Source of the DNA: Leptolyngbya sp. BL-A-14
Lineage (GTDB): Bacteria; Cyanobacteriota; Cyanobacteriia; Leptolyngbyales; Leptolyngbyaceae
Length of the DNA stretch: 64,000 nucleotides
Assembly (NCBI GenBank): GCA_041937185.1
Contig: CP166621.1
Coordinates: 2,452,571-2,516,570 of the forward strand
Reading direction: 5' to 3'
The translations under genes were made by a program, and so were the position numbers. Shown here piece by piece: positions 1-64,000 of the stretch (within the stretch, counting starts at the first letter, position 1; the number at the start of each line of letters is the position of its first letter). The notes beneath the pieces were generated by a model that saw nothing but the letters and a program-made list of their open reading frames with translations, was not told the origin of the DNA and searched no databases.

Positions 1-1
1 T

Positions 2-598
2 AAGGCTATATTCTGCTGTTGTACCCGGTTTCTGCTCCTCAGGCACTATGCGTGCGCGCACCCGATAGTCTCCACTCTGGCGCAATGCAGTCGACCAGTT
101 ACGGCTACCCGTGTAAAGGATGGTGCCATTAGGCGCAAACACCTGTAGCTGTAAAAAGGAGCTAGTGCCGACAGTACTGAGGTAGAGCCCTTGACCCGCT
201 CTTGCATTCACCAAATAATCCCGGTACTGAGCGCCTTGTACCTTGCCGCCAACTGTTGCAGCGGATGTTCCGGGTGCAAAGGAGATGCGTTGGGTAGAAT
301 TGCCAGGAACCGTGCTACCGACACGCAATAAGTCGCCCCGAATCCAACCGCGTGCGCCAGAATTGGGAAACTCAACAAAGTACCAGCGGTAGCCATCGGG
401 TGCATTGGTCTGGTTGAGAATCGTGACGCGATCGCCCCCCAACCCGTAGTGTCGAATACTAGAACTGGTTGAAGGAGTGTCTCGTATATTCACACGACCG
501 CTTCCCTGAATGGTGCCTGTTTCGGCAAAGGCTGGCAATATTGTCGCCAACGAGATCACCAAGGCGGTCATCAAGGCTGAACCGTACTTAAGCTTCAT
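2..598 (-). CDS. Secreted bacterial SH3 (SH3b) domain protein, partial; the 3' end runs off the window start
   Basis: Hand translation of the minus strand from the ATG at 598-596 reads 199 codons with no stop down to position 2. An N-terminal signal peptide (MKLKYGSALMTALVISLATILPAFA) is followed by an SH3_3-like segment (RVNIRDTPSTSS...GYRWYFVEF...GARGWIRGDLL). It is absent from the ORF track because it is open at the window edge. Confidence 0.5.
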   Translation of the reverse strand, partial: MKLKYGSALMTALVISLATILPAFAETGTIQGSGRVNIRDTPSTSSSIRHYGLGGDRVTILNQTNAPDGYRWYFVEFPNSGARGWIRGDLLRVGSTVPGNSTQRISFAPGTSAATVGGKVQGAQYRDYLVNARAGQGLYLSTVGTSSFLQLQVFAPNGTILYTGSRNWSTALRQSGDYRVRARIVPEEQKPGTTAEYSL

Positions 599-670
599 CA
601 CAATAGAATCTGTTGGAAATATAGGGCTGAGACTATCTAAGCCCAGAATTCTTGAAACGACGCAATTTCC

Positions 671-1576
671 TCACGGCTGATGGTGTGCATGCCAATGATG
701 AGCAATATCGACCCGACGGCAGAGCCAGACGCGATCGTGCGTTTGCACATAGTCCAAAAATCTGGCTAGCGAGGCTGCACGACCAGGACGGCCTACCAGT
801 CGGCAATGTAAACCCACGCTCATCATTTTCGGCGCAGTTTCGCCTTCTGCATACAGGACATCAAAGGCGTCGCGCAGGTACGCAAAAAACTGATCGCCAG
901 AGTTGAAGCCCTGAATGCTCGCAAAGCGCATGTCGTTGTTATCAAGCGTGTAGGGAATGACGAGATGGGGCTTGCCGTAGTCGTGAACCCAATAGGGTAA
1001 ATCGTCCCCATAGCTGTCAGCATCGTAAAGAAAGTTGCCTTCTTCAACGACTAATCGGCGCGTATGAGGGCTGGTTCTGCCTGTATACCAACCGAGGGGA
1101 CGACTGCCTGTGACGTGCGTATGAATGGCGATCGCCTTTTGCAAATGCTCTCGTTCTGCGGCTTCGCCAAAGTATTTGTAATCAATCCATCGGTACCCGT
1201 GGCTGGCAATTTCCCAATCGGCTTCGAGCATGGCGGCTACGGCTTCGGGATTCCGTTCTAGCGCCATTGCCACGCCATAGACCGTGACAGGAATACCGCG
1301 ATCGGTAAACATGCGATGCAGTCGCCAAAAACCTGATCGGCTGCCGTACTCATAGCACGACTCCATGTTCATGTGACGAAGGCCGTGAAACGGAACAGCT
1401 CCCACAATTTCAGACAAAAAGGTTTCTGAGGCATCATCCCCATGCAGAATGCAGGTCTCGCCACCTTCTTCGTAATTGATCACAAACTGCACCGCAACCC
1501 GTGCCTGATTGGGCCATTGGGGATCGGGAGTATGGCGACCGTAGCCGACCATATCGCGTGGATAGTGTTCTGCCAT
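671..1576 (-). CDS. puuE: Allantoinase PuuE (polysaccharide deacetylase family; urate catabolism)
   Basis: ORF 671..1627. From the internal Met at 1576 (MAEHYPRD...) it is ~300 aa, and from memory it is near-collinear with Pseudomonas PuuE (...NYEEGGE...HGDD.SE.FLSE...SHGYRWIDY...PLGWYTGR...HLVIPYTLD.NDMRF...GLHCRL.GRP.R...). The start is probably at 1576 rather than 1627. Confidence 0.75.
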   Translation of the reverse strand: MAEHYPRDMVGYGRHTPDPQWPNQARVAVQFVINYEEGGETCILHGDDASETFLSEIVGAVPFHGLRHMNMESCYEYGSRSGFWRLHRMFTDRGIPVTVYGVAMALERNPEAVAAMLEADWEIASHGYRWIDYKYFGEAAEREHLQKAIAIHTHVTGSRPLGWYTGRTSPHTRRLVVEEGNFLYDADSYGDDLPYWVHDYGKPHLVIPYTLDNNDMRFASIQGFNSGDQFFAYLRDAFDVLYAEGETAPKMMSVGLHCRLVGRPGRAASLARFLDYVQTHDRVWLCRRVDIAHHWHAHHQP

Positions 1577-1680
1577 AGCGTCATTAAAATGGGTTGGCAG
1601 TGAGTTTACCGCGATCGGACACCCCAAAACGCATCACCGTACGCACGTTTGCAAGATTGAGGGGAGGAGAGGAATAAAGA

Positions 1681-1852
1681 TGAGGGATAAAAGATCAAAG
1701 TTTTGAGTTTTGAGTTTTGAGTTTAGAAGTTGGAAGGCAGCTTTTTAGCCTTTAGCCTTTAGCCTTTCATCTCTTGCCCTCTGCCTTCTGCCTCCTACCC
1801 TCTGCCTCCTGCCCTCTGCCTTCTGCCTTCTGCCTCCTCACTGTGCCAAGAT
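1681..1852. repeat. STRR-like tandem heptanucleotide arrays (GTTTTGA x3; AGCCTTT x3; CTGCCTY ~x8)
   Basis: Direct reading shows consecutive 7-nt units in an intergenic gap. Confidence 0.85.
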
Positions 1853-1882
1853 TGAATTAACGCAAGTCTCTCTGGAGGCACG

Positions 1883-2425
1883 ATGACTCTCACTGTTAAA
1901 GACCTGGAGAAACTACAGGAGCAAATCCCTGACCACCGTCTAGAACTGGTGGATGGGAAAATTATTGTGATGAGTCCATCAGGATATGAATCCGATGAAG
2001 TTGCGATCAGAATGGCGGCCAAGATGTTTAACTGGGTGGACGATCGCCGTTTGGGACGTGTGACGGGTTCAAGCGCTGGCTTTACGTTGCCAAATGCGGA
2101 CACTCGTGCGCCAGATGTTTCCTTTGTGCTGGCAGAACGGTTGCGTAAAAGCCCTCGCAGCTTTGCTGAACTGGCTCCTGATTTAATGGTTGAAGTGAAA
2201 TCGCCAACCGACAGTTTGGCAAAATTGAGGGAAAAGATTGACGAGTTCTTAAGTCTGGGCACCCGCGTAGGCATTCTCATTAACCCAGAGCAGCGGTGGG
2301 TTGAGGTGCGTCGATCGCTCCAGGAACCCATCACGTTACATGATGGCGATACGCTGACCGTTCCCGATCTCCTTTCTGGTTGGGAAGTGCAGATTTCAGA
2401 ACTGTGGGCACCAGAATTTGATTGA
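1883..2425 (+). CDS. Uma2 family (DUF820) putative restriction-endonuclease-like protein
   Basis: 180 aa with the typical Uma2 pattern: ...LELVDGKIIVMSPSGYESDEV...PDVSFV...PDLMVEVKSPTDS... Confidence 0.75.
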   Translation: MTLTVKDLEKLQEQIPDHRLELVDGKIIVMSPSGYESDEVAIRMAAKMFNWVDDRRLGRVTGSSAGFTLPNADTRAPDVSFVLAERLRKSPRSFAELAPDLMVEVKSPTDSLAKLREKIDEFLSLGTRVGILINPEQRWVEVRRSLQEPITLHDGDTLTVPDLLSGWEVQISELWAPEFD

Positions 2426-2625
2426 ATTTAGTTGCCAATCGTGCGTGCGATCTCCAGCCCCGTGCATACCCATACCCTGTCCCCTATCTCCTATCCCCTT
2501 CTTCCATAATCCAACTGGGTGACGGCTCAATCACCTTAAACGTTCGCCCTCGCAGGCGAAGGACTGACAGGCTGTTAGCCAGTATTCTAAGAGCATAGAT
2601 CAGGTACTTTCAGGTACAAAGATCT

Positions 2626-2657
2626 GAGACCTGACAGGGGGCTGTCAGGTCTTTTTT
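2626..2657 (+). terminator. Rho-independent terminator (GACCTGACAG-gggg-CTGTCAGGTC followed by T7)
   Basis: Perfect 10-bp stem, 4-nt loop and a T-run on the plus strand. Confidence 0.6.
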
Positions 2658-2675
2658 TGTTTGCAGTTTTTGGGT

Positions 2676-3200
2676 TTAACCAGGTGCAACGAGAGCTTCC
2701 AAACGGAATTGAGCAATCTGTGCAATTTCGGTAAGGGCCTGGGTTGCTTCAGCCTCAGGTGTGTTATGCAACCGCTGATCGAAGGCGTCCAGAATGCTGG
2801 CTTTAGTGTGTTTTTTGACCGCAATGATAAACGGAAAGCCAAACTTTGCTTTGTACGCTTCGTTTGCAGTGTGGAAGCGATCGTACTCAGCAGGCGTCAG
2901 GCGATCGAGCCCTACACTTGCTTGCTCCTGCACCGAGGCATCCGCCATTTTGGCCTTGCTGCCTAAATCGGGGTGTGCCCGTATCAAGGCCAGTTGTTCT
3001 GCTGGTGCCATTTGCTGGACGATCGCCACCATAGCCTGATGCAAGTCTGCCACGGTTGCAAAAGGTTTCTGCATCCAGGCTTTAGAGGCGATCGCCGGGG
3101 TATCTTCAAAGATGGCACCCAGAACGGCGACAAATTCATCCTGCGACATCTGGTTTAGCTGTGCGATCGAGTAAGGCATGGGATTAGGAGGCTTTGGCAA
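2676..3200 (-). CDS. uraD: OHCU decarboxylase (2-oxo-4-hydroxy-4-carboxy-5-ureidoimidazoline decarboxylase)
   Basis: 174 aa with the HP(D)LG motif (IRAHPDLGSKA), the family-typical size and end ...FPFII. The start is possibly the Met at 3179, which would avoid the 17-nt overlap with the upstream gene. Confidence 0.7.
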   Translation of the reverse strand: MPKPPNPMPYSIAQLNQMSQDEFVAVLGAIFEDTPAIASKAWMQKPFATVADLHQAMVAIVQQMAPAEQLALIRAHPDLGSKAKMADASVQEQASVGLDRLTPAEYDRFHTANEAYKAKFGFPFIIAVKKHTKASILDAFDQRLHNTPEAEATQALTEIAQIAQFRLEALVAPG

Positions 3201-4317
3201 ACTTGAACAGGTTCAGCGGCTGCGTTTGCAACGCCCGCTCAGGGAGGGCTAAGCCAAACCCTTGTCCATAATCCACGCCTAGTGTACGACAAAACTCAAT
3301 ATCCTCAGATGTTTCCAGCCCTTCTGCCAGCACCTCAATGTCTAACTCATGGGCTGAACCTAACAAACTTTTGAGCAACACCTGCTTCAAGGTCTGCTGG
3401 CCGCAGCCGGAAACTAAATGACGATCGAGCTTAATAATATCTGGCTGAAATTCCATAAAGTAGTGGTCAGCTGTCACATTACTGCACAAATCATCTACCG
3501 CAAACCGAAAGCCCCACGTGCGTAGATGGGTGATCAGACCATACAGGTTCGGATTGTGAATCAAGGTTTCGACTTCGGTTAGCTCAAAAACGATTTGCTG
3601 TGGTTGCAAGCCCAGTTCAATGACCTGCTGTATGCTCTGCTCAAAAGCTCTGGGATCATGAAGGATAGTATTGGGGAGAATGTTGATAAAGAACGTCGGT
3701 GGTTCTATCGTTGCTGCACGGCTCGACCCCAATTGCGCGATCGACTCAATGCAAACCCCACGTGCGGTGTCATCAAATTCTCGCAGTAAGTTTAAGGACA
3801 ACGCCGCGTCAATCAACTGTTGTCCACTAAAGTAGCGCCCTTGTACACAACGTGCCCTCGCCAGGCATTCATACCCGATCACGTGCCCCTGTTGCAAATT
3901 AAAAATGGGCTGATATTTGAAGAAGAGGCTGCGTTGCGCCAGCACTTGTAGAAACCAGGCATATCGGGCTGATTCTGTAATGGTATTGAGGGGCTGAGCA
4001 TCTAAAAACTCGACCAATAGTGCTTTAGAATCCAGAGCCGATCGCGTCATGCAGTAGCGCGAATACAACTGCCCCGCTTCTGAAAGCGTCTGGCTCATCC
4101 ACAAGAAGGTTTCTGTAAGCTGATCGCGCGTCGTGGCCAGGTACAGAAGCTGTGGCACAAACGGCAATGGTTGAAACCCAATTAAGCTAAGGTCATGAGC
4201 TGTTTTCAGGTCATGCGGTTGCACAACAAGGTTGAGCGGATTGGTTAATGGAGTTTCAGGATGAAGCAATGGAATAGCCCTCGACTTCCTGGAAAGCAAT
4301 AACGTTAGACCAAGCAT
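3184..4317 (-). CDS. EAL-domain protein (putative c-di-GMP phosphodiesterase)
   Basis: EAL signatures are present: QPIFNL..G.VIGYECLAR, ELTE, FAVDD, EVLAEGLET/EGVE-like, GVDYGQG. Confidence 0.7.
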   Translation of the reverse strand: MLGLTLLLSRKSRAIPLLHPETPLTNPLNLVVQPHDLKTAHDLSLIGFQPLPFVPQLLYLATTRDQLTETFLWMSQTLSEAGQLYSRYCMTRSALDSKALLVEFLDAQPLNTITESARYAWFLQVLAQRSLFFKYQPIFNLQQGHVIGYECLARARCVQGRYFSGQQLIDAALSLNLLREFDDTARGVCIESIAQLGSSRAATIEPPTFFINILPNTILHDPRAFEQSIQQVIELGLQPQQIVFELTEVETLIHNPNLYGLITHLRTWGFRFAVDDLCSNVTADHYFMEFQPDIIKLDRHLVSGCGQQTLKQVLLKSLLGSAHELDIEVLAEGLETSEDIEFCRTLGVDYGQGFGLALPERALQTQPLNLFKFAKAS

Positions 4318-4588
4318 CTGCTAAAACGGCCTTTCGCTAACATAGGTACTATACCGCCTTCCCTAGCAAAAAATGGCAGCAAAAGCCACAGCAAAAGCTA
4401 TGAATTTTTAAAAAGTGGCTTATGGGTTGAAACCTTATTTTCTGCAGCTGTAAAAATTTTATTGCAGACGATCGAGGCCTTCATGCCTACCGTTCTCATC
4501 ACGCTACAGGTAGCAATCGTCCTCCTTTCTCTCTGGTGTTGCTCCTTATAAGGTGGGCATAATAGCAACGTCAAAATAAGCCAGACTA

Positions 4589-7500
4589 ATGGACTATCAA
4601 CGGTTTAAACAACAGTTGCCCACGCTCTACCACCACTGGGGCAATGAAGCAGTGCAACCACAAGATCCCCAGTTTCAAGCAATCTTGCAGCGCATCCAGG
4701 GGATGACTACCGCTAATGTGCTGCAACTGTTGAACTTTGCCGTTGCTTGTATGGAACCCGGTGAGGTGTATTGTGAAGTGGGCTGCTTCCAGGGGTCTAC
4801 CTTGACTGGAGCCTTACTCAATCACCCCGATTGTCTGGCCTACGCGATCGACAATTTTTCGGAATTTGATGTCGCTCACGAAAATCAGTCGAAACTGATG
4901 CAAAACTTAGCGACGTTTGGTTTAGAAGAGCAAGTTTTCTTCTGTGATCAGGATTTTGAAGCGTTCTTTGCCGATCTGCGATCGCTCAACCCCGTTGAGC
5001 GGATTGGTGTTTACCTGTATGACGGTGCCCACGACTACCGATCGCAACTGATGGGCTTACTGCTGGCAAAACCCTTCCTTGCCGATCGTGCTCTCATCAT
5101 TGTTGACGACAGCAATTGGGATCCCGTGCAGCAAGCCAATTGGGACTTCATTGCAGCCCATCCTCAATGCAGCCTGCTGTTAGATTTGCCTACGCCTGGT
5201 AACGGTCATCCCACCTTCTGGAATGGGCTACAGATTTTAAGCTGGGATGCGCAGGCAACCCACCACTACGACTGGTCAACGCTGCAAGCAGCGAGCAAGC
5301 CTGCTTTTATTCAAGTGATGTCTCATCTTTCTGTGCCATCAGAAGCAGTGCCCGGTGGTGCGAAGGCAGATGTAACGCCAAAAACCGATGATGGCATCAA
5401 ACGACGTTATGCAGAAGCCTTACGCTTACGGGAAGCAGGGCAACTTTTAGAAGCAGCGCAAGCCTTTGAGGCCATTGTGCAGCAGGATGCCCAGCAACCC
5501 GACAGTTGGCACGGGTTAGGGGTGACGTATGCTCTGATGGCACGTGAGGATGAGGCCTTGAGCGCATTGTCTCAGGCAATCGCCCTTCAGCCTTCGATCG
5601 CCTCCTATCACTACAGTCTGGGGATCGTACTCGAAAAAATGAGCGATATTGGTGCGGCGGCTCAAGCCTATCAACAAGCGATCGCACTGGATGCTACCTT
5701 CATTGACGCCTACAACAATTTAGGAAATTTAATTCTCGCGTATGGCGACGCACCGCAGGCAGAACGGTACTATCGGCAAGCGATCGCCCTACATCCCAAA
5801 CATGCTGGCACCTACCTTAATTTAGGTAATTCACTGCTTGCACAGCAGGATTTAGACGGGGCGATCGCAACGTACCAAACTGCCCTGCAACTCAATCCTC
5901 ATGATGCAGACTTGCTAGAAAACCTGTCCTTTGCTCAACAGCTACGGCAAGACCCGCCACAAGCAGCGCTCTACTTTGGCGATCGCTGCTATCAACAGCA
6001 AAAGTATGAAGCTGCCTTAGAACACTATCAGCAAGTTGCCCAAAAGCAGGTAGGAAACGTTAATTTCTATCAATCCCTGGCAACCTGTTACAAAAAACTA
6101 GAGCAGCTTGATGCGGCGATCGAGACTTACCATCAAGGCTTGACTCATTACCCAAAAGAACTCGCTCTCTATTTAGCGCTCATTGCTGAGCTTCAAAATG
6201 CAGGCAAGTTAGAAGAAGCCATACAAATTGCAACAGACGCAACGCAATTATTTCCTGACAATATCGCCTTGAAGCTTGAAAAGCAGCGCTTGTTACCTTT
6301 GATTTATCAAACGGCTGAGGAGATTTCAGCTTATCGATCGCGCTATGCACAAGCGCTAGATGCCTTAGTCAAACAAACCACGTTTGAAACGTTTGAACAC
6401 TATCAAACAGCGTTAGAAGGCATTGGACGAGGCACCAATTTTTTGCTGTCTTACCAGGGGAAAAACGACCTCGAGTTGCAAAAGCAATATGGTGAGTTTG
6501 CCCATCAAATCATGGCAGAGAACTATCCTCAGTGGAGCCAATCTCTACCGCTAAAGCCACTTAACCCTGGTGAAAAAATTCGGGTTGGTTACGTCTCTGG
6601 TTGTCTGTGGGAGCACACTGTTGGCAAGCTCATGATTGGCTGGTTGCGTCACCACGATTCAGAAGCGTTTGAACTATACACCTACAACGTTCGTGATTGT
6701 TACGATCAATTGACTCAAGAGTATCGTGCTTATAGCGATCGTTTCTATCAAATGCCTCAAGACTTAGAACCGATTTGCAAACAGATTATTGAGAACCAAT
6801 TACACATCCTGGTCTTTTTTGATCTGGGAATGCAGGGGTTAATGACGCAACTAGCCGGACTGCGATTGGCACCGATTCAATGTTCTACCTGGGCACATCC
6901 CGTTACGTCTGGATTACCCACTGTGGACTATTTTTTATCCAGCGAGTTAATGGAACCAGAAAATGCGGAGGATCATTACTCGGAAACGCTCATTCGGTTG
7001 CCAAAGATTGGAATTTCCTATGCGCAACCCCTCATTCCACCCCCAACAAAAACACGCGCTGCTTTTGGGCTGCGTGAGGATGCCGTTGTGTATTTAGCGT
7101 GTCAGTTATTGTGTAAGCTATTGCCACAGCATGACTATCTTTTTGCCGCGATCGCCCGTCATGTACCCAACGCGCAGTTTGTTTTTATTGCCCGTCCATC
7201 CAGTGCTTACGTGTTGGAACAGTTCAACCAACGCCTGAAACGAGCCTTTGCCAGCTTTGGGTTAGAGAGTGAGGATTACTGCGTTCTGTTGCCGCCGCAA
7301 AACCAGGCAGATTACTGGGATTTGAACCAGCGATCGGATGTTTTCCTTGACAGTTTGGGTTGGTCAGGTGGACACACCACGCTAGAGGCGATCGCGTGCA
7401 ACCTGCCAGTAGTCACCTGTCCTGGCGAATTTATGCGAGGTCGCCATTCCTACGGTATTCTTCAAGCACTAGGTGTTACGGAGACGATCGCGCAAACCGA

Positions 7501-7669
7501 AGCCGCTTATATTGAAATCGCCGCGCGTTTAGGACAAGAGCCCGCCTGGAGACAGCAGCTAGGGGCAACCATGCGCGATCGCTATGCCAATTTGTATGAC
7601 GATCGTACCTGTGTTGCCGCACTGGAAGCGTTCTACCAGCAAGCGTTAAATGACGCAACCAAGCTATAA
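4589..7669 (+). CDS. Three-domain protein: TylF/MycF-type class I SAM methyltransferase (N-term), TPR repeats, OGT/SPINDLY-like GT41 glycosyltransferase (C-term)
   Basis: N-terminus has EVGCFQGST and YLYDGAHDY (Methyltransf_24-like). The central part has many 34-aa TPR-like repeats (AYNNLGN, YLNLGN...). The C-terminus has RVGYVSG...HTVGKL and WAHPVTSGLPTVDYFLSS (GT41-like). Confidence 0.65.
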   Translation: MDYQRFKQQLPTLYHHWGNEAVQPQDPQFQAILQRIQGMTTANVLQLLNFAVACMEPGEVYCEVGCFQGSTLTGALLNHPDCLAYAIDNFSEFDVAHENQSKLMQNLATFGLEEQVFFCDQDFEAFFADLRSLNPVERIGVYLYDGAHDYRSQLMGLLLAKPFLADRALIIVDDSNWDPVQQANWDFIAAHPQCSLLLDLPTPGNGHPTFWNGLQILSWDAQATHHYDWSTLQAASKPAFIQVMSHLSVPSEAVPGGAKADVTPKTDDGIKRRYAEALRLREAGQLLEAAQAFEAIVQQDAQQPDSWHGLGVTYALMAREDEALSALSQAIALQPSIASYHYSLGIVLEKMSDIGAAAQAYQQAIALDATFIDAYNNLGNLILAYGDAPQAERYYRQAIALHPKHAGTYLNLGNSLLAQQDLDGAIATYQTALQLNPHDADLLENLSFAQQLRQDPPQAALYFGDRCYQQQKYEAALEHYQQVAQKQVGNVNFYQSLATCYKKLEQLDAAIETYHQGLTHYPKELALYLALIAELQNAGKLEEAIQIATDATQLFPDNIALKLEKQRLLPLIYQTAEEISAYRSRYAQALDALVKQTTFETFEHYQTALEGIGRGTNFLLSYQGKNDLELQKQYGEFAHQIMAENYPQWSQSLPLKPLNPGEKIRVGYVSGCLWEHTVGKLMIGWLRHHDSEAFELYTYNVRDCYDQLTQEYRAYSDRFYQMPQDLEPICKQIIENQLHILVFFDLGMQGLMTQLAGLRLAPIQCSTWAHPVTSGLPTVDYFLSSELMEPENAEDHYSETLIRLPKIGISYAQPLIPPPTKTRAAFGLREDAVVYLACQLLCKLLPQHDYLFAAIARHVPNAQFVFIARPSSAYVLEQFNQRLKRAFASFGLESEDYCVLLPPQNQADYWDLNQRSDVFLDSLGWSGGHTTLEAIACNLPVVTCPGEFMRGRHSYGILQALGVTETIAQTEAAYIEIAARLGQEPAWRQQLGATMRDRYANLYDDRTCVAALEAFYQQALNDATKL

Positions 7670-7699
7670 CAACGACCCTGTTTCGTTTGGTCGTGTACG

Positions 7700-7740
7700 G
7701 CGCTGACTCCCCACTCCCGACCCTCGACTCCCCACACCCT
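7700..7740. repeat. STRR-like heptamer array (GACTCCC/CACTCCC units), reverse complement of the GGGAGTS units at 8716
   Basis: Direct reading of an intergenic tandem of 7-mers. Confidence 0.7.
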
Positions 7741-7770
7741 AATTTCCTGCTCACAACTTAGGACTGCTGT

Positions 7771-8715
7771 ATGGATAGAGAACCTGTTGCTGCTGAAACG
7801 ACCGCGTCTACTCAGACTTTGGGACAGGTTTTAGGCATTGATCTGGGCGGTAGCGCCATTAAATTAGGACGCTTTAACCAGGATGGTCGCTGCTTACAGT
7901 CGCTAACAGTGCCGACTCCTCAGCCTGCTACCCCTGATGCGGTTTTGGTGGCAATGCTTGATGCGATCGCCCAGGTTGATCCAGATCATCAGGCAATCGC
8001 GATCGGCGTGGGTACCCCCGGGCCTGCCGACGCCACCGGACGCATTGCAAGAGTAGCAATTAACCTGGCAGACTGGCACGATGTCCCCCTGGCAGAGTGG
8101 CTTGAAGTCAAGACTGACCGTCCTACCGTGTTGGCTAACGATGCTAACTGTGCGGGGTTGGGTGAAGCGTGGCTGGGCGCAGGACGTTGGTATCGCAACC
8201 TGATTTTGCTGACGTTAGGGACTGGGGTTGGAGGCGCAATTATTCTGGATGGCAGGTTGTTTACCGGGCATCACGGCGCAGCAGGCGAACTCGGTTTGAT
8301 TACGCTGAACCCAGACGGACCGCCCTGCAACAGTGGCAATCGTGGGTCGCTAGAGCAATACGCCTCCGTGCCAGCGATTCGACGACGAACCGGGATGGAA
8401 CCTGATGAGTTGAGTGCGCTAGCGATCGCAGGTGATGCCAAAGCCTTGGCATTCTGGCAGGAGTACGGGCGCGATTTAGGCGCAGGGTTGGCAAGTTTGG
8501 TATACGTGCTGACTCCAGAAGCGATCGTCATCGGTGGCGGTGTCTGCGCCAGTGCCGATCTTTTCTTTCCAGCGATCCAGGCGGAACTGGAACAGCGAGT
8601 CTTACCCAGTTCGCGAGCCGGACTGCAACTGTTGCGGGCAGAGCTAGGCAATCAGGCTGGTATGGTCGGCGCAGCGCGGTTGGCGTGGCAAAAGCATTTG
8701 GAAGCGGCACGTTAG
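7771..8715 (+). CDS. ROK family sugar kinase (glucokinase-like)
   Basis: GIDLGGSAIKLG N-terminal ATP motif and ROK-like LTLGTGVGGAIILDGRLFTGHHGAAGELG. Confidence 0.75.
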   Translation: MDREPVAAETTASTQTLGQVLGIDLGGSAIKLGRFNQDGRCLQSLTVPTPQPATPDAVLVAMLDAIAQVDPDHQAIAIGVGTPGPADATGRIARVAINLADWHDVPLAEWLEVKTDRPTVLANDANCAGLGEAWLGAGRWYRNLILLTLGTGVGGAIILDGRLFTGHHGAAGELGLITLNPDGPPCNSGNRGSLEQYASVPAIRRRTGMEPDELSALAIAGDAKALAFWQEYGRDLGAGLASLVYVLTPEAIVIGGGVCASADLFFPAIQAELEQRVLPSSRAGLQLLRAELGNQAGMVGAARLAWQKHLEAAR

Positions 8716-8852
8716 ATGTGGGGAGTGGGGAGTCGGGAGTGGGGAGTGGGGAGTCGGGAGTGGGGAAGGCTAAAGGATGAAGGCTAAAGGATGAAGGCTA
8801 AAGGCTAAAGAATTAGGTCACTTCTGCCTTCTGCCTTCTGCCCTCTGCCTTC
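8716..8852. repeat. Composite STRR-like heptamer arrays (GTGGGGA/GTCGGGA x7; AGGCTAA/AGGATGA x6; CTTCTGC x4)
   Basis: Direct reading. The AAAGGCT/AGCCTTT and CTGCC units recur at 1.7 kb and 63.05 kb. Confidence 0.85.
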
Positions 8853-8858
8853 CTCTGT

Positions 8859-9764
8859 CTATACGCCTAACTTTTCCAACACCGATCGCGTTGAGACAAT
8901 ATGCCGATCGAGTCCCAGCGCTTTTGGGTCAACGCCTAGCGCGAGCGCGATTAGCTGAGGCAAGTGAAGTACGGGCAGACCGAGCTTTTTCCCAATTACG
9001 TTCTCGACTTCGGGTTGGCGAGAGTCCAGGTTCAGGTGGCACAGGGGGCAGGGAGTGACCATGCAATCGGCTCCTTGCGCGATCGCATCCTGAAGGTGCA
9101 TCCCGGCCATCTTGAAGGACTGATCGGTGGCGTAGCTGGAGAGGGGCCAGCCGCAGCATTGGGTGCGTCCGCGATACAGGACGGGGGTAGCGCCGATCGC
9201 GCGAAAGACATTCTCCATTGACTGCGGATTGTAGGGATCGTCGTAAGGCAAGTGATCTTGAGCACGCAGCAAGTAGCAGCCGTAGAAGGCAGCGCATTTC
9301 AGCCCTGACAGTTTGCGAGTTACTTTAGCAGCAAGGGCATCCAACCCATAGTCACCGACGATCGCCCACAGCAAATGTTTGACATCCGTACTGCCTTTGT
9401 AGGGCGAGCAGCCTTCGTGTTTGAGCAAACCGTTGATGCGATCAACATAGGCAGGGTCACTTGTCTGCCTTTCTTTGAGCCGCTCATCCACATGCCCAAT
9501 CACGCCCTGACACGTGCTGCAATGCGTAAGCAGCGGCAGATTCAGCGATTCTGCCAGGGCAATATTGCGGGCATTGACCGTATCTTCTAAAAACTGAGAA
9601 TCTTCTTTGAACGTGCCCGAACCGCAGCAGGATGCCTTCTTAAGCTCAATCAGCTCGATACCGAGTGCCTGAGTCAGCGCTTGCGTTGATTGGTGCAATT
9701 CTCGACAAGCTCCCTGAGCGACACACCCTGGGAAGTAGGCGTATTTGAGAGTAGACTCTAACAT
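8859..9764 (-). CDS. Heterodisulfide reductase subunit B-like protein with two CCG domains (the cyanobacterial HdrB/SdhC-like family)
   Basis: Cys-rich CCG-type motifs are present: ...CCGSG..., ...CCGWP..., PCPLCHLNLD. Confidence 0.6.
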   Translation of the reverse strand: MLESTLKYAYFPGCVAQGACRELHQSTQALTQALGIELIELKKASCCGSGTFKEDSQFLEDTVNARNIALAESLNLPLLTHCSTCQGVIGHVDERLKERQTSDPAYVDRINGLLKHEGCSPYKGSTDVKHLLWAIVGDYGLDALAAKVTRKLSGLKCAAFYGCYLLRAQDHLPYDDPYNPQSMENVFRAIGATPVLYRGRTQCCGWPLSSYATDQSFKMAGMHLQDAIAQGADCMVTPCPLCHLNLDSRQPEVENVIGKKLGLPVLHLPQLIALALGVDPKALGLDRHIVSTRSVLEKLGV

Positions 9765-10166
9765 TATTTAACGAAGTACAAAGGACAGGTGCTCAAGGAG
9801 TCGGAGCGGCTCTTGCCTGGCTCCCTAACCACCGTTTGCCAGTTTTCACGCGGCTTTCTCCTTAATCATGCCTTTTTTCGGCAGGAACGGCACCCCCAAT
9901 TTCGACCTTGCGACCAAAGCAGCAAAATCGCCATTTGAAAGGACTTTTGCCGTTGCTTGGTTTCGTTTTTGCCCCTGATCTTCTATGCTTAGAGTTTGGC
10001 TCACTTAGGAAAGCGTCTGCGAATGATTCGGACGATCACGCTTTCAGATAAGATCAGGGAATGTTTGTGATTAGCTACTTCTGCATTGTGAGGTTTTAGA
10101 CGCCTCTAATGCCGATGAGCCAATCATCAAACAGGTTTTACTGCATAACCATCGCCGCTGCATTGA

Positions 10167-10430
10167 TTGAGGAAGTTTATGACCGAGACAGAAATTTTTG
10201 ACAAAGTTCAGAAGATCGTAGCTGAACAGTTGGGTGTTGAAACGAGTGAAGTCACGCCTCAAGCTAGCTTTGCGAACGATTTAGGAGCCGACTCTCTGGA
10301 TACCGTTGAGCTAGTGATGGCGCTTGAAGAAGAATTTGACATCGAAATTCCCGACGAAGCGGCAGAGGAAATTGCCACTGTGCAGTCGGCCGTAGACTAT
10401 ATCAACAATAAAGTAGCGGCATCGGCTTAG
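10167..10430 (+). CDS. acpP: Acyl carrier protein
   Basis: [30 protein letters not shown] carries the canonical DSLD phosphopantetheine attachment site. Confidence 0.95.
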
Positions 10431-10601
10431 GTTCAAGTGATCAGCAAACAGTGAACAGTAACGTTCTGTTCGTAATCATTGATTCCCAAGAACCACTGAT
10501 TATTGACGGTTAAAGACTGTTCACTGAAGCTTAAGCCTGCTCACTGTGTTTGTGTTCTTCTGTGTTCTGCATTCTGGGTATCGACCCCTCACGTTGAAGC
10601 C

Positions 10602-11852
10602 ATGACAAGTATCGATCGTAAACGCGTTGTCGTCACAGGACTGGGCGCGATTACCCCAATTGGAAACACCCTGCCCGAATACTGGGAAGGGTTAATGAGT
10701 GGGCGCAATGGCATTGGTCCCATTACCCTGTTTGATGCCTCTCGGCATGACTGCCGGATAGCAGGCGAGGTGAAAGGGTTTGATCCGCACGTCTATATGG
10801 ATCGGAAAGAAGCGAAGCGCATGGATCGGTTCGCTCAGTTTGGCGTTTCTGCCAGTAAGCAAGCGCTTGCCGATGCCAAATTTGTCATCAACGATCTGAA
10901 TGCAGAGCAGGTAGGTGTTCTCATTGGCACGGGCATTGGTGGGTTGAAAGTGCTGGAAGATCAGCAAGAAATCAACCTGACTAAAGGTCCCGATCGCTGT
11001 AGCCCTTTCATGATTCCCATGATGATTGCCAATATGGCAGCGGGGCTGACTGCGATTCATACGGGCGCAAAAGGTCCGAATTCCTGTTCTGTAACTGCCT
11101 GTGCGGCGGGATCAAACGCGATCGGCGACGCCTTCCGACTCGTGCAAAACGGCTATGCCCAGGCCATGATTTGTGGTGGCACCGAAGCGGCTGTTACGTC
11201 TCTCTCCGTTGCTGGGTTTGCGGCTTGTAAAGCCATGTCTACCCGCAACGACGATCCTGCCCACGCCAGTCGTCCCTTTGATCAAGACCGGGATGGCTTT
11301 GTGTTGGGCGAAGGTAGCGGTATTTTGATTCTTGAAGAACTGGAGCATGCTCTAGCTAGGGGTGCACGGATCTACGCTGAGATTGTGGGCTATGGCGCGA
11401 CCTGCGATGCGTATCACATTACCTCTCCCGTTCCCGGTGGTGAAGGTGCTGCAAGAGCCATTTCGCTCGCGCTCAAAGATGCCAACCTCACGCCTGAACA
11501 GGTGAGCTATATCAATGCCCACGGCACCAGCACGCCAGCAAATGACTCAACGGAGACGGCAGCGATGAAAAAGGCGTTGGGCGATCATGCCTACAACATT
11601 ACCGTTAGCTCGACGAAGTCCATGACGGGGCATCTGCTGGGCGGCTCTGGTGGCATCGAGGCTGTAGCAGCGGTGATGGCCGTAGCCAACGATCGCGTTC
11701 CCCCTACGATTAACCTCGTCAACCCTGACCCTGCTTGTGATCTAGACTACGTGCCCAATCACAGCCGTGAGCAGATAGTAGATGTAGCCCTATCTAACTC
11801 CTTTGGGTTTGGTGGACATAACGTCACGCTGGCATTCAGAAAGTATCGCTAA
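10602..11852 (+). CDS. fabF: 3-oxoacyl-ACP synthase II
   Basis: MTSIDRKRVVVTGLGAITPIGN..., active-site region CSVTACAAGSNAIGDA, HGTST, and GHLLGGSGG at the C-terminus. The ORF-track start at 10503 looks like an upstream in-frame extension. Confidence 0.9.
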   Translation: MTSIDRKRVVVTGLGAITPIGNTLPEYWEGLMSGRNGIGPITLFDASRHDCRIAGEVKGFDPHVYMDRKEAKRMDRFAQFGVSASKQALADAKFVINDLNAEQVGVLIGTGIGGLKVLEDQQEINLTKGPDRCSPFMIPMMIANMAAGLTAIHTGAKGPNSCSVTACAAGSNAIGDAFRLVQNGYAQAMICGGTEAAVTSLSVAGFAACKAMSTRNDDPAHASRPFDQDRDGFVLGEGSGILILEELEHALARGARIYAEIVGYGATCDAYHITSPVPGGEGAARAISLALKDANLTPEQVSYINAHGTSTPANDSTETAAMKKALGDHAYNITVSSTKSMTGHLLGGSGGIEAVAAVMAVANDRVPPTINLVNPDPACDLDYVPNHSREQIVDVALSNSFGFGGHNVTLAFRKYR

Positions 11853-11946
11853 TCTTTGCTCTTTGTCAGTTACTCGCGTGTTAAACCTTTGTGTGTTAGA
11901 CCTTCGTATCCGATCGCCTCACATTGCCCTATTCAGGATCTAAGCC

Positions 11947-13860
11947 ATGACGACAACGACCACTCGCTTTCCGATCGACCTCGGCGCTTACAAGCCGCTT
12001 AAGCTAGACCCTGCCAACAAAACGCTGACTGACGAACAGCGCGAAACCCTCAAAGCCAACATTCAGCTTTGCCGGGACGCAATTATCTTTTTCACTGCAA
12101 CGGGTGCAGCAAGAGGGGTCGGCGGTCACACGGGCGGACCTTATGACACCGTGCCTGAAGTCGTGATTTTAGATGCTCTTTTCCGCAGCGCGCCCGATCA
12201 GTTCGTGCCCATCTTCTTCGACGAGGCAGGTCATCGCGTCGCCACCCAATATTTAATGGCAACCCTTCACGGTGACTTGCCTGCCGAACAGTTGACTCGC
12301 TACCGGGAAGCACACGCGCATTTGCCTGGACACCCAGAACTCGGACTCACTCCGGGTGTGAAATTTAGCTCCGGTCGTCTCGGTCACATGTGGCCTTATG
12401 TTAACGGTGTGGCGCTGGCAAACCCTGGCAAAACGGTTTTCTGCCTTGGTTCAGATGGGTCTCAGCAAGAAGGGAACGATGCGGAAGCGGCACGGTTAGC
12501 GGTGGCTCAGCACATCAACGTCAAGCTGATCATTGATGACAACGATGTGACGATCGCTGGGCATCCCTCCAAATACCTCCCTGGTTACAGCGTTGCCAAA
12601 ACACTAGAAGGGCATGGCCTCAAGGTCTTGGAAGGCAATGGCGAAGATCTGGATGATCTGTACGCTCGCATTATTGAAGCGATCGCGACACCAGGACCGA
12701 TCGCAGTTGTTAACAAGCGCCCCATGTCCGTTGGCATCGAAGGCCTAGAAGGTTCCACTCACGGTCATGATGTTATTTCGGTAAAACTGGCGATTGCCTA
12801 CCTGGAGAAACGCGGTTTAACGGCAGCAGTGGACTTTTTGAAGGCGATCGAAACGCCCAAAAATCCCTACAAGTTCATTGGTGCAGGCGACAAGTGGGAC
12901 TCCAACCGCAACGTCTTTGGCGATGCGGTGAATGCGGTATTGGATGGCATGAGCGAAGCCGATCGCAAAGCCAAAGTGCTGGTGATCGACAGCGACCTCG
13001 AAGGCTCCTGCGGTTTGAAGAAAATCCACGATGCTCATCCCGAAGTCTTCATCCCCTCTGGCATTATGGAGCGGGGTAACATTTCGGCAGCAGCGGGCTT
13101 TGGCATGGAGAAAGGCAAACAGGGTATTTTCGCAACCTTCGCCGCCTTCTTAGAAATGTGCATCTCCGAAATCACGATGGCGCGGTTGAATTACTCCAAC
13201 CTGCTTTGTCACTTCTCCCATTCCGGCATCGACGACATGGCAGACAACACCTGCCACTTCGGCATTAACAACTTCTTTGCCGACAACGGGCTGGACGATG
13301 GCTACGAAACCCGCCTTTACTTCCCTGCCGATGCAGGCCAAATGAAAGCGGTTGTCAAAGGTGTTTTCCACGACCCAGGTCTGCGCTTCATCTTCTCCAC
13401 CCGTTCCAAAACGCCGAACATTCTCGATGCCAGTGGCAAAGACCTGTACGGCGAAGGCTATACCTTTGTACCCGGCAAAGATGAAGTGGTACGCGAAGGC
13501 ACCGCCGGCTACATCGTCAGCTTTGGTGATGGTTTGTATCGTGCGCTGGATGCTGTGCATCGCCTGAAGCAAGAAGGCATTGACGTTGGTTTGATCAACA
13601 AGCCGACGTTGAATGTGGTGGATGAAGCGACGATCGCCAAAATCGGTGCAACCCCCTTTGTCATCGTCGTCGAAGCCTTCAACCGCAAAACAGGTCTAGG
13701 CAGCCGCTTTGGCACCTGGCTTTTGGAGCGCGGCCTGACTCCCAAGTATGCTCACCTCGGCACCCACAAAGAAGGCTCCGGTGGTCTGTGGGAACAGTAT
13801 CCCCACCAGGGCATTGACTCAGACGGCATTATCGCCAAAGTCAAGGAACTGGTTGGCTAA
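11947..13860 (+). CDS. Divergent transketolase-family thiamine-diphosphate enzyme
   Basis: 637 aa with a TPP-binding GDG...N motif (GSDGSQQEGNDAEAARLA...LIIDDNDVTIAGH) and GHPE...TPGV, which resembles transketolase. It is clearly unlike canonical cyanobacterial TktA at the N-terminus. Confidence 0.5.
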   Translation: MTTTTTRFPIDLGAYKPLKLDPANKTLTDEQRETLKANIQLCRDAIIFFTATGAARGVGGHTGGPYDTVPEVVILDALFRSAPDQFVPIFFDEAGHRVATQYLMATLHGDLPAEQLTRYREAHAHLPGHPELGLTPGVKFSSGRLGHMWPYVNGVALANPGKTVFCLGSDGSQQEGNDAEAARLAVAQHINVKLIIDDNDVTIAGHPSKYLPGYSVAKTLEGHGLKVLEGNGEDLDDLYARIIEAIATPGPIAVVNKRPMSVGIEGLEGSTHGHDVISVKLAIAYLEKRGLTAAVDFLKAIETPKNPYKFIGAGDKWDSNRNVFGDAVNAVLDGMSEADRKAKVLVIDSDLEGSCGLKKIHDAHPEVFIPSGIMERGNISAAAGFGMEKGKQGIFATFAAFLEMCISEITMARLNYSNLLCHFSHSGIDDMADNTCHFGINNFFADNGLDDGYETRLYFPADAGQMKAVVKGVFHDPGLRFIFSTRSKTPNILDASGKDLYGEGYTFVPGKDEVVREGTAGYIVSFGDGLYRALDAVHRLKQEGIDVGLINKPTLNVVDEATIAKIGATPFVIVVEAFNRKTGLGSRFGTWLLERGLTPKYAHLGTHKEGSGGLWEQYPHQGIDSDGIIAKVKELVG

Positions 13861-13997
13861 CTGAAGCCACTGATTTCAATAGTCTCTACACACTAATGGA
13901 CTGAGCGTTGCGGTTAACTACCCAGCCCTCAGTCCATTGTTATAGTGAGGCTAGTCGTCCGGTATGAACTCGCTAGCAGCGTAAGCGGCTGACAGAC

Positions 13998-14546
13998 ATG
14001 ACTATCACCACGCAACGACTTACACTACAAGACTTTCTCAAGCTGCCTGACATCGAAGAATCGCCAGCCTGGGAGTTTGTGGCGGGAAACGTTAGCCAAA
14101 AACCGATGCCTACCGCTCACCACAGCATTTTGCAGAAGCGTCTGACGGCTGCGATCGATCAGGCTGATTCACCCTATGAAGCGTTTCCAGAACTGCGCTG
14201 TACACTGAGCAACAACTCTGTCGTACCTGCCATTACCGTGATTCATCGCAATCGCGTTCCGTCTGAAAATAGTCCCATTTCAGGCGCACCCGAGTGGATG
14301 ATTGAGATTCTGTCTCCTGAGCAAAGCACCACAAAATTGATTGCCAAAATTCAAGCCTGCTTGGCGGAAGGAACACAGCTTGGATGGCTAATCGATTCAA
14401 CCGAGCGCGTCATTATGGTGCTGCTACCCGATCGCCGCCTGATGCTGTTGAGCAATGGCGATCGTCTACCTGTCCTGCAAGACTTACCGCTCGTTTTAAC
14501 CGTTGATCAAGTCTTTGCCTGGCTACAACCATTATCAAAACCATAG
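13998..14546 (+). CDS. Uma2 family (DUF820) endonuclease-like protein
   Basis: ...LQDFLKLPDIEESPAWEFVAGNVSQKPMPTAHHS...PEWMIEILSPEQS... Confidence 0.7.
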   Translation: MTITTQRLTLQDFLKLPDIEESPAWEFVAGNVSQKPMPTAHHSILQKRLTAAIDQADSPYEAFPELRCTLSNNSVVPAITVIHRNRVPSENSPISGAPEWMIEILSPEQSTTKLIAKIQACLAEGTQLGWLIDSTERVIMVLLPDRRLMLLSNGDRLPVLQDLPLVLTVDQVFAWLQPLSKP

Positions 14547-14611
14547 TTATTAAGCCTGACGGGTGTTAGGTTAAAGAGTGAAAGTGCTGTTTCATCAGTC
14601 CTGGATACTAT

Positions 14612-14842
14612 ATGTCTTCGGCTACCATCACCACGATCGTCACCATGCTCGAATCCCTGCCCGACGCTATGCAGGAGCAAGTTGCAGAGCATATCCGTGA
14701 ACTCATCGCCGACTTGGAAGATGACGCACAGTGGGAGTCTTCCTTTAAACGGACTCGTAACAGTCTGGCTGCTGCAGCCCAACAAGCAAAGCGCGAAATT
14801 GCAGAGGGGCAGTCAACACCAATGGATTACGAACAACTGTGA
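14612..14842 (+). CDS. Putative type II antitoxin
   Basis: 76-aa acidic protein whose stop overlaps the start of the downstream toxin-like gene (ATGA). Confidence 0.5.
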   Translation: MSSATITTIVTMLESLPDAMQEQVAEHIRELIADLEDDAQWESSFKRTRNSLAAAAQQAKREIAEGQSTPMDYEQL

Positions 14843-15057
14843 AATCTGCAACGCTGCCGTCATTTTGGGCTGAGTATAGACAGTTGAGTGACCCAATCAG
14901 AGCGGCAGCACGAAAAGCCTATCGACTTTGGGCAGAGAATCCGTTTCATCCATCTTTGCATTTCAAATGCATTGACAGCGAGGAAGGCATTTGGTCAGTT
15001 CGTATCACCCGAAGCTGTCGTGCGCTTAACGTTTTGGAAGGGGAAACGGTGACATGA
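14839..15057 (+). CDS. ParE/RelE-family type II toxin
   Basis: 72 aa with ...AYRLWAENPFHPSLHFKCI...GIWSVRITRSCRALNVLEGETV, a RelE/ParE-like pattern. It is translationally coupled to the upstream gene. Confidence 0.6.
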   Translation: MKSATLPSFWAEYRQLSDPIRAAARKAYRLWAENPFHPSLHFKCIDSEEGIWSVRITRSCRALNVLEGETVT

Positions 15058-15890
15058 TTTTGGATCGGTAATCACGATAATGTAAGCGTTTCTACGCATG
15101 AGCTTTCAGCAGAGCGAAGACCACTCACCTCGCTTCTCAAATGCTGTTGACTCGGCTTGACGATCGCCTCAATACTCCATCACCTCAATACTCAGCTAGA
15201 CGATCGCAGCGACAGTGGTCAAATCCTAGCTGCACCCGTAGAGTTGTTGCACTCAAACAAGTGGTTGTATACCATCTGCACGCATTAACCAAGCCGTAAC
15301 TTGTGAAAGTCTTGCTTGAACGAGGACTTGACATCCCTAACTTGTAAGGCTTTTCATAAGCACCCTATCAAGTCAAGCGTTATTTGGGACTTCACCCTAA
15401 TGTATTTCCAATGTATTTCCGAATCAACACCCTGATTATGGGTATCTATAAACCAATTGTCTCCAAACCTTACAAGAAGTAGACAACTACATACTACAAT
15501 TGTAGTATATCATAGGCACTATGTAATACAAACATTACAGCTTTCTATGCTCTGTTTACTTATTGCCATCTCAGATGATGCTACATTGCGTCGTTGCGAC
15601 ATGTTCTAGTCGGAGCAGGGTGCTATTGGGGTATCAGGGAATGTATTTGTCGGGTGTTTAGCACCCATTTATATTGCGTCATTGACCGCTGAGAGTAAAC
15701 CTCGAAACACAGAAGGCCACTCCCCTCACCACCGATATTTGGTGCAGTTCAACGGCAAGGGCAATCGCCTTCGACGGACTTCAAGAAGCGATATCTCTTT
15801 CGGTGGTCTTTCTAGCTAGGGAAGTACCAACTAACCCTGTTACCAAACCCAGAATGCGAAAGCAGGAACAAGCGAATCAGGATCAAAACT

Positions 15891-17072
15891 ATGCCTTACG
15901 AAACTTTGCCATTAGACGCTCGCAATCCCGTACTCTCCTGGGCAGGCCACCCACTGGCACACGAGGAAGTAAAGATGGCACGGAATGTTGCCTCACTACC
16001 CTTTGTGTTTAAACACGTCTCCCTGATGCCGGATGTGCATTTAGGTAAAGGAGCGTTGGTTGGTTCCGTTGTGGCAACTAAGGACGCGATCGTGCCCGCT
16101 GCAGTTGGAGTAGACATCGGCTGTGGTATGGCCGCGATCAAAACGCCTTACACGGCTACTCAATTAGACGGCAAGCTGAAGCAAATCCGGTTGGATATCG
16201 AAGCGGTAATTCCCACAGGCTTCAATGAAAACAAGGAGATTGAAAAGATAGTCTCTAACTGGCAAGGATGGCAGGAATTCAAGCATATACATCCGAAAGT
16301 GCAGGGGTTGGAAGGCAAGGCAACCAAGCAGATGGGTTCACTCGGTGGTGGCAATCACTTTATTGAAATCTGCGTCGACACCGAAGAGCAAGTCTGGTTA
16401 ATGTTGCACTCTGGCTCACGGCACATTGGTAATGTGCTCGCGCAACGTCATATCGAAACCGCGAAGGAACTAGCAAAGTTGGTAGGAGCTAAACTACCCG
16501 ACCCTGACTTGGCGTATTTTGTTCAAGATACACCGGAGTTTGCTGCCTACTGGCACGATTTGCAATGGGCACAGAGCTACGCTCTTTACAATCGAGTCGT
16601 GATGATGACACGAGTCCAGCGGATCGTTGAGCAGCGCTTAGCAGGTGGTAAACCGATGAAAGCATTGCTGAAAGTCAACTGTCATCACAACTATGCTGAA
16701 CAGGAAACCCATTATGGTGAGAAAGTGTATGTGACGCGCAAAGGTGCAGTACGTGCCCGCGAGACTGACTACGGCATTATTCCTGGCAGCATGGGTGCTC
16801 AGTCGTTTATTGTAAAAGGCAAAGGCAATGCCCACAGCTATTGCTCTTGCTCGCATGGCGCAGGACGGTTAATGTCTCGCAACAAGGCAAAGCTCCACTT
16901 CAGTTTGGATGATTTGATCCAACAAACAAATGGGGTGGAATGCCGTAAAGATACTGGAATGCTTGATGAGATTCCAGGTGCTTACAAGCCGATCGCACAG
17001 GTCATGGCAAATCAGTCAGATCTGGTCGAGATTGTCGCCACGCTCAAGCAGGTTATCTGTGTGAAAGGTTAG
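15891..17072 (+). CDS. rtcB: RNA-splicing ligase RtcB
   Basis: Motifs GGGNHFIEI and HSGSRHIGN, metal-binding Cys/His residues, ~393 aa. Confidence 0.85.
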   Translation: MPYETLPLDARNPVLSWAGHPLAHEEVKMARNVASLPFVFKHVSLMPDVHLGKGALVGSVVATKDAIVPAAVGVDIGCGMAAIKTPYTATQLDGKLKQIRLDIEAVIPTGFNENKEIEKIVSNWQGWQEFKHIHPKVQGLEGKATKQMGSLGGGNHFIEICVDTEEQVWLMLHSGSRHIGNVLAQRHIETAKELAKLVGAKLPDPDLAYFVQDTPEFAAYWHDLQWAQSYALYNRVVMMTRVQRIVEQRLAGGKPMKALLKVNCHHNYAEQETHYGEKVYVTRKGAVRARETDYGIIPGSMGAQSFIVKGKGNAHSYCSCSHGAGRLMSRNKAKLHFSLDDLIQQTNGVECRKDTGMLDEIPGAYKPIAQVMANQSDLVEIVATLKQVICVKG

Positions 17073-17255
17073 ACATAGAGTTAGCAACCAGTCTTTCGTC
17101 CATCGCTTAAACCAACAAATGAGATAGCGGGACAAGAAGTACACCTTAAGGTTGAGATTTCAACCCACAGCTTTAAGTCTCGCCATTCTCTCCCTTAGTA
17201 GCCTCGTAGCCTAATTAGGCAACCACCTTCAAACTGTTAACTCAACTGCCAATTA

Positions 17256-18827
17256 TTACGCCGCTTGAAGGCTAGTGGGCACCATCCCACTGAGGATGGC
17301 TTGAAAATAAGCAACCTCGCCTCTCACAGAAGGCAGTGTAGACAGCACTAATAGTATCTCCTGAAACTCCTGGAGCGAGAGTTGACTGGCCTGCAGCAAA
17401 TCCTTAGTTAGCCTGCCGTGTAAGCTTTGTACCAGCAGTTCCACAGTATTTTGGTGTGCTCTTAAGTCAAGCTCACCTCGTTGAAACTGTTTTGGGGAAA
17501 CGCCCCACTTTAGAATTTGCAGACTGCTTTGGGGGGACGCTCCCAGAAAGCTAGATTTGGCAACTTCTTGCACCAGTTTAGCAAGCCCCCACTTCATCAT
17601 TTGCTCTGGTTCCAATAGCTTCGAATCATCGCAAAGTGTCTTAAGAATCGTAAGCTGCTGCATGAGAACGTGTCGCGAAAACGGCGTTACCTCAGCCACA
17701 ATCATGTCACCAGAACTGCTTACTTGAGCGTTGTAGGCTGTTTCAAGGACATTAATTAACGTATTAATATCTGTCTGCTTTTCCCAGTTCACCTGACCCA
17801 GAAAGAAGCATTCTTCGTAGCCAAGTTGTATCCCTTCAAAATAGATCGGTAGTTGCTTTCCAGACTCTAGAAGTTTGTATAGAGCGACTTCCAGGCTTTC
17901 TGCAGGCCATCCCAGGTTGCGAACCAACAAAAATTTGAGATGACCAAACTCCGAGTAGACTAGTGCATTCAACAGTAAATGAACCGCTTCGCCAACGTTT
18001 TGACCCAGTACGAAGCGATTTGGAGCATGAATGTTAATGGGTTGCTCCTGCTGGATTTTGTGATCAATTTGTTGGCACATAGAACTGTTGTCCAGCATGT
18101 GCGTGAACCGCACCATGCCGTAGCGCACACGTCCACGTTCCGCTGCTGCTGCCAGAAGCCATTCAGCAACTTTCTTAGTGGCAGCGTAAACTTCAGCGGT
18201 GTAGTAGCGAGACGCCTTTCCAGTCGAGGAAAACACGCACTGCTGAACACCATACTCCTCGCAAAGCCGAATGATATTTTGAGTTCCAAAGACATTGGTC
18301 GTGATTGTCTCATGAATGCGTTTCTCTGCTACGCCAGGTAAGCGCTGTGCCGCGAGATGAAACACAATATCTGGTTTTTCAGTGGCAAAAATCTGTTGCT
18401 GGGCCTCATAATCTCGAACATCAGCTGCATATAGAAGAACTCCTGGCTGTTGCCCTTCAATGGGTTGCAGAACGAGTTGAGAACAGCATCGGCCATGATC
18501 GACCGAAATAATTCGATCAACCCCTAGTTCAACCAGTCTTTGAATGAGATGGCTTCCCACACAGCCTTCACCACCCGTGACTAAGACAACCTTATGCGCG
18601 AGTTGGCTTCGTACGTCAGCCTCATATAGATGCAATTGACGTGTGCGAGCTTCCCGAAAGGGATCGTCTTGCAGTTGTCCTGCTGCCTGGTAAGCCTGAA
18701 TAAGCGACTGGGTCAATTGCTGAAGTTGTACCAATATTTGAGCGTCTTGAGGTGCCGGACTTCCAGGTGGCACTAGCGCCTGCATAGATTGGATGACCGA
18801 GCTGACGGTGGGGAGTACAGGCTGCAT
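17256..18827 (-). CDS. NAD-dependent epimerase/dehydratase (SDR) family protein with N- and C-terminal extensions
   Basis: Rossmann motif VLVTGGEGCVGSHLIQRL. The ~200-aa C-terminal region has no recognisable motif. Confidence 0.5.
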   Translation of the reverse strand: MQPVLPTVSSVIQSMQALVPPGSPAPQDAQILVQLQQLTQSLIQAYQAAGQLQDDPFREARTRQLHLYEADVRSQLAHKVVLVTGGEGCVGSHLIQRLVELGVDRIISVDHGRCCSQLVLQPIEGQQPGVLLYAADVRDYEAQQQIFATEKPDIVFHLAAQRLPGVAEKRIHETITTNVFGTQNIIRLCEEYGVQQCVFSSTGKASRYYTAEVYAATKKVAEWLLAAAAERGRVRYGMVRFTHMLDNSSMCQQIDHKIQQEQPINIHAPNRFVLGQNVGEAVHLLLNALVYSEFGHLKFLLVRNLGWPAESLEVALYKLLESGKQLPIYFEGIQLGYEECFFLGQVNWEKQTDINTLINVLETAYNAQVSSSGDMIVAEVTPFSRHVLMQQLTILKTLCDDSKLLEPEQMMKWGLAKLVQEVAKSSFLGASPQSSLQILKWGVSPKQFQRGELDLRAHQNTVELLVQSLHGRLTKDLLQASQLSLQEFQEILLVLSTLPSVRGEVAYFQAILSGMVPTSLQAA

Positions 18828-19702
18828 GGTTTGTAGGAATGAGCTTACATGGCATCAAAAAGTCCCCGATCTTTTAGATCGGGTTATTTGTTCATCCAGA
18901 AAACGTATCTCTGCCTTGGAGGTAACCGTGCAAAGCACAGCCATTAGCAATCGTGGGGACACCTTGAATGCATCCGTACACGCCACGAACGATGGAGGTC
19001 TTACGCCTTGAGGGTTGCACTCTTTGATGCGGTAAAACTGCTAGACGCAGAGCTACTTTTCACCGTTGATGCGGCTAGACGGGTTGGCAGACTAAAGCGG
19101 AGAGGTGGTCACCAACATTAACCGGGAACTAAGATGGTGGGGAGCCGATTCATCTTCGAAGAGGCTTTCAATGTCTTTGAAAAGATCATCACAGCCAAAG
19201 TGAGATTAAAGACTATTGACGGGGAACAAGTCACTATAAGCACATGATACAAGTCTGAATAGTGGTGAGACTTGAGGGATCTTACGAGATCTCAATCGGT
19301 ACGCAGAATTTCTATACTTGTATTGCTCGGTGTTTCTACGCTCTACAATTGTTAAAAGACTGAGAAGACAGCGCGAAATCTATGATGAAGGGTAGTGTAA
19401 GAGCATCGATTGCGCTCAAAATTCCTCTACAGGTTTACAAGCCAAAACGTGGTCACTCATCAACGTTTTTAGCGATCGTGTGGAACAAGCAGCAAGGTGA
19501 ATACAGGCGCTTAAGCAGTGCAATAGCAAGCAAAAATCCGTTTATTTAGAACCATTAGGAACTGAAAGATTTGCTCAGCAATGGGTTGGAGGAACTTGTC
19601 GCCTGTGTCGTTTTGCTGCATACGCCAAGGAAAACCAGAGCCTTGTTCAGTACTGTGTTAGAAGCGCTGAACGAGGCTCCGTTAAACGTTACTTAACCTC
19701 AA

Positions 19703-21736
19703 TCACTTATTGTTACTGTTAGCACTGGTGCGAACGCGTTCGGCAACCTTTTCAGGTACTTCCTGGAGGTGGTCATACTGCCAGTGGAAGAACCCAACAC
19801 CCAATGTGAGCGATCGCAATTCCACAATCAGGTCATGCATTTCTGCCTGTGGGATGTGAGCAGCGACTTGGTCCCATCCGTACCAGTCAGCTTTGGCATC
19901 GTAACCAAGAATTTGCCCACGTCGTCCACTGACTAGCCGTAACACTTTTGCCGTAAATTCTGATGGGACAGAAATTGCAACGTTCAGAATGGGTTCCAGT
20001 AGGGTCGGTTCACATTTAACCATTCCTTCTTGCATTGCCACCCGTGCGGCTTGCTTAAAGGCTTGCTCTGAACTATCGACCGAGTGGTAAGAGCCACTGG
20101 TTAGTGTAACGGCCACATCCACGATCGGAAAACCAAGCGGGCCATGAATCAGACATTCACGAACACCCGTTTCAACAGCAGGAATATACTGACGTGGCAC
20201 AACCCCGCCCACAATTTTCTCGTTAAAGTTAAAGCCTTCCCCACGCGGTAGAGGCTGGATATCAAGATAAACATCGCCAAACTGCCCGTGTCCACCTGTT
20301 TGGTGTTTGTACCGCCCATGCACGCTTGTCGTTTTGCGAATGGTTTCCTTGTAAGGTACCTGGGGAAGGTGGGTGTGCATCGGCAGATTGTATTTACGCT
20401 TGAGGCGATCGAGGGCAACCTGAAGATGAATTTCGCCCTGTCCCCAAAGGATAATTTCGTGGGTGGAGTCGTTTTGTTCCCAGGCGAGAGCGGGGTCTTC
20501 CTCTAGTAGTTTGGTGAGAGCACTGCTCAGCTTCACTTCATCACTGCGCTTTTCGGCGGCGATCGCCAGAGCGAACACGGGTGCAATCCGCTCGGCTTTG
20601 GGCAGTTCGCTGACGAGCGCTCGATCAGTGGTGAGTGTATCGCCTGTTTTGATACCATCCATGCGGCCCAACGCCACGATTTCTCCCGCAACGGCTGCGG
20701 TGAGGTTCTGCTGTTGGCTACCCATGAGTCGGTAGATCCCACCTACCCGCACGCCGTTTAGCACAATGCCATCTGTTAACGTACCTTGCCAAACGCGCAC
20801 TAGAGAGAGCTTACCGCCCTGAGGCGTGTAGTAGGTTTTCAGAACCTGCGCGAGGGGAGCCGTGGTGTGAAGAGAAATACCCCGATGATCTGCGGTCGTT
20901 TCAGGATCAGGTGCTTCGCGTAGTAAGGCTTGGAGCAAGGGACGAACCCCAAAATCACGATCGGTCACGCCAATGAACACTGGCACAATCTGATCGGCAC
21001 CCAGTTCCAGTTTCAAGTCCTGAAGGATTTCTTCTTGGGGTGGTTCGATGTCTTCCAGCAGTTCTTCAAGCAGATGGTCATCAAATTCGGCCAGGGTTTC
21101 CAGCATTTCGGCACGGGCAGTTTGCTCTTGCTCACGTAGGGTTGCTGGTAATGGCACGGGGTCAGCCGGGGCACCGGGATGGTAGTGATAGGCTTGTTCG
21201 GTCACCAAGTCGATGAATCCTACCAGCTTTTCACCCTGCCCGATCGGGTACTGGTGTGCCACCAAGGGACGACTAGAGACTTTTTTGAGCGCTTGTAGGA
21301 CATCGGTAAACGCCACGTCGGCCCGATCCATTTTGTTGATGAACACCAGATGGGGAATGTGCCAATCGTCCAGAAATTTGAAGAGGGGAGCCAGGATGAG
21401 TACGCGATCGGCAACGGGTTCACACACCACCACCACTGCATCAACGCCAATCAGTGCGTGGCATGTTTCTTGAGCAAATTCAATGGACCCAGGGCAATCC
21501 AGAAAGGTAAAACGAACGCCGTCGTACTGGGTACTGGCGGCGTTGATTTCTACAGACATTTGGCGATCGCGGGCTTCTGGGCTGCTATCCCCTACGGTAT
21601 TTTTGTCCTGGATGTTCCCTTTACGTGTAATGGCATTAGTCACCGACAGAATGCTTTCTAACAGGGTCGTTTTACCGCTGAGATAGGGACCCACGATCGC
21701 CACGTTTCGGGATCCCGGCAGTGCGTTCTCGTTCAT
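19703..21736 (-). CDS. Elongation factor G paralog (EF-G-like translational GTPase)
   Basis: G1 motif AIVGPYLSGKTTL, G3 motif DCPGSIEF, NKMD, ~680 aa with EF-G domain order. The start is probably the internal Met at 21736; the ORF begins at 21757. Confidence 0.75.
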   Translation of the reverse strand: MNENALPGSRNVAIVGPYLSGKTTLLESILSVTNAITRKGNIQDKNTVGDSSPEARDRQMSVEINAASTQYDGVRFTFLDCPGSIEFAQETCHALIGVDAVVVVCEPVADRVLILAPLFKFLDDWHIPHLVFINKMDRADVAFTDVLQALKKVSSRPLVAHQYPIGQGEKLVGFIDLVTEQAYHYHPGAPADPVPLPATLREQEQTARAEMLETLAEFDDHLLEELLEDIEPPQEEILQDLKLELGADQIVPVFIGVTDRDFGVRPLLQALLREAPDPETTADHRGISLHTTAPLAQVLKTYYTPQGGKLSLVRVWQGTLTDGIVLNGVRVGGIYRLMGSQQQNLTAAVAGEIVALGRMDGIKTGDTLTTDRALVSELPKAERIAPVFALAIAAEKRSDEVKLSSALTKLLEEDPALAWEQNDSTHEIILWGQGEIHLQVALDRLKRKYNLPMHTHLPQVPYKETIRKTTSVHGRYKHQTGGHGQFGDVYLDIQPLPRGEGFNFNEKIVGGVVPRQYIPAVETGVRECLIHGPLGFPIVDVAVTLTSGSYHSVDSSEQAFKQAARVAMQEGMVKCEPTLLEPILNVAISVPSEFTAKVLRLVSGRRGQILGYDAKADWYGWDQVAAHIPQAEMHDLIVELRSLTLGVGFFHWQYDHLQEVPEKVAERVRTSANSNNK

Positions 21737-22445
21737 AAATTCCTCGCCAGCAAACACTAAACAACAGTTGGCTGGCTTAAACGGGAACGGTTTTGGGCAA
21801 AACCTGGAGGTTAAAGCCAGTCAGTCGCCTTCCAGAAGGAGAATCAACCGTTATGCTCCATGCACTGGAATAGCTATGTCATTGATTGTGGGAGCATTAA
21901 ACGAAGCAAGCAAAAACCTCCGGTTTGTCTTAAGGAAAAGTTAAACAATAATGAAGTAGCGTGTCTATTTGTTTTCCCTGCTCAAGCTTGATGGAAAACG
22001 CAAGTTAAGGTTTGAAATGAGCCCCGTAGAAGCGAAGGCCGGCTGTCTTTAACTCTGTCCAAGCGAATTCATGCTGGGGGCTGCATTTCCTAAACGTTGG
22101 ATCTGGATTGCATTGCAATCACCCCACGTCTAGGATGGGGTTCGGATCAGCGGGATGTTATGAACTGCGTAAACTGACCTTTGCTGAAAGTGGTTCAACC
22201 AAAACCCATCCTAAACAAGGCTGACTCGACCAGGAAGTTTAGATGCTTTCTTTAGCATTCCTCGCTTTGGTGGTTTCACCTGATATTTCGTGGAGTCTCC
22301 TGCATAAGCTCATGCATCAATGTTTCAACCACTCGCGACCCAGCCCTCGCTGCCAATTCTATAGACCCAGCTACAAAGGAATGAGCTCTTTGCATTGAGT
22401 TGTTAGCCTATGAGAGTGACCACTAATCATAAAATCTAAAATCGG

Positions 22446-23420
22446 ATGGATGGATTTCTCAATCTCAGTAAACCGATCGGATTCACGTCTCACGATTGCG
22501 TTGCAAAGGTGCGGCGCTTGTTGCAGATGAAGCGAGTGGGACATGCAGGCACCTTGGATCCGTCCGCGATCGGGGTTTTGCCGATCGCGTTGGGCAAAGC
22601 GACACGTCTGCTCCAATTTCTCCGTCAGGATAAAGCCTATCGAGCCACGGTGCGGTTAGGAATCAGCACAACCACCGATGATTTGGATGGTGAAACGCTG
22701 ATGGCTCATCCAGTGACGGGGCTTGATTTGGCAAGCGTCAAAGAAGCTCTGAAGCACTTTCAAGGCACAATCCAGCAAATTCCACCGAACTATAGTGCCA
22801 TCCAGGTACAGGGAAAACGTCTGTATGATCTGGCGCGGGCAGGCGAAGTGATCGTTGCAAAACCTCGTACTGTTCACGTCTTCAGCCTTGAGGTACTGGA
22901 CTGGCGGCCAGGGGACTTTCCTGAACTAGATCTGGCGATCGCGTGTGGTCCCGGAACCTACATTCGGTCGATCGCCCGTGATCTGGGCAATGCCTTGAAA
23001 ACAGGGGGAACGTTGGCAACTCTGACACGCACAGCAAGTAGCGGCTTTGAATTGACAGACAGTCTAACGTTGGAAACGTTGGAAACACAGCAAGAACAAA
23101 AGCTTTTCCAACCCATTGAGCCAGTGAGAGCCTTACTTCACCTGAGTAGGATTGACCTGTCGGCGGCGATCGCTCGTCGCTGGTGCCAGGGGCAGCGCAT
23201 TACCATTCAACCGGATGCAGACGGTCAGTGGAAAGAAGAGGACGCAGAAAAACTGAGGGACGATACAGGAGAACTGCAAATGTATGCAGTACCACCCCTT
23301 CAGCAACCGCTGCGGGTGCATCATGAAGACGGTCGGCTTCTGGGCATTGGTATACCCACCGATACGGAAGTTGGGATTATTTTGCTCTCTCAGATGGTCT
23401 TTGAGAGTGACGTTAGCTGA
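22446..23420 (+). CDS. truB: tRNA pseudouridine(55) synthase TruB
   Basis: LNLSKP.GFTSHD...GHAGTLDP carries the catalytic Asp motif; C-terminal PUA-like extension. Confidence 0.85.
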   Translation: MDGFLNLSKPIGFTSHDCVAKVRRLLQMKRVGHAGTLDPSAIGVLPIALGKATRLLQFLRQDKAYRATVRLGISTTTDDLDGETLMAHPVTGLDLASVKEALKHFQGTIQQIPPNYSAIQVQGKRLYDLARAGEVIVAKPRTVHVFSLEVLDWRPGDFPELDLAIACGPGTYIRSIARDLGNALKTGGTLATLTRTASSGFELTDSLTLETLETQQEQKLFQPIEPVRALLHLSRIDLSAAIARRWCQGQRITIQPDADGQWKEEDAEKLRDDTGELQMYAVPPLQQPLRVHHEDGRLLGIGIPTDTEVGIILLSQMVFESDVS

Positions 23421-24033
23421 TTACTCTAGGCGATTTTCTAACCAGACTTCCAAGTCAGCCAGGGGAGAAACGTTCAGTAAGGCAACTGCCAGTACTTCTA
23501 GCTGAGTCAGGTCAAACAAATTTGCATACCGTTTGCCAATTTCAGTATCGGGGCAATCTGCTGAAACTCGTTGACTAAAGACTCAGGTGGCTTTTCCAGT
23601 CGTTCACGCGATGTAACTTAGGGAGGAAAGGCGCGATCGCCACTGGAAAGTGTTAGCGCAAAATCTCTTTCTAGGGAGAATCATGACCGGTACAAGATGT
23701 CATTGGTAAACAAGACGCATACAGTAGTGCGATCGTACCATTTAAAGGTTTTTACAATCGCTCAGCTTAGATTTCTACCTGTAGCACGAACCTAATATAA
23801 AGTGCCGTGGACAAAAAAGACACATCAGTGATTCAGGAAGGGCGTGGGTTCATTCGTGCTGAGAAAAAGTAGTGCAGCAAAAGGTGCTGGCCTGTCGCGG
23901 TCATGATCGCTCTCCTCTTAACTGAACATCTTACCCACCACTCGCTTTACATTCCTTCACAGTTCGGTTACAGTAAGTACATATTATTCCCGTGCTTCGG
24001 CACACTGTTCATTTACAACGCACTTTTCTTACC

Positions 24034-25116
24034 ATGACAACCACTTTACAGAGACGCGAGAGCGTCAACGTGTGGGAGCAGTTCTGCAACTGGGTGACCA
24101 GCACCGACAACCGCCTATATGTGGGCTGGTTCGGCGTCCTGATGGTTCCCACCCTGCTGTCTGCGACCATCTGCTTCATCATCGCCTTCATCGCTGCCCC
24201 TCCTGTGGACATCGATGGCATCCGTGAGCCCGTCGCTGGCTCCCTCATGTACGGCAACAACATCATCTCTGGTGCGGTTGTCCCTTCGTCCAACGCGATT
24301 GGTCTGCACTTCTACCCCATCTGGGAAGCCGCTTCCTTAGATGAGTGGCTGTACAACGGTGGCCCTTACCAGTTAGTGGTGTTCCACTTCCTGATTGGCG
24401 TCTTCGCTTACATGGGTCGTGAGTGGGAACTGTCCTACCGCCTCGGCATGCGCCCCTGGATCTGCGTCGCTTACAGTGCACCTGTAGCCGCAGCAACGGC
24501 AGTGTTCTTGATCTACCCGATTGGTCAAGGTTCCTTCTCTGACGGCATGCCTTTGGGTATCTCCGGTACGTTCAACTTCATGTTCGTGTTTCAGGCCGAG
24601 CACAACATTCTGATGCACCCCTTCCACATGTTGGGTGTGGCCGGTGTGTTCGGTGGCAGCTTGTTCAGTGCGATGCACGGTTCGTTGGTCACCTCCTCGT
24701 TGGTGCGTGAGACCAGCGAGAACGAGTCAGCGAATGCGGGTTACAAGTTTGGCCAAGAAGAAGAGACCTACAACATCGTCGCAGCACACGGCTACTTCGG
24801 TCGGTTGATCTTCCAATACGCGTCGTTCAACAACTCCCGCAGCTTGCACTTCTTCTTGGGTGCGTGGCCAGTGATTGGAATTTGGTTCACGGCGTTGGGC
24901 ATCAGCACGATGGCGTTCAACCTGAACGGGTTCAACTTTAACCAGAGCATCATCGACTCGCAGGGTCGTGTGGTGGGTACTTGGGCGGACATCTTGAACC
25001 GGGCGAACCTGGGGATGGAAGTGATGCACGAGCGGAATGCGCACAACTTCCCCCTCGACTTGGCAGCGGGTGAAGCGGCTCCAGTCGCTCTCTCCGCTCC
25101 CAGCATCAACGGTTAA
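24034..25116 (+). CDS. psbA: Photosystem II D1 protein (E130 form)
   Basis: 360 aa beginning [21 protein letters not shown]..., with a canonical D1 sequence throughout and E at position 130. Confidence 0.95.
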
Positions 25117-25362
25117 TTGACTGGCTCCAAGTGAGTTTGGAAGCGCCCCGTGATGGGGCGCTTTTGCTATGTCTGTCACAGTCATGTCCAACCCCTTTAT
25201 CAGCGCTCATGTGATTAGCCACTGGAAGATCCTTGATTAAAAGAGTTCTATTTTTCCGCAGCTTCAAGCAGCGCGTTAATACAAAAAGCCCCTTGAACCA
25301 AAGTTAAGGGGGCAACTACTGAGTAAAGTGAGGTGACACTGTCTACTTAATTCAAGAACTCT

Positions 25363-25698
25363 TTAGTTCGAGAACTCTAGATGAGGCTCTTTGCAAAAAT
25401 CAAAGGATGCAGGAGCGGACACTCCATCGGCATACACAGCCCGTACCTGCCAGACGCAATTTGAGTCATCAGTTGCGGGTGCCCATTCCATCGTCCCAGT
25501 TTCACCGGGTGCGATCGCGCTGCCAGTAAATTCACCCCATGTGGTGCCATCTTCTGAAGCTTCAACATGTTCAATGGAAGAATTACCGCTGTTGGTCACT
25601 TTGAATGTCCAAGCTGCCTGTGCGGATGTGTGAAGTGCGGTAAGCGCAAGAATAGTAAGCAGACTGAGACAGGGTTTCCAGTAGAGTTTGATGTGCAT
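25363..25698 (-). CDS. Small secreted hypothetical protein
   Basis: Signal peptide MHIKLYWKPCLSLLTILALTALHTSAQA followed by a ~85-aa mature part. Confidence 0.45.
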   Translation of the reverse strand: MHIKLYWKPCLSLLTILALTALHTSAQAAWTFKVTNSGNSSIEHVEASEDGTTWGEFTGSAIAPGETGTMEWAPATDDSNCVWQVRAVYADGVSAPASFDFCKEPHLEFSN

Positions 25699-25929
25699 GA
25701 GAGACTCTTCATAAGGTGAGCTTAGAGTACCCATGCAGAGTGAGAAAAAGCACATCACAAAGCAACTACTACTGAGACTCAAGCTTTTACGCTTAACTCC
25801 ACATAGCAGAACAGACGAACCAGGCTACTTACCAAACCCGATTAGATGCACAAACTTGATAAAGAATCTCTTTCTGAGAAGTAAAGCTCTACCTCCAGTG
25901 GCAAGGTTTCTCTAGCCCTAAACCTTAAG

Positions 25930-25980
25930 ACCAATCGGGATGACAGGATTCGAACCTGCGGCATCCTGCTCCCAAAGCAG
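25930..25980 (-). repeat. att core copy (3' 46 nt of tRNA-Pro plus 5 nt; partial, no 5' half)
   Basis: Matches 58455-58505 exactly. The sequence diverges immediately upstream of the anticodon stem. Confidence 0.8.
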
Positions 25981-26095
25981 TAGTACTGCATTACCAAGAA
26001 CAGCGCTAGACTAGGCAGAGTAGGGGCTATCAGCACTGTTGGCAGGGTAATTAACCATCCTGAAACGTGTTGTAACGTCCCTAATCAGACACTAA

Positions 26096-26117
26096 TTTAG
26101 GGCTGATTTAGGGCTGA
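26096..26117 (+). repeat. Tandem TTTAGGGCTGA x2, identical to 58412-58433 (putative integrase arm-type sites)
   Basis: Exact 22-nt identity at both island ends in the same orientation, each followed by nnCATG. Confidence 0.6.
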
Positions 26118-26120
26118 AAC

Positions 26121-27179
26121 ATGGATGAAATAGAGCGGGTAAACGAGCGCTTAAAAGCTGCGAATGTCCCAGTACGGGTACGTTTGAAAGGAAAAAACTT
26201 GGCGCTACGTGCCACTCTGCCCAAGAAACCTGGAGACGGACTCGGTCGCAAGCAGTACGACATCAGTTTGCTGCTGTCTGCTACCAAAGATGGGCTAAAG
26301 CGAGCCGAGCGGGAAGCGCACAAGCTAGCTCAGAACTTAGCCGAAGGGTCTTTTGATTGGAAGCTTTACATCGGCTCGCAGCATGACCCACTGGCGAAGC
26401 CTATCGCCCAGTTGGTGAATGAGTTTAAGGATGAGTATTGCCGCACTCACCGCATTCAAGAAGCTACCTGGCGGAATACGTGGGCAGGAACGTTTCGCAA
26501 GCTTCCCGTAAACGAGCCTATCAGTGAAGCATTGCTGCTGGCAGCCGTCCTATCGACAGAGCAGGATAGTCGCAATCGTGAGCTTACCTGTCAACGGTTG
26601 CAACGGTTCGCTGCCTTTGCAGGTTTACAGGTGGATCTAAGTAGTTACAGTGGCGCTTATGAGCCAGAACCGCGTGATATTCCAACGGATGAAGCGATCA
26701 TTGAATGGCGCGATCGCATCCCGAATCAAAGCTGGCAGTGGGTTTATGGCATGTTGGCAACATTTGGCTTAAGACCGCACGAAGCCTTTGCCTGCGAATT
26801 TATAGACCCGCTGACACTGAAGGTGCATCAGGACACGAAAACCGGGAGCCGTACCACCCGTGCCATCCTGCCAGAGTGGGCTAAACAGTGGCAGTTAATT
26901 GAGGTGAAGTGCCCCAACACGCGCAGTAAAAGCATCAAAGGCCGTGGTGGGTTGGTGAGCCGTCAGTTTGGCAGTGAGCGATACAACTTACCCTTTGTCC
27001 CCTACGATTTGCGCCACGCCTGGGCAGTGCGGGCATCGGTTGCGAAGGGGCTACCTGTGAGCACTGCCGCTGCGATGATGGGGCACAGTGTCACTACCCA
27101 TACTCGCGTCTATCATCGCTGGTTGAGCGATGCCCAAAATGAGCGGGTCTATCGATCGCTGATTCTGGGTGAAAGTTAA
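26121..27179 (+). CDS. Tyrosine-type site-specific integrase
   Basis: C-terminal catalytic region ...YDLRHAWAVRA...MMGHSVTTHTRVYHRW carrying the R, HxxR and Y residues. Confidence 0.8.
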   Translation: MDEIERVNERLKAANVPVRVRLKGKNLALRATLPKKPGDGLGRKQYDISLLLSATKDGLKRAEREAHKLAQNLAEGSFDWKLYIGSQHDPLAKPIAQLVNEFKDEYCRTHRIQEATWRNTWAGTFRKLPVNEPISEALLLAAVLSTEQDSRNRELTCQRLQRFAAFAGLQVDLSSYSGAYEPEPRDIPTDEAIIEWRDRIPNQSWQWVYGMLATFGLRPHEAFACEFIDPLTLKVHQDTKTGSRTTRAILPEWAKQWQLIEVKCPNTRSKSIKGRGGLVSRQFGSERYNLPFVPYDLRHAWAVRASVAKGLPVSTAAAMMGHSVTTHTRVYHRWLSDAQNERVYRSLILGES

Positions 27180-27511
27180 CCTACGGCTCGGAGCTTGCGA
27201 AAATGCCGCTGCAAGGCTTTTCTGCAACTCGGAATGTGATATTCCCACGTCGGGCGATCGCCCTTGCTGACGTTGCGAATTTCGCCCTTAGCCTCGCTGA
27301 ATGCCCCATCAAGCCGCAATCTCTGGAGATGCTTCGGATTCTTCACGCCTTCATTTTGAAGCGCTGTTGCTGCGACGTTAGGCTCAGCCCACCCTTCAAC
27401 ATGGGCAGGAGTGCCAGCGATATAGTCGCGAAGCTGTCGCACCTCAGATTTAAGCTGGGCCATTTCGAGCAACATTTGGGCAAGCATTTTTTCGGCTTCT
27501 TGGGTCATGAT
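27176..27511 (-). CDS. Hypothetical protein, last gene of the replication operon
   Basis: Its start at 27511 lies 1 nt after the stop of the 1259-aa gene. ORF-track frame 27176..27601. Confidence 0.4.
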   Translation of the reverse strand: MMTQEAEKMLAQMLLEMAQLKSEVRQLRDYIAGTPAHVEGWAEPNVAATALQNEGVKNPKHLQRLRLDGAFSEAKGEIRNVSKGDRPTWEYHIPSCRKALQRHFRKLRAVG

Positions 27512-30500
27512 GCCAAAGCCTCCCTTGTTAACTCTGGAATCGCAGCTTGAAGCGCTCTGAGAGGAATAATCTGCTTGATTGCCGATCGTGCTTCCTCGCA
27601 ATCAGCGGCATCCCACATCTGCCGGATATTATCCAATTCGTCTTTGGAAAACCAGGAAGGTGGAGGCGATGCAGGCGTGTTCTCTCCGTAAGGGGCAGAC
27701 TGCCCACTGTCACGATCAACAGCGGTTTCAACGCTGCCGGGTGGGGTTTCCTGTTTCTCCTCACACTTGCTCAAGAATCTTTCTGTGAGGGCTTTAAGGA
27801 TGGTCTCGCGATCGATGTCCTCTCGATTGGTGATGGCGTACTGGCACTCGCGATCGCTACGTTTACCCTTACGACTGACTTGATCAGCCTCGTAGCCTAA
27901 CTTGCGAAGCAGCTTGTTAACGGTTTGAGTTGGGGTATGCTTTGGCATGATGGTGAGCCGCAAAAAGCGGCGAAACTGGCGTGCACGGAGTAATGCCCAC
28001 TCATGGACCGCGATCGCTTCTGGTGTCGCACTATCCCACTCCAACACGTTGCCATCGATAAACGGTTGTAGTGGGCATTCGTGCAGTAGTTTCGCCTTAC
28101 CTGCAACAACTGATAAACGATGCGCAACAACAAACTGATGGCGCTTCGCAGCCGTGCTGACTTGATATAGCCAGTCCCATCGGTTGATCTGCTGAGCCGC
28201 TTCAGGATGTTGTGACAGCCAAAGCATCTCTGTCGTCTTCAAAAAGCGCCCGCGTTTGGCAATGACTGCCTTGAGAGCAAAATCCACATCGCTAAGCGGT
28301 ACGCCAGGCAATTTGTCTTCCAGCAGGCATTTCTTGGCGACTAACCTTTGCGCGCTTGTTGAACTTGGATCGTTAAGGGCACTACGAGCTAAGGATGGTG
28401 TCAAATGGGACGTGTCAGCTTCTGCCCACTCGATCGCTTTTTCTCGGTCGATTTGCTCTAGAACTGCTTCCCAGTCGTCCGCAATGTGATCGATTCTGCC
28501 CAGAACCTGCTGTGTAACTTCGTGCCCCTGGTTCTCCCAAATCGTCATTAAGTTGTCACGTAAAGCAGTTTTGCCGTAGGCTTCCCGTGCTTTGTAACGA
28601 CTGTAATGCCGTAGGTAAAAACCTAAATCTGTGGTGTGGTCGTTCCACTGCTCATCAACCCGCTGCCATTCCTGAACTAAATCAACATCATCCTGCTGAC
28701 GCTCAGCATGACTGGCAAAATCGATCAGCTTAGCGATGCCGTTTTTGTTACGCCGCAAGTCGCGCAGAATCAGGTCTGGACGAGAACCGCTGTAAAGATC
28801 ATCCTCCGTTGCAGCACGTTCGCAGATATAGCCAAAGCGAGGCACGTCAGTACGCAGTCGATCACAGAGTTGCTTCGCTTCACGTGGTTCCAAGTGAGTA
28901 AAGTGGAACGCCATCCCACTGAAGTAGCCCTCATCATCGTCAATGCTGACGCCACTTCCCATCGTTGGGCTATAGCCAAACACTCTGGGACGACGTTCGT
29001 AAAGCCACTCGGTCGGGTTTTGGATGCACTTGTGCGCCCAGTCCTCCTGTGAGTTTTCAGAGGTGATGAAGACGCAATCAATGCCCTGGTCTTGCAGCCA
29101 GCGCTCAATTTTTGCGAGCCATCGTTGAGAGTCGCTAGTGACAACTAGGTTTTCACCCTTATCTAGGCGGATTAAAATCTCTTCGCCTGTAATTGAGGGG
29201 GAATCGTAAACATAGTAGCTGCGCGGGTTGGTGACTTGCCTGGTGAACTTTAAATGTTCTACCACCTCTAGCCCAGAAGCCTCTCGAACAAAGTCAAGCT
29301 CCAGGTTCGTTAAACCATCCTCGGAAAGAACGATCCAGCCGTCCCGCTTTGCGACTTCCCGAAATAGCTGACGGGTTCGTTCGATCACGAAAGCATGGTA
29401 GTTCTTGCAGGTATCGCCGTAGGTAACTTGCTTAAACGCTTGCCCTGCTTCGTCAACCACAATCAACGGTGGATGATTGGGTAAATTCTCTGGACTGATG
29501 AGCCCGATCGATTCAAAACAGGAAGTACCTCTAAGCCGCCCTTTGTCTCTAGCAAAATCAACCGTCGATCGATGGGGAAGCCCTAAAGTGTTGCCTGATT
29601 GCAGTCCGAGTAAATTGCGTGGAGTAAAAAGCCACTCTAACCCCAGCGGATAGCGTTTGCGGTGCTGCCCTACCAGGTCTTTTAGAGCGGTAGCTGTTTT
29701 ACCAACGCCCATTGTTCCATCGACCAGAATAATCCCTGGTTTGTCCGGTAAGCGCATTAACCCTTTGGGTATGTAGCGCCCAGACTCCCGAATCGTTGGC
29801 TCGATCCTTAACCCGTTTAACTCAGCTTGGATGCGTTCAGTTTCTTCCCTCCAGCGATCGCGTCGTCGTTGTTCTGCTTCCTCCCGTGCCTGTTTGCGAT
29901 CGTCGCTTTCCAGAGACTCTAGAAGTTCTAGATCGCCCTCAAACTCAGCCGTATAGACAGCAACGGGCTTTTGTCTACGCTGCGTCGGCAGTTCGACAAC
30001 GTTCGATGGTCTCGATGGCTGTGGCTGCCAAACTGGAGGCTCTACGCCATGCAACGACAGAAAGGCTTTTGCTTGCTCGACGTACTCTTTACCGCGTGGG
30101 AAAGGTGCCCCTTTGCCATAGGTGGCATAACGCCAATAGGTGAAGGCATCAATCCGCTTTTCGTGCGTGCAGGCAGGGCAAACATAGCCCCATGTGCCTT
30201 TCTTCCCACTGATATAGGCAGAGTTACCAGAAGTCGAATCATGCCAATAGCAACGCCCTCTAGCGTGTTCGCCGCTGGGTTCAAACTGCCAGCTGTGGTT
30301 ATATAGCTCGAAAGCGTCTTTACCCAAGCGATCGCACGTTTGTCTTACTAAATCGCTGAGTTGTGTATCCTCTGATCGCCCTTCCGCCTGCAAGCGCTGG
30401 TTGCGTTGCTCGCGTCGTTGCTGCCGTTCGGCTTCCACTTGGGCTTTTGCTGCCTCATAGCCAGCTTGACCAACTTCTAGGGCAGCTTTCACCAGTGCTG

Positions 30501-31284
30501 CTTTCTCGGCTTCCCCATGCCCCTTGTGGTTCGGGAAGATTGGATAGAGAACTTCTTTCCACCAAATATCTGAGATGGTTTCAGGAAACGCCCAGCCTTG
30601 ATAAGCAAACCAGCGGCGAAACCCTGCGACGAGTTCCTCGTAGGTGTAACGATCGTGGCTGTAGCTGAGTAACCGTTGCTCTGCATCTTTCTCCTTACGG
30701 TGGAACCCAGCAATCCGCATCGGTTGGTGCAAGCGCTCGGTAACTGGATCGGACATGAAGGCGACGATCGCCAGTCGTCTCAGGTAGTTCGCTTGCTCCA
30801 GTGGTAGATGCTGAAACGCTTTGAGATGAGCATGAATAGACTTACCGCCGCTGGTCAAGCGCGTGGCGTAGTTTAAGCCAGCAATCTGCTTGAACTGCTC
30901 GTATTTTGCCCATTGATCCTCCATTGCTAGAGAATCCATTTCGATGCCAATATCATCGGTTTCAGTGACACATCCAGCTAAAGGAAACCCGTTCGGTTGA
31001 GTGGGGATATAGGTCACGCCCCCGTCTTGATTTTGGCACCGCTCGTTAAGGTGATTCCAAGCAGTACCGACAGGCTTAAGACGTTTTCGATCCTTACCTT
31101 GACCGATCGTTGCGCGGATTGTGAAACGACCTGACTTGTTGAAGCTGCCAACAAAAACGCTGGTATCACCTTGTTTCAGCCAGATCTCACTGTTGCCGTC
31201 TTCCCCTTTGGGCTGTAGGGTGCTGATGTGCGCTTTGAAAGCTTCAAAGCCGCTAAGTCCTTGTGGAATTGAGGAAGTGTTCAT
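27505..31284 (-). CDS. Primase-helicase-like replication protein: AEP-type primase domain + Zn-ribbon + P-loop NTPase + long C-terminal region
   Basis: N-terminal domain has an acidic motif DDIGIEMD and an sGGxSIHaH-like motif TSGGKSIHAHL. Zn-ribbon CYWHD...CPAC. Walker A DGTMGVGKTA and Walker B LIVVDEAG. Start overlaps the upstream helicase stop (ATGA). Confidence 0.6.
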   Translation of the reverse strand: MNTSSIPQGLSGFEAFKAHISTLQPKGEDGNSEIWLKQGDTSVFVGSFNKSGRFTIRATIGQGKDRKRLKPVGTAWNHLNERCQNQDGGVTYIPTQPNGFPLAGCVTETDDIGIEMDSLAMEDQWAKYEQFKQIAGLNYATRLTSGGKSIHAHLKAFQHLPLEQANYLRRLAIVAFMSDPVTERLHQPMRIAGFHRKEKDAEQRLLSYSHDRYTYEELVAGFRRWFAYQGWAFPETISDIWWKEVLYPIFPNHKGHGEAEKAALVKAALEVGQAGYEAAKAQVEAERQQRREQRNQRLQAEGRSEDTQLSDLVRQTCDRLGKDAFELYNHSWQFEPSGEHARGRCYWHDSTSGNSAYISGKKGTWGYVCPACTHEKRIDAFTYWRYATYGKGAPFPRGKEYVEQAKAFLSLHGVEPPVWQPQPSRPSNVVELPTQRRQKPVAVYTAEFEGDLELLESLESDDRKQAREEAEQRRRDRWREETERIQAELNGLRIEPTIRESGRYIPKGLMRLPDKPGIILVDGTMGVGKTATALKDLVGQHRKRYPLGLEWLFTPRNLLGLQSGNTLGLPHRSTVDFARDKGRLRGTSCFESIGLISPENLPNHPPLIVVDEAGQAFKQVTYGDTCKNYHAFVIERTRQLFREVAKRDGWIVLSEDGLTNLELDFVREASGLEVVEHLKFTRQVTNPRSYYVYDSPSITGEEILIRLDKGENLVVTSDSQRWLAKIERWLQDQGIDCVFITSENSQEDWAHKCIQNPTEWLYERRPRVFGYSPTMGSGVSIDDDEGYFSGMAFHFTHLEPREAKQLCDRLRTDVPRFGYICERAATEDDLYSGSRPDLILRDLRRNKNGIAKLIDFASHAERQQDDVDLVQEWQRVDEQWNDHTTDLGFYLRHYSRYKAREAYGKTALRDNLMTIWENQGHEVTQQVLGRIDHIADDWEAVLEQIDREKAIEWAEADTSHLTPSLARSALNDPSSTSAQRLVAKKCLLEDKLPGVPLSDVDFALKAVIAKRGRFLKTTEMLWLSQHPEAAQQINRWDWLYQVSTAAKRHQFVVAHRLSVVAGKAKLLHECPLQPFIDGNVLEWDSATPEAIAVHEWALLRARQFRRFLRLTIMPKHTPTQTVNKLLRKLGYEADQVSRKGKRSDRECQYAITNREDIDRETILKALTERFLSKCEEKQETPPGSVETAVDRDSGQSAPYGENTPASPPPSWFSKDELDNIRQMWDAADCEEARSAIKQIIPLRALQAAIPELTREALAS

Positions 31285-33044
31285 TTGACCACCTCCCGCG
31301 CATCTGATAGGGCAAGGTTTAACTGCTGCTGCAAGGCTTCTAAATCAACCCCTGCAACCTTATCAGGATCGAGCGCTTCAGCTTTGGCGATATATGCTGC
31401 TTTAACCGTCTCCCATGAGGCGTTGCGATCGACTCCCAGCGTTTCATACCAGGGTGTAATCTGAAGATCAACTTCGCCCAGTTCCAGCGTCAAATGATAG
31501 CTAATCCACTGCTGCGACCATTTGCTTGCCTGATTGCAATGCCGAAACAGGTAGTTAACGAATGCTGCTTTACGGCTAGGACTATAGCGTTGGGTCAGGC
31601 AGGCATGACGCATCCACTCACCTGGTGGGTTGTGCCCAAACTCACTCACAAAATGGGCGATCGCTTCGTCAGGTGAGCGATCGGACTCGTAAGCCTGACG
31701 CTTCAATTGCCGCAACAGTTTGATTTTTTGCCGTGTCAGAGTATCGGCAAACTCGTTCAGTTGGGCTAGGACTAGCGCTTCCTGCTGGGGTTCATCTGGT
31801 TGCGCATCACCTGTAAACTCATGCCCACAATGCGGGCAAATCTGGGCGAAGACGGTCACTTCTAGCTGACAACCAGGACAGGTCTTGGTAAGCGGCTGTA
31901 CGTCATCATCCTGAACTGGCTGACTGATGTCGTAATCCTGGAACCCCATCGGGTTGCCAAACCGCTTCAAATTGCCGCCAAAATCGAGCAGGAAGTAATC
32001 TGTTTTACCTGGATAAGGACGGCTACCACGTCCAGCTGTCTGCTGAAACAATGCCCGTGACTTGGTGGCTCGAACATACAGAATCGCGCTGATTGCAGGT
32101 AGATCAAACCCAGCCGTTAGGCAACCGACGGAGCAAATCACTTTGGTGATTCCCCGCCGAACACGCTCGATGATTGCCTCGCGTTCATGGGCAGGCGTTG
32201 ACCCGACGATCACTTCAGCCGCAATGCCGCGCTGATTGAAGCGATCGCATTGCCGTCGCGCTTGCTCAACGGTTGCCCCTACCATCAGCGTTGGGCGATC
32301 CGGGCAAAGCCTCAACCATTCGTCAATAACGTGATCCAGTGCTTCTGCTTTACAGGCTTGTTCGGCGATGTCCGAATCAACGAATGTGCCACCTCTAACG
32401 CGAAGCGTTTCTAGATCAATCGCACCTGCTAGGTGAAAGCCGCGACAGGAGACAGCGCCGCCACGCTTAATGATCTCTGGTGGCTGTGGTCCAAGAACAG
32501 CTTTGTCGTACCGTTGCCCTAGACATTCTTTAGAGCTTAAGCGCCAGGGTGTAGCCGTTAGACCGATTTTAATGGCATTGGGAAAGAAGTTATCGATCGC
32601 GGCGTAGGCTGATTGGAAGGCGCTGATATGCGCTTCATCCGCCACAATCACATCAATACAGCCCAGCAGAGCGCCTAAGTCTTGACCACGACGCAGCCTG
32701 CTGGAGATGGTCTGAAGTGAGGCAACGATAACGGGTGCCGCCTCGTCCACTGGGCGATCGCCTTGCAGGATGGTGCAGTGAACGCCAAAGGATTGTAGAG
32801 TGCGAGCCGTTTGCTCTAGCAGCACATTGAGCGAGACCAGAAACACGCAGCGTCTACCCTTGCTGATAGCATCCTGCATAATCTGGGCGGCGATGACTGT
32901 TTTCCCGGCACCCATGACGGCAATCATCAAGACACGTAGGCATTTGGAGCGGATCAGGGCGTAAACCCCAGCAATCATGGCGATTTGGTAATCGCGCAAC
33001 TGAATTGTCTGCTGCTGCGGAATGGTAATGGTTTGGGCGATCAT
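31281..33044 (-). CDS. ResIII-like SF2 (DEAH) helicase with C-terminal Zn-ribbon and degenerate J-domain-like tail
   Basis: Motif I AVMGAGKT, motif II VIVADEAH, motif VI QTAGRGSR, Zn-ribbon CPGCQ...CPHCGH, and tail WYETLGV...AAYIAKAEALDPDK. Confidence 0.7.
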   Translation of the reverse strand: MIAQTITIPQQQTIQLRDYQIAMIAGVYALIRSKCLRVLMIAVMGAGKTVIAAQIMQDAISKGRRCVFLVSLNVLLEQTARTLQSFGVHCTILQGDRPVDEAAPVIVASLQTISSRLRRGQDLGALLGCIDVIVADEAHISAFQSAYAAIDNFFPNAIKIGLTATPWRLSSKECLGQRYDKAVLGPQPPEIIKRGGAVSCRGFHLAGAIDLETLRVRGGTFVDSDIAEQACKAEALDHVIDEWLRLCPDRPTLMVGATVEQARRQCDRFNQRGIAAEVIVGSTPAHEREAIIERVRRGITKVICSVGCLTAGFDLPAISAILYVRATKSRALFQQTAGRGSRPYPGKTDYFLLDFGGNLKRFGNPMGFQDYDISQPVQDDDVQPLTKTCPGCQLEVTVFAQICPHCGHEFTGDAQPDEPQQEALVLAQLNEFADTLTRQKIKLLRQLKRQAYESDRSPDEAIAHFVSEFGHNPPGEWMRHACLTQRYSPSRKAAFVNYLFRHCNQASKWSQQWISYHLTLELGEVDLQITPWYETLGVDRNASWETVKAAYIAKAEALDPDKVAGVDLEALQQQLNLALSDAREVVK

Positions 33045-33235
33045 GCGTCACCCCCTTTACCAACCGTTGATCGCTCAAGTCTCCAAAGCTCGAAAGCTTT
33101 ACGGTAAGAGCTTTTCACAAACCCGTTATAGGCAGCACTTTGATCGAGTAAAAGCAGGCGTTGCCAAGCTTGCGGCACTTGGGAAATCGTCTTAAAGCTG
33201 GCTTCAATACGCTCAAAATCAATGGGATTACTCAC
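33041..33235 (-). CDS. Small hypothetical protein, first gene of the replication operon
   Basis: 64 aa; its stop overlaps the helicase start. Confidence 0.35.
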   Translation of the reverse strand: MSNPIDFERIEASFKTISQVPQAWQRLLLLDQSAAYNGFVKSSYRKAFELWRLERSTVGKGGDA

Positions 33236-33778
33236 TTTGCAATTCCTCCTGCTAAAGAAAGAAGTTGCAGAATGAGACTCACTAGACTAATATGAGACTG
33301 ACTAATCTTCAGGAGATAGAGTGTCATGCTACCTCCTTTCGATTCTGAGAAGTCTGAGCGTTTTGCTTGGCGGCACGCCGTTTGGCTTCCATTCGCTGCC
33401 AGCGCTGCAACAATCGTTTCTGCTGATTGTTGAGAAAAGAGCCTGTCTGCTGTCGTTGCAGTAGGGCTTGAGCCTGTCTTCGGAGTCGAGAGTGGTAGTG
33501 AGAGAGCGGTCTGAGGGCTGTTACACCCTGCGGCTTATCAGCTATCATTTCCATTGCAAAGCTACCCACTTCCTGGGTGGGTTCTAATGTTGCCTGAAGG
33601 CGATCGCTCAGTCCAGGCGTCGGAAACTTGGGAACCGAAGCGGTCGCCTTTTGATGTGCCCAGGCGTCGGACTTGGGAACACATCAGATAGCCACTTCAG
33701 CACTGCGCGATCGCGGTTATTCTTCTTTGATACTCGATTCAGAAAAAAGATAGGAAAAGTCGCGACGGTTAACACTTC

Positions 33779-34570
33779 TTAACATTTTGGGTATGGTAGC
33801 GGGCTGTGATTCTTTGTATCAAACCTCTGCCCGCCTCTCCACAAGGGGAGAATTAGTCTATATCCCTCGTCTTTTTTTGATTTACAGTAATGTGCACAAA
33901 CAGCTGCTTGTGCACACAAAAACGATTTCCAGTAAGGTCTTATGGGTGCTCTATAACGCTGCTCCCATAGAGAAGCAATCAGAAAGCTCAACCATCCTCC
34001 CTCTTTCTTGGATTGTTCTAACCAAGCTTTCACCGTCTCAGGATCGGCTCTATCTCTGTAAAGGCTACTAATAAACCTTAATCCGCTTTGCATTTCTGCG
34101 AGGGTCATCTTTGAATCCTCTGTCGTTCCAATAAGAAACTCTTGAACTTCGGACTCTACAGAGTCTGCGATAATTTCCACCAGCATCTCTCTGGGGTTTG
34201 TGAACGGAAAGGCTCTCCCATGATTTCTCGCTGTTTCTCGCGCAAAAACAAATCCGTTCATTTCGCGAGTGGGGTCGCAGACCAACAGCTGCAAAATTGA
34301 AAAGTACCAGTCGCTAGTAACTTTGATGTGTATAGATAGAGCCGGGTGCAAAATCTCGTCTTTACAGGGATCTCCTTCTCCACTTACTAAATAACCTGTT
34401 TGGACTGCTTGCAAATAATCAAGCCTCGCTGCCCACCATCCGCAAGTATTATTAAGCTCTCCCCAACGCTTCTTCTGAGGAAAGCTCCAGTCTTTTTGAA
34501 TCTGAGTTGTGGGGAGCTTCTGAATTGCTAGAAGCATCTGTTTGAAACTTGAGTCTTCTGTATTAGCCAT
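33779..34570 (-). CDS. Hypothetical protein
   Basis: ~263-aa ORF with no recognisable motif. Probable start MANTEDS at 34570; the ORF begins at 34582. Confidence 0.4.
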   Translation of the reverse strand: MANTEDSSFKQMLLAIQKLPTTQIQKDWSFPQKKRWGELNNTCGWWAARLDYLQAVQTGYLVSGEGDPCKDEILHPALSIHIKVTSDWYFSILQLLVCDPTREMNGFVFARETARNHGRAFPFTNPREMLVEIIADSVESEVQEFLIGTTEDSKMTLAEMQSGLRFISSLYRDRADPETVKAWLEQSKKEGGWLSFLIASLWEQRYRAPIRPYWKSFLCAQAAVCAHYCKSKKDEGYRLILPLWRGGQRFDTKNHSPLPYPKC

Positions 34571-34674
34571 CGCTAAAACCATTTCAATTGCTTTGCAACG
34601 CTCTGCCTTAATATCTGAAACTCTTAAACCCGCTCAAAATTGACGAGCATCGATTAATTTAGGCATTCTCACAC

Positions 34675-35253
34675 CTAAATACCCTTGCGAAACTCTTTAG
34701 CCGCCTCAAGCCTAGATGTTTCAGCCAGCAAGACGCAACGTGAAAGGTGAGCCATATCGAGAGAAGCCAGTTCAGGGATTTCACTACAATCGATGCGCTC
34801 ATAGCCATCAGCCCGCAACCTATAGAGGCTAAATAGCCCATCCTCCCAGAACCAGACCTCAGGCACACCTAACGCCTGATACCTTTGCAGTTTAGCTGTG
34901 CTGCCACTGCTAAAGATGACCTCGATCGACAGGTCTGGTGGTGTTTTCGGCTGTCCAATGCAGTACGACTCATCGGCTTGGGCAGAGACGACATTCTCGC
35001 GCTCTTGAGTAACAGAGCCAGTTGGCGCAAACTCAATGTTCTTCGCCAAAAAGAACGCCTCCAGCAGCATCCCAATCACTGACTTGAAAAACTCGTGGTC
35101 AAGACCTGGCATGAGGATTTCGATCGTCCCTTCGTAATAAGCCAACCGCACACCGGGCGAATCTTCTGACGCTTGCTGAATGAGCTTAAATTTGTCCCAA
35201 GTTCCTTGCAGAATGATGCGCTGGTCAGGGGCTTTTGAGAGTACCTGCGTCAT
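34675..35253 (-). CDS. Uma2 family (DUF820) endonuclease-like protein
   Basis: ...LQGTWDKFKLIQQ...YYEGTIEILMPG...PDLSIEVIFSSGS...YQALGVPEVWFWE. Confidence 0.7.
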   Translation of the reverse strand: MTQVLSKAPDQRIILQGTWDKFKLIQQASEDSPGVRLAYYEGTIEILMPGLDHEFFKSVIGMLLEAFFLAKNIEFAPTGSVTQERENVVSAQADESYCIGQPKTPPDLSIEVIFSSGSTAKLQRYQALGVPEVWFWEDGLFSLYRLRADGYERIDCSEIPELASLDMAHLSRCVLLAETSRLEAAKEFRKGI

Positions 35254-35259
35254 GGTGAA

Positions 35260-35469
35260 TCACTTCTCCTTCGATGGAGGCTGTTTTGCCCACTCTGCCC
35301 CTTTCTCCTTCGCTTCAATCACAGCTCTCTCTAGCAAAAAATTGCAGAGGTTGGCAAGAGGTCTTCCATCGTAATCCGCCCATTTTTGTAAGTCATCACC
35401 TATACGGTCGGGAAGTGTCACCTGAATCTTACGGGGCATGGTTCCTGCTGTCTTGGCTACATCCTGCAT
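35260..35469 (-). CDS. Ribbon-helix-helix (CopG/antitoxin-like) DNA-binding protein
   Basis: 69 aa with a beta strand PRKIQVTLPDRIGDDLQKWA followed by helices. It lies 6 nt upstream of the Uma2 gene. Confidence 0.5.
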   Translation of the reverse strand: MQDVAKTAGTMPRKIQVTLPDRIGDDLQKWADYDGRPLANLCNFLLERAVIEAKEKGAEWAKQPPSKEK

Positions 35470-35682
35470 GGTATCTCCTACAAGTTAAAGGTTTGAAATT
35501 GACACTTATAGATTGTAAATCAACAGTTGCAATACAGTTATAGCTATGTTAACACTGTAATCAGGAAGTGGAACACGACAGAAACTAAGTGAACGGTTGG
35601 TGAAACGAAAGAATCGTGTTCCTAGCCGTTCCAAAGCGTTCCAACCTGTTCCAAAGCAGTTCCCATAAGCATTTGAGGAAAT

Positions 35683-36246
35683 ATGAATACTTCGCTCTCC
35701 AAGTTTTGCAAAGATCACGACTTGCCCAAGTCCAGCGTTTATCGCCGCGCCCAAGAATTGAATATTGACACCAGCGATGGGCTATCGCCTGAAGCCTGCG
35801 ATCGACTGCTGCACGAGTTTGATGTGGTGGCTGAGACACCACCCGTAGAGCCAGCGTCGGCAGAGCAGCAAACCGTCACCGTCGAAGTTGGCAACCATCA
35901 GATCGTGCTGTCGCAGCCAACAATGCCACAGACCTATAGCCTGGAATCATTGCGACAAAGTGAAGTCGTAGCGTTTGATGATCCGCTGGCGATCGCCGCC
36001 CAGTTCCTTGAAACTGCCGATGTGCTTACCGCAGAGATGCAGCGAGACATCCGAGTACGCGAGCAGAAGTTGCAGCAGACTCAGCAAGCGAAGAATGCGA
36101 TCGCGGAGAAAGCCACTGAATTTAAGCTAGAGGCGCGTCTCTACCGGGAGCGTACGGAAATGTTAGCCACAGCGCAAAGCCAGGAAACGCAAGGCTTACA
36201 GCAGTCTCTATCAACCTTGCAAAGCCTGGGAAAGCCTCAAGAATGA
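35683..36246 (+). CDS. Hypothetical protein with N-terminal HTH-like segment and Q-rich coiled coil
   Basis: KFCKDHDLPKSSVYRRAQELNI, then a coiled-coil region. Confidence 0.4.
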   Translation: MNTSLSKFCKDHDLPKSSVYRRAQELNIDTSDGLSPEACDRLLHEFDVVAETPPVEPASAEQQTVTVEVGNHQIVLSQPTMPQTYSLESLRQSEVVAFDDPLAIAAQFLETADVLTAEMQRDIRVREQKLQQTQQAKNAIAEKATEFKLEARLYRERTEMLATAQSQETQGLQQSLSTLQSLGKPQE

Positions 36247-36416
36247 GCAGGCAGTTACACCCCATCTGGTTGGTAGCCTACCTGCTTTGCGTTCTGGCGA
36301 TCGTCGTCGTTGGCGGTGTAGCGATCGCTTATGTTCAAAAGTCCATCAAGCCAGTGCCAAGCGTCGCCCCAATCAAAGGGTTGACGCTGGTACTGACTCC
36401 CATCCATCACTCCTAA
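36243..36416 (+). CDS. Small membrane protein (57 aa), translationally coupled (ATGA)
   Basis: Hand translation: MSRQLHPIWLVAYLLCVLAIVVVGGVAIAYVQKS... It is below the ORF-track size cut-off. Confidence 0.3.
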   Translation: MSRQLHPIWLVAYLLCVLAIVVVGGVAIAYVQKSIKPVPSVAPIKGLTLVLTPIHHS

Positions 36417-36465
36417 TATTCCCTACTAATCTGATCATTTATCTCTGAAAGAGGAGTTAGCCCTT

Positions 36466-36714
36466 ATGATGACCCACCTGCCACCTTTTGCCAAGGCAAT
36501 GCTGGGGCTGTATGCCGTCGATAGCGCGATGCCTATCCCTGGCGTTTACCTGGATGTGAACTTTATCGACCTAACGCGTGAGATTCAAGCGCTAGAGCAC
36601 GTTGACGATCGCAGTCGCTACCAAATGGGCTTGCAACTGCTGACTGAAGCAGGCGAGGAGCGCTTCAAGGACGTGCAGCCCACCACTGAATTATTGAACG
36701 TTACACAAATCTAA
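36466..36714 (+). CDS. Hypothetical protein
   Basis: ORF in an ordered plus-strand gene array. Confidence 0.35.
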   Translation: MMTHLPPFAKAMLGLYAVDSAMPIPGVYLDVNFIDLTREIQALEHVDDRSRYQMGLQLLTEAGEERFKDVQPTTELLNVTQI

Positions 36715-36785
36715 GCAGAAGCCAGCGCTGAACCTTCCACAGCTTGACGCTGGCTTTGTTCTCCCAACTGCACTAGGAGTATCCC

Positions 36786-37016
36786 ATGATTACGTCCCAC
36801 TACAACGAAACGTACATTACAGACCATGTACAGCGGTTCAACCAAGCTACAGCACAGGGTAAGCACGCCCTCGCCGTGGATTCGCTGTGGAGAATCAGCA
36901 GTAACGCAGACTTGCACAGCATTGAGCAGCTGAACGAGTTCACCCGCAACGGCATGCCTGAAAACATCCAGACCGACATTATCGCCTGGTGCCGTTTGCA
37001 AGGTTTTGACATCTAA
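36786..37016 (+). CDS. Hypothetical protein
   Basis: ORF in an ordered plus-strand gene array. Confidence 0.35.
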   Translation: MITSHYNETYITDHVQRFNQATAQGKHALAVDSLWRISSNADLHSIEQLNEFTRNGMPENIQTDIIAWCRLQGFDI

Positions 37017-37095
37017 CCACGCGAAAGGGCTGCGTCCGATCAAGTCAGCAGCCCTCTAGCCTTCCCGTCCATCTACAAACAGGAATAACCCCATC

Positions 37096-37641
37096 ATGCC
37101 TGATCCAACGCCTTTAGACGGTCAATACTTCCAGCTTCATCCTGTCCAACCGCCGAAACCAAAACCCGGCATGAGCTGGGGTGTCCCACTGTCGATCGGA
37201 CTGTTATCCATTCCGTTACTCATGTTTGGCTTTGGTTTTTCGCAGCAGCAGCGATCGCCTGAACCGGCGCAAGCGCTTACGCCTTCACCGATCGCCAGTG
37301 CTGCCAACCTGGACGCACTGTTGCCGACTCCAACGCCTTCTGCAACGCCTGAAACCCAGCAATTCCCGGTCATTGAGCCTTCACCGATTGCACAGCAGCC
37401 GATCGACTCTGCCACTCTGCCAGTTGCCAAAATCAAAGCTTTTAACATGGCAGCAAACCTTCGCACCGCGCCCAGTCTCTACAGCCGCATTGAAGGCGTA
37501 TTGTTTTTTGACGACCTAGTTGAATTGCGCCCCGATCGTCGCGTGCAGCAAGACGGCGTGGTGTGGGTACCCGTGCGGTATCGGGGTGTTAACGGCTGGG
37601 TGGCTCAGAACTTTATCGGAGGATCACTCAATGGAATCTAA
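37096..37641 (+). CDS. Membrane-anchored proline-rich protein with C-terminal SH3b domain
   Basis: TM helix VPLSIGLLSIPLLMFGFGF, a Pro-rich linker, and C-terminal ANLRTAPS...VWVPVRYRGVNGWVAQNFI. Confidence 0.5.
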   Translation: MPDPTPLDGQYFQLHPVQPPKPKPGMSWGVPLSIGLLSIPLLMFGFGFSQQQRSPEPAQALTPSPIASAANLDALLPTPTPSATPETQQFPVIEPSPIAQQPIDSATLPVAKIKAFNMAANLRTAPSLYSRIEGVLFFDDLVELRPDRRVQQDGVVWVPVRYRGVNGWVAQNFIGGSLNGI

Positions 37642-37996
37642 GCAACTACCGCTTGCCACTGAACACAAGCTAGCTGTCTGGGCTGACCAGTCAGGCGTAC
37701 CCTACCTGGTCAAAAAGCAAGCCGATGGCAGTACCACTTTTACGCCACTAGAAACCGCTCTGGCTCAACCGCAAACGCCTGTAATGACTGAGCGAGTGAC
37801 AACCAATCGAGATCCGCTAGCAACGCTGCTCATCGGCGTTGCCGCTCTGCTGGGTGTGATTTTGCTCGGTTACGGTATTGGCTTTCTGGCAGGTGCCAAC
37901 GGTCAACGAGTGGTCATTGTGCCGTCTACGCCTGTCTGCGATACCCACCGCAGTTCGTTTCTGTTCTGGTCCTCTGAAAACAAGGAATGCAACTAA
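37631..37996 (+). CDS. Small membrane protein
   Basis: TM helix LLIGVAALLGVILLGYGIGFLAG. The start at 37631 overlaps the upstream gene's end. Confidence 0.4.
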   Translation: MESKQLPLATEHKLAVWADQSGVPYLVKKQADGSTTFTPLETALAQPQTPVMTERVTTNRDPLATLLIGVAALLGVILLGYGIGFLAGANGQRVVIVPSTPVCDTHRSSFLFWSSENKECN

Positions 37997-38652
37997 TGAG
38001 TGCACCAAGAGTTAAAGGCTACGGAACCACCAACCCGAAAGGGATTCAGTCCCACGTCTCCGGTCATGCTGGACTGCTGGCCGATCGTGCGGTGCGTTAT
38101 TTCGGCATCGATCCGACAGCCGTACCAGGGATGAGCGATCGTGAGCTGGGTCAACTGGCAGACCGAGCGATTGCGATGGAAAACCTTGTCAAAATTCTGC
38201 CGATCGTGGAAAAGCACTTTAAAACCCTGATTGAAGGTCAAGTCGAGTACGAGCAGTTCTGCCAGCGCGTCTATGCCGAGGTTGCTAAAGGCTCAAAATC
38301 AATCGACAAGACGGTTTTAGACGCTTGGCTACTGAGTAAAGGGTATGACAAGCATCTGCAATTGATGAATCAGAAAGCAGGTCACGGGCTGGAACGGCTC
38401 AATGCTGAGTTTCGCAGTGAGTACGACCTGAACCGCCTGGACTTCCAGAGCGCGATCAAACTCATCCACTTAAGGCATCAGACCAAAGCGAAAGCGATCG
38501 GGGAGAAAGTGCCCAGAGCTGTAGAGCAGATGAAGGTGCAAGAGGTGCTCAGGAAGCAAGCAGAGCAGCGCAAAGAGTTGCTTGAATACGGCACCAAAGG
38601 CAAGCCCGGTAAAGGCTTCATGGCTGGCGTTAGAGCGTTCTTTGGAGGCTAG
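37987..38652 (+). CDS. Hypothetical protein
   Basis: 221-aa ORF, overlaps adjacent genes in the array. Confidence 0.4.
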   Translation: MQLMSAPRVKGYGTTNPKGIQSHVSGHAGLLADRAVRYFGIDPTAVPGMSDRELGQLADRAIAMENLVKILPIVEKHFKTLIEGQVEYEQFCQRVYAEVAKGSKSIDKTVLDAWLLSKGYDKHLQLMNQKAGHGLERLNAEFRSEYDLNRLDFQSAIKLIHLRHQTKAKAIGEKVPRAVEQMKVQEVLRKQAEQRKELLEYGTKGKPGKGFMAGVRAFFGG

Positions 38653-38658
38653 AACCCC

Positions 38659-38907
38659 ATGTTTGTGAACTGCAATTTTTCGCCCGATGAAGTTTCAGCC
38701 ATTTTGTTTGAGGCTGCGTGCAAGAACCTGGGACTGAAGCGAGCCGATTTTGAGTTAACTGGCTTGAAGCCGCTTGACTACAACGACGAGGAAGTCAGCG
38801 ACGAGCCAGAAAGCTATCAAGTCTCGCTTCGTCCCAAGCCGCTTTTTGCTGAATCTGTTTTTAACCAGGAGGAGCAATCATGTTCGACCGCTATCAATCA
38901 CCCCTGA
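38659..38907 (+). CDS. Hypothetical acidic protein
   Basis: ORF in the array. Confidence 0.3.
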   Translation: MFVNCNFSPDEVSAILFEAACKNLGLKRADFELTGLKPLDYNDEEVSDEPESYQVSLRPKPLFAESVFNQEEQSCSTAINHP

Positions 38908-39248
38908 TGTTGCCTGGCTACGAGCCCGAAGACGAGCCACAGGAAGACGATCGCATTGATTACGCGCTGCAAGGGATTAGCCGTTTTACGGGGCTGTTTG
39001 CCTTGGGCGTGACCGTTACTTTAGTTGTGCGCTGGATGCCCGCACTCTTGCCCTTCTATTGGATTGGGGCGATCGCCTGCATTCTTTCCTTAGCGCTGCC
39101 TGCCTATCTTTCCCGTAGCGCAAGGTTACTGGCAATTGCAATCGCGCTCATTGTTGCCATCTTCTCAGGTTGGTTTGATGCACTCAACCACACCACACAG
39201 CAGCTCAATCAACAAGTCCAAACGCAAGTGAAGGAGGTATTGAAGTGA
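38880..39248 (+). CDS. Membrane protein (3 predicted TM segments)
   Basis: Hydrophobic segments. Its stop overlaps the start of the downstream ATPase gene. Confidence 0.4.
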   Translation: MFDRYQSPLMLPGYEPEDEPQEDDRIDYALQGISRFTGLFALGVTVTLVVRWMPALLPFYWIGAIACILSLALPAYLSRSARLLAIAIALIVAIFSGWFDALNHTTQQLNQQVQTQVKEVLK

Positions 39249-40798
39249 AAGACCCCTATCTACCGCAGATTCTAGGGCTGCTGGCTGCTGGCATGACTGC
39301 GACCGGCTTAAGCATTTCAGGCTACCTGCATCAGCCAGAAACGTTCCGCTTTCTGGGTACTGAGCTGACCTATCAAGCCGCCTATCGCAAGATTCCGCTG
39401 AGTCTGGCTGGCTCTGGTTTGTGCATCTCCGCTTGGCTACTCACTCAGACCCGCAAAGATTATCGACGGCAATACGAGCAATGGGAACGCCAAATGCTAA
39501 TGAAGCAAGGGCAAATGCAGGCGATCGCGCATCAAGCAGAACTGGAAGGGTATCAACAGGTGGCTCAGTTACAGGCTGCCGAACGGCTTTACCCCCAGAT
39601 GGCACCGTATTTGTCAGATGTCCAAGATGCCGACTATCAGGAAGTGTCAGCGCCACAACCGCAGGCTACCCCGCAGCCACAGGCATCAACCGCTGCTCCT
39701 GGACAACCAGCCATGCCTGTTACTCCCACGTCGGATTCCACGTCCGACCCGACGGCTTACCTGCAAAACTTCCTGGAATATCCAGGGCTCTTATTTGGCG
39801 GTATGGGTGCTGGGAAGAGTTGGACAGCGCGTTACCTGGTCATGCAAAAAGCCCGTGCTGGGCATCAGGTCGTCGTGCTAGACCCTCATGCGGCCAATCA
39901 CGAATGGCAAGGCATTCGGCATATCGGTGCCGGAATGGATTACCGCGCGATCGCTGAGTTCTTGTCCTGGTATCTGGATGAAATCGAGCGCCGTTACCAA
40001 GAGTTCAACAAGTCAGGGCTGAGTGAGGAAGACTGGCAGCAGAGTGTGAGACAGCAGGGGCGCATCATCAGTGTGGTGTGTGAGGAGATGACCAACTGGG
40101 CGGATCGATTGCCCGGTGACATCGGCAGCCGTTTCTTCAAGTCAGCCATGAGTGACAGCCGCAAGGTGTTGATGCCGCCATTGTTTGTGGCTCACGATCG
40201 CACCTTGTCAGCACTGGGAGATGCCAAGGGCGTTGCCCGGTTACGTGATGCAGCGCTGCTGGAATTAGAACTGATTCCCACCATTCACCCCACAACGCGG
40301 AAGCCAGTTTCAAGCGGTCAGGGCAAGTTAAAGCTGCCTGGTCATGGTGAATGGTTGCCTGTTGAACTGCCGAAGTGCGATCGCAAAATCACAGACTTTA
40401 CCGTCTATCAGCAGCCGCAACAGCAGCCCTATACTCAACCACAATCAACACAGCAACAAGCACCGCTACCAACACAGCAACCACAACCAGACTTCCGAAC
40501 TCAGGTTACTAAGTGGCTTAAAGATTGCTGGGAAGCAGAATCGCCACAAGATGAGCCAAAAGCAGCACCGAGCAGAATCGATTCTCTACCCGATGGCAAC
40601 CTGAGAAACTTAGCAGCTTATCTACGCAAGAAAAAGCAGATAGCTGTGAGAGATGTCAAGCGAAACTGGGGTAGTTCCTACTCGTTAAATGGTGAGCAGG
40701 TACAAGATTTGTTGATTGAATTAATCGAGATGAATCTAATTGAGACCTTCTTACCTGACACTTCTAAGGCTGAATGGGTGCGATGGTCTGAAACATAG
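39245..40798 (+). CDS. Membrane-anchored P-loop NTPase, TraD/VirD4/FtsK-like (putative DNA-transfer coupling protein)
   Basis: N-terminal TM segments, Walker A GGMGAGKS followed by VVVLDPH (resembles the hhhDPKG motif of coupling proteins), and a Walker-B-like IISVVCEE. Confidence 0.4.
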   Translation: MKDPYLPQILGLLAAGMTATGLSISGYLHQPETFRFLGTELTYQAAYRKIPLSLAGSGLCISAWLLTQTRKDYRRQYEQWERQMLMKQGQMQAIAHQAELEGYQQVAQLQAAERLYPQMAPYLSDVQDADYQEVSAPQPQATPQPQASTAAPGQPAMPVTPTSDSTSDPTAYLQNFLEYPGLLFGGMGAGKSWTARYLVMQKARAGHQVVVLDPHAANHEWQGIRHIGAGMDYRAIAEFLSWYLDEIERRYQEFNKSGLSEEDWQQSVRQQGRIISVVCEEMTNWADRLPGDIGSRFFKSAMSDSRKVLMPPLFVAHDRTLSALGDAKGVARLRDAALLELELIPTIHPTTRKPVSSGQGKLKLPGHGEWLPVELPKCDRKITDFTVYQQPQQQPYTQPQSTQQQAPLPTQQPQPDFRTQVTKWLKDCWEAESPQDEPKAAPSRIDSLPDGNLRNLAAYLRKKKQIAVRDVKRNWGSSYSLNGEQVQDLLIELIEMNLIETFLPDTSKAEWVRWSET

Positions 40799-40924
40799 AC
40801 AGAGAGGCTTACCCGTCAACTGTCAGGTGTCGGCTGACACTCTACCTGCCACTTACCTGACAGTACACCCGACACTTACCCGACACTCTACCTGCCACTT
40901 ACTTGATACTTTTCTTCTAACATT

Positions 40925-41203
40925 ATGTTCTCGACTCCTAATCCTAAAATCGTCCAGATTCGCCGCGAACTTAGAGGGCAGCTACCCGATAGTTGGCTTG
41001 AAGACGTGATCACAATTCTTGAATATAAATTGACATATCAAACTATTGACGAACTGGCTACAGAAGATTTATTAGCGCTACGCGTTGGAACAGGCTTTAG
41101 TGCAACGCTCAATCAGCTTTTGAATCCAGCGCAGCAGCCTGAGGTGCAGACCATAGATGTGGCAATACAGAAGCCTCAAAGCTTTCGCTTGCCCTGGCAA
41201 TAA
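40925..41203 (+). CDS. Hypothetical protein
   Basis: 92-aa ORF. Confidence 0.3.
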   Translation: MFSTPNPKIVQIRRELRGQLPDSWLEDVITILEYKLTYQTIDELATEDLLALRVGTGFSATLNQLLNPAQQPEVQTIDVAIQKPQSFRLPWQ

Positions 41204-41233
41204 ATCCTATTGAAAAACGGCAGGCTGACGGTT

Positions 41234-41500
41234 CTAATCGGCATCCAAATAACCATCGGCTTTCAGTTGGTTCCTAATTGCCTTGCGTAGCCACTCCGAA
41301 CGAAACGGCATTGGACGCACGATCGCATCCCACTCAGCAGGCAACTTCACACACAAAGAAGATTTAGCTAGCTCCACATCTTGCACATCAAAACTAGGCT
41401 TGAACTGCTGAGCTAAAAACTCTGGTGTCTTTACTGGCTGGGGATTGCCACCCTTATCGCCCTTCTTCTTAGGCATGGTAGACCTCATAAATACCCTCAC
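41234..41500 (-). CDS. Putative RHH-like DNA-binding protein
   Basis: Basic N-terminus with a C-terminal beta-strand/helix ...CVKLPAEWDAIV...SEWLRKAIRNQL. Divergently oriented to the 41701 gene across a palindrome-bearing gap. Confidence 0.35.
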   Translation of the reverse strand: MRVFMRSTMPKKKGDKGGNPQPVKTPEFLAQQFKPSFDVQDVELAKSSLCVKLPAEWDAIVRPMPFRSEWLRKAIRNQLKADGYLDAD

Positions 41501-41591
41501 TATAAGCCAGTATTCTGGGAAATATTTATCAGCTTTGTTTATATACTTCCAGGAATACAGGGTAAAACGTTCATCACCCGATTCTTATTAT

Positions 41592-41607
41592 TCCCGGAAT
41601 TCCGGGA
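41592..41607. promoter_or_regulatory. Perfect 16-bp palindrome TCCCGGAATTCCGGGA (candidate operator) in a divergent intergenic region
   Basis: Direct reading. A related half-site TTCCAGGAA lies 40 bp upstream. Confidence 0.4.
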
Positions 41608-41700
41608 TATATTAGATACATGCCAGGAGAAAGCGCTACCCCTCCGACCAAGAAGTAAGCAGCGCCTCTCAAATAAGTCCCATTACTGGAACATCTCATT

Positions 41701-41928
41701 ATGTCTCAAACAACGCTTACGACAAAGACGACAGACGATCGCGTCCTCTACGGCTCCAACGATCCAGCGTTCAACCTAGCAACTGTTCGCGCTGCTGCAA
41801 TGACCGAGGATCAGCTTTACCAGGCAGGTTTTGACGCTGCTTTCAACGGTCGCGGTATGCGCGGCTCACTGGCTGATTACCCAGCCTACCTGCAAGGACG
41901 GATCGCAGGCAGAGCAGCCCGGTTCTAG
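41701..41928 (+). CDS. Hypothetical protein
   Basis: 75-aa ORF followed by the hairpin TTTTCCGCCatgtGGCGGAAAA. Confidence 0.35.
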   Translation: MSQTTLTTKTTDDRVLYGSNDPAFNLATVRAAAMTEDQLYQAGFDAAFNGRGMRGSLADYPAYLQGRIAGRAARF

Positions 41929-42052
41929 GCTCTGATAGAGGTTTTCCGCCATGTGGCGGAAAACTGCCCTGCTTGCGAACAGGGTTAGAGATCGCGCCTC
42001 TCCCTGTGTGACTCGGCAACTGGTACGCGAACACTTTTAGAGGATTAAAGAG

Positions 42053-42262
42053 ATGAGTAAAACGACAGCACAAAAACTGATAGACCGCGCAGCCGAATTC
42101 TGGCTTGCTCAAATCGCTCAAGAAATTGCTGAGATTCCCAGCGATCAAATTTCGGGCGACCATCCGACGATCAAAAAGCTTAAAGAATACTTGGGCAAAG
42201 CAGCGAGCGACGGGGCGAGTGTGACTGAAAAGCAAAGCACTCAACAAAATCAAGACCGTTAA
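42053..42262 (+). CDS. Hypothetical protein
   Basis: 69-aa ORF preceded by the 16-mer CCCTGTGTGACTCGGC. Confidence 0.3.
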   Translation: MSKTTAQKLIDRAAEFWLAQIAQEIAEIPSDQISGDHPTIKKLKEYLGKAASDGASVTEKQSTQQNQDR

Positions 42263-42367
42263 GAGCATTCAGAAATAACTAAGAGTCTATCCCTGTTGAT
42301 GACCGCACTCTGCCGAGTTGAGTCGTTTCGGCTTAAACCCCCTACATAGCATTTAGAGGATCAAACG

Positions 42368-42958
42368 ATGGATTCTTTGAGTTTAGGAACGGAAACAGCA
42401 GCTTTTATTGATGCAGTGTTTAACGTTGCTAAAGACTACCTGGAGGACTACTACTGGGTCGATGCACACCCAGAACAACAGGAGTCGCTTGTCACTTTTG
42501 TTTGCAAGGCTCCTTACGCCCACTACGCAGACAGAGCACGTAAGGCATTGATTGAATTACCGCTTTGTTACCCTGTCTATTTTCAATTGTGGACACAAGG
42601 CGCTGTACGGGACGAAGACAAAGAGCGGCTGATCCAGCAGGGTAGACCCTACTTAGATCAGCCACACAGAACACTGGGAGCAAACATGCTGACCACGATG
42701 GATTTTGAGCGAGCCGTGGTTAATAAGTTTTTAGCTGCTCAACACCCATCAATCCGAGGGATGTTGCGATTGTGTGACTTTATTCACTTAAGAGACAACT
42801 GTCTCTTTTTTGTTTGCTCCACTGACCTTGCTTACAACTTTGTTCTGGGATTGAGAAAATTGCTTCGTGAAAATGCCGCACTCTTTGGCATTACTGAAAT
42901 CAAGATTGTTACACCTGGCGGTAAAGAGCTCTGGGGACAGCAGCATAGTTTTGACTAA
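42368..42958 (+). CDS. Hypothetical protein, paralog of the N-terminal domain of the 43010 product
   Basis: MDSLSLGTETAAFIDAVFNVAKDYLEDYYWV...KAPYAHYADRA aligns with MDFSSVGTETRRFIDAVFREAGEWLEPEYWV...KLPYAHHAEKA. Confidence 0.45.
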   Translation: MDSLSLGTETAAFIDAVFNVAKDYLEDYYWVDAHPEQQESLVTFVCKAPYAHYADRARKALIELPLCYPVYFQLWTQGAVRDEDKERLIQQGRPYLDQPHRTLGANMLTTMDFERAVVNKFLAAQHPSIRGMLRLCDFIHLRDNCLFFVCSTDLAYNFVLGLRKLLRENAALFGITEIKIVTPGGKELWGQQHSFD

Positions 42959-43009
42959 CAACCCCTGTGTGACTCGGCTATGAGCTAATCAATCTTTAGG
43001 AGCAACGCG

Positions 43010-43933
43010 ATGGATTTTTCAAGTGTAGGGACGGAGACAAGGCGCTTCATTGATGCTGTGTTTAGAGAAGCCGGAGAGTGGCTAGAACCTGAATATTGGG
43101 TCTTACCAGGCTGCGATGATGCTCATTCGCAGCACGTCATTTTTATCAGCAAGCTGCCATATGCTCATCATGCCGAGAAAGCATATCAAGCAATTCAGGA
43201 CATCAAGACTCGAGCGCAAGTCTCATTTCAAATTTGGACGCTGGGCAATGAAAAACCAGTGGTTAAGGAAGAGATGATCGCAGCCGCTAAAAGATATGGA
43301 TCTGTGCAGCAATCATTTCAAAGCTTTTCCGGTCGAAAGCAAAAGTCAGTACAAACGGAGCACGATCGCATCATTTTAGAATGGCTCAATCTTGCTGGAG
43401 AGACTGAAAAGCTTTCAGTGCAACAGTCTGACACTAGAATCACCGTCAGATGCGGAGACAGTTTACAAGCTGCTCGGCTTTCACATCGACTCGATTGGCT
43501 CGTCAAGACAGGGCTTGAGTTTGTCGAGATTCACATAGGCGATCAAGTTTTTAATAACATTGCATTAGAGCGCATCGCAAAGGACGATCGCCATCGCTTC
43601 ATTTATTCACTGCTGGAAACTCACCAGCAGATTCTTGAGGAGATTGGCGTAGCTATTGACGACGACAAAGTGAGGCTTTACTGTCGCAGCAAAGAAGAGG
43701 CGATCGCGCTGCATGATGGACGCTGGGATTTAGTCGAGCGTGCCCAAGAACAGCAGCTTCCTCAGAAGTTTGAGCTTTATTATTCCGGCGATGACCACAA
43801 GCCTCAATTGTTTAAGACTTTTTCAATCCGAGAGGGTCTGTTGGCGAAAAGATTGCAGCGTCGGGAGATTGCAGCCTTGTTCCAGGATTTCAATAATGAA
43901 GGCGAGGGAAATGACCAGAAAAAAGCAATCTGA
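43010..43933 (+). CDS. Hypothetical protein whose N-terminal domain is paralogous to the 42368 product
   Basis: See the 42368 entry. Preceded by the same 16-mer CCCTGTGTGACTCGGC. Confidence 0.45.
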   Translation: MDFSSVGTETRRFIDAVFREAGEWLEPEYWVLPGCDDAHSQHVIFISKLPYAHHAEKAYQAIQDIKTRAQVSFQIWTLGNEKPVVKEEMIAAAKRYGSVQQSFQSFSGRKQKSVQTEHDRIILEWLNLAGETEKLSVQQSDTRITVRCGDSLQAARLSHRLDWLVKTGLEFVEIHIGDQVFNNIALERIAKDDRHRFIYSLLETHQQILEEIGVAIDDDKVRLYCRSKEEAIALHDGRWDLVERAQEQQLPQKFELYYSGDDHKPQLFKTFSIREGLLAKRLQRREIAALFQDFNNEGEGNDQKKAI

Positions 43934-44123
43934 ACCAGATGTTCGTACTCGCGCTCAGATAATTCTTGAAGCTTGCGATCGCTACAACCGCAGTCAGTTG
44001 CTTGAAAAACTCGCTCAAGCGGTTAGAGAGATCGCACCGGAACTCACTGGCGAAGCTGGGGAACGGATACGCGCTCTGTTAAAAGAGTTGGATGAAAACC
44101 CAGCACCCCCACACTACGACTGA
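43896..44123 (+). CDS. Small hypothetical protein
   Basis: 75 aa, followed by a terminator hairpin. Confidence 0.3.
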   Translation: MKAREMTRKKQSEPDVRTRAQIILEACDRYNRSQLLEKLAQAVREIAPELTGEAGERIRALLKELDENPAPPHYD

Positions 44124-44156
44124 TCAACCTTAAAGCCTAGAACTAAAGAACCACTA

Positions 44157-44188
44157 GCCCTGTCGCACTGGCAGGGCTTTTTCATGTC
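44157..44188 (+). terminator. Rho-independent terminator (AGCCCTGtcgcactggCAGGGCT + T5); near-identical copy at 49036
   Basis: 7-bp stem, 9-nt loop, T-run. Confidence 0.55.
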
Positions 44189-44537
44189 GCAAAACCCGAT
44201 TACATAAGGCTAATTATGTAAGATTGGCGTCAAATCAATTTGACAATTGTCGAATTGATTCGACATTACTTTGGGCATTGCTTCGGGTCAATCTTGCACA
44301 TTGCTTTCTCGTAGCCCTTGTTAGTCTCCTGTGATGCCTTTGTTGCATCATCAGCTTGAGTCGTCTTCCAGGCTAGGACGCCTAGCAGAAGAGCGATTAA
44401 GGCAAGGGCAGACGCGATCGCAATTTGTTTTTGAGTCATTATGCCAATATCTACCAGAGGTAGACGTGCGTAGACATACCAAGCTTAAGCGATCGCCATC
44501 ATAGGAATTCTGAAGGCAGCACTCTCCCTGTCTTTGG

Positions 44538-45245
44538 ATGTCTGTCAACGCTTCAGCCTGCTGGCTCAAAATCTTAATTGGCGCTGACGCCCAGGACTGG
44601 AGCAAGACGCTCAAAAGTTTCGACGTGGGCTTACCCAAGCGCGATCGCAGTGGTTTGCTACAAACGACAGCCACGCTGCTGCTGACGTATTGGGATTATG
44701 CGCCAGAGTCAATGAATCCACGGCTTAACCCTGCACGGTGGCATCGTGGGCAGACTGTCAACGTGCTTTTATCCTTTGATGGCGTAACTTACACACCGCA
44801 CCCACTGGGGACGCTATACATCGTCAAAGAGCCGTTACCAAGCAACCCCGATACACCCGACCTTACGTTGCAGTTAGGTTGCAAGCTGGCTCTCAAGGAC
44901 TATGCCGAACCAGACAACGACAAATCAGGCGTGATCCTTGGGACGCCGACCGCACGCACGACAGCAATTAGCAACATCCTGGCAGCAGCGGGTATTAATA
45001 CGCTCACCGGCACGATCGATGCCTACCCTGTCTCGCATCCACCGCCAAAAGTCGGGAGCAGTTACGTACAGCAAGCGGGCACGGTTGCTTACCCAGGCTT
45101 CAAAGCACTGTGGCAAGACAACTTAGGCAATATTCAAGCGGTTGAAGTGGCGGCAAATGTGAGCGCGCGTAGCGATCAAGTTGCGTCTCGCCGAATGGGT
45201 CGGCAGGAGCCGTTGCCATCAAACTATTACAGATGTGTGAACTAG
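44538..45245 (+). CDS. Hypothetical protein
   Basis: 235-aa ORF. The start is uncertain. Confidence 0.35.
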   Translation: MSVNASACWLKILIGADAQDWSKTLKSFDVGLPKRDRSGLLQTTATLLLTYWDYAPESMNPRLNPARWHRGQTVNVLLSFDGVTYTPHPLGTLYIVKEPLPSNPDTPDLTLQLGCKLALKDYAEPDNDKSGVILGTPTARTTAISNILAAAGINTLTGTIDAYPVSHPPPKVGSSYVQQAGTVAYPGFKALWQDNLGNIQAVEVAANVSARSDQVASRRMGRQEPLPSNYYRCVN

Positions 45246-45586
45246 TATTAACCTTTGAAACGTAAATTATAGTCTTTGAGAGCGGTCGCTCTATTGTTTA
45301 GAAAGCACTAGCTTGAGAGCATCTCTATCGTGAGAGGGAGGTAGGTTTTGGTCACCTTCTCCAAGCATCTGCAAGGTTGTCTATTATTGAGTAAGAGGAA
45401 GCGGTCATTTGGCTCATCAACAATTCTTCAGCGGTGAATTGAAATGACAAAACACTCTCGGCGGGAGCATCGGTCGGGTTTTGTCTTGCCGGAGTGTCAG
45501 CTTTCCTCACCTGAACTTCAGCTCTAAAGGACAACATTTTTTCAAGCGCAACATTTACATACAGCACTTCAATCTTTAGGTTAAAA

Positions 45587-48451
45587 ATGAGCGTGTTACG
45601 GCCTGCAGAGGAGGTGGAGCGGCTTGCCATTCTCCATCAATATCAGATTCTTGATACTGAGCCGGAAACGGCTTTCGACGATATTGCCCGCCTCGCTGCT
45701 TACCTTTGTGGCACGTCGATCGCGATCGTTAATCTCATCGATGACCATCGTCAGTGGTTTAAAGCCAAGGTTGGACTAGCGCTGTCAGAAGTGCCACGCC
45801 ACGTCGGTCTGTCGTATCTTTGCGTCGAGCACGGGGATGTCATTGTCGTGCCGGATACGCTGGCCGATCCCATCCTGGCTCAGAATGCGCTGGTTACAGC
45901 CTATCCCTACGTGCGGTTTTACGCGGGCATACCGTTAAAAACACCAGAAGGGCATACGATCGGCACGCTCTGTGTGCTGGACGCGGTGCCCAAGCAACTC
46001 ACTCCCGAGCAGATCGATGCGTTGCGATCGCTGGGCCGTCAGGTGGTGGGTCAGCTCGAACTCCGGCGCAATGTATTCAGTCTGGCTCAAACCACACACC
46101 AATATCAGCAAGCCGAAGCCGCGCTCGAACGGGTGGCGGAAGATAACCTGAAATTGGCACAGGCAATAGCCTCTGTGTCCGACGGCGTGGTGATTACCGA
46201 TCCAAACCGACCGGACAACCCGATTATTTACGCGAACCCGGCGTTTTCCCGCATCACGGGCTACACCGAAGCGGAAATCGTGGGTCAAAACTGCCGCTTT
46301 TTGCAGGGTCACAACACTGATCGGGCGGTCGTGGCCGAAATTCGTCAAGCACTCAATGAGCAACGTGAGATTCAAGCAACGTTGCTGAATTACCGTCAGG
46401 ATGGCACACCGTTTTGGAATGAGTTAAAGCTGGCTCCGGTGCGATCGCCGCAGGGGGAACTGCTCTACTTTGTCGGGATTCAAACGGATATTACCGCTCG
46501 TAAACTGGTGGAAGCTGAGCGGAATCAACTGTTAGAGCAAGAACGACTCGCACGGACAGCTGCCGAGACCGCTAGTGAGTTGGTCACGAATATTCTCGAA
46601 AGCATTACCGATGCCTTTTTTGCACTCGATGACGACTGGCGCTTTACGTATCTGAATCATCAAGGTGAACTGTTGCTCCAGCGCTCCAAAGGCGACTTGC
46701 TCGGCAAACGCTTTTGGGATGAGTTTCCCGAAACGGTGAAAGACAGCTTCTACCAGGAATTGCAGCGGGTTGTCTTAGACCAAACCCGTGTTCAGTTTGA
46801 AACGTTTTATCAGCCGCTCAATCTCTGGTTTGCGGTGCACGCGTATCCTGCCAAGGCAGGATTGTCCGTCTATTTCCAAGACATCACAGAGCACAAGCAG
46901 GCAGCGCAGAAGATCCTGGAGCAGGCAGCGTTGCTGGATGTCGCCACCGATGCCATTTTTGTCCGCAGCCTCGACCACCGAATTCTGTATTGGAACAAAG
47001 GGTCTGAGCGGCTGTATGGCTGGCAAGCCGCCGATGTACTGGGGCAGAATGTGGTCGCGTTGCTGAATCGAGACAGCCTGGCGCAACTCGATGAAGCGCT
47101 GAGAATTGCTGTGGCACATGGCGACTGGCAGGGTGAACTCGCCCAATTCACGCAAGCGGGGAGCCCGTTGACCGTCGCCAGTCGCTGGACACTCATGCGA
47201 GACGAGTCAGGACAGCCGCAAGCCATTCTCACGGTCAATACTGACATCACTGAGAAGAAGCAGTTGGAAGCGCAGTTCCTCCGCACACAGCGGATGGAGA
47301 GTATCGGCACCCTGGCCAGTGGGATTGCTCACGACTTGAACAACATCCTGACACCCATTTTGTCTTCGGCCCAATTGTTGCTCATGCCAAACCTCCTTAC
47401 CAACGAGCGCAAGGAGCATTTTTTAAAGACGATCGAACTCAGCGCGAAACGGGGCGCGTCCCTGGTCAAGCAAGTACTGTCATTCAGCCGCGGTGTGGAA
47501 GGGAAACGTACGGCACTGCAAGCGCGTCATCTCATTGCCGAAATTCAGCACATCGCACTGGAAACCTTTCCCAAATCTATTGCGCTTAACGTCGAGGCGG
47601 CCCCTGATCTCTGGCTGGTTTCGGGTGATGCAACGCATTTGCATCAAGTGCTCATGAATCTTTGTGTCAACGCCCGCGATGCAATGCCTACTGGCGGCAC
47701 GCTGAGCATCACCGCTACCAATTTCATCATTGACGACAGCTTTGCCCGCATGCACATTGAAGCACGGGTCGGTACCTACATTCTAATTACGGTTGCCGAT
47801 ACGGGCACGGGTATTCCAGCGGCAGCATTAAACCGTATCTTCGAACCATTTTTTACCACCAAAGAACTGGGCAAAGGCACTGGTCTAGGGCTTTCAACCG
47901 TGCTGAGCATTGTCAAAAGTCATGGCGGCTTTGTCGATGTAATCAGTGCTCCCGGTCGGGGCACGCAATTCAAAGTGTATCTCCCCGCTATTCAGGCGCG
48001 AGAAGCCGTGTCAACGCAGGCGTCGGCTTTGCCTGGGGGGCACGGCGAGCTAGTCTTAGTGGTCGACGACGAAGTGATGATTCGACAAACGACCCAGGCG
48101 GCCCTGGAAGCCTACCACTACAAAGTGCTAACGGCAAGCGACGGGATTGAAGCGATCGCGCTCTACGCCCAGCATCGAGATGCCATTCGCTTGGTTTTGG
48201 TGGATATGATGATGCCATTGATGGATGGTCTGACCACGATTCGCACCCTGCAGAGAATGAACCCACAGGTCAAAACGCTGGCGCTCAGTGGCCTGCTTTC
48301 CAGGACGCAAATCCCTGAACTAGAAGACCTTCATGTCCCAACCGTACTATCTAAACCCTTTACGACAAAGGAGCTTTTGGAAGGTGTGCAGCAAGTGCTT
48401 GAGCGGTCATTGGATAGTAGACCGCCGATGCAAACACCAACAATGCCGTAG
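45587..48451 (+). CDS. Hybrid sensor histidine kinase: GAF - LOV (blue-light flavin-binding PAS) - PAS - PAS - HisKA - HATPase - REC
   Basis: LOV signature [44 protein letters not shown]...[11 protein letters not shown]...YFVGIQTD. H-box IAHDLNN. G-boxes GTGLGLS. Receiver domain with VLVDMMMP and SKPF. Confidence 0.85.
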
Positions 48452-48561
48452 CGGAAGTAGGTGTTTTGGGTTCTGTGATCTCAAGTGAAACCTGATCGCT
48501 CAAGCGCTCTAAACGCCGTTCTAATTGGCCGTTCGCTGATTGATTAGCAAGGCTAACTGGA

Positions 48562-48834
48562 GTGACCGCGATCCTCACTCGGGACCAGCGGCAAGGGCTT
48601 CGCGATGGGCAACCCTACAGCCACTGGAGTTACTACATCAACAGCCTAGCGACCACAGCACAACAATTTGCTGAAGATGCCTGCCCACTCAAGCTCGCTC
48701 AGGCACTGGAAAACTGGGGACTGATTCGCACTTGGGTAGTCAATCTCTTTCGCTTACAGGGTGAAGCGTCGATAACCAAAGCGCAGCGTCGAGTGGCACA
48801 TGATATTCATGCCCTTTTCCTACTCATACAATGA
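48562..48834 (+). CDS. Hypothetical protein
   Basis: 90-aa ORF downstream of the kinase. Confidence 0.3.
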   Translation: MTAILTRDQRQGLRDGQPYSHWSYYINSLATTAQQFAEDACPLKLAQALENWGLIRTWVVNLFRLQGEASITKAQRRVAHDIHALFLLIQ

Positions 48835-49035
48835 ATTAACCCTGCCCTTCTCCCTGGTCTGCTAGGGATGGGAGTTGCAGCGCTGCGAAAGAAGCGAAAA
48901 GAGGCATCAGAACAGGTAGCTGAAACTGTCGAAGCTTAAATCTCCTTACGTCTAGTTGCTCCTCCTGCGTGTTAACGTGGGAGGCTTTTAGTGCTTGTAG
49001 CTGGCAGGGTTGGGGTGTCCATTCATAAGCAGGGC

Positions 49036-49063
49036 TAACCCTGTCGCACTGGCAGGGCTTTTC
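49036..49063 (+). terminator. Second copy of the CCCTGTCGCACTGGCAGGG + T-run hairpin
   Basis: A 24-nt identical core to 44159-44182. Confidence 0.45.
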
Positions 49064-49292
49064 ATGCAAACGCAAACGCATCCAGAGTTTTTAGAGTCAG
49101 CTTTCAAGACTATGGATGACTGAAGCGATCGTGCTCAGTTAGGTTTTCCACCGTCTGGTGGAAAAGTCTCAAACCCTATTCCGAGTTTTCCGAGTCGAGT
49201 TCTAAGACTAAGGATGACCGGAGCGATCGCGACGAGTGCCCAGGCGCAATACCAGAAGGCGAAACCCATACGATCGGCGTTGATCCGTGCCC

Positions 49293-49652
49293 TTAGTCCA
49301 GAAACTCGCTCCATGGCACGGACTCAAGCTCGTCTAGGGTGCTGCACACCCGCACCTCAAACTTGCTGACTTCTAAGGACAACTCATTTGAAATGTGCAT
49401 CAGTCTAAGACGGAGATAGTACTCATTCAAACTCAACATGACAGCGATCGTCGGCTCGGCAGTGAATACCCGCAACTGCATTTTGGGCCCAAGGCAAATC
49501 ACCCGAAAAAGCAAGCGCTTTTCTTCAATCACATGCCTCCAGTCACCGTGCAGGCAACTGTAGAAAACGGTCTCGCAGATCCTCGACAATTTGCTCAAGC
49601 TGGAAAACATCGACGCCAGATCCTTGCCCTGGTCTGACGATTCATCCGGCAC
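49293..49652 (-). CDS. Hypothetical protein (only sizeable ORF in a 2-kb gene-poor stretch)
   Basis: 119-aa ORF with no recognisable motif. Confidence 0.25.
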   Translation of the reverse strand: MPDESSDQGKDLASMFSSLSKLSRICETVFYSCLHGDWRHVIEEKRLLFRVICLGPKMQLRVFTAEPTIAVMLSLNEYYLRLRLMHISNELSLEVSKFEVRVCSTLDELESVPWSEFLD

Positions 49653-50793
49653 TAGGATCGCACCTTCTGCATCTTTATTTTTTTAATCTCTACGGGTCCA
49701 ATTCCCCGTCTGCTTGCAGCGTTTGTAGTGGGCGGAAGTGCGTCCCGAAGGGAAAATTCCGTAATGCCTCGTCTGCTTGCAGCGAGGATAGGAATTTTAG
49801 CGCTCCGCAACTTTTACTTGGAAAACCTTTTTAAGGTATCAGACATTTTTTCTCTTCTTTCAATCAGAAAACCTACCTTTCCCCGCGCCATAAAAGCATC
49901 GTGAAGGTTTGCTAAAAGACGAGAAAGCCCGACACCAGCGATCGGGCTTGTAATGAAGAACTTACTGTATTTTTGCTGGCTAGCTTAGCGTACCCAAGCA
50001 GATTGAATCGGTGAACATTGCCAACCTACGTGTCCTCATCCTCGTTATCCCACGATTCTTGGTCATAACCGAGGCGCTGCAGCATTTTTGGGTTCTTGGG
50101 TCAAAGAGCACTGCGCAGGGAGCACCGTGCAGACAGGCGAGGGGCAGAAAATTGCCAGAAGTCTCGACAGAAGGGCTTCTAACCGCAATCAACTTGCTAA
50201 GAGTTACGTTAAGACTTAGTCGTCTCAATGTGGACTATACCTTTTTGAGGGGTCGTGCAAAGAACCCCATTTTATGCTCCTGACTACTCAACTCATCCCA
50301 ATTGTTTTCATAGGAGTCTGGTGGACGATAGCGATCACTCTGCCAGGGCAGACGGTCGTAGGCTTGAGTTCTGCTTAGGAGTTTGCCTAAAGACGAGAAA
50401 GCCCGATACCAGCGATCGGGCAAGTATTCACCTTGAAAAAACGCCAGTAACGAAACTGGCGTGCTTATTGTGCCCATTCATAAGCAGAGTTAACAGAGCG
50501 ATCGCCCTTCCCACTCTGGACTAGCTGCAAACTGGCACAATTACCGAAAGTCTTACGCAGTGCTAGTTTCACTTTTTCAGTGTCTTGCACTTCTGCCATT
50601 TAGGCAGTGAACCCAATGGACTAAATACTAACTGAAAGTGCTATTGAATAAATGTTTTAGATTTTTAGGTTAGTCCAACTTTTCAACTTTGGACTACGAT
50701 TGGACTAAACGCCTTAAATGTGACAGTTGCTGAATAAAGCGATTGTGCCAGTTACGTTAGCGCTGTTAGCCCGTTAGCAATTCAGGTTTTCTT

Positions 50794-51006
50794 ATGAGTC
50801 AGCAGCCGATGGTCGGGTGTCGAGTGCCCTCTGCTTGGCATGAGGAAATTATAGCCATCACTGAGGCAACCGGGCAGAGCAGCAGTGAAGTGGTGAGAGA
50901 GGCGATCGCTCTCTACCTAAAGAAATCGAAAGCGGTTACAGTGCGATCACGCCTGGACGACTTGGAGCAACGGTTGAACAAGCTGACGCTACTGGTAACG
51001 CAGTGA
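50794..51006 (+). CDS. Ribbon-helix-helix (CopG-family) DNA-binding protein
   Basis: ...SSEVVREAIALYLKK... RHH helix pattern, 70 aa. Confidence 0.5.
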   Translation: MSQQPMVGCRVPSAWHEEIIAITEATGQSSSEVVREAIALYLKKSKAVTVRSRLDDLEQRLNKLTLLVTQ

Positions 51007-51140
51007 TATCCAGGAAACTGAAAATCTGAGTGCGATACCGAATGAGACAAAATGAAGTGAACCCACCAATTCGACAGGGAATTGAAGAATTTAAGGTTTC
51101 GCTTCATTCCTTTTATAAAAAAGTCACAGGGACGCTGAAT

Positions 51141-52052
51141 TTAACCTGACAGGCTGAAATGGACCATCCATCCTTTCGTTTCTAACTCTTTGCCAGAGAA
51201 GGTTAGCTTACCTCGATGCCCTAGCTCAACACTGTAAAAGTCAGACTCCGGCACTTTATCAATGACAAAAGGAAACACGCACAGGTTTGAATCTCGATCT
51301 GATTTAACGACTTTGCCTTCTCCCAACGAACCAAGCGCAATCATTTTTCCGCTACTATCTAACACTGTAATTTGTGCGCCTGCATTCAAATCGTCAAACC
51401 CGCCAGACTCTACATTGTCATTACCTCGGCAAGAGTCTCCTTGATGTTTATATACAGAGACCAAGGACCCACCTGCTGGATCAATGGTTAGGTCACCAGT
51501 GACTGTGTGGGATGCTGGGGCTAAACCAGGAAGGGCGACTGGCAAAACTGTACTGTCTTTGACCTTGAAGAGTCCTACTCCGAACCAAAGAGCGCTTGTC
51601 ATGAAGAAGGTGCCCACAACTAACACAGATCGTTCTATGTTGCGGTTCCAGTAACGCTGAATGTAATTGGTACGGATACTTATGGGCTGAAGTGATGTTA
51701 TCTCAGGAATAGACTTGGGACTAGCAGCTATTGCTTGGCTTGAATTGGGTGGCTCGCTTATGGTTAAGTCAACGACCTCACGCCACTCGAAAGCGCTATT
51801 ACCCTGTTTCTTGCCTTCTACGATTAGCTTGTTAACCCCTTGGATGTTCAGCCCCCTGATTCCTGTCCAAAGAAAGTTAATCAGCGCTGAACGGTTGGTT
51901 AGTGTTTCAAACTCAACTGCTACAAGCAACCGTTCACCTACTCGTGTCGTCTTGACCTGCATTCCCTTTGGCTGAAGCGACTTGTTGATTAATGCAGCAA
52001 TTGCTTGCGGGTTACCCTGCTTTGCAAGTTCCAGAGCGTTTATCTGACTCAT
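51141..52052 (-). CDS. Membrane protein (single TM helix), last gene of the minus-strand RHH/ParA-fusion operon
   Basis: Soluble ~140-aa N-terminal domain, a TM helix VLVVGTFFMTSALWFGVGLF, then a beta-rich C-terminal domain. Confidence 0.4.
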   Translation of the reverse strand: MSQINALELAKQGNPQAIAALINKSLQPKGMQVKTTRVGERLLVAVEFETLTNRSALINFLWTGIRGLNIQGVNKLIVEGKKQGNSAFEWREVVDLTISEPPNSSQAIAASPKSIPEITSLQPISIRTNYIQRYWNRNIERSVLVVGTFFMTSALWFGVGLFKVKDSTVLPVALPGLAPASHTVTGDLTIDPAGGSLVSVYKHQGDSCRGNDNVESGGFDDLNAGAQITVLDSSGKMIALGSLGEGKVVKSDRDSNLCVFPFVIDKVPESDFYSVELGHRGKLTFSGKELETKGWMVHFSLSG

Positions 52053-52126
52053 AAAATCAAAATGAGTGGAGTTTTCTTAAAGGAGAATTGATAGACATGA
52101 CGTGAGATTCTGAGTTGCTCAGTGCT

Positions 52127-52921
52127 TCACAAAGTAAACAAGGTCTTGAAAGTTTTGACTTTAGCGGTATCAATGCCACAGTCCAGCTTTGTGAGCGGGG
52201 TCAAACTCTTCCACTTACTCCTGTTCGCACTGGCAATCAGATCAGAGACGGCTTCAGGGTCGATCGTGTCAAAGCCCCCAATTTTATAGGTGTTTAGATA
52301 GTTCAAGCGCTCAAAGATTTCGGCTTTCGATGCCTGCTTGATGCTGATGACGGACGGTGGTGCTGGCGGTGGCGGCGGCGGAGTCAAGTAAAAGACAGCG
52401 CTCAAAGCATCGAGCTTCTTGCCCTTCGTGATACCGCACCCAAGCTTAGTAATGGGTGTGAAGTCTTGCCAGGTACTGCGATCCACAGCCGCAATCTTAC
52501 TGGCAGCGATCGTGGCATCGACTGTTTTCAAGGGACTGCCAGGCTGATTAACAAGATGCTTCAAAACCGACTTGATTGTCTCTCTAGAAGCAGTTGTGAA
52601 ATTCACTTTGGGAGTCACTTCTCCAGCGAGAATGCGAGCCTGTTCAATGTCTGGCGTGCTGGACTTAATGACAAGGCACCAAAGTTCCTCTAGTCCTGCT
52701 TGAGTCGCAACGACATAGACAAAATGGTTGGTAACTGCCCTGTACGTATAATCTTCGACCTCTTCCACTAATAACGGCATCCAGTTATGCCCGCCAGTTT
52801 TGAGGAGCGCCTCAGCAGCAGCAGCAACAATGTACTCAGGGGGAGCTGCATAATCGTCAGTGGGTAGAATGCTGTCGATCGGCAGACACATGAGTTGCCC
52901 GACGTTATCAAAATCACTCAT
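52127..52921 (-). CDS. ParB-like N-terminal domain protein with a duplicated C-terminal ~45-aa repeat
   Basis: N-terminus LMCLPIDSILP...MPLLVEEVEDYTYRAVTNHFVYVVA is ParB/Srx-like but degenerate. Internal repeats RSTWQDFTPITKLGCGITKGKKL and RSKWKSLTPLTKLDCGIDTAKVK are separated by a PPPPPPAPP linker. Overlaps the upstream ParA-fusion gene by 8 nt. Confidence 0.45.
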   Translation of the reverse strand: MSDFDNVGQLMCLPIDSILPTDDYAAPPEYIVAAAAEALLKTGGHNWMPLLVEEVEDYTYRAVTNHFVYVVATQAGLEELWCLVIKSSTPDIEQARILAGEVTPKVNFTTASRETIKSVLKHLVNQPGSPLKTVDATIAASKIAAVDRSTWQDFTPITKLGCGITKGKKLDALSAVFYLTPPPPPPAPPSVISIKQASKAEIFERLNYLNTYKIGGFDTIDPEAVSDLIASANRSKWKSLTPLTKLDCGIDTAKVKTFKTLFTL

Positions 52922-54278
52922 TTAGAAAATACTCCCTGGCGAGTTCAAGATAATAGGCGTGAATTTTCTTGTTTTTGAGCACAGCAGGTACGCGTGCAAA
53001 AGCAGAACTGGAAACAACGGCATAGTCTGGGAGGTTGAACACGGTTTTGTCCACGTTGCCAGGTCGGATCTTAGGAAAAAAATACGGCAACATATTAATC
53101 CCATCTGCTGGGTTTGCCTTTAAAATTCGCTCAATCTCCTCGCGTGCCATATCGATTGAGCGACCAGCAGCAGGACTGCCATTGAAGAAAATGGGAAGCG
53201 CGATCGGCCCACCATCTTGCCTTAACGTTTTGACCTTGGGCACAAACTCCTGCACAACTCTGGCAGCATTATGGAGCGATGACAGATCATCATGGCGAGT
53301 GGGAATCAGTACAGCATCAGCTGCATAAACCCCACTCTGACTAAAAAAAACCCATTGTGTCGGACAGTCAATAAAGATGTAGTCATACTCGTTGCTAAAC
53401 GGTTGCAGCAAATCTCTGAGCCGAGCGGACGCTTTCTGTACACGGGCTTGGGTATCTTGGGTAAACGCTTCCATACCCAGATCTGCTGGTATTACATCAA
53501 AAATGTGATACACCTTCCCAGCTCTTAGAGTCACTTTATACGGCACGATGGTCGAGCGGATATCTAAAGCTCTGTCTTTTAAGCACTCAGACAGCTTGAT
53601 GTTGTTTGGCTGTAGCCCTAAAGATGTTGTCAAATCACGCTGGGAGTCGAAGTCAACCAATAGTACTTTCTTCTTCTCAGCTGCTAAAGCCGATGCCAAG
53701 TTGATAGTCGTCGTCGTTTTACCTACGCCACCCTTGTTGTTGTAGACACAAACACTGAGGCTGCGAGGAGGATTGTCAATCAGTTTCTTGATTTGATCAA
53801 CGACAGACTTAATATTCTCTCCAGTAATTTCAATGCATTTCGTTGCAGGCACAACAGCCTTGTTGTGATGTCTAAAAAGCTGAATATGAGTTGAGTTAGT
53901 AATAATACCCCAGTGGGCAGTCTTGCCTTTGGGGGAGAGCAGATACCGTTTTAGTTGTGCTCTCGTTGATAGGTATTGTCTAGAGCCCTCTGCTAGATTG
54001 ATGGGGCTGCCTCCACCTGTAAAGCGCCCTTTAATTTCAACCATTAAGAAAGGATCGGCTTTAGTAAAGCTGAAGTTGTCATCAGCTGTGTTCTTGCGAG
54101 CAGCAAAATCAACACTGTCGCTTCCTGCTCCAGTCGCCAATTCACCTACGCGCTCATTTGCGCTAAAGCCCAGCGCTTCCAACAAGTAAGGGACAAAGTG
54201 ACTACCCACGTCAGCTTCTGTTGCCTGCGGAGGAATATTGGCTAAAACTTTGCTCCAATCCATCAACGCTGACCCCAC
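52914..54278 (-). CDS. Fusion of an HSDR_N-like PD-(D/E)xK nuclease-fold domain to a ParA/MinD-type Walker ATPase
   Basis: N-terminal ~150 aa: EADVGSHFVPYLLEALGF...DSVDF...DPFLMVEIKG, a restriction-enzyme N-terminal-like D...E.K pattern. C-terminus has the deviant Walker A YNNKGGVGKTTTT, LLVDFDSQ and IFIDCP of ParA. Confidence 0.6.
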   Translation of the reverse strand: MGSALMDWSKVLANIPPQATEADVGSHFVPYLLEALGFSANERVGELATGAGSDSVDFAARKNTADDNFSFTKADPFLMVEIKGRFTGGGSPINLAEGSRQYLSTRAQLKRYLLSPKGKTAHWGIITNSTHIQLFRHHNKAVVPATKCIEITGENIKSVVDQIKKLIDNPPRSLSVCVYNNKGGVGKTTTTINLASALAAEKKKVLLVDFDSQRDLTTSLGLQPNNIKLSECLKDRALDIRSTIVPYKVTLRAGKVYHIFDVIPADLGMEAFTQDTQARVQKASARLRDLLQPFSNEYDYIFIDCPTQWVFFSQSGVYAADAVLIPTRHDDLSSLHNAARVVQEFVPKVKTLRQDGGPIALPIFFNGSPAAGRSIDMAREEIERILKANPADGINMLPYFFPKIRPGNVDKTVFNLPDYAVVSSSAFARVPAVLKNKKIHAYYLELAREYFLNE

Positions 54279-54396
54279 TCAGAATACGTGGCTAACTCTT
54301 GCGTGATCGCAAGAGCAATTTCTTTTCTAAAGTGCCCTATTTATGAGGGGGATAACAGTAAGTTCACAGGAGCATGACATTAACTTGTTGAACACT

Positions 54397-54588
54397 TCAA
54401 AGGTTGTGCTCAGTATCACGTAAAGCCGCTTCTTTGATTGCAGCTCTCAGCCACTCTGCCTGGTTCGGTCGCGATCGAACGTATTCATAAAGCTCTTTTG
54501 GAAGAAACACCGGAATCGGCTTTTCAGCCAATGGCTCTGGTCCTGAAGGTTTGAAACGGGTTAGATAATCAGCACGTTGCTCAGTCAT
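54397..54588 (-). CDS. Ribbon-helix-helix protein upstream of the ParA-fusion gene
   Basis: 63 aa with IPVFLPKELYEYV...AEWLRAAIKEAAL. Confidence 0.45.
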   Translation of the reverse strand: MTEQRADYLTRFKPSGPEPLAEKPIPVFLPKELYEYVRSRPNQAEWLRAAIKEAALRDTEHNL

Positions 54589-54682
54589 GGCTTAGTTGTA
54601 ACTTGAAGAGCATAATGCTGTCTTCTAAATGAAGTCACTACGCCATTTCTTTAAGTTGCCCCGCCACTCTAAGCCTTTGTCA

Positions 54683-55417
54683 TCAATAGCTGCGTCCATT
54701 ACCACCGTTGTAGAAAGCTGCTCTTTCGGTAGAGCTTAGCGTCCGGGTCCAGATTGCTAAGGTGTCAAGATAGCCGTTCAGGCGTTGGTTGTCGCTGAAG
54801 TTGACATCATTGCCAATCACTAGAACGTTGCTGGCTGCGTACAAACCAGTACCGGAGAACGCACTGGATTGCACCAATGTACCGTTGACTTCCAGGTTCA
54901 CGGTTTTGGCTTCAGCATCGAACCAGCCAATGCAGCAAAGCCATGTGTTGGTGGGTGGATCAGTCAAACCCGCCAGTGTGACTCCCGCTCCGGTTTGATC
55001 GCCCACATAGAAAGCTAGGCTGCCATTGTAGTAATTTAAGCCACAATGCCGTCCAAAGTTAGTATTAGAGCGATTGATAATGGCTGTTCCGCCCGCTGAG
55101 GGAACCTGCCATGCTTGGACATTAATCCAGCAAGCGAAAGTAAAGCTTTGGCTAATAGTGAACGCTGTAGCCGTGTATAACGCTGACGAAGTGCTGATGT
55201 TGAAGTAGTTAAATGATCGCCCATCCCAGCAGTGACCAGGTTTGCCATTCTCTACGATATTGCCTGACCCGCCAGCATTGTCTGTAGGCAAGTGGTAGCC
55301 ATTGGGTGAACTGTCGTTATAGTTCTCGAAGTCATACCATGCAAGCAATCCGGTTTTGAGGATGTCAGTTGCGCTCCCACCAAAGCCAGCAGGTTTGATA
55401 AACAACGGCATCGGCAT
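54683..55417 (-). CDS. LamG/concanavalin-A-like lectin-fold protein (paralog of the 55646 product)
   Basis: Gly/Ser/Thr/Asn-rich beta-sandwich-type composition. Aligns with its paralog at ...WxCxGWFDAEAKTVNLEVNGTL and ...WHYVCVSRSGTSTMQGWIDGT. Confidence 0.45.
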   Translation of the reverse strand: MPMPLFIKPAGFGGSATDILKTGLLAWYDFENYNDSSPNGYHLPTDNAGGSGNIVENGKPGHCWDGRSFNYFNISTSSALYTATAFTISQSFTFACWINVQAWQVPSAGGTAIINRSNTNFGRHCGLNYYNGSLAFYVGDQTGAGVTLAGLTDPPTNTWLCCIGWFDAEAKTVNLEVNGTLVQSSAFSGTGLYAASNVLVIGNDVNFSDNQRLNGYLDTLAIWTRTLSSTERAAFYNGGNGRSY

Positions 55418-55446
55418 AAGCTTAAATCTCCAAAACTTAAATGTTC

Positions 55447-55624
55447 TCTAAAACTCAACACGAGGGTGTATTTGCTTCATTTCGGCATGAATTTTGGCAA
55501 TAAGCTGGGTATCGGCAGGGTCAGTTTCAGCGAGCTGACGTTTCAACTCATCCAGGCGATTACGCCGATCGCGCATCTTGTTCAAAATTGCTTGTGTCTC
55601 ACTGCTTAATTTCGTTATCTTCAT
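55447..55624 (-). CDS. Small coiled-coil protein (58 aa) between the LamG paralogs
   Basis: Hand translation: MKITKLSSETQAILNKMRDRRNRLDELKRQLAETDPADTQLIAKIHAEMKQIHPRVEF. It is below the ORF-track size cut-off. Confidence 0.35.
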
Positions 55625-55645
55625 ATCTTTTAGCTGGCATTGACA

Positions 55646-56368
55646 TCAAGAGTTGGGGAACGCAGCATCCGGGACAGCCGATCCGTCTTTGCTCTGCCCT
55701 GTGGTTAGTCGAATCTCGTCCATAAAACCAGGAAAGAAGGCTGAGCCTGAAGCATCAACGCCAATACGAGCCTGAGAAAGCACTGTGGCGTAATTAGAAG
55801 CGGTTGAAGTGTTTAAGCGTCGAGTGCCATCAATCCAACCTTGCATCGTTGATGTACCTGATCGGCTCACGCAAACGTAGTGCCACTCGTTCAACGAGAA
55901 GCCACCCGTACCGCTGGCACCACCCGTATAGGAATCATCGAGATAAAACCCGTAAGTTGAATCCAGATACAGTTGCAAGATTGAGTTACCGAAGCTGGGC
56001 GAAGTTGGTTGCAAGTTGAGCCAGCTATAACGACCTGCTGCTGTCATGTAGATCCACGCTTCATAGATCCAGTTGCCGCTGCCAGGGCTAAGAGCAGCAC
56101 TGTTAGGCAGGATTAAGTAATCGGTTGAACCATTGAACGCGATCGAGCTGCTGCCGTACTTGAATTGAGCAGTGCTCGTAACTGGAGTGCCGCCAGGGGC
56201 AATATTGTGGACATAACTACTGTTATCGGTGAATGTCGAGCCACCGTTACTGCCCTCGCTATGCAGCAACAGCCTGACGTTGCTATATGAAACACCATCA
56301 GCCGTATAGCCACCACCACCTGCCGGTGGTGTACCTGATCCAAGCATCGTACCTGGGAAAGTAAACAT
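55646..56368 (-). CDS. LamG/concanavalin-A-like lectin-fold protein
   Basis: See the 54683 entry. Confidence 0.45.
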   Translation of the reverse strand: MFTFPGTMLGSGTPPAGGGGYTADGVSYSNVRLLLHSEGSNGGSTFTDNSSYVHNIAPGGTPVTSTAQFKYGSSSIAFNGSTDYLILPNSAALSPGSGNWIYEAWIYMTAAGRYSWLNLQPTSPSFGNSILQLYLDSTYGFYLDDSYTGGASGTGGFSLNEWHYVCVSRSGTSTMQGWIDGTRRLNTSTASNYATVLSQARIGVDASGSAFFPGFMDEIRLTTGQSKDGSAVPDAAFPNS

Positions 56369-56559
56369 CTAGCCAAGTCCTTTCTTGAATGTGTATGAGG
56401 TTTTCGATCGCTGCTCATTATCATGAGGTTTCCAATCGGCGAGCCTGGTTATGAGGTTTCCAATCTTCATCGTGATTGGTCAAAACTTTACGCTGCCTTC
56501 CATGCTCTACTTTGAAGCGCGAGTAAATGTTTTGAGTGGTTTCATTAACGCCCCTCAGC

Positions 56560-57057
56560 ATGAAGACTTCTCATTGCGCGATCGTCCTTCTCCTCTCTGC
56601 TGCCTCCATTTTGCCCTGTCTGAACGCTTCTGCACGATCAAAAGAGCCTGACTACCCTTGCTATATGCGAACAGTCAATGGGCGTGTGGTTGACCTCACC
56701 GCAAGCTTATGCAGGTACAAAGCGGTAGCAGTGCCGATCGCGGCTGCCACAGACACTCAAAGCATTACCGAGCCCGAATCACCCTTTATCACCAGCTACA
56801 AACAACGGGCGAGACGGGTTGAGAATGTTGCTGCTGCTAAATATTTGTTAGCCCAAGCTGATACCAACTCAGAAAAGCTACTGAGCATTGGGTCAAGCGT
56901 TTGTCGGGGCGTAAATGTCAAGTTAAGCCGCCCAGAGCTAGTCACGATCATCGAGAAGGCTTTGCCAACTGATAACGAGAATGCAGTGCTGCATTATGCC
57001 GGGTTACAGCAGATTAGCATTTTGCTCGATATGGCAGAAGCAGGTGAGTGCCCCTAG
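56560..57057 (+). CDS. Secreted protein carrying the EPDYPCYM..V.GR..DLT..LCR motif (paralog of the 59530 product)
   Basis: Signal peptide MKTSHCAIVLLLSAASILPCLNASA followed by KEPDYPCYMRTVNGRVVDLTASLCR. ORF-track frame begins at 56536. Confidence 0.45.
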   Translation: MKTSHCAIVLLLSAASILPCLNASARSKEPDYPCYMRTVNGRVVDLTASLCRYKAVAVPIAAATDTQSITEPESPFITSYKQRARRVENVAAAKYLLAQADTNSEKLLSIGSSVCRGVNVKLSRPELVTIIEKALPTDNENAVLHYAGLQQISILLDMAEAGECP

Positions 57058-57368
57058 ACCTCACTTGCGGTAGCGCACTGCTAATCTGCAAAAGCTTTTT
57101 TAGCTTGCCTGATTAAAGTTTCTGGGCATGTATCCCGATACTCAGCTTTAGTTTTATCTACCCCATCGGAAAAGTCGGATTCAATCATCCTTATGTGAAT
57201 AGTTCGTTTGCGCAGTAGTCTCTTGAAAAAATTCAGAAATTTTCAAAATAGCGATCGACCAACTCAAGCCGTCGCCGATCGAGTCGTGTGAGGAAAGCTC
57301 TTGCCCGCCGCATTTCGGCACCATACCACCCAGTCTTAAGAGCATTCTGAGCACTGGTAGCCTTGCCA

Positions 57369-58037
57369 TCAGCAGTGATTGGTCCCGTTGACGACTGCCA
57401 CGGTTGCCAGTTCTGAATCAGCTCGCGCTGTCGCTGTCGTGCTTCCGGTGTCCATCGGGGCATAGGGTGAAGCCTCTAGTGATGTGGCTGCATGGGACTC
57501 TTGCTCAACTTTCAGTTGGTTGACCTGCTTATCAACGTAGTTTTTGATGAACTGGCTCGGCTTCTTAGGATTGCGAATGTTATCCAGCGTCGTGATTGTG
57601 CGGCGGGATTGCTCCTGGCAGCGGAGTGCTAATTCGAGCAGGCGCGATCGAAGAGTCGTATTTGGCGCACTGTGAGACGCCGTAGCCATGTTGTAAAACA
57701 GAAAATCCAGCGTCGTGATTTGCACTGCTAACCGAGCCTCTAACTCTTTTTGGCTAAAGCCTTCGCCTGTCTGCAAGGCATGAAACGTGGCAATGAGGTT
57801 GTCTGGAGCCGCACCGGGGTCATTAAGTGCAGCAGCAGCTTGGAAATAAAAACTGGTACGCAAACGGGTATCGTTCTGGGCTGACTCACTAGCCTCAACA
57901 GACTCGCCATCAAGCGTCACTTGTAATTGGCGTTTGACTTGCTGCTGTGCTTGCTGCTGCTTTTGAGCCTGGTTTTCTGCCTGCTTACGTTTAGCTATCT
58001 GCAAAAGAAGATCGTGCGACGTTGGTTTTTTTGACAT
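57369..58037 (-). CDS. Hypothetical Gln-rich protein at the island's right end
   Basis: 222-aa ORF whose start is embedded in three tandem TTTTTTGACA 10-mers. Confidence 0.35.
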   Translation of the reverse strand: MSKKPTSHDLLLQIAKRKQAENQAQKQQQAQQQVKRQLQVTLDGESVEASESAQNDTRLRTSFYFQAAAALNDPGAAPDNLIATFHALQTGEGFSQKELEARLAVQITTLDFLFYNMATASHSAPNTTLRSRLLELALRCQEQSRRTITTLDNIRNPKKPSQFIKNYVDKQVNQLKVEQESHAATSLEASPYAPMDTGSTTATARADSELATVAVVNGTNHC

Positions 58038-58411
58038 TTTTTGACATTTTTTGACGTTTTCTAGCGCTTTCTGCCGATGACCCTCTTTGTCGGTTCACAA
58101 AAAACTCAAATGAGTATCACCTATGAGTTGTGCGATCGTTGTTTCAGCGATCCACTTCACGTCAGCAGACAGCTTGTTAATGAGTACCTAGAAGCTTCAT
58201 CGAACTAGGCAACGGACAACAAGATCGCGGCGTAATATTCTTTTGCCACAAGCTAGCTGAACAACTGCTCTCTTCTCTTTACAACAGACAGTTCAAGTAT
58301 AGACAGTGCCAACATAGGCAGACACACAAAGATCGTGTCATCAACTCGTATGGATAAACATACTTAGCGAGTTGTTGACACCGCTAGGGTGAAATATTCT
58401 CTTTTACTGGT

Positions 58412-58433
58412 TTTAGGGCTGATTTAGGGCTGA
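58412..58433 (+). repeat. Tandem TTTAGGGCTGA x2, identical to 26096-26117
   Basis: Exact identity with the left-end copy. It lies 22 nt from the att core. Confidence 0.6.
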
Positions 58434-58459
58434 TTCATGACCCTGATCCCCAAAACCAA

Positions 58460-58533
58460 TCGGGATGACAGGATTCGAACCTGCGGCATCCTGCTCCCAA
58501 AGCAGGCGCGCTACCAAGCTGCGCTACATCCCG
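58460..58533 (-). tRNA. tRNA-Pro (anticodon UGG), CCA not encoded
   Basis: Hand-folded cloverleaf: acceptor CGGGATG/CATCCCG, D-stem GCGC/GCGC, anticodon stem CCTGC/GCAGG with loop TTTGGGA, T-loop TTCGAAT, 74 nt. Confidence 0.9.
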
Positions 58534-58989
58534 TTATTTGCAACTTAATCAGTATAACCTGTCTCATTACGGATACGGTAACGTTTCCAAGGTTATAGCC
58601 TAATGTCACCCTTCTATTTACAGGAGGTAACGGTTTTGATCGAAAGTATACTCGTGGCTCAGATGATCATTGGGCAACCAAAGTTAAAGCCTACAGCTAA
58701 AGATTTACTGTCTGAGGGAGCCAAAATTGCAGCGGTTGGCGCGATCGCAGTGGTCTCTTCCAGAATCAAGCGTAGTAAGTAAGGCCAACTGTCTCTGTTT
58801 CACAGTGATGGTACTCTCGTCATTTTGGCAAAGACGGCTCTGGTGTTTCTATCTGCAGGCTTTGAACTCAGCCCTATGACGACTGTTGTAGGCTTCAAAC
58901 CAGGATCTTGTAGACTTTGAGCGCCTTGCTGCTTGGTTGGGCAAGCTAAAGTTTACCGACTGATCCACGAGTAAGAATCGGAGTCTTCA

Positions 58990-59340
58990 ATGAAAAAGTA
59001 TGCTTTTTTAGCCGTAGTGGCGCTCTTAGCAGTCCCTGGAATCGCTTTAAGTGAAATGGGATCGGGTGCCCCTAACGGGGATGGGATGATGAACCAGGAG
59101 AGACCCAGTGGTAGACAGGGTGGCGATCCTGCTCAGTTTCAAACACGCAAAGCTGAAATTCTCAAACGCCTTAGCGCTCGCATTACAGAACTTCAGCAAC
59201 GGCAGAGTTGTGTTCAAGCAGCGAACGATCGCCAAGCCCTCATGACCTGTATGCCCCAAAAGAAAGGGCAGCAAGGCCAACAAGGACAGCAACGGCCGCA
59301 GGGAGAGCAGGGGCCACAAGGGCAGCAGGGTCAGTATTAA
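58990..59340 (+). CDS. Small secreted protein with Gln/Gly-rich low-complexity tail
   Basis: Signal peptide MKKYAFLAVVALLAVPGIALS and a (QGQQ)n C-terminus. Confidence 0.4.
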   Translation: MKKYAFLAVVALLAVPGIALSEMGSGAPNGDGMMNQERPSGRQGGDPAQFQTRKAEILKRLSARITELQQRQSCVQAANDRQALMTCMPQKKGQQGQQGQQRPQGEQGPQGQQGQY

Positions 59341-59529
59341 TTCCGTGTAGTGGCCTTCTTTCCACTCAAGGTGAATCCCCAATCCCCGGAGCGATCGCTT
59401 GCTAAACGCTCTGGTTGGGGGCACCGTTAAGCCGTGCTTGAAAGGCTCACTATCGATGCATTGCCCGATCCCTGTGGTCGAGTTCTTTTCAATGCCTTAT
59501 TCACTCAATGATCAATTCACACACACGCA

Positions 59530-59817
59530 ATGAAACTCCTGAGGCGTCTCATCACGCTTTCCTTATTCGCATCCCTATTAGCAGCCTCCCGTGCGGCTAG
59601 TCTGCCTGTAGAACCTGATTACCCTTGCTACATGAAGAATGTAAGCGGGAGAATCATTGATCTCACACAAAAATTATGTCGTGCTAGCGAGAAAGCGACC
59701 CAAGCGACGACCAGTACGACGACCGCTAGCGTGACTGAAAGACCATCATCCAACGACACTGACGCAACTTCATCGGCAGATGATGTAGAGAGTAACTCGA
59801 ATGAAGCAGGAGAGTAA
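59530..59817 (+). CDS. Small secreted protein with EPDYPCYM motif
   Basis: Signal peptide, then VEPDYPCYMKNVSGRIIDLTQKLCR and an acidic Ser/Thr-rich tail. Confidence 0.45.
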   Translation: MKLLRRLITLSLFASLLAASRAASLPVEPDYPCYMKNVSGRIIDLTQKLCRASEKATQATTSTTTASVTERPSSNDTDATSSADDVESNSNEAGE

Positions 59818-59997
59818 ACTCTGATGTGGCAGGTTGCTTGCGTGAATGTGTTAGCGCGATCGCACAGTTACCTTCAGCCCGATAAGGAGACATAGAACGT
59901 TGTCCTGCTTTACTTAACGGCTATGTCTCCTTGAGGCCAGCGACTCTGCAATCGTCTGTGCCTAGCTCCCCTTCAGGCTTTAGCCCTAAAGCTAGAC

Positions 59998-60315
59998 CTA
60001 GTGTGTTGAGACAGCCTCGGCCTTACTGCCCTTCGCTACAACTGCAACAGTCTGCCCTTTACGTAACTTTAGCTGGCCCATTTGGCGAGGCGTTACTTGA
60101 AAGGTTTTCTGCTTACCGTTGGCTAATTTCAGCGTTAACGTTGTTTTGGTGAACGAAATGACTTGCCCTCGAAGGCGAGTACTTGTCACCATTGTGTTTT
60201 GTCCGCTCGTAGTGGCTTTTGTCGTGCTCGACATTTGACTTGCAAAGGACGGTTCGTGCAAGGCAACAGTCAACAGCAAAGGTAGAACAGCACCAAAGGC
60301 TCTTAGCTGATTCAT
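59998..60315 (-). CDS. Small secreted protein
   Basis: Signal peptide MNQLRAFGAVLPLLLTVALHEPSFA followed by a Thr/Lys-rich mature part. Confidence 0.35.
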   Translation of the reverse strand: MNQLRAFGAVLPLLLTVALHEPSFASQMSSTTKATTSGQNTMVTSTRLRGQVISFTKTTLTLKLANGKQKTFQVTPRQMGQLKLRKGQTVAVVAKGSKAEAVSTH

Positions 60316-61562
60316 TTGCGTTACTCCTTAAAAAGATTCAACGCAATATGTTCCCATACTGGCTCGAAGGCCGTATGTCACTGCATTGTCAGCAGCTTGT
60401 CACCAGGGGATGCCTTTAGAGGTGATGAAAAGCCCTCACCCTGAGCATTCCCTTCGCCCCATGTTAAGAGCAGGGAGTGGCGGATGAGGGCTGTTTTTTG
60501 ACTGCTGAGACATCCTTTAAAAGCAATGCAAACAGTCAGATTTTGGCCTCATGTTTCTGGAGGGTAAAGCATACGAAGAAAGCCAATCGCGATAAGCCAG
60601 CGCTTCGTCTTGCGAGCCAAACACGGGCGTTCTCAAAAAGGGTAAGTGTGCGATCGTGCAGGAGCGAACCAGGTAGATAGATGCCCCCCACTGCAAGTAC
60701 CAAAAGCGTTTTTGCATGGGTCTACTGAGCTCAACAGGGATAGGAAGGTTACGTTGTAATCATCCATTGGGATTTAAACTATTTCGGAAAGCTTTTCGAA
60801 AAACCACCCACACGGGTGAAGGGTTTCCCTAAGAGCCTTCAGGTTTTATTCCAGGATGACCAAGAGGAATCTAGTATTCCACAAGTGTCTCGTTACGACA
60901 ACTTGGTCTGACCCTTTTCTTTTGTAAAAGTCAGGAAAGTAGGAGGCGCTGTATGCCTGCGATCGATATCAGTAGATGAGGACATGATTGATCAGAGGCC
61001 CTTCGACTTCGCTCAAGGCTTTAAGGCCTGTGTGCAGGCAGGTTAATCACTGTTGAGCTCCGCCGTCCCTACGCGATGGACCGTATGGAAGGATTTACAG
61101 CGCTTACTGATTGGGTAAGCCGCCGCCCTGTGAATACGAGGGCAGGGTGTAGGGGTTGGGTGGTGGTGAATGCAAAGGAAAACGGCTGTAAGCCTGCAGT
61201 CGGATTGCAAAGCAGTAGCAAGGACCACCGTCAGCCTAGACTGAACAGGTGTCCTCTAAAAGTTGGTTTGAAGCCACTATCGCAAAATTTGATTGTGATA
61301 GCCGTAGATAGCCAGAGTCGAGCGATCGTGCCTGTTTGCCAACCGTCGGCGCTCTGCGACCCAATAGAAAAGCGCCTTTCTAACAGGATCCTTCGCGGTT
61401 TCTTTTAAGGTTTATCGCCAAGCATCAACACAAGCCGCCTCCCGAGGGAGCAATATTGCCTGCTGCTTGGCCGATCTCAATTCCTTGCAGGTTTCGTTGC
61501 AAAGCGCTTCAAGCGGCGGGGCCGGATGCTTGCCAGATGTTCACTCTTCAAATCCTCGATCG

Positions 61563-62084
61563 CTAATCAGGATACCAAAACATCCCTTTGATCCCCTCAG
61601 GATCAGACATAAAGCCTAAATTTCGGTAGAAATCCACTACTTGAGGGTCAGCAAAAAGCGTAATGTTACTAATATCTTCACTTCGCAGTTTCTTGATCAC
61701 CTGCTTCATAAGCGCTTTGCCCAGACCTTTATTTTGAAATTCTGGATGCACCACCACATCCCAGATTGTCGCATTGAAGGCATGGTCGGACGTGGCACGT
61801 GAAAACCCAATCAACCGTCGATGAGAGCCTCGTTGCTCCCACATAGAAACGACTAAAAAACTATGCTGAATTGCCTTTTTGACTTTTCGCAGCGGGCGGC
61901 GAGACCAGCCCACCGCATCGCACAGCTCTTCCAGCTCATACAAATCGATTTCTCGCTCTGTGCTGAAAAAAATGCGAGCTTGAGCGTGATCGCCAGCAGT
62001 CCTGCTGGTATAGTCCTCCACTTGCATCGCCTGAGATGCGGAGGGGGCATCAGAACTGCTAAACAGGCTTTTCCAAAAACCCAT
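61563..62084 (-). CDS. GNAT family N-acetyltransferase
   Basis: Acetyl-CoA-binding motif ...[16 protein letters not shown].... Confidence 0.7.
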
Positions 62085-62313
62085 GCGAGCGTGGTTGAGG
62101 TAGTAGTTAGATCTCGGTAATAGATAGTATACGCTCTGTGCCCTTTCTGCGTGCGGTTTAACTGACCAGATTCATCGACCAATCAACATTGTTCTAAGAA
62201 AATGGCAGCAGAGCTTGGAAATGAGGCGATCATTAACCTAAAGTAAAAGCTTTAATGCTGGGCGATCGGTTCACGATACAGATGGTCTTACCTAAAAAAC
62301 GAGTTTTTCGATT

Positions 62314-63039
62314 ATGGCGCTGGGCTTAAAGACATCGACGCTAGAACTATTGAAGCGCTTCAACCGAGCGTTTCCTCAGTTCTATGAGCAGTTTGTCAGC
62401 AGCGAGATTCAACTGCAAAATTTGAGGCTGGCGTATCATCTTTACAAAACAAAGCAGGCCGTCATTGAACTGAAGCCAGAAGGCAGTAAGAGCGCTTTGC
62501 ACTTCGCGTACCGTAACCAATCGTTTCTGCTGAGCGATATTTTTGGTGTGCTAGCGGCGTATGGGTTGACCATTCACAGCCTGAGCTTGTATGGGCAGAT
62601 CTACCCACCCATGCTCGTCTTCATCAAGCTGATCGTCTCTCGCAGTGGAAAAGCGCTGAGCGAAAAAACGGCTGAAAACGTTTGTCGTGCCATTCGGGAG
62701 GCACTGGCGGGGCGCTTTGAAGTCGAGGAAATGCTCGCGGTAGAGTTTAATCTTGATGCAGGGTTGGAGCAAGTGGAGACAGAGTTTTATGTTGATCCCG
62801 TCTTCCATCTGCCGGCGCTGCTGATTGAGGCAGACAACCAGCCTGGACTTTTCTACAAAGTGATGTATGCCATCTGGCAGGAAGATTTGCTCGTTGTAAA
62901 TGCGAACCTCCTGGTTTGGCGTGGCCGTACTCGCCTGATCCTCTATCTATTAGGTCCGAATGAGAGCCTCATCCCAGAGTATTTAGGGCAAAAAATTGCC
63001 GAGGGGATGAAGCAGCGGCTCCTGGGGCGGCGGTTTTAG
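62314..63039 (+). CDS. Hypothetical protein with two ACT-like repeats
   Basis: Two ~80-aa segments, each with an ACT-like beta-alpha-beta pattern (LLSDIFGVLAAYGLTIHSLSL; FYKVMYAIWQEDLLVVNANL). Confidence 0.35.
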   Translation: MALGLKTSTLELLKRFNRAFPQFYEQFVSSEIQLQNLRLAYHLYKTKQAVIELKPEGSKSALHFAYRNQSFLLSDIFGVLAAYGLTIHSLSLYGQIYPPMLVFIKLIVSRSGKALSEKTAENVCRAIREALAGRFEVEEMLAVEFNLDAGLEQVETEFYVDPVFHLPALLIEADNQPGLFYKVMYAIWQEDLLVVNANLLVWRGRTRLILYLLGPNESLIPEYLGQKIAEGMKQRLLGRRF

Positions 63040-63096
63040 CAAGGGATGAAGGATGAAGGATAAATTTTTTAGCCTTTAGCCTTTAGCCCTTAGCCT
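63040..63096. repeat. STRR-like heptamer array (GGATGAA x2; AGCCTTT x4)
   Basis: Direct reading. Same unit family as 1.7 kb and 8.76 kb. Confidence 0.8.
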
Positions 63097-63100
63097 TTCC

Positions 63101-63988
63101 ATGTCAGGGTACGATAGAGGCATGCAGACGATCGACATTCTGGGAGTGCCGCACGCTTACGAGTTGACGGCCCCCACTGCTTCAAAGGCTGTTCTGGTGT
63201 TTATTCACGGCTGGCTTCTCAGTCGTCACTACTGGCACCCGTTGGTTGAGCAATTGTCACCCGACTATCGGTGTTTATCTTACGATTTGAGGGGGTTTGG
63301 GGATTCTCAGCCATACCGCCCAGCCTGTGATACTACGCCTGTTGGTTATAGCTTGCTTGATTACGCCAATGACCTGGCGCTCTTGCTGAAGCACTTGCAG
63401 ATTGAGCATGCCTGGCTAGTGGGGCATTCGATCGGGGGGAGTGTGGCGCTGTGGGGAGCAGACCAACTGCCGCAGCAAGTCAAAGGCGTGATTTGTCTGA
63501 ATTCTGGCGGCGGTATTTATTTAAAGAAAGAGTTCGATCGCTTCCGAAGCGCAGGGCAGCAGTTAGTAAAGCTTCGTCCTCGCTGGCTGTGCCGCATTCC
63601 TTTGCTCGATTTGCCGTTTACACGCGCCAGTGTGAAGCGAGCGATCGCGCGTCAGTGGGGACGACAACGTTTGCTGGACTTTGTTGCTGCCACGCCTGAA
63701 GCCGCGTTAGGAATGCTGTTAGACACAACCACAGAAGCAGAAGTCCATCGCTTGCCTCAGGTGGTTGCACGGCTTAAGCAGCCTGTGTACTTTATTGCTG
63801 GAGCACAAGATCCAATCATGGAGCCAAAGTACGTGCGCCATCTAGCGAGCTTTCATCCCCTCTTTAAGGCCTGTGGAGATAACGTGGTCGAAATTGCCGA
63901 TTGCGGGCATCTGGCAATGGTGGAACAAACAGCCGCCGTGGCCACCCAGATTCGCACGATTCTTACTCAGCATGGCGCTTCAAAATAA
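63101..63988 (+). CDS. Alpha/beta hydrolase fold protein
   Basis: VLVFIHGWLLSRHYW..., nucleophile elbow LVGHSIGGSVAL, C-terminal IADCGHLAMVEQ. Confidence 0.75.
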   Translation: MSGYDRGMQTIDILGVPHAYELTAPTASKAVLVFIHGWLLSRHYWHPLVEQLSPDYRCLSYDLRGFGDSQPYRPACDTTPVGYSLLDYANDLALLLKHLQIEHAWLVGHSIGGSVALWGADQLPQQVKGVICLNSGGGIYLKKEFDRFRSAGQQLVKLRPRWLCRIPLLDLPFTRASVKRAIARQWGRQRLLDFVAATPEAALGMLLDTTTEAEVHRLPQVVARLKQPVYFIAGAQDPIMEPKYVRHLASFHPLFKACGDNVVEIADCGHLAMVEQTAAVATQIRTILTQHGASK

Positions 63989-64000
63989 GAAATACGGCTG

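Follow-up and report, generated by a model that had tools for sequence, protein, structure and literature searches.

A probable AICE-like integrative plasmid in a tRNA-Pro gene of the filamentous cyanobacterium Leptolyngbya sp. BL-A-14

A 32,525-bp segment of the Leptolyngbya sp. BL-A-14 genome is best read as an integrated plasmid-like mobile element (episome), likely an integrative plasmid similar to the AICEs of actinomycetes. Its nature as an integrative plasmid is well supported, and its cargo is a plasmid backbone in which a CyRepA1-like Rep and an SF2 helicase are joined by ParA and an RHH-Uma2 pair. The family to which it belongs, found at tRNA-Pro or tRNA-Val genes in Leptolyngbya-like cyanobacteria, has not been described before. 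For the element we infer, from gene content, a mode of DNA transfer driven by an FtsK-like ATPase.

Boundaries of the element and its tRNA target

The element lies in a window of 64,000 nt (the whole stretch of DNA that was analysed) and its size counts the core once, together with the unique sequence. The 51-mer ACCAATCGGGATGACAGGATTCGAACCTGCGGCATCCTGCTCCCAAAGCAG is present in exactly two copies in the window, at 25930–25980 and 58455–58505, both on the plus strand, as expected from the original prediction that perfect 51-bp direct repeats bound some 32.5 kb. That prediction had also raised the concern of a dispersed repeat, but no third copy was found in the window when up to three mismatches were allowed (0 expected from 100 shuffles). 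ARAGORN identified a single tRNA in the window, an intact tRNA-Pro(UGG) at 58460–58533 on the minus strand (anticodon tgg; Rfam score 69.6 bits, gathering score 29), which is the integration target. The right repeat overlies this gene and therefore consists, as had been claimed, of 46 tRNA nucleotides (58460–58505) and 5 nt downstream, the tRNA part comprising the anticodon stem minus its first base, the loop and the variable loop, and continuing with the T arm, the 3' acceptor strand and the discriminator. This copy is taken as the attR core, within the intact tRNA. The left copy, taken as the attL core, is a displaced 3' fragment of 46 nt plus the same 5 nt, and where the D-arm half of the tRNA would follow it is indeed replaced by unrelated sequence (TAGTAC...). 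The 11-mer TTTAGGGCTGA has only four exact copies in the 64 kb, arranged as two plus-strand tandem pairs near both ends of the element: one at 26096–26117, separated by 3 nt from the ATG of int and a candidate for both an arm-type integrase site and the int operator, and the other at 58412–58433, 21 bp inside attR.

Comparison with related loci establishes the boundary at the sequence level. The sister element of Stenomitos frigidus (L079) is ~84% identical over window positions 25934–32921, and homology stops at the tRNA end, at position 25934, beyond which its flank carries a sulfate transporter gene, with psbA in the window instead. In L. boryana and Leptolyngbya sp. GGD, flanks that are ~95% identical up to the tRNA fragment are followed by different elements. 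In all nine related loci read, the 3' fragment of a tRNA-Pro or tRNA-Val, with its end at the anticodon stem, lies ~140 bp upstream of int; every relative also has equivalent 11-bp repeats in tandem ahead of int, with a repeat sequence that varies between integrases. The tRNA-Pro fragment keeps this distance from related int genes in other genomes whose chromosomal flanks are unrelated, which bears out the proposal of site-specific integration into a tRNA 3' end.

Integration, replication and partition genes

The int gene (26121–27179, plus strand) starts 140 bp past the left repeat, where a tyrosine integrase had been predicted. Its 352-aa product has XisA/XisC-type N-terminal domains (precomputed Pfam XisAC_N and XisAC_2nd) and matches phrog_1 integrase (3.6e-12); it scores only 18.6 bits against Pfam Phage_integrase, under the cut-off of 27.1, and retains all catalytic residues (invariant R218, K240, Y295-x-x-R298, H322 and Y331). 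Convergent with int, a 110-aa ORF (27176–27508, minus strand) abuts the Rep stop translationally and is present in every int-bearing locus, regardless of the type of Rep that comes next. The AlphaFold2 (AF2) model of this protein (pLDDT 85) consists of a long helix and a winged-helix-like domain, for which Foldseek gave no significant match, the highest probability (0.63) being that of a putative excisionase, 2kvv. This candidate excisionase would act as the directionality factor for excision. The core sites bound by the integrase would be the inverted repeat of the anticodon stem (CTGC...GCAG) and its arm sites the TTTAGGGCTGA pairs, and strand exchange in or beside the 7-nt anticodon loop is proposed, so that the tRNA 3' copy carried by the element would regenerate the tRNA gene; excision would in addition involve the 110-aa partner.

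Rep (27505–31284, minus strand; 1259 aa; phrog_4913 'replication') combines an N-terminal domain without a family with a CyRepA1-like helicase region, residues 517–1133 matching NCBIfam CyRepA1 with an E-value of 2.6e-45 and 155 bits, below the cut-off of 200. In tblastn it matches CyRepA1-annotated genes on 68 cyanobacterial plasmids, and CyRepA-type plasmid matches include unicellular genera too. CyRepA proteins have been shown by experiment to be plasmid replication proteins (PMC10079941). Residues 1–500 gave no Pfam match; AEP-primase-like motifs can be seen in this domain by eye. An SF2 helicase of 587 aa (31281–33044, minus strand) forms an operon with Rep; it carries Pfam ResIII and Helicase_C domains, a zinc ribbon and a DnaJ-like tail and matches phrog_16 DNA helicase (6.8e-73), and the same helicase-Rep pairing is found in L079 and one further related locus (L074).

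Partition is represented by a ParA-type ATPase that is extended by 170 aa at its N terminus (52914–54278, minus strand; Pfam AAA_31 6e-33, phrog_164 ParA-like 8e-41, NCBIfam ParA/RepA), whose gene is overlapped by that of a 264-aa protein without a family match (52127–52921, minus strand), by its position a putative partition partner. An RHH_5 protein of 69 aa (35260–35469, minus strand; Pfam RHH_5 1.7e-12) and a Uma2 nuclease-fold protein of 192 aa (34675–35253, minus strand; Pfam Uma2 1.9e-12) make up a two-gene module that matches PADLOC PDC-S17 (8.8e-63) and recurs in L010, L013, L076 and L079. The excised circle would replicate from the Rep/helicase operon and be partitioned by ParA. The replication module, coupling-like ATPase and segregation-like genes of the original prediction are all found, and have relatives on cyanobacterial plasmids.

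The ATPase module and its closest known counterparts

A rightward module, entirely on the plus strand, begins with the gene of a 187-aa protein (35683–36246) that belongs to no Pfam or PHROGs family and shows 88% identity in L005 and 49% in L012. Three of the genes that follow are kept in L005, L012 and L013. They encode a 181-aa protein that combines a single TM segment with a proline-rich linker and a bacterial SH3 domain (37096–37641; Pfam SH3_3 1.2e-5), a ~121-aa protein that has one TM segment and a conserved pair of Cys residues in its C-terminal part (37631–37996, the start being inferred from homologues; 62–78% identity, genes of 120–127 aa in those loci) and a 221-aa helical protein (37987–38652; 71–73% identity), second in conservation within the module after the ATPase. 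The latter has a weak profile link (hhalign probability 46%) to a 238-aa protein at the equivalent position on Nostoc plasmid pn5. The gene of a 122-aa protein with three TM segments (38880–39248) overlaps the start of the ATPase gene.

The ATPase itself (39245–40798; 517 aa) is a member of the FtsK-HerA superfamily with weak Pfam matches to DUF87, AAA_10 and FtsK_SpoIIIE, the last under threshold, DUF87 (HerA) being the commonest weak match across the family. Two hydrophobic segments, of moderate hydrophobicity only in this copy, and a coiled/PQ-rich linker precede a P-loop motor (~aa 172–386), which is followed by a Q-rich linker and a winged helix (~aa 444–514). The top PDB matches of its AF2 model (pLDDT 86) in Foldseek are the FtsK motor on dsDNA (6t8b), TcpA (6o1x, second-best) and EccC; the fold is nearer to these three than to VirD4. 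Three sister proteins (P0170, P0171 and P0174) retain both ends of the ATPase but have a different P-loop domain in place of the motor. A precomputed Pfam FtsK_SpoIIIE domain is present in two of them, and the third is called an FtsK-domain protein in UniRef. ATPase homologues were found on 35 plasmids, every one from a filamentous cyanobacterial genus, and a paralogue lies on a 288-kb plasmid of the same organism. The same module is carried by the 32.7-kb Stenomitos contig L012, which is plasmid-like, with ParA, a CyRepA-type Rep, RHH and defence cargo; the 21.5 kb of it that were read contain no integrase.

The ATPase gene is immediately followed by an array of ~7 short repeats, ACCYGNCAC (40811–40911, plus strand; TRF period 11/23), where 6 of the 19 plus-strand matches to this motif in the window are packed into 80 bp. 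Arrays with other motifs occupy the equivalent position in L012, L013, L001 and L002, giving five elements including the present one. We regard the array as a candidate clt-like recognition locus; alternatively, it may serve as a centromere, as iterons or as an operator. The next gene (40925–41203, plus strand) encodes a 92-aa protein with 59–65% identity to proteins at the equivalent position in L012 and L013. By analogy, this arrangement suggests Streptomyces-style transfer of double-stranded DNA between cells through an FtsK-like pump: the ATPase would be anchored in the membrane, would find the array just 3' of its own gene by means of its C-terminal winged helix, and would pump the double-stranded circle into neighbouring cells, as TraB does with clt in AICEs such as pSAM2.

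The closest working model, again by analogy, is the actinomycete AICE or integrative plasmid, of which pSAM2 likewise integrates at tRNA-Pro (PMC2440964, PMC3429521). Both kinds of element have a tyrosine integrase that acts on the 3' part of a tRNA gene, a small partner gene adjoining int, filamentous hosts and their own replication initiator (prim-pol-type proteins in some AICEs), which would allow the excised circle to replicate; in both, the only transfer protein that can be recognised is a single FtsK-like ATPase, which comes with small membrane proteins and with a repeat locus, here a candidate one, that acts in cis. The present host, however, belongs to the Cyanobacteriota and has a diderm envelope, AICEs measure 9–24 kb against 32.5 kb here, and the integrase with XisA/XisC domains, the CyRepA1-like Rep and the ParA partition system set this element apart. 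Moreover, its ATPase is by sequence neither a Pfam FtsK_SpoIIIE member nor a TraB homologue, homologues of Kor, Pif and Spd were not detected in the element, and its transfer is a prediction from gene content.

CyRepA1-type plasmids (pSYSA, pAQ1 and the 30–55-kb Nostocales plasmids, e.g. pCC7120delta) share the homologous Rep helicase region and partition genes, and those of Nostocales also the ATPase (37–50% identity over the motor), an array downstream of it and, ahead of it, a comparable series of small genes. Unlike the present element, they are free replicons without a tRNA-targeting integrase beside Rep and carry MobC and a MOBP relaxase, and the Rep described here is below the family cut-off with another N-terminal domain. 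The presence of MobC and relaxase alongside a homologous ATPase is as compatible with a role as coupling protein as with one like that of TraB. The XisA/XisC nifD and hupL elements of heterocystous cyanobacteria have a recombinase with the same two Pfam domains, located at one end, and are bounded by short direct repeats (PMC4874684); yet they disrupt protein-coding genes, are excised only when heterocysts differentiate and are not known to carry genes for replication or transfer, whereas the present element has a full plasmid backbone and targets a tRNA without inactivating it, in a genus without heterocysts. Prochlorococcus tycheposons differ in size (~10–20 kb), in having their own integrase lineage and hallmark genes, in lacking a partition system or FtsK-like ATPase, and in their proposed travel in vesicles or hijacked capsids. 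Finally, TcpA of the Clostridium plasmid pCW3 is also a plasmid-encoded, membrane-anchored FtsK-clade ATPase, but works with the relaxase TcpM and a multi-protein Tcp apparatus, and published surveys report it from Firmicutes only (PMC3548315).

Alternative readings and remaining cargo

The structural match to TcpA, the FtsK-like coupling protein of pCW3, raises the possibility, which we consider unlikely but appreciable, that the ATPase is a TcpA/VirD4-like coupling protein passing relaxase-bound ssDNA to a secretion apparatus encoded elsewhere, on another plasmid or the chromosome, so that the element would be mobilizable and not self-transferring. The MobC and MOBP genes of the Nostocales plasmids, the typing by MOB-suite of 26 of the 35 ATPase-bearing plasmids as mobilizable and weak matches to NCBIfam TraD and Pfam TrwB_AAD_bind in the ATPase family are in line with this. 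Nevertheless, neither the element nor the visible parts of its Leptolyngbya-type relatives yielded a detectable relaxase, MobC or T4SS component, and a relaxase is absent from 9 of the 35 plasmids. Furthermore, a C-terminal winged helix with an adjacent array is the FtsK-gamma/TraB arrangement, unusual in coupling proteins, and the domain that replaces the motor in sister elements is annotated as FtsK-type. It is rather improbable that the module serves vertical inheritance in the filament, as a plasmid-encoded FtsK-like pump by which plasmid copies would be cleared or distributed across septa as they close, with spread only via other routes (vesicles, transformation or lysis). FtsK and SpoIIIE do this for chromosomes and the ATPase matches their fold, the module is confined among plasmids to filamentous genera and accompanied by classical partition genes, and vesicle transport has been proposed for tRNA-integrating elements in Prochlorococcus; but partition is already provided by the ParA system, the SH3b and other envelope proteins alongside suggest a trans-envelope function, and we know of no plasmid-borne FtsK that acts in segregation only.

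That the element integrated once in the same way and is now a fixed island, its perfect repeats reflecting selection on the tRNA sequence, is doubtful. The available sequence data yielded neither an empty attB site nor an attP junction, nor any circular contig, and HIP1, noted earlier inside the element, has 30 copies of GCGATCGC there and 26 in the 31.4 kb of flanks; it is as dense in the element as in the chromosome, a sign of long residence in hosts rich in HIP1. However, the left copy is free of tRNA selection and still 51/51 identical, including the 5 nt past the tRNA, the integrase catalytic residues and both arm-repeat pairs are intact, Rep, ParA and the ATPase are full-length ORFs, and sister elements at different loci, with turnover at one locus, show recent activity of the family. 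A prophage or phage satellite of an unrecognised, e.g. membrane-containing, virus type is very improbable. Its capsid genes would have to be among the unassigned ORFs, which are the majority, and its packaging ATPase would be of the FtsK-HerA type, which packages DNA in PRD1/PM2-like viruses; the P-loop has a weak phrog_2666 terminase match (9e-4), unnamed viral proteins in BFVD, including one of a Nodularia phage, have a similar ATPase-plus-domain fold (E 6e-10), and LamG proteins of the cargo resemble domains of phage structural proteins. Yet Pfam and PHROGs detected no capsid, portal, terminase, tail or lysis families in the element, and tblastn gave no match for the integrase, Rep and ATPase in 50,697 phage genomes (INPHARED), or for the integrase and ATPase in 2.9 million IMG/VR contigs. 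Genes for ParA, ParM, ParG and Mob are found in the relatives, which are plasmids, and the unassigned cargo ORFs are not conserved among them, as structural genes would be expected to be. The earlier classification as an integrative plasmid/ICE-like element rather than a prophage, and its failure to recognise capsid, terminase or portal genes, therefore stand as far as the plasmid-like, non-phage character is concerned; the term ICE in its T4SS sense does not apply, since relaxase and T4SS genes were not detected.

The element carries further genes outside the backbone and the ATPase module. A 267-aa protein (33779–34582, minus strand) has no match in Pfam, PHROGs, NCBIfam or PADLOC. The variable cargo region (41234–51006), absent from every related locus compared, includes a 235-aa ORF, a paralogous ORF pair of 196 aa and 307 aa (42368–42958 and 43010–43933) and, by Pfam, a GAF-PAS-HisKA-HATPase-REC hybrid kinase (45587–48451) and an RHH_1 protein (50794–51006). 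Two LamG-fold proteins (Laminin_G_3) of 244 and 240 aa (54683–56368, minus strand; Pfam 3e-20 and 3e-13) have PHROG matches limited to the LamG domain of large phage proteins. Near the right end, a 222-aa Q-rich protein without a family match (57369–58060, minus strand) is encoded by a gene whose start codon and immediately preceding sequence are spanned by three TTTTTTGACA repeats.

Attachment sites, integrase and target choice

The 51-bp direct repeats of the original prediction were recovered as exact copies at 25930-25980 and 58455-58505, both on the plus strand and the only two in the window; no third copy with up to three mismatches occurs within the 64 kb, and none would be expected by chance. 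The right copy overlaps a tRNA-Pro(UGG) gene (58460-58533, minus strand; 69.6 bits with Rfam), which is both the sole tRNA found by ARAGORN in the 64 kb and the sole Rfam match on the window. As had been claimed, this tRNA is intact and the repeat corresponds to its 3' part plus 5 nt: on the tRNA strand it takes in the anticodon stem from its second base onward, then the anticodon loop, the variable loop, the T arm, the 3' acceptor strand and the discriminator, and it ends 5 bases past the latter. After the left copy TAGTAC... stands in place of the D arm, confirming that the 5' half of the tRNA is missing there, and the integrase gene int (26121-27179) begins 140 bp inward of the core, also as predicted. 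The two ends are an intact target tRNA and a displaced 3' fragment, identical at 51 of 51 positions and in direct orientation, and one core together with the unique DNA amounts to 32,525 bp.

The integrase shows 100% identity to a protein encoded on the 7.19-Mb Leptolyngbya sp. BL-A-14 chromosome. It matches Pfam Phage_integrase weakly, under the cut-off (18.6 bits), and PHROG 1 (integrase) at 3.6e-12. In precomputed Pfam annotation, without a weak mark (E <= 1e-5), the identical protein and 120 of 120 listed homologues carry XisAC_N (PF27551) and XisAC_2nd (PF27132), two N-terminal domains whose names come from XisA and XisC, the recombinases of heterocyst excision. Residues R218, K240, Y295-x-x-R298, H322 and Y331 are invariant in an alignment of 19 homologues of 43-89% identity, and the position of the usual first His of the tyrosine-recombinase catalytic set is occupied by Tyr. 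Homologues number 468, the named ones being mostly from Leptolyngbya, Phormidium, Stenomitos, Myxacorys and similar thin filamentous cyanobacteria. The target tRNA with its displaced fragment, the position of int and the catalytic residues are those of a tRNA-integrated element of the tyrosine-integrase type.

We read 11 loci with a related integrase, which, after removal of duplicates, represent nine distinct related elements. Each of the nine has, ~140 bp upstream of its int start, a tRNA 3' fragment that ends at the anticodon stem. This fragment derives from tRNA-Pro(UGG) in Leptolyngbya sp. GGD, L. boryana, Stenomitos frigidus and three metagenome contigs, and from tRNA-Val(UAC) in Phormidium sp. 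FACHB-592 (locus L005, 9830-9880; integrase 88-89% identical to that of the window) and one other lineage (locus L076, 2790-2840; 51%). Both kinds of fragment share the anticodon stem and the first bases of the variable loop (CTGC-loop-GCAGGATG), and this common stem with GGATG points to apparent target switching inside one integrase family. In the usual model for tRNA-targeting integrases the stem arms are the core sites and the 7-nt anticodon loop is the overlap region, and the shared anticodon stem would be compatible with such an arrangement here. Furthermore, a tandem 11-bp repeat precedes every int start codon, with a sequence that varies from one integrase to another (TTTAGGGCTGA in the window; ATTTAGGGAAG, ATTTGGGGAAG and TTTTGGTTA elsewhere). 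The 11-mer of the window has four exact occurrences, forming two tandem pairs, one directly before the int start codon (26096-26117) and the other 21 bp inside attR (58412-58433); in an excised circle these pairs would lie either side of the core, in the fashion of arm-type sites.

A 110-aa ORF begins right after the stop codon of the replication gene and overlaps the 3' end of int by 4 nt. It accompanies the integrase in every locus read (55-94% identity), independently of the type of Rep. Its model (pLDDT 85) shows a long helix and a winged-helix-like domain and, as no fold match was significant (the one with the highest probability, 0.63, being a putative excisionase), it is from its position and co-occurrence that we regard this protein as a probable directionality factor.

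Comparison of related elements supports the left boundary and, indirectly, mobility. The sister element of Stenomitos frigidus ULC18 shows ~84% DNA identity to 25934-32921 of the window, which comprises the core, int, the 110-aa ORF, Rep and the helicase; the homology ends at the tRNA, and the flanking chromosomal gene is a sulfate transporter, not psbA (in the window the psbA gene, for the D1 protein, lies at 24034-25116, 0.8 kb left of attL). The chromosomal flanks of L. boryana and Leptolyngbya sp. GGD are ~95% identical up to the tRNA-Pro fragment, beyond which different elements follow, with a Prim-Pol-type Rep in the former and a DUF3854-type Rep in the latter. Both comparisons locate the left boundary at the core and show that family members inserted independently; they are the best substitute at hand for an empty site. 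A scan of 185,579 species genomes with TruB found no empty attB among relatives of up to 89% identity. The contigs of the closest TruB relatives stop 0.5-1.5 kb past truB, as would be expected if the multi-copy psbA breaks assemblies, and this blocked the comparison; in the others neither psbA nor tRNA-Pro comes next, so synteny is not kept. Exact-protein look-ups of left-flank genes (the psbA-side ORF and TruB) returned no record, and the right-flank 241-aa protein and the integrase had exact matches only on 0.9-1.7-kb Logan contigs of SRR32600072. The attL/attP junction pattern CATCCTGCTCCCAAAGCAGWWGTAC was found on one 1.5-kb metagenome contig, which begins inside the core, and was not found in IMG/VR; no circular junction was seen. 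Contigs of 25-57 kb bearing the integrase were considered as free circles and rejected, since each is either an integrated copy or a contig that breaks off at the tRNA repeat.

Replication, partition and plasmid relatives

The minus-strand operon of the left arm encodes a 587-aa SF2 helicase, a 1259-aa Rep (27505-31284) and the 110-aa protein. The helicase carries ResIII, Helicase_C and a zinc ribbon (Pfam) and matches phrog_16 at 7e-73. Residues 517-1133 of Rep match NCBIfam CyRepA1 (NF042913) with an E-value of 2.6e-45 over profile positions 3-592 of 595, and Rep is homologous to CyRepA1 but outside the curated family (155.4 bits against a cut-off of 200). The same region was matched by tblastn in CyRepA1-annotated genes on 68 cyanobacterial plasmids, and CyRepA proteins are plasmid replication proteins with experimental support (PMC10079941). 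Residues 1-500 have no Pfam match and no DUF3854 (Toprim-like) domain; by eye, they appear to hold archaeo-eukaryotic-primase-like motifs and a zinc ribbon. Members of the family differ in the N-terminal domain of Rep (Prim-Pol in L. boryana, DUF3854 in Leptolyngbya GGD and Stenomitos), and in one integrase-bearing relative (L074) Rep has no BLAST similarity although the adjacent helicase is 60% identical.

In the right arm, a ParA gene (52914-54278) with an N-terminal extension and an overlapping 264-aa gene are accompanied by genes for two LamG-fold proteins and by unknowns. The ParA extension, of 170 aa, is without a Pfam match, and by eye its pattern D...E-x-K (DFAAR...MVEIKG) recalls a PD-(D/E)xK nuclease-like domain. 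Nothing significant was found by Pfam when the N-termini of Rep and ParA, the 110-aa ORF and the C-terminus of the ATPase described below were searched in isolation.

Several lines connect these genes to plasmids. The 32.7-kb contig PVWK01000016.1 of Stenomitos frigidus carries ParA, a DUF3854-type Rep, RHH, the complete rightward module of the element and defence-type cargo, with no integrase in the 21.5 kb read. The run that follows the module there (14796-21548; Trypco2, CHAT, VMAP, AAA_5 and FGE-sulfatase) is a candidate defence system. Many close homologues of the ATPase lie on contigs of 17-80 kb, many of these 25-45 kb, and a paralogue of 76% identity is found on a 288-kb plasmid of BL-A-14 itself. 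Distant homologues (37-50% over the motor) occur on 35 PLSDB plasmids, all from filamentous genera (Nostoc, Tolypothrix, Microchaete, Calothrix, Kovacikia and Pseudanabaena), unlike the Rep-type plasmid matches, which include unicellular Synechococcus, Acaryochloris, Gloeothece and others. On the Nostoc/Tolypothrix plasmids the ATPase closes a run of small genes beside ParG and CyRepA1. PLSDB plasmids hold no near-identical DNA, the tRNA segment alone matching, distantly.

The claimed lack of capsid, terminase and portal genes held up in Pfam and PHROGs, which likewise revealed no tail genes. A viral reading of the element is unlikely, and we rejected a prophage: nothing matched PHROGs structural families, INPHARED (integrase, Rep and ATPase) or IMG/VR (integrase and ATPase). 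With its relatives among plasmids and no phage matches, the element is an integrated member of a plasmid family.

The rightward module and its ATPase

The rightward module (35683-41203) encodes a 187-aa protein, a TM-proline-SH3b protein, a ~121-aa single-TM protein with a conserved Cys pair, a 221-aa helical protein, a 122-aa three-TM protein and a 517-aa ATPase, followed by a repeat array and a 92-aa protein. The Phormidium element and two Stenomitos contigs share this module at 47-88% identity. Profile comparison of its small proteins with those of the Nostoc/Tolypothrix plasmids gave one weak link (221 aa with 238 aa, probability 46%).

Pfam matches of the ATPase to DUF87, AAA_10 and FtsK_SpoIIIE are all sub-threshold, the last with 18.3 bits against a cut-off of 24. 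An exhaustive profile search collected 1323 cluster representatives of its family and, because DUF87 is the commonest match among diverse members (45 of 73), we regard the ATPase as belonging to an unnamed family of the FtsK-HerA superfamily. Searching solved structures by sequence with the ATPase, Rep and integrase gave no match. The AlphaFold model of ATPase residues 166-517 (pLDDT 86) has as its nearest solved structure the FtsK motor on dsDNA (6t8b, E 1.6e-6), other top matches being TcpA, the FtsK-like coupling protein of pCW3 (6o1x), and the EccC/EssC ATPases. The last 70 residues are modelled as helix-strand-helix-helix-strand-strand, a winged helix, and the N-terminus has two hydrophobic segments of moderate Kyte-Doolittle score (1.41 and 1.27), stronger in many homologues. 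In three sister proteins (P0170, P0171 and P0174), including the ATPase of the Phormidium element (L005, 19373-21043), the central motor is replaced by a different P-loop domain while both ends (membrane part at the N-terminus, winged helix at the C-terminus) remain 60-80% identical. The exchanged motor is annotated as FtsK_SpoIIIE (PF01580, precomputed Pfam) in two of the three and named FtsK-domain protein in UniRef for the third, and this natural domain swap argues for equivalent function.

Directly past the ATPase stop codon lies an array of ~7 ACCYGNCAC repeats (40811-40911). The same position is occupied by arrays of ACCCGTCAC in both Stenomitos contigs and of GACACC (up to ~12 copies) in the Nostoc and Tolypothrix plasmids. 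By analogy with clt, the repeat locus bound by TraB in Streptomyces plasmids and in the integrative and conjugative elements of actinomycetes (AICEs), this array is a candidate clt-like locus: the likeness extends to a membrane-anchored FtsK-like motor, a C-terminal winged helix and an adjoining locus of 8-9-bp repeats. The recognition repeats of TraB are 8-mers, and the gamma domain of FtsK reads KOPS. The array could also serve another protein than the ATPase.

The original observation holds throughout, and reading it as an integrative plasmid or ICE-like element is sound, with replication, partition and ATPase genes present in an integrated plasmid-like element; an ICE of the T4SS type is not supported, as Pfam, NCBIfam and PHROGs found no relaxase, VirB4-type ATPase or VirD4-type coupling protein in any ORF, the only match being a weak NCBIfam TraD one (E 0.005) on the ATPase P-loop. 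Closer parallels exist with AICEs, which also integrate into tRNA genes by a tyrosine (rarely serine) recombinase and encode their own replication initiator, a function predicted here for the CyRepA1-like Rep and the helicase. As for the Tra protein of AICEs, which has an FtsK/SpoIIIE domain, the ATPase falls below the FtsK_SpoIIIE cut-off and its fold is nearest to the FtsK motor. The element differs in that its host is Leptolyngbya, not an actinomycete, and its ORFs include no Kor, Pif or Spd accessory genes, neither GntR/Kor nor Nudix/Pif families having been found. Published surveys describe TraB as limited to Actinobacteria and TcpA as limited to Firmicutes (PMC3548315). The XisA/XisC developmental elements interrupt a protein-coding gene and are excised in heterocyst development, whereas the target here is an intact tRNA gene; the genus Leptolyngbya is not known to form heterocysts. 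With tycheposons the comparison covers general architecture alone.

Our high-confidence conclusion is that an integrative plasmid-like element makes up the segment, having entered tRNA-Pro through recombination by a tyrosine integrase at the anticodon stem-loop. We predict, with moderate confidence, that the element can excise aided by the 110-aa protein, replicate by Rep and the helicase and be partitioned by ParA. That the ATPase module moves a double-stranded circle between cells, as in AICEs, is a tentative proposal by analogy, and we hold it to be somewhat less probable than its opposite. Two main rivals compete with it. The ATPase may be the coupling protein for a relaxase encoded elsewhere; the Nostoc/Tolypothrix plasmids with the ATPase also carry MobC and a MOBP relaxase, and TcpA is among the fold matches, as is, more closely, a motor on dsDNA. 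Alternatively, the module may serve segregation across the septum.

Should the module be a TraB-like translocase, it would reveal a route by which genes pass horizontally among filamentous cyanobacteria, and int, att and Rep would provide a ready-made tRNA-Pro integration vector and replicon for Leptolyngbya-type strains. TraB conjugation has so far been reported from mycelial Actinobacteria only, and FtsK-type conjugation has been tied to hyphal growth and viewed as an adaptation to filamentous growth (PMC3429521). Among sequenced plasmids the module is restricted to filamentous hosts, and a TraB-like translocase would be an independent second case for that view. A wider proposal, which we consider less likely than not, is that in filamentous cyanobacteria (Leptolyngbya-like and Nostocales) there is a large family of plasmids and tRNA-integrating episomes travelling as dsDNA by way of one membrane-anchored FtsK-HerA-superfamily translocase, its C-terminal winged helix reading a short-repeat clt directly after its own gene, as an independent diderm counterpart of TraB conjugation, and that XisA and XisC derive from such integrases, not from phages. 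Where XisA/XisC-type recombinases came from in evolution is still an open question (PMC4874684). Were the module not TraB-like, a well-delimited new family of integrative plasmids would remain the finding.

A tRNA-integrated island is in itself an ordinary phenomenon. As far as we searched the literature, no CyRepA-type plasmid has been described that combines an integrase of the XisA/C type with an FtsK-like module limited to filamentous cyanobacteria. The element joins three things that have been studied separately, namely CyRepA-type replicons, XisA/XisC-type tRNA-targeted integration and an uncharacterised, widespread ATPase module. Native gene transfer in cyanobacteria is poorly understood and the plasmid biology of the group is only now emerging, CyRepA proteins having been defined in 2023.

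Other cargo and composition

Further genes of the left arm encode a 267-aa unknown protein and an RHH_5-Uma2 pair, which recurs in four relatives and whose Uma2 protein matches the PADLOC candidate PDC-S17 at 9e-63. Variable cargo, including a GAF-PAS hybrid histidine kinase, has no counterpart in related loci. Two adjacent paralogues (42368-42958, 196 aa; 43010-43933, 307 aa) share the N-terminal domain MDxSSxGTET..FIDAVF...YWV...PYAH[YH]A, with no match in any library and no counterpart in relatives.

HIP1 sites (GCGATCGC), noted earlier inside the element, number 30, all in the left 25 kb (~1.2 per kb; GC ~52%). The right 7.6 kb (50903-58505), with genes for a 303-aa TM protein, the 264-aa protein, ParA, the two LamG proteins and 173-aa and 222-aa proteins, has zero sites and a GC content of 47-48%, suggesting a more recent acquisition of this arm, or its origin in a source poor in HIP1. 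Two further short tandem arrays may be operators or iterons: TTTTTTGACA (x3.4, 58027-58060) extends over the 222-aa gene's start codon and the bases immediately before it, and CGTTCCAAAG (x3.6, 35627-35663) lies in the region of divergent promoters that separates RHH_5 from the rightward module. The secreted 173-aa protein (56536-57057), inside the element, and a 95-aa protein (59530-59817), 1 kb past the tRNA, have in common the motif EPDYPCYM(R/K)xVxGRxxDLTxxLCR, and are paralogues flanking the attachment site.

Follow-up and report, generated by a model that had tools for sequence, protein, structure and literature searches.

Tandem repeat pairs on both sides of a tRNA-derived core are candidate arm-type sites of a XisA/XisC-like integrase in a Leptolyngbya island

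The arm-type sites of lambda Int, P1, P2 and P'1 to P'3, lie within an attP of about 240 bp. In the attP of mycobacteriophage L5 adjacent pairs of arm sites (P1-P2 and P4-P5) flank a tRNA-derived core and int is located beside attP; the L5 integrase belongs to a different family than the enzyme considered here, and its host factor is mIHF. To our knowledge, the N-terminal domain of lambda-type integrases has no part in the choice of attB. The nifD and hupL elements are excised by XisA and XisC, two heterocyst-specific enzymes. Both enzymes are developmentally regulated and act on repeats of 11-16 bp inside protein genes.

In the KplE1/HK620 system of IntS and TorI, attL with its P' sites overlaps the promoter of intS, a gene under negative autoregulation (PMC2951348). 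A 37-kb excision element of Anabaena variabilis resides in a tRNA-Cys gene, is plasmid-like and encodes a tyrosine recombinase which was likened to XisA (bioRxiv 10.64898/2025.12.09.693284). The element contains the 3' portion of this tRNA, its crossover has been proposed to take place in the anticodon loop, and a circular form was detected. Arm sites and a function of the N-terminal domain, which are the subject of the present analysis, are not described in that report (bioRxiv 10.64898/2025.12.09.693284). We liken this element to ours by its description.

The stretch of DNA analysed here, henceforth the window, comprises 64 kb from Leptolyngbya sp. BL-A-14. It contains an island of 32.6 kb with psbA immediately to its left. 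A perfect direct repeat of 50 bp (25931-25980 and 58456-58505) marks the two boundaries of the island and extends from the anticodon stem of tRNA-Pro through 4 nt beyond the 3' end. Both copies read on the minus strand. The right one is the 3' part of an intact tRNA-Pro(UGG) gene (58460-58533, minus strand; ARAGORN, Rfam), the left one is a displaced tRNA-Pro 3' part starting at the anticodon stem. Rfam returned no match besides the tRNA. A direct repeat from anticodon stem to 3' end together with an intact tRNA at one end is the signature of tRNA-integrating islands of the anticodon-loop type. The crossover is likely in the anticodon loop, at about 25970-25976, as judged from a relative that uses tRNA-Val (L004, see below) and from the A. 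variabilis element (bioRxiv 10.64898/2025.12.09.693284). The island codes for a large replication protein, an SF2 helicase, a HerA-like ATPase and a ParA-like protein, further for a hybrid histidine kinase and two LamG proteins. On account of this gene content the island has more the appearance of an integrated plasmid-like element than of a prophage.

Just inside both island ends lies the same 22-mer, TTTAGGGCTGATTTAGGGCTGA, which is a tandem of two TTTAGGGCTGA units. It is present exactly at 26096-26117 and at 58412-58433, both times on the plus strand, as the first-pass annotation of this DNA had reported. The distances given there also hold: the left 22-mer is 115 bp away from the left core and the right one 22 bp from the right core. 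The left copy, which had been described as abutting the integrase start codon, is separated from the ATG by 3 nt. Measured from the centre of the anticodon in the core, this integrase-proximal pair, a candidate for the P' side, starts at a distance of 123 bp; the integrase-distal pair, a candidate for the P side, starts at 86 bp. The 11-mer TTTAGGGCTGA has four exact copies in 64 kb, and these make up the two end pairs. When up to one mismatch is permitted eight matches are found against 1.13 expected from dinucleotide shuffles, and at least eight matches were reached in 0 of 100 shuffles. Tandem copies of the 11-mer are confined to the two island ends. The host flanks of the island have no such pair; they do have one inverted TTTAGGGCT, situated 8 bp outside the left core (25914-25922, minus strand). 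This is one of four single copies of TTTAGGGCT on the minus strand of the window, the others being located at 29579-29587, 53614-53622 and 59982-59990, where 0.37 matches are expected in all. The element spacer has a degenerate copy of TTTAGGGCT at the place equivalent to 25914-25922, and the Stenomitos copy is nearer to the motif.

Two further claims of the annotation stood in part. Both 22-mers of the window are followed by nnCATG, as claimed. At the distal end of relatives, however, the corresponding bases are TCGATT (L001) and TTTATA (L092); the hexamer is therefore incidental at this tRNA-proximal end, and we have discarded it as a shared feature. The three phased 10-mers reported as TTTTTTGACA at 58027-58056 are real and are located at the start of a gene for a 222-aa protein (57369-58037), yet the third copy is imperfect and reads TTTTTTGACG. 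Read on the minus strand as ATGTCAAAAA these 10-mers contain the start codon of the 222-aa gene; they bear no relation to the arm motif. Two units are found at the same place in L092 and L093.

Other parts of the two arms deserve description. Four 10-bp units, each with an A-rich end, follow one another in phase between the core and the proximal pair (26055-26095, plus strand): CCATCCTGAAAC, GTGTTGTAAC, GTCCCTAATC and AGACACTAA. The first copies the core half-site CATCCTG. Comparable 10-bp-phased arrays are present in six relatives (L095, L014, L026, L012, L029 and L048). They are candidate bend sites or sites for an accessory protein. On the P arm an imperfect inverted repeat, GTGTCAtCAACTCG...CGAGTTGtTGACAC (58335-58382), is nearly invariant in the alignment of distal ends and has a DNA fold z-score of -3.0. 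Consensus scans for promoters and terminators in both att regions found nothing. Beside int lies a conserved small gene on the minus strand (27176-27508), 110 aa from its ATG (MTQEAEK...). Genes for 106-111 aa occupy the same place in L004, L005 and L006. The 110-aa protein has no family match; our guess is a directionality factor or a regulator.

How does this locus compare with the described systems? As in lambda, the core is flanked on either side by copies of a short motif that does not resemble it, and the span of about 230 bp (-86 to +144) is similar. Again as in lambda Int, the integrase has, according to the structural model, an N-terminal domain on a linker followed by core-binding and catalytic domains. 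There are also differences. The enzyme is XisA/XisC-like, each arm carries a single tight tandem pair, with one orientation for both, the anticodon stem-loop of a tRNA serves as the core and int is transcribed away from it. Further, no IHF-type sites were recognised in the window; instead there is the phased 10-bp array with A-rich ends. With KplE1 the locus shares an int gene that adjoins a tRNA-derived att and is transcribed away from it, and a P' pair in the control region of int. Unlike KplE1, the pair abuts the start codon itself, the consensus scan returned no promoter and an autoregulation would be inferred by analogy. Int of the window clade also adjoins a displaced tRNA fragment, not an intact tRNA as in KplE1. 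The likeness to XisA and XisC resides in the protein: the integrase family has the same pair of Pfam domains on record.

The integrase (26121-27179, plus strand) is a XisA/XisC-like tyrosine recombinase of 352 aa, as indicated by Pfam and by its predicted structure. PF00589 matches weakly, at residues 286-333. The precomputed domains PF27551 (XisAC_N) and PF27132 (XisAC_2nd) are assigned to the integrase and to all 120 homologues listed, hence the designation as XisA/XisC-like; with the tyrosine-recombinase catalytic domain all parts which define membership in this family are present. Residues R218, K240, R298, H322 and Y331 are invariant. Four parts can be delineated: an N-terminal domain (1-84), a linker (85-88), a core-binding domain (about 95-167) and a catalytic domain (about 190-347). 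In the AlphaFold model (pLDDT 89.6) residues 1-84 form a separate domain consisting of a helix, three strands and another helix, and the linker has low confidence with a pLDDT below 50. Structural matches of the complete model are XerA, Tn1549 Int and full-length lambda Int (1z1b_B), with 356 alignment columns for the last one.

The annotation had pointed out that an integrase lacking an arm-binding N-terminal domain would speak against its proposal. Model and profile comparisons point the other way. An hhalign comparison of the N-domain profile of the family with the N-terminus of the L090 integrase, an enzyme that carries Arm-DNA-bind_2, gave a probability of 88% and an E-value of 3e-6 over 55 columns. 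Arm-DNA-bind_2 is the sole Pfam family with any signal in the N-domain, where the window protein itself has an E-value of 0.15. The model of this family, PF12167, is matched individually by 5 of 25 members of the integrase family (best E-value 0.0019). A Foldseek search of the isolated N-domain found nothing, nor did a search of its sequence profile against PDB sequences. From the profile comparisons the predicted N-domain appears to be remotely homologous to Arm-DNA-bind_2. A separate N-terminal domain on a flexible linker, as expected of heterobivalent integrases, is thus predicted by model and profile alike.

Both ends of the island are conserved in close relatives. The integrase-proximal pair is kept in Phormidium sp. 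FACHB-592 (L004, integrase 88% identical), in L005 (80%) and in Leptolyngbya sp. GGD (L006 and L007, 69%), while the flanks diverge. All four have TTTAGGGCTrr-TTTAGGGCTGA ending 2-3 nt ahead of the int ATG. In the alignment of the intergenic region upstream of int the pair is the longest invariant block, and the last two bases of the first unit alone vary. At the distal end the exact 22-mer is located at the same place in Stenomitos frigidus ULC18 (L001) and in L092; neighbouring bases and spacer differ. In Stenomitos, where the spacer differs as well, it is 25 bp away from tRNA-Pro with a homologue of the 222-aa gene alongside. The annotation had suggested a search of other cyanobacterial tRNA-Pro islands for the motif, and the Stenomitos island end is one such case with the exact 22-mer. 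The Phormidium element has the same arms around a different core, the 3' part of tRNA-Val(UAC) with the anticodon stem of tRNA-Pro. Hence, recognition of the arms and recognition of the core are separable. The tRNA-Val core further speaks for an anticodon-loop crossover such as the one put forward for the 37-kb element of A. variabilis. We also looked for complete islands within the fetched loci by means of 14-mers common to the DNA upstream and downstream of int; there were none, and the islands are longer than the 10-kb flanks. Homologues of the 222-aa protein in L088-L091 were followed as leads to att sites; they are not at element ends and gave no more att sites. Viral contigs scanned with the integrase and the 222-aa protein returned nothing.

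More distant relatives were collected by scanning metagenomes with an alignment of the integrase family, which gave 80 loci with 32-62% identity. A tandem was accepted when at least 9 of 11 positions matched with a period of 10-13 nt within 60 nt of the int start. By this measure 29 of 81 relatives possess a tandem at the int start compared with 2% of shuffles. The second unit always ends 0-7 nt ahead of the start codon or overlaps it. The motif itself drifts with lineage, e.g., TTTAGGGAAGA, TTTAGTTCAGA, TTTAGCTCAGA, ATTAGATCAGA, TTTTAGGCCAAA, TTTAAGCCAAC, TTTAATGCAGT and CGTTCCAAGAT. Int is preceded in many metagenome loci, at a distance of 130-170 nt, by an intact tRNA of equal orientation (Met, Ala, Arg, Val, Glu or Cys); L033 and L049 adjoin tRNA-Cys(GCA). 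In the window clade, in contrast, int adjoins a displaced tRNA fragment in the opposite orientation. Among the loci below approximately 40% identity, a set not sorted by type, about half lack a clear tandem at the start of int, and their far ends are outside the loci. L077, L081, L057 and L060 have other tandem repeats at the int start, again with far ends outside the loci. A copy on a Kovacikia megaplasmid (L096), with neither a tRNA nor a clear tandem, was set aside, as was a Microcystis plasmid (L094) which carries a TTTAG-type pair about 170 nt from int and no tRNA-like core.

The repeats had been predicted to flank the core on both arms once the element is circular. This configuration can be seen directly in three relatives, each with a motif of its own. 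A PLSDB protein search disclosed the 13-kb circular plasmid of Picosynechococcus sp. PCC 8807 (L095; integrase 33.6% identical), which displays attP itself with arm pairs around the 3' part of a tRNA-Met. The distal pair, CGTTCCAAGAT-TGTTCCAAGGA, is at 12887-12908 and the anticodon at 12969-12971. Between the core and the proximal pair a 10-bp-phased array copies the core half-site (twice TAGGGACTGG, then TGAGGACTCATAGG); the proximal pair, CGTTCCAAGAT-CGTTCCAGGGG, occupies 13126-13147, and the int ATG follows after 6 nt. Two metagenome junctions of attP type have the same layout: L014 with TTTAGGCCAAA/AATAGTTCAGT and TTTAGTTCAAA/TTTAGTTCAGT around a partial tRNA-Met, and L026 with TTATAGGCAAG/ATTTAGGCATG and TTTTAGGCAAG/TTTTAGTCATG around the 3' part of a tRNA-Phe. 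Within L095, L014 and L026 the second pair differs from the first at 3, 4 and 3 of 22 positions, respectively. In L095 and L026 it is the sole other match that close in the locus; L014 has an additional weaker match with 5 mismatches. The window and these three elements thus each have a short motif of their own which is unlike the core and is repeated on both sides of it. The motif changes with the integrase lineage and the two arms of one element remain alike; because this covariation is observed within related clades it represents few independent events.

The spacing is informative. Counted from the middle base of the anticodon, the distal pair starts at -86 in the window and in L001, at -83 in L095 and at -85 in both L014 and L026. 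The proximal pair starts at +123 in the window, +156 in L095, +135 in L014, +150 in L026 and between +132 and +166 in loci with an intact tRNA beside int. The distal spacing is constant (83-86 bp in five of five cases measured) despite the flipped tRNA part of the window clade, which points to a structural constraint such as that of an intasome.

Taken together, the integrase of this island very probably uses the two 22-mers as its P and P' arm sites, and the proximal pair may in addition serve to repress int. The first-pass annotation had put them forward as candidate arm-type sites, and comparison supports this through conservation, the both-arm junctions, the spacing and the predicted architecture of the integrase. 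The anatomy of the sequences, their conservation, the covariation of the two arms within an element and the constant P spacing are direct observations. We infer from them the integrase as the binding protein, an intasome and an autoregulation of int. In the circular attP the 222-aa gene with its start would come first, followed by some 370 bp of DNA which is non-coding and conserved and by the P pair (-86 to -65). Next would be the tRNA-derived core, where the anticodon loop holds the crossover, then a stretch of about 75 bp, the phased array of four 10-bp units, the P' pair (+123 to +144), 3 nt and the int ATG. From the P to the P' pair attP would span about 230 bp. Integrase protomers would bind the TTTAGGGCTGA units with their N-terminal domain and at the same time hold the anticodon stem-loop with their core-binding and catalytic domains. 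Both arms would be folded onto the core to form an intasome, which would render recombination efficient and directional. The phased units at 26055-26095 may bend the P' arm or bind an accessory protein for which the 110-aa neighbour is a candidate. With the P' pair abutting the start codon of int, integrase bound there should repress the gene, as has been shown for IntS of KplE1.

Which other explanations might account for the pairs? A dispersed genomic repeat that resides at the island ends by coincidence was named by the annotation itself as the finding that would undo its proposal. We searched the exact 22-mer in one genome per species (185,579 species, 596 Gb; the genome of the window is not among the matches). 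It turned up in three genomes with one match each. One is Stenomitos, at the same island end beside tRNA-Pro. Another is an orphan in Elainella (L002), which lies about 160 nt upstream of argS and has neither an integrase nor a tRNA in its vicinity, and the third is an intergenic array of approximately three tandem copies in a Pseudomonadota MAG (L003). The orphan, the array and the four extra 9-mers in the window are what such a reading could adduce. Three matches in 185,579 genomes, tandems in the window restricted to the ends and a position reproduced in relatives largely refute it and leave it with next to no probability. The 22-mer likewise does not behave as a repeat of the HIP1 or STRR class, considering the genome scan and the confinement of the tandem to the island ends. 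By a rough estimate, not a computation, one or two chance tandems of an 11-mer across 596 Gb are not surprising. The single TTTAGGGCT copies and the matches in L002 and L003 mean that the motif is not wholly confined to arms, and we have counted this against the arm model. Most improbable is also an expression signal, in which the proximal pair belongs to the leader or ribosome-binding region of int and the distal pair is a functionless relic of a duplication. A second unit 0-7 nt from the start codon or overlapping it, and CATG after both copies in the window, would fit such a role. A relic is hardly expected to persist as the distal copy does, exact in three independent sequences with varying flanks and at the same distance in L095, L014 and L026, and many variants, e.g., ATTAGATCA and TTTAATGCAG, lack Shine-Dalgarno-like bases.

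The remaining two alternatives concern the identity of the binding protein. Iterons and centromeres are short direct repeats, and among the products of the island are a replication protein, an SF2 helicase and a ParA-like ATPase; the pairs might then be plasmid maintenance sites, i.e., iterons or centromere repeats for a ParA-like partition, which by chance are near attP. This is very unlikely, for each site has two units only, the position is held constant relative to the anticodon (83-86 bp) as well as to the start of int across differing replication genes, and the pairs accompany the integrase even where there is no ParA or primase gene nearby. It is also unlikely, to a lesser degree, that the tandem units are bound by a different protein of the element, a directionality factor such as the 110-aa protein or a repressor. 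Known excisionases bind short direct repeats at a spacing of about 10 bp, and their sites are normally on one arm only. The int-proximal pair is in an operator-like position and a conserved small gene lies beside int in the window and in L004-L006. Yet identical pairs on both arms are unlike excisionase sites, and the integrase is the sole protein shown to be common to pair-bearing elements, since the backbones of L095, L014, L026 and the window otherwise differ. Further, the N-terminal domain of the integrase shows homology to a family that binds arm DNA, and the phased 10-bp units are better candidates for an accessory protein.

Returning to the integrase as the probable ligand of the arms, a covariation of domain and motif is suggestive. 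Strand 2 of the N-domain reads LRATLP in the TTTAG lineages and LQATLP or LQAVLP in L029, L033, L049 and L050 when the alignment is placed beside the motifs. The motifs of these four loci have A for the G of TTTAG (TTTAAGCC, TTAATAC, TAATGCA). An exchange of R30 for Q paired with G to A in the motif is as a direct base contact would predict; the four loci may form one clade.

Arm-type sites as such are textbook knowledge. In the literature searched there is no mention of arm sites for the XisA/XisC-like family, of an 85-bp rule or of a pair at the int start. There is a small chance that the both-arm plan is the general plan of XisA/XisC-like intasomes, including the nifD and hupL excisases, and that it may even reach into the target. 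Such a plan would place one tandem pair about 85 bp from the crossover and the second one, on the opposite side, at the start of int, with a phased 10-bp array between them in the role of IHF. Arm sites set efficiency and direction of an integrase. Their definition in a widespread family of cyanobacterial integrases would reduce attP to a minimum of about 230 bp which, together with int, could be used in tools for site-specific integration in Leptolyngbya-like and other cyanobacteria. The sites would explain how plasmid-like elements switch the tRNA target and keep their arms, e.g., L004 on tRNA-Val, and would provide a testable lead on the control of XisA/XisC-type excisases.

The inverted TTTAGGGCT near the core and a likeness of the arms to the tRNA D-arm raised the thought that the N-domain takes part in reading the target, where it would help to choose attB; we regard this as unlikely. 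TTTAGnnCAG, the consensus of the arms, is similar to the D-arm of tRNA genes, and this similarity exceeds that of shuffled arms, of which 3 of 2000 reach it. In L020, GTTTAGCTCAG is identical in positions 5-15 of tRNA-Ala and in the arm. The idea that arms copy the D-arm of their cognate tRNA was rejected: cognate tRNAs resemble the arms no more closely than non-cognate ones do, and the likeness is, therefore, generic.

In the close relative L004 (9808-9865) the integrase, 88% identical to that of the window, is adjoined not by tRNA-Pro but by a 3' fragment of tRNA-Val(UAC). L004 shares with the window the arm pair and the sequence of the anticodon stem. The target tRNA seems to have been switched recently.

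The orientation of the integrase gene was compared between the window and the relatives L012, L020, L023, L024, L029, L033, L048, L049, L069, and L072. Most relatives have an integrase gene that adjoins the intact tRNA and points the same way. In the clade of the window the displaced fragment adjoins the integrase gene, and tRNA and integrase gene have opposite orientations. Despite this inversion, the distance from the distal pair to the anticodon stays at 83-86 bp.

tRNA genes have a D-arm (box A) similar to the arm consensus, TTTAGnnCAG; in the locus L020 the match between arm and D-arm amounts to an identical 11-mer (9797-9807 and 9968-9978). The similarity is generic and carries no specificity for the cognate tRNA. 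Further, residue 30 of the integrase N-domain (window numbering), located in strand 2, changes from Arg to Gln in the loci L029, L033, L049, and L050, and in the same loci position 5 of the arm unit changes from G to A.

Outside the tandem pairs the 9-mer TTTAGGGCT occurs as four single copies, all on the minus strand (25914-25922, 29579-29587, 53614-53622, and 59982-59990), compared with 0.37 matches expected in all. The copy at 25914-25922 is positioned in the host flank, 8 bp beyond the left core, and lines up with a degenerate copy at 58439-58447, in the spacer of the element itself. Two of the other copies are within island genes and one is located 1.5 kb beyond the island.

A different kind of repeat, arrays of three to four units of 10 bp, lies on the stretch from the core to the integrase-proximal pair: at 26055-26095 in the window, at 13081-13118 in the circular plasmid of Picosynechococcus, and in two attP-type junctions from metagenomes (L014, 2146-2176; L026, 8130-8166). 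Each unit ends in an A-rich run. In Met- and Phe-targeting elements the units duplicate the core half-site, in the window they do so in part (CATCCTG).

At the far end of the island the 222-aa gene has its start codon within tandem 10-mers (58027-58056), which read ATGTCAAAAA on its coding strand; two relatives retain two units (L092, 1128-1150; L093, 232-255). These 10-mers may be an operator or a source of start-codon slippage. Of note, this array is a second instance of phased repeats on a start codon beside attP. Within a conserved block of the P arm (58290-58390) an imperfect inverted repeat, GTGTCAtCAACTCG...CGAGTTGtTGACAC, extends from 58335 to 58382. It is common to the window, Stenomitos, and L092, nearly invariant, has a DNA fold z-score of -3.0, and is without a match in Rfam. 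Candidate roles are the binding of a dimer-forming accessory protein and use as a transfer signal or single-strand origin.

Between the integrase and replication genes a 110-aa gene (27176-27508, minus strand) is conserved in the close relatives L004, L005, and L006. The protein has a coiled-coil-like N-terminus, a basic C-terminal part, and no family match; it is a candidate directionality factor. The island additionally contains three tandem units of 23 nt (40836-40906), a 28-nt hairpin-like pair, CTAGCCCTGTCGCACTGGCAGGGCTTTT (44154-44181 and 49035-49062), and a 46-nt pair, 474 bp apart (49907-49952 and 50381-50426).

A 17-kb plasmid of Microcystis aeruginosa NIES-298 also encodes an integrase of this family. 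In its region 9780-9900 a TTTAG-type pair, about 170 nt from the integrase start, adjoins a long AT-rich repeat of the TATATAC type; a tRNA-like core is absent. In Elainella sp. Prado103 an orphan, exact 22-mer (7207-7228) is located some 160 nt upstream of argS, with neither integrase nor tRNA nearby, and a pentapeptide-repeat gene has its stop codon within reach of this copy, the two overlapping. An unrelated proteobacterial metagenome-assembled genome (Pseudomonadota) has an intergenic array of about three copies (L003, 609-641).

Follow-up and report, generated by a model that had tools for sequence, protein, structure and literature searches.

A candidate double-stranded-DNA transfer module with an FtsK-like ATPase and a repeat array in an integrated element of Leptolyngbya sp. 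BL-A-14

The window, that is, the whole stretch of 64,000 nucleotides that was analysed, belongs to the chromosome of Leptolyngbya sp. BL-A-14. It carries a translationally coupled plus-strand operon (35683-40798), the last gene of which encodes a 517-aa ATPase, and this operon lies inside a 32.5-kb element whose ends are a 51-nt direct repeat in tRNA-Pro. The features are listed here in order of position.

25930-25980, no strand: attL, the left end, a 51-nt copy of the 3' part of tRNA-Pro (direct repeat D2, identical to 58455-58505)
26096-26123, no strand: TTTAGGGCTGATTTAGGGCTGA motif just inside the left end, with a second copy just inside the right end at 58412-58439 (repeat family D3)
26121-27179, plus: tyrosine integrase (phrog_1 integrase, E 3.6e-12; weak Pfam Phage_integrase match)
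27505-31284, minus: CyRepA1-like plasmid replication protein, 1259 aa (NCBIfam NF042913 CyRepA1, E 2.6e-45, over profile positions 3-592 of 595 and below the curated cut-off; phrog_4913 replication)
31281-33044, minus: SF2 helicase (ResIII/Helicase_C) with zinc ribbon and DnaJ-like C-terminus, its gene overlapping the Rep gene
34675-35469, minus: Uma2-family protein and ribbon-helix-helix (RHH) protein, divergent from the operon (Pfam Uma2, E 1.9e-12; RHH_5, E 1.7e-12)
35683-36416, plus: first two operon genes, for a 187-aa protein and a 57-aa single-transmembrane protein (TM segment 10-28); the ORFs overlap by 4 nt
36466-37016, plus: two small ORFs of 82 aa (36466-36714) and 76 aa (36786-37016), with Shine-Dalgarno-like sequences upstream
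37096-37641, plus: membrane-anchored SH3b protein, 181 aa (one TM segment at 26-44, Pro/Ser-rich linker, SH3_3)
37631-37996, plus: protein of 121 aa, counted from ATG, with one TM segment (63-81)
37996-38652, plus: 218-aa helical protein
38659-38907, plus: 82-aa ORF (ORF call)
38880-39248, plus: 122-aa protein with three TM segments, overlapping the ATPase start by 4 nt
39245-40798, plus: 517-aa ATPase, GTG start (helices 6-24 and 46-126, disordered linker, RecA-like motor 171-385, second linker, predicted C-terminal winged helix 446-517)
40750-40905, plus: candidate clt-like cis site, CAC(T)yTACCyG in 7-8 direct copies spaced 11-12 nt apart (from the sequence; tandem repeat family D4)
40925-41203, plus: conserved 92-aa protein immediately 3' of the repeat array
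52914-54278, minus: ParA-like partition ATPase of the element (AAA_31, E 6e-33; NCBIfam ParA/RepA partition matches)
58455-58533, minus: attR, with tRNA-Pro(TGG) at 58460-58533, the 3' 46 nt of which lie within the att repeat 58455-58505 (ARAGORN; Rfam tRNA, 69.6 bits)

The att repeat in tRNA-Pro, the integrase and the plasmid-type Rep identify an integrated element with defined ends and, together with homologues of the ATPase that are common on small plasmids, support the mobile-element setting put forward in the original prediction. A homologue of the integrase in locus L003 is 88% identical and carries XisAC_N/XisAC_2nd; the TTTAGGGCTGATTTAGGGCTGA copies at both ends are possible integrase arm sites. 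The CyRepA1-like Rep has a homologue in the Rep of Nostoc plasmid pn5, and the Uma2/RHH pair is also found upstream in L002 and L003, the RHH protein being a candidate regulator. Pfam and NCBIfam profile searches of the 32.5-kb element found no relaxase, VirB4 or other T4SS part; in this respect the transfer apparatus that had been suggested was not upheld as worded.

The ORFs did confirm a packed series of overlapping small plus-strand genes ending in the ATPase, although not nine of them: eight tightly packed ORFs, namely seven small genes and the ATPase, lie on the plus strand at 36466-40798, and the whole block comes to ten genes once 35683-36246 and 36243-36416 upstream are counted in. 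Overlaps within the operon measure 4, 11, 1 (or 10), 28 and 4 nt, and most starts are preceded by a Shine-Dalgarno-like GGAGG/AGGAG. Hydrophobic segments are present in the 57-, 181-, 121- and 122-aa products (three of them in the last), in line with the TM helices expected in several small products, and the membrane-anchored SH3b protein of the same prediction is the 181-aa product, where one TM segment is accompanied by an SH3_3 match (E 1.2e-5) that, at 25.9 bits, falls slightly below the Pfam cut-off of 27. SH3_3 is on record, unmarked, for its homologue in L088, and the protein probably binds peptidoglycan in the periplasm. For the 121-aa gene, the listed TTG start at 37520 is probably too early. 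The 218-aa protein, modelled by AlphaFold2 with low confidence (pTM 0.25) as a single long helix at 48-198, is probably a coiled-coil protein; it has 44 homologues of 217-218 aa and, alone among the accessory proteins, is detectably homologous between Leptolyngbya-type and Nostoc-type modules (HHalign against a Nostoc 238-aa family: probability 85%, E 6.5e-6).

The 181-, 121-, 218- and 122-aa genes, the ATPase and the downstream 92-aa gene recur in 21-23 related loci (181-aa in 21, 121-aa in 22, 122-aa in 23, 92-aa in 22), while conservation extends to 10 loci for the 187-aa gene and to one for the 57-aa gene. Profile searches gave no family match for the 92-aa protein. The 82-, 76- and 82-aa ORFs (36466, 36786 and 38659) may be lineage-specific or variable genes, or not genes, since they have no homologues among all fetched loci; the first two are also missing from L003, which is otherwise syntenic.

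In the ATPase, both motifs noted beforehand, the Walker A GGMGAGKS (185-192) and VVVLDPH (209-215), are present and are followed by SVVCEEMTNW and LFVAHDRT. The proposed N-terminal TM segments correspond to two helices that are weakly hydrophobic at 6-24 and 46-70 (Kyte-Doolittle 1.41 for the first), so that membrane anchoring is predicted rather than certain. Judged by its structural model, the closest folds to which are FtsK and the conjugative coupling protein TcpA (PDB 6o1x), the protein has an FtsK/TcpA-like fold and is a translocase of the FtsK-HerA superfamily. This part of the TraD/VirD4/FtsK-like assignment held, but a coupling protein of TraD/VirD4 type is unsupported by any profile: there was no match to the T4CP Pfam families, and NCBIfam SXT_TraD reached 15 bits against a cut-off of 366. 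The motor remained under the Pfam thresholds for FtsK_SpoIIIE (18.3 bits, cut-off 24) and DUF87, and DUF87/HerA was matched in 24 of 38 distant members of the wider family, DUF87 being the most frequent Pfam match. With about 215 residues, the motor has no room for the FtsK alpha domain. The C-terminal winged helix is predicted by one AlphaFold2 model, and sequence searches gave no significant match for it. Three relatives, P0050, P0051 and P0054, share the N-terminal region and the C-terminal domain with the ATPase and differ in the central motor, a natural domain swap; that motor is Pfam FtsK_SpoIIIE on record in P0051 and P0054, while P0050, named an FtsK domain-containing protein in one source, has the same operon context.

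The repeat array of the window, with about seven copies of an 8-bp motif, begins inside the ATPase gene, in its last 50 nt, and stops 20 nt before the next gene. CTTACYYG has 13 matches in the window; five of them fall inside the array, all five on the plus strand, and YTACCYG occurs in six copies at 40751-40894. Neither the array nor the winged helix had been mentioned in the original prediction.

Such an array occupies the same position, 3' of the ATPase gene, in most of the 49 related loci examined. The 260 nt past the stop codon show the top 6-mer recurrence of the entire locus in 20 of the 49, and several further loci rank near the top; some, including the window, have degenerate arrays that are inconspicuous on exact 6-mer counts. 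On plasmid pn5, six of the eight AGACACC copies in 36 kb sit in this stretch past the stop of the ATPase gene. Among the 39 loci whose motif is clear, 224 of 284 core copies lie on the gene strand; the median distance from the stop to the first copy is 8 nt, and copies are most often spaced 11-12 nt apart. The motif varies by lineage and tracks the winged helix rather than the motor, which is about 94% identical throughout. Indeed, the groups defined by ACGGCAC, CACATCAC, ACCTCAC, CCGTCAC, AGACACC, AGACAGA and, in the window, CTTACCYG each have their own winged-helix sequence, with identities of 89.9% within groups (minimum 79.0) and 69.2% between them (maximum 77.4), compared with 95.1% and 93.9% for the motor; for the downstream 92-aa protein, the within- and between-group ranges overlap. 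L003, with an FtsK-type motor, and L004, with a window-type motor, have a common winged-helix type and motif. This co-variation could nevertheless reflect co-inheritance instead of recognition, because winged helix and repeats adjoin on the DNA.

All 49 related loci are cyanobacterial and nearly all come from filamentous genera. This apparent restriction to filamentous cyanobacteria may reflect the reach of the search, since almost no taxonomy is attached to 1141 distant clusters. Homologues of the ATPase were found on 37 small cyanobacterial plasmids in PLSDB, where 26 are typed as mobilizable, 11 as non-mobilizable and none as conjugative. The hosts often have several copies of the module per genome, with differing motif types in one genome.

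The explanation that we favour, and to which we give about an even chance, is that the gene array serves the transfer or spreading of double-stranded DNA, as a Tra/Spd-like module, and belongs to an integrative, plasmid-like element of 32.5 kb in tRNA-Pro. An FtsK-like pump paired with cognate repeats after its gene is familiar from the conjugation of double-stranded DNA in Streptomyces and has apparently not yet been described in cyanobacteria. In such a module we infer DNA binding, hexamer formation, a double-stranded substrate and intercellular transfer. The integrase would excise the element and the CyRepA1-like Rep would replicate it; the membrane-anchored ATPase, presumably a hexameric ring as in FtsK, TcpA and TraB, would recognise it through its winged helix, by binding the phased 8-bp repeats from the 3' end of its own gene, and would pump unprocessed double-stranded DNA over the cytoplasmic membrane. 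The co-translated small proteins (SH3b peptidoglycan binder, one- and three-span membrane proteins, coiled-coil protein) may build a route across the septal or lateral wall, or open one. The outer membrane of filamentous cyanobacteria stays out of the septa; spread along a filament would therefore need only a membrane-wall-membrane passage, comparable to Streptomyces cross-walls. Transfer between filaments is left unexplained by this reading, as no part that could serve passage across the outer membrane is apparent.

Part of the same evidence would also suit plasmid maintenance without horizontal transfer, an unlikely explanation yet one to be reckoned with. The ATPase would then be a plasmid-specific, FtsK/SpoIIIE-like septal pump that recognises the array and clears or delivers plasmid copies over the closing septum, so that both daughter cells inherit the element. 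The FtsK-like fold with its predicted sequence-specific C-terminal domain would fit, as would the position of the module within a replication/partition backbone, beside Rep, RHH, ParA or ParM-like genes; in L088, the same block of genes begins with an actin-like ALP_N protein, and genomes that house many co-resident plasmids of differing motif types have multiple copies of the family. However, these elements already have ParA/ParB/ParM/ParG systems, and periplasmic SH3b and several small membrane proteins are unexpected for a pump at the cytoplasmic face. Moreover, the guide sequences of FtsK (KOPS) are dispersed and polar over the replicon, whereas the repeats form a single cluster after the gene.

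It is distinctly unlikely that the ATPase is a coupling protein for relaxase-dependent conjugation or mobilisation of single-stranded DNA, like TcpA of pCW3 or VirD4, handing relaxase-bound DNA to a T4SS encoded elsewhere (e.g., the MPF_C of large plasmids) or to a minimal channel of the small membrane proteins. Many Nostoc plasmids with the module do carry MOBP or MOBF relaxases, as would suit such a role, but the relaxase type varies while the module is constant, and 11 of the 37 plasmids have none. No relaxase was detected in the island or in the Pfam-annotated neighbourhoods of L002, L003, L087 and L088, and the other fetched loci had no relative of the pn5 relaxase at a distance of up to 10 kb from the ATPase. 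All T4CP profiles were below threshold, and we know of no coupling protein with a sequence-specific winged helix and cognate repeats beside its gene.

A defence or exclusion system at the membrane, with a HerA-like ATPase as its core, the alternative offered in the original prediction, now appears very improbable: the DUF87/HerA matches in distant relatives, the adjoining Uma2 and RHH genes and the many defence-type cargo genes of related plasmids speak for it, but PADLOC matched no module protein, nuclease, SIR2 and other effector domains are absent, the module is backbone rather than cargo, and a self-encoded array matching the winged helix would have no role. That the ATPase packages the genome of a membrane-containing virus-like element, with the repeats as pac site, is barely conceivable, given no match in 50,697 phage records, matches in only two of 2.9 million IMG/VR contigs, no PHROG structural matches for the island's unknown proteins, and the genuine plasmid nature of the hosts, which carry Rep, Par and Mob genes.

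The double-stranded-DNA transfer reading can be set against known systems. TcpA of Clostridium perfringens pCW3 is partnered by the relaxase TcpM, VirB4-like TcpF, VirB6-like TcpH and VirB8-like TcpC; neither a relaxase nor a TcpF/TcpH/TcpC-like apparatus was found here, and TcpA is not known to have a cognate repeat array. FtsK and SpoIIIE have a membrane anchor, a long linker, a RecA-like motor and a C-terminal winged helix for 8-bp motifs, as predicted here; their gamma winged helix reads KOPS/SRS 8-mers, and P0051 and P0054 carry the Pfam FtsK_SpoIIIE motor between the same end domains. By contrast, the present gene is plasmid-borne and multi-copy rather than a housekeeping division gene, it is embedded in an operon among envelope-protein genes, it lacks the alpha domain, and its motifs are clustered at one site where those of FtsK are dispersed and polar. 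The Walker A followed by hhhDPH is shared with HerA/DUF87 ATPases, including Thermus TdtA of transjugation, an ICE-borne FtsK-HerA ATPase that pushes DNA from donor cells (PMC5365140). The MPF_C T4SS is so far the sole conjugation system to have been defined in cyanobacteria and is found in the same groups of hosts as the module (PMC8600333, PMC12282955), but the VirB4, VirD4 and relaxase that define it (alr7206, alr7213 and alr7199 in pCC7120alpha) are all missing from the island, and none of the 37 ATPase plasmids is typed as conjugative.

The TraB/TraA-clt-Spd systems and AICEs of Streptomyces (pSVH1, pWTY27, pSAM2) differ in that the motor here, of about 215 residues, is not FtsK_SpoIIIE at the sequence level, the Rep is CyRepA1-like instead of RepSA or RepAM, the accessory proteins have no detectable similarity to Spd, many plasmid-borne copies of the module coexist with relaxases, and the host is a diderm cyanobacterium, not an actinomycete. 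The likenesses are nonetheless extensive. In Streptomyces, the TraB winged helix binds clt, a series of direct repeats of 7-9 bp; in pWTY27, clt comprises 16 bp inside traA and 159 bp downstream, with four copies of TGACACC. The three to seven spd genes are short and varied, overlap one another and code for proteins that lie in the membrane or bind peptidoglycan (PMC4447253, PMC3583192). In AICEs, Int and Rep are joined by an FtsK-like Tra, and the site is mostly the 3' end of a tRNA gene (PMC3429521). Shared with the present element are one FtsK-like, membrane-anchored ATPase that ends in a winged helix (here predicted), four to nine direct 7-9-bp repeats plus inverted copies that start at the 3' end of the tra gene or just past it, a neighbouring operon of small, poorly conserved, overlapping genes for membrane or peptidoglycan-binding proteins, a tyrosine integrase, an own Rep, insertion at a tRNA 3' end, no relaxase or T4SS found in the island, and a multicellular filamentous host. 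The winged helix and the 3' repeat array, in particular, point to double-stranded-DNA transfer of the Streptomyces TraB/clt kind and not to a minimal T4SS.

The 517-aa ATPase matches ACAF41_11890 of Leptolyngbya sp. BL-A-14 (7.19-Mb contig) with 100% identity, and its gene is carried by a 32.5-kb integrated plasmid-like element bounded by an exact repeat, one copy of which overlaps a tRNA gene:

23992-25116, photosystem reaction-centre gene, where the chromosome stops to the left of the element
25930-25980 and 58455-58505, the two copies of the exact 51-nt repeat
26121-27179, tyrosine integrase gene (phrog_1, E 3.6e-12)
31281-33044, minus strand, SF2 helicase gene (ResIII and Helicase_C), its product ending in a zinc ribbon and a DnaJ-like segment
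58460-58533, minus strand, tRNA-Pro(TGG), the 3' 46 nt of which fall in the repeat

A 1259-aa protein of the element matched the CyRepA1 plasmid replication family over the full profile (E 2.6e-45, under the curated cut-off), and comparison of its N-terminus with PDB sequences gave no relaxase or primase domain. The genes of this CyRepA1-like Rep and of the SF2 helicase overlap by 4 nt, which suggests a pairing of Rep and helicase. The element also contains a Uma2/RHH gene pair, the operon described below, unknown genes, a GAF-PAS hybrid histidine kinase and a ParA-like ATPase. Searches of the element with Pfam, NCBIfam and PHROGs were negative for relaxases, VirB4, VirD4 and phage structural proteins, and the tRNA was the sole Rfam match in the window.

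Just inside both ends of the element, TTTAGGGCTGATTTAGGGCTGA occurs at 26096-26123 and 58412-58439, so that excision would leave one copy on each side of the att core of the circle, as possible arm-type sites of the integrase. Two adjacent genes (42368-42958 and 43010-43933) encode products that share an N-terminal domain of about 95 residues (42% identity, E 1e-20), neither of them with a family match, and a 16-nt exact repeat, CCCTGTGTGACTCGGC (42002, 42963), lies ahead of each gene. The hybrid histidine kinase (45587-48451, 954 aa, GAF-PAS-PAS with a receiver domain) is apparent cargo. The 2.6 kb from 48500 to 51100 hold no ORF longer than about 120 aa, yet several repeat pairs are found in or near them (49907-49952/50381-50426, 49001-49039/50456-50494 and 44154-44181/49035-49062), some containing GC-rich hairpins; these repeats, which have no Rfam match, could be small RNA genes or terminators. 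Two Laminin_G_3 (concanavalin-like) paralogues (54683-55417 and 55646-56368, minus strand) lie near the right end of the element, a second Uma2-family gene (13998-14546) lies outside it, and HIP1-like octamers, GCGATCGC (repeat family D1), recur across the window.

ORF calling delineated a compact plus-strand operon at 35.7-40.8 kb, which ends with the ATPase gene:

35683-36246 and 36243-36416, plus strand, two further members of the block, directly upstream
36466-36714, plus strand, ORF of 82 aa
36786-37016, plus strand, ORF of 76 aa
37096-37641, plus strand, SH3b gene, 181 aa
37631-37996, plus strand, ORF of 121 aa
37996-38652, plus strand, ORF of 218 aa
38659-38907, plus strand, ORF of 82 aa
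38880-39248, plus strand, ORF of 122 aa
39245-40798, plus strand, ATPase gene, 517 aa

The original prediction of tightly packed, overlapping plus-strand genes at 36466-40798 was borne out (overlaps of 1-28 nt), with a count of eight ORFs rather than nine and two more upstream in the same block. Over the whole operon, the overlaps are 4, 11, 1 (or 10), 28 and 4 nt, and GGAGG-like sequences precede most starts; a scan for promoters and terminators gave no excess over shuffles. Membrane segments and an SH3b domain had likewise been correctly anticipated, with hydrophobic segments in the 57-, 181-, 121- and 122-aa products and an SH3_3 domain (E 1.2e-5) at the C-terminus of the 181-aa protein. 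In 21-23 related loci, a conserved core comprises the 181-, 121-, 218- and 122-aa genes, the ATPase gene and a downstream 92-aa gene; the 82-, 76- and 82-aa ORFs have no counterpart in any related locus compared. The small proteins of the window gave no tBLASTn match in the Nostoc plasmid pn5, which carries a related module, and profile-profile comparison tied just one of them, the 218-aa protein, to a Nostoc family of 238 aa. The model of this 218-aa protein is a single long helix (pTM 0.25).

The motifs GGMGAGKS and VVVLDPH are present in the ATPase, as claimed, and are followed by SVVCEEMTNW and then LFVAHDRT. Matches to FtsK_SpoIIIE (PF01580; 18.3 bits, E 0.0017, cut-off 24), DUF87/HerA (PF01935; 22.2 bits, cut-off 23.2) and AAA_10 (20.4 bits) were all sub-threshold and lay around the stretch from Walker A to DPH, the only part covered by DUF87. 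Its Nostoc homologue scored 16.3 bits against FtsK_SpoIIIE and 24.3 bits against DUF87, and these two profiles matched 1 and 24, respectively, of 38 distant relatives. As to the other traits of HerA (HAS-barrel, NurA partner), the ATPase model shows no barrel and no nuclease gene adjoins. The proposed resemblance to TraD and VirD4 was not upheld by the T4CP profiles (T4SS-DNA_transf, TrwB_AAD_bind, TraG-D_C and TIGR03743), none of which reached its threshold. A sequence profile of the ATPase family gave nothing significant among PDB chains, and Pfam searches with the C-terminal domains by themselves yielded no more than a weak match to Mnd1 HTH (E 0.038).

From a structural point of view, the AlphaFold2 model (54 homologues, mean pLDDT 76, about 90 in the motor) predicts a hairpin flanked by two helices (6-24 and 46-126), then a motor (171-385) set between two linkers, the first of them disordered, and finally a C-terminal domain (452-514). 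In this model, the RecA-like motor fold is nearest to FtsK-clade translocases, and the C-terminal domain, with its helix-strand-helix-helix-strand-strand topology (pLDDT about 90), is a winged helix. Three relatives (P0050, P0051 and P0054) share both the N-terminal region and the C-terminal domain of the ATPase but differ in the central motor, recorded as Pfam FtsK_SpoIIIE in P0051 and P0054, and P0050 is named FtsK domain-containing protein by one source. P0050 (locus L003, 10001-11671) is identical to the window ATPase over the first 60 residues and 66% identical over the C-terminal 122, and is encoded in an otherwise identical operon beside an 88%-identical integrase. We regard such an exchange of motors with retention of both ends as strong evidence that the window-type and FtsK-type motors share one job.

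Seven to eight direct copies of CAC(T)yTACCyG, spaced by 11-12 nt, form an array at the 3' end of the ATPase gene (40750-40905, plus strand), which starts about 50 nt inside the gene (stop codon 40796-40798) and ends 20 nt short of the next one. Five of the 13 CTTACYYG sites of the window fall within the 156 nt of this array, all on the plus strand. A dispersed, KOPS-like polarity of YTACCYG was considered and rejected: outside the array, the element holds 20 copies and the remaining window 16, with no real enrichment. Equivalent arrays occur in most of 49 related loci, with CACATCAC in the Stenomitos locus L002, GACACC in pn5, and ACGGCAC, ACCTCAC, CCGTCAC, AGACAGA or CTACAG in others. The 260 nt past the stop codon held the top 6-mer recurrence of the locus in 20 of these 49; some arrays, including that of the window, are degenerate and inconspicuous by exact 6-mer counts. 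In pn5, six of the eight AGACACC copies in 36 kb sit in the stretch after the ATPase gene. Across 39 loci with a clear motif, 224 of 284 core copies are on the gene strand, the first copy lying at a median of 8 nt and the last at a median of 130 nt past the stop codon, with a modal spacing of 11-12 nt.

The grouping of loci by motif coincided with their grouping by winged-helix sequence. Indeed, among 21 Leptolyngbya-type loci (one of two module kinds, the other being Nostoc-type), identity of the winged helix (last 62 residues) was 89.9% within motif groups (minimum 79.0%) and 69.2% between them (maximum 77.4%), compared with 95.1 and 93.9% for the 215-residue motor, and with 77.6 and 68.5%, in overlapping ranges, for the downstream 92-aa protein. 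Differences in the winged helix cluster in its predicted third helix (VRDLKKSWGKNN, VRDVRQNWGRNQ, VREVKQNWGKNN and VRTVKQNWGQSK; VRDVKRNWGSSY in the window). Furthermore, L003, with an FtsK-type motor, and L004, with a window-type motor, have a common winged-helix type and motif despite their different motors, so that winged helix and array behave as a specificity cassette, with presumed DNA binding. Since the two adjoin on the DNA, co-inheritance could yield the same co-variation.

Taken as a whole, the likeliest reading, at about even odds, is that the module transports the excised, replicated element as double-stranded DNA between cells. The repeat array would then be the recognition site for the ATPase, and the small envelope proteins would serve as wall and membrane adaptors.

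A scan of one genome per species yielded 80 loci, all cyanobacterial and nearly all in filamentous genera (Stenomitos, Leptolyngbya, Tildeniella, Lyngbya, Nostoc, Anabaena, Fischerella, Mojavia and Dendronalium). Some genomes harbour several copies (at least seven in Nostoc sp. WHI, five in S. rutilans), and co-resident copies often differ in motif group. An exhaustive profile search gave 1141 clusters (50% identity) at E <=1e-3, which indicates a large ATPase family, and 205 at E <=1e-30; 33 of 38 sampled distant members combine the motor with a hydrophobic segment at the N-terminus and about 60-220 extra residues at the C-terminus, and Coleofasciculus was the sole taxon named among ten distant relatives looked up. 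Leptolyngbya-type plasmid contigs carry Rep, RHH, the SH3b gene, 123-, 217- and 119-aa genes, the ATPase gene and a downstream gene of 92 aa (called as 135 aa in locus L088). In L088 (Leptolyngbya sp. FACHB-321, 6624-7963), the block opens with genes for a 350-aa protein with a weak match to actin-like ALP_N and for a 95-aa product, in the place of the 187-aa first gene of the window. ALP_N actin-like proteins are segregation proteins of the ParM type, and this one bears on the alternative, which we regard as unlikely, of a plasmid-specific septal segregation pump.

Searched by tblastn in 72,556 plasmids, the ATPase matched cyanobacterial records only, and 37 PLSDB plasmids of 30-85 kb encode a homologue. 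Relaxases are frequent on related plasmids, as would suit a TcpA-like coupling protein in relaxase-dependent transfer: in pn5, a MOBP relaxase and MobC are encoded about 11 kb from a module ordered as Rep (CyRepA1) and ParG, eight small genes, ATPase and array, about 3 kb beyond which lies a tyrosine recombinase gene, and pCENA543a has MobF and ArdA. However, the 37 plasmids were typed as mobilizable (26) or non-mobilizable (11) and none as conjugative, and the element yielded neither a relaxase nor VirB4, so that we hold this explanation to be quite improbable. No homologue of the pn5 relaxase was found near the ATPase in other loci, nor any relaxase or VirB4 within 10 kb on the Leptolyngbya-type plasmid contigs. 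As further observations, a receiver-only response regulator gene lies directly 3' of the array in Nostoc-type modules (27 loci), and the stretch 3' of the module in L002 (14119-18392, Stenomitos rutilans) encodes a 116-aa TrwB_AAD_bind/TraG-D_C fragment, a 675-aa Phage_lysozyme and Peptidase_C39_2 protein and a Band_7 protein; these could be left over from, or still belong to, a further transfer system of that replicon.

A defence role, also raised originally, is very improbable and was rejected, since none of seven module proteins tested gave a PADLOC match and the only PADLOC matches (restriction-type helicase models) concerned the unrelated SF2 helicase beside Rep. Virus-like packaging was rejected as the least credible reading of all, with no GenBank phage match, no PHROG structural match and just two IMG/VR contigs of putative virus status encoding an ATPase relative (151 and 70 kb, 36 and 30% identity).

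Returning to transfer of double-stranded DNA, we put at slightly under even the wider proposal that filamentous cyanobacteria possess Streptomyces-type conjugation or spreading with a lone FtsK-like pump and a clt-like array, of independent origin, with a different motor subfamily and with winged-helix/repeat specificity cassettes. A membrane-anchored FtsK-like pump would read the array of the plasmid or integrative element that encodes it, double-stranded DNA would pass the septal wall from cell to cell, aided by a few small envelope proteins, and exchangeable cassettes would set transfer specificity groups among co-resident plasmids. In filamentous cyanobacteria, the outer membrane is continuous and stays out of the septa, so that the barriers to spread along a filament would equal those of a Streptomyces cross-wall. 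Passage from one filament to another would require an outer-membrane step, and no part for such a step is visible; one may speculate that the relaxases of many Nostoc plasmids provide a separate, T4SS-dependent route between filaments. If true, this proposal would place FtsK-type conjugation in a second multicellular phylum, tie multicellular growth to TraB/clt-type transfer in two phyla, account for replicon movement or the colonisation of whole filaments, and lead to the reclassification of many supposedly non-mobile plasmids, the module being present on dozens of plasmids and integrated elements of Nostoc, Tolypothrix, Leptolyngbya and Stenomitos. It would also offer a compact genetic toolkit (ATPase, site of about 150 bp, four small genes) for hard-to-transform filamentous cyanobacteria. 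Since the predicted pair of protein and DNA site is specified down to the nucleotide, the hypothesis can be tested directly.

The MPF_C T4SS is the sole conjugation system defined in cyanobacteria, and most plasmids of this phylum are classed either as non-mobile or as no more than mobilizable (PMC8600333). In a 2025 review, MPF_C is the system listed for cyanobacteria, and transfer of double-stranded DNA is ascribed to Streptomyces (PMC12282955); conjugation of the latter kind by a lone FtsK-like translocase is viewed as peculiar to mycelial actinomycetes (PMC3429521, PMC12282955). We found no paper tying TraB/clt-type transfer to cyanobacteria. Unlike the VirD4, TraD and TrwB coupling proteins, the ATPase has neither a T4CP profile match above threshold nor genetic linkage, in the element, to a relaxase and a T4SS built on VirB4. 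The original idea of DNA transfer by a mobile element holds in outline, whereas the minimal T4SS with a VirD4-type coupling protein gives way to TraB/clt/Spd and AICE systems, which fit better.

Streptomyces TraB/TraA is a membrane-anchored FtsK-like hexamer that transfers unprocessed double-stranded DNA and binds direct 7-9-bp clt repeats through helix alpha-3 of its C-terminal winged helix (PMC4447253, PMC3583192); in pWTY27, clt comprises 16 bp inside traA and the adjacent 159 bp, with four TGACACC repeats and inverted repeats (PMC3583192). The ATPase likewise combines N-terminal membrane segments, a translocase and a putative C-terminal recognition domain, a likeness of architecture and fold, not orthology, and the array at 40750-40905 matches the direct-repeat cluster at the tra 3' end. 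Streptomyces transfer involves no relaxase or T4SS; in the element, Pfam and NCBIfam gave no match to relaxases or VirB4, although a lack of matches is no proof of absence and relaxases are frequent on related plasmids. Its small genes overlap (1-28 nt), like those for Spd proteins, and encode transmembrane and SH3b proteins; in sequence, these do not resemble Spd proteins, a set that itself lacks conservation (PMC4447253). AICEs by definition combine Int, Rep and an FtsK-like Tra; 73% have inserted at a tRNA gene 3' end, and all belong to Actinomycetales save one Bifidobacterium element (PMC3429521). The present element has an integrase, a replication initiator and a tRNA 3'-end site, but its Rep is CyRepA1-like, not RepSA or RepAM, its host is a cyanobacterium, not a member of the Actinomycetales, and its ATPase lies outside the AICE Tra subfamilies. 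Judged by sequence, it falls outside these families, given the sub-threshold FtsK profile, the other Rep family, the unrelated accessory proteins and the other phylum; in architecture, each feature of TraB/clt/Spd and of AICEs has its counterpart in the element.
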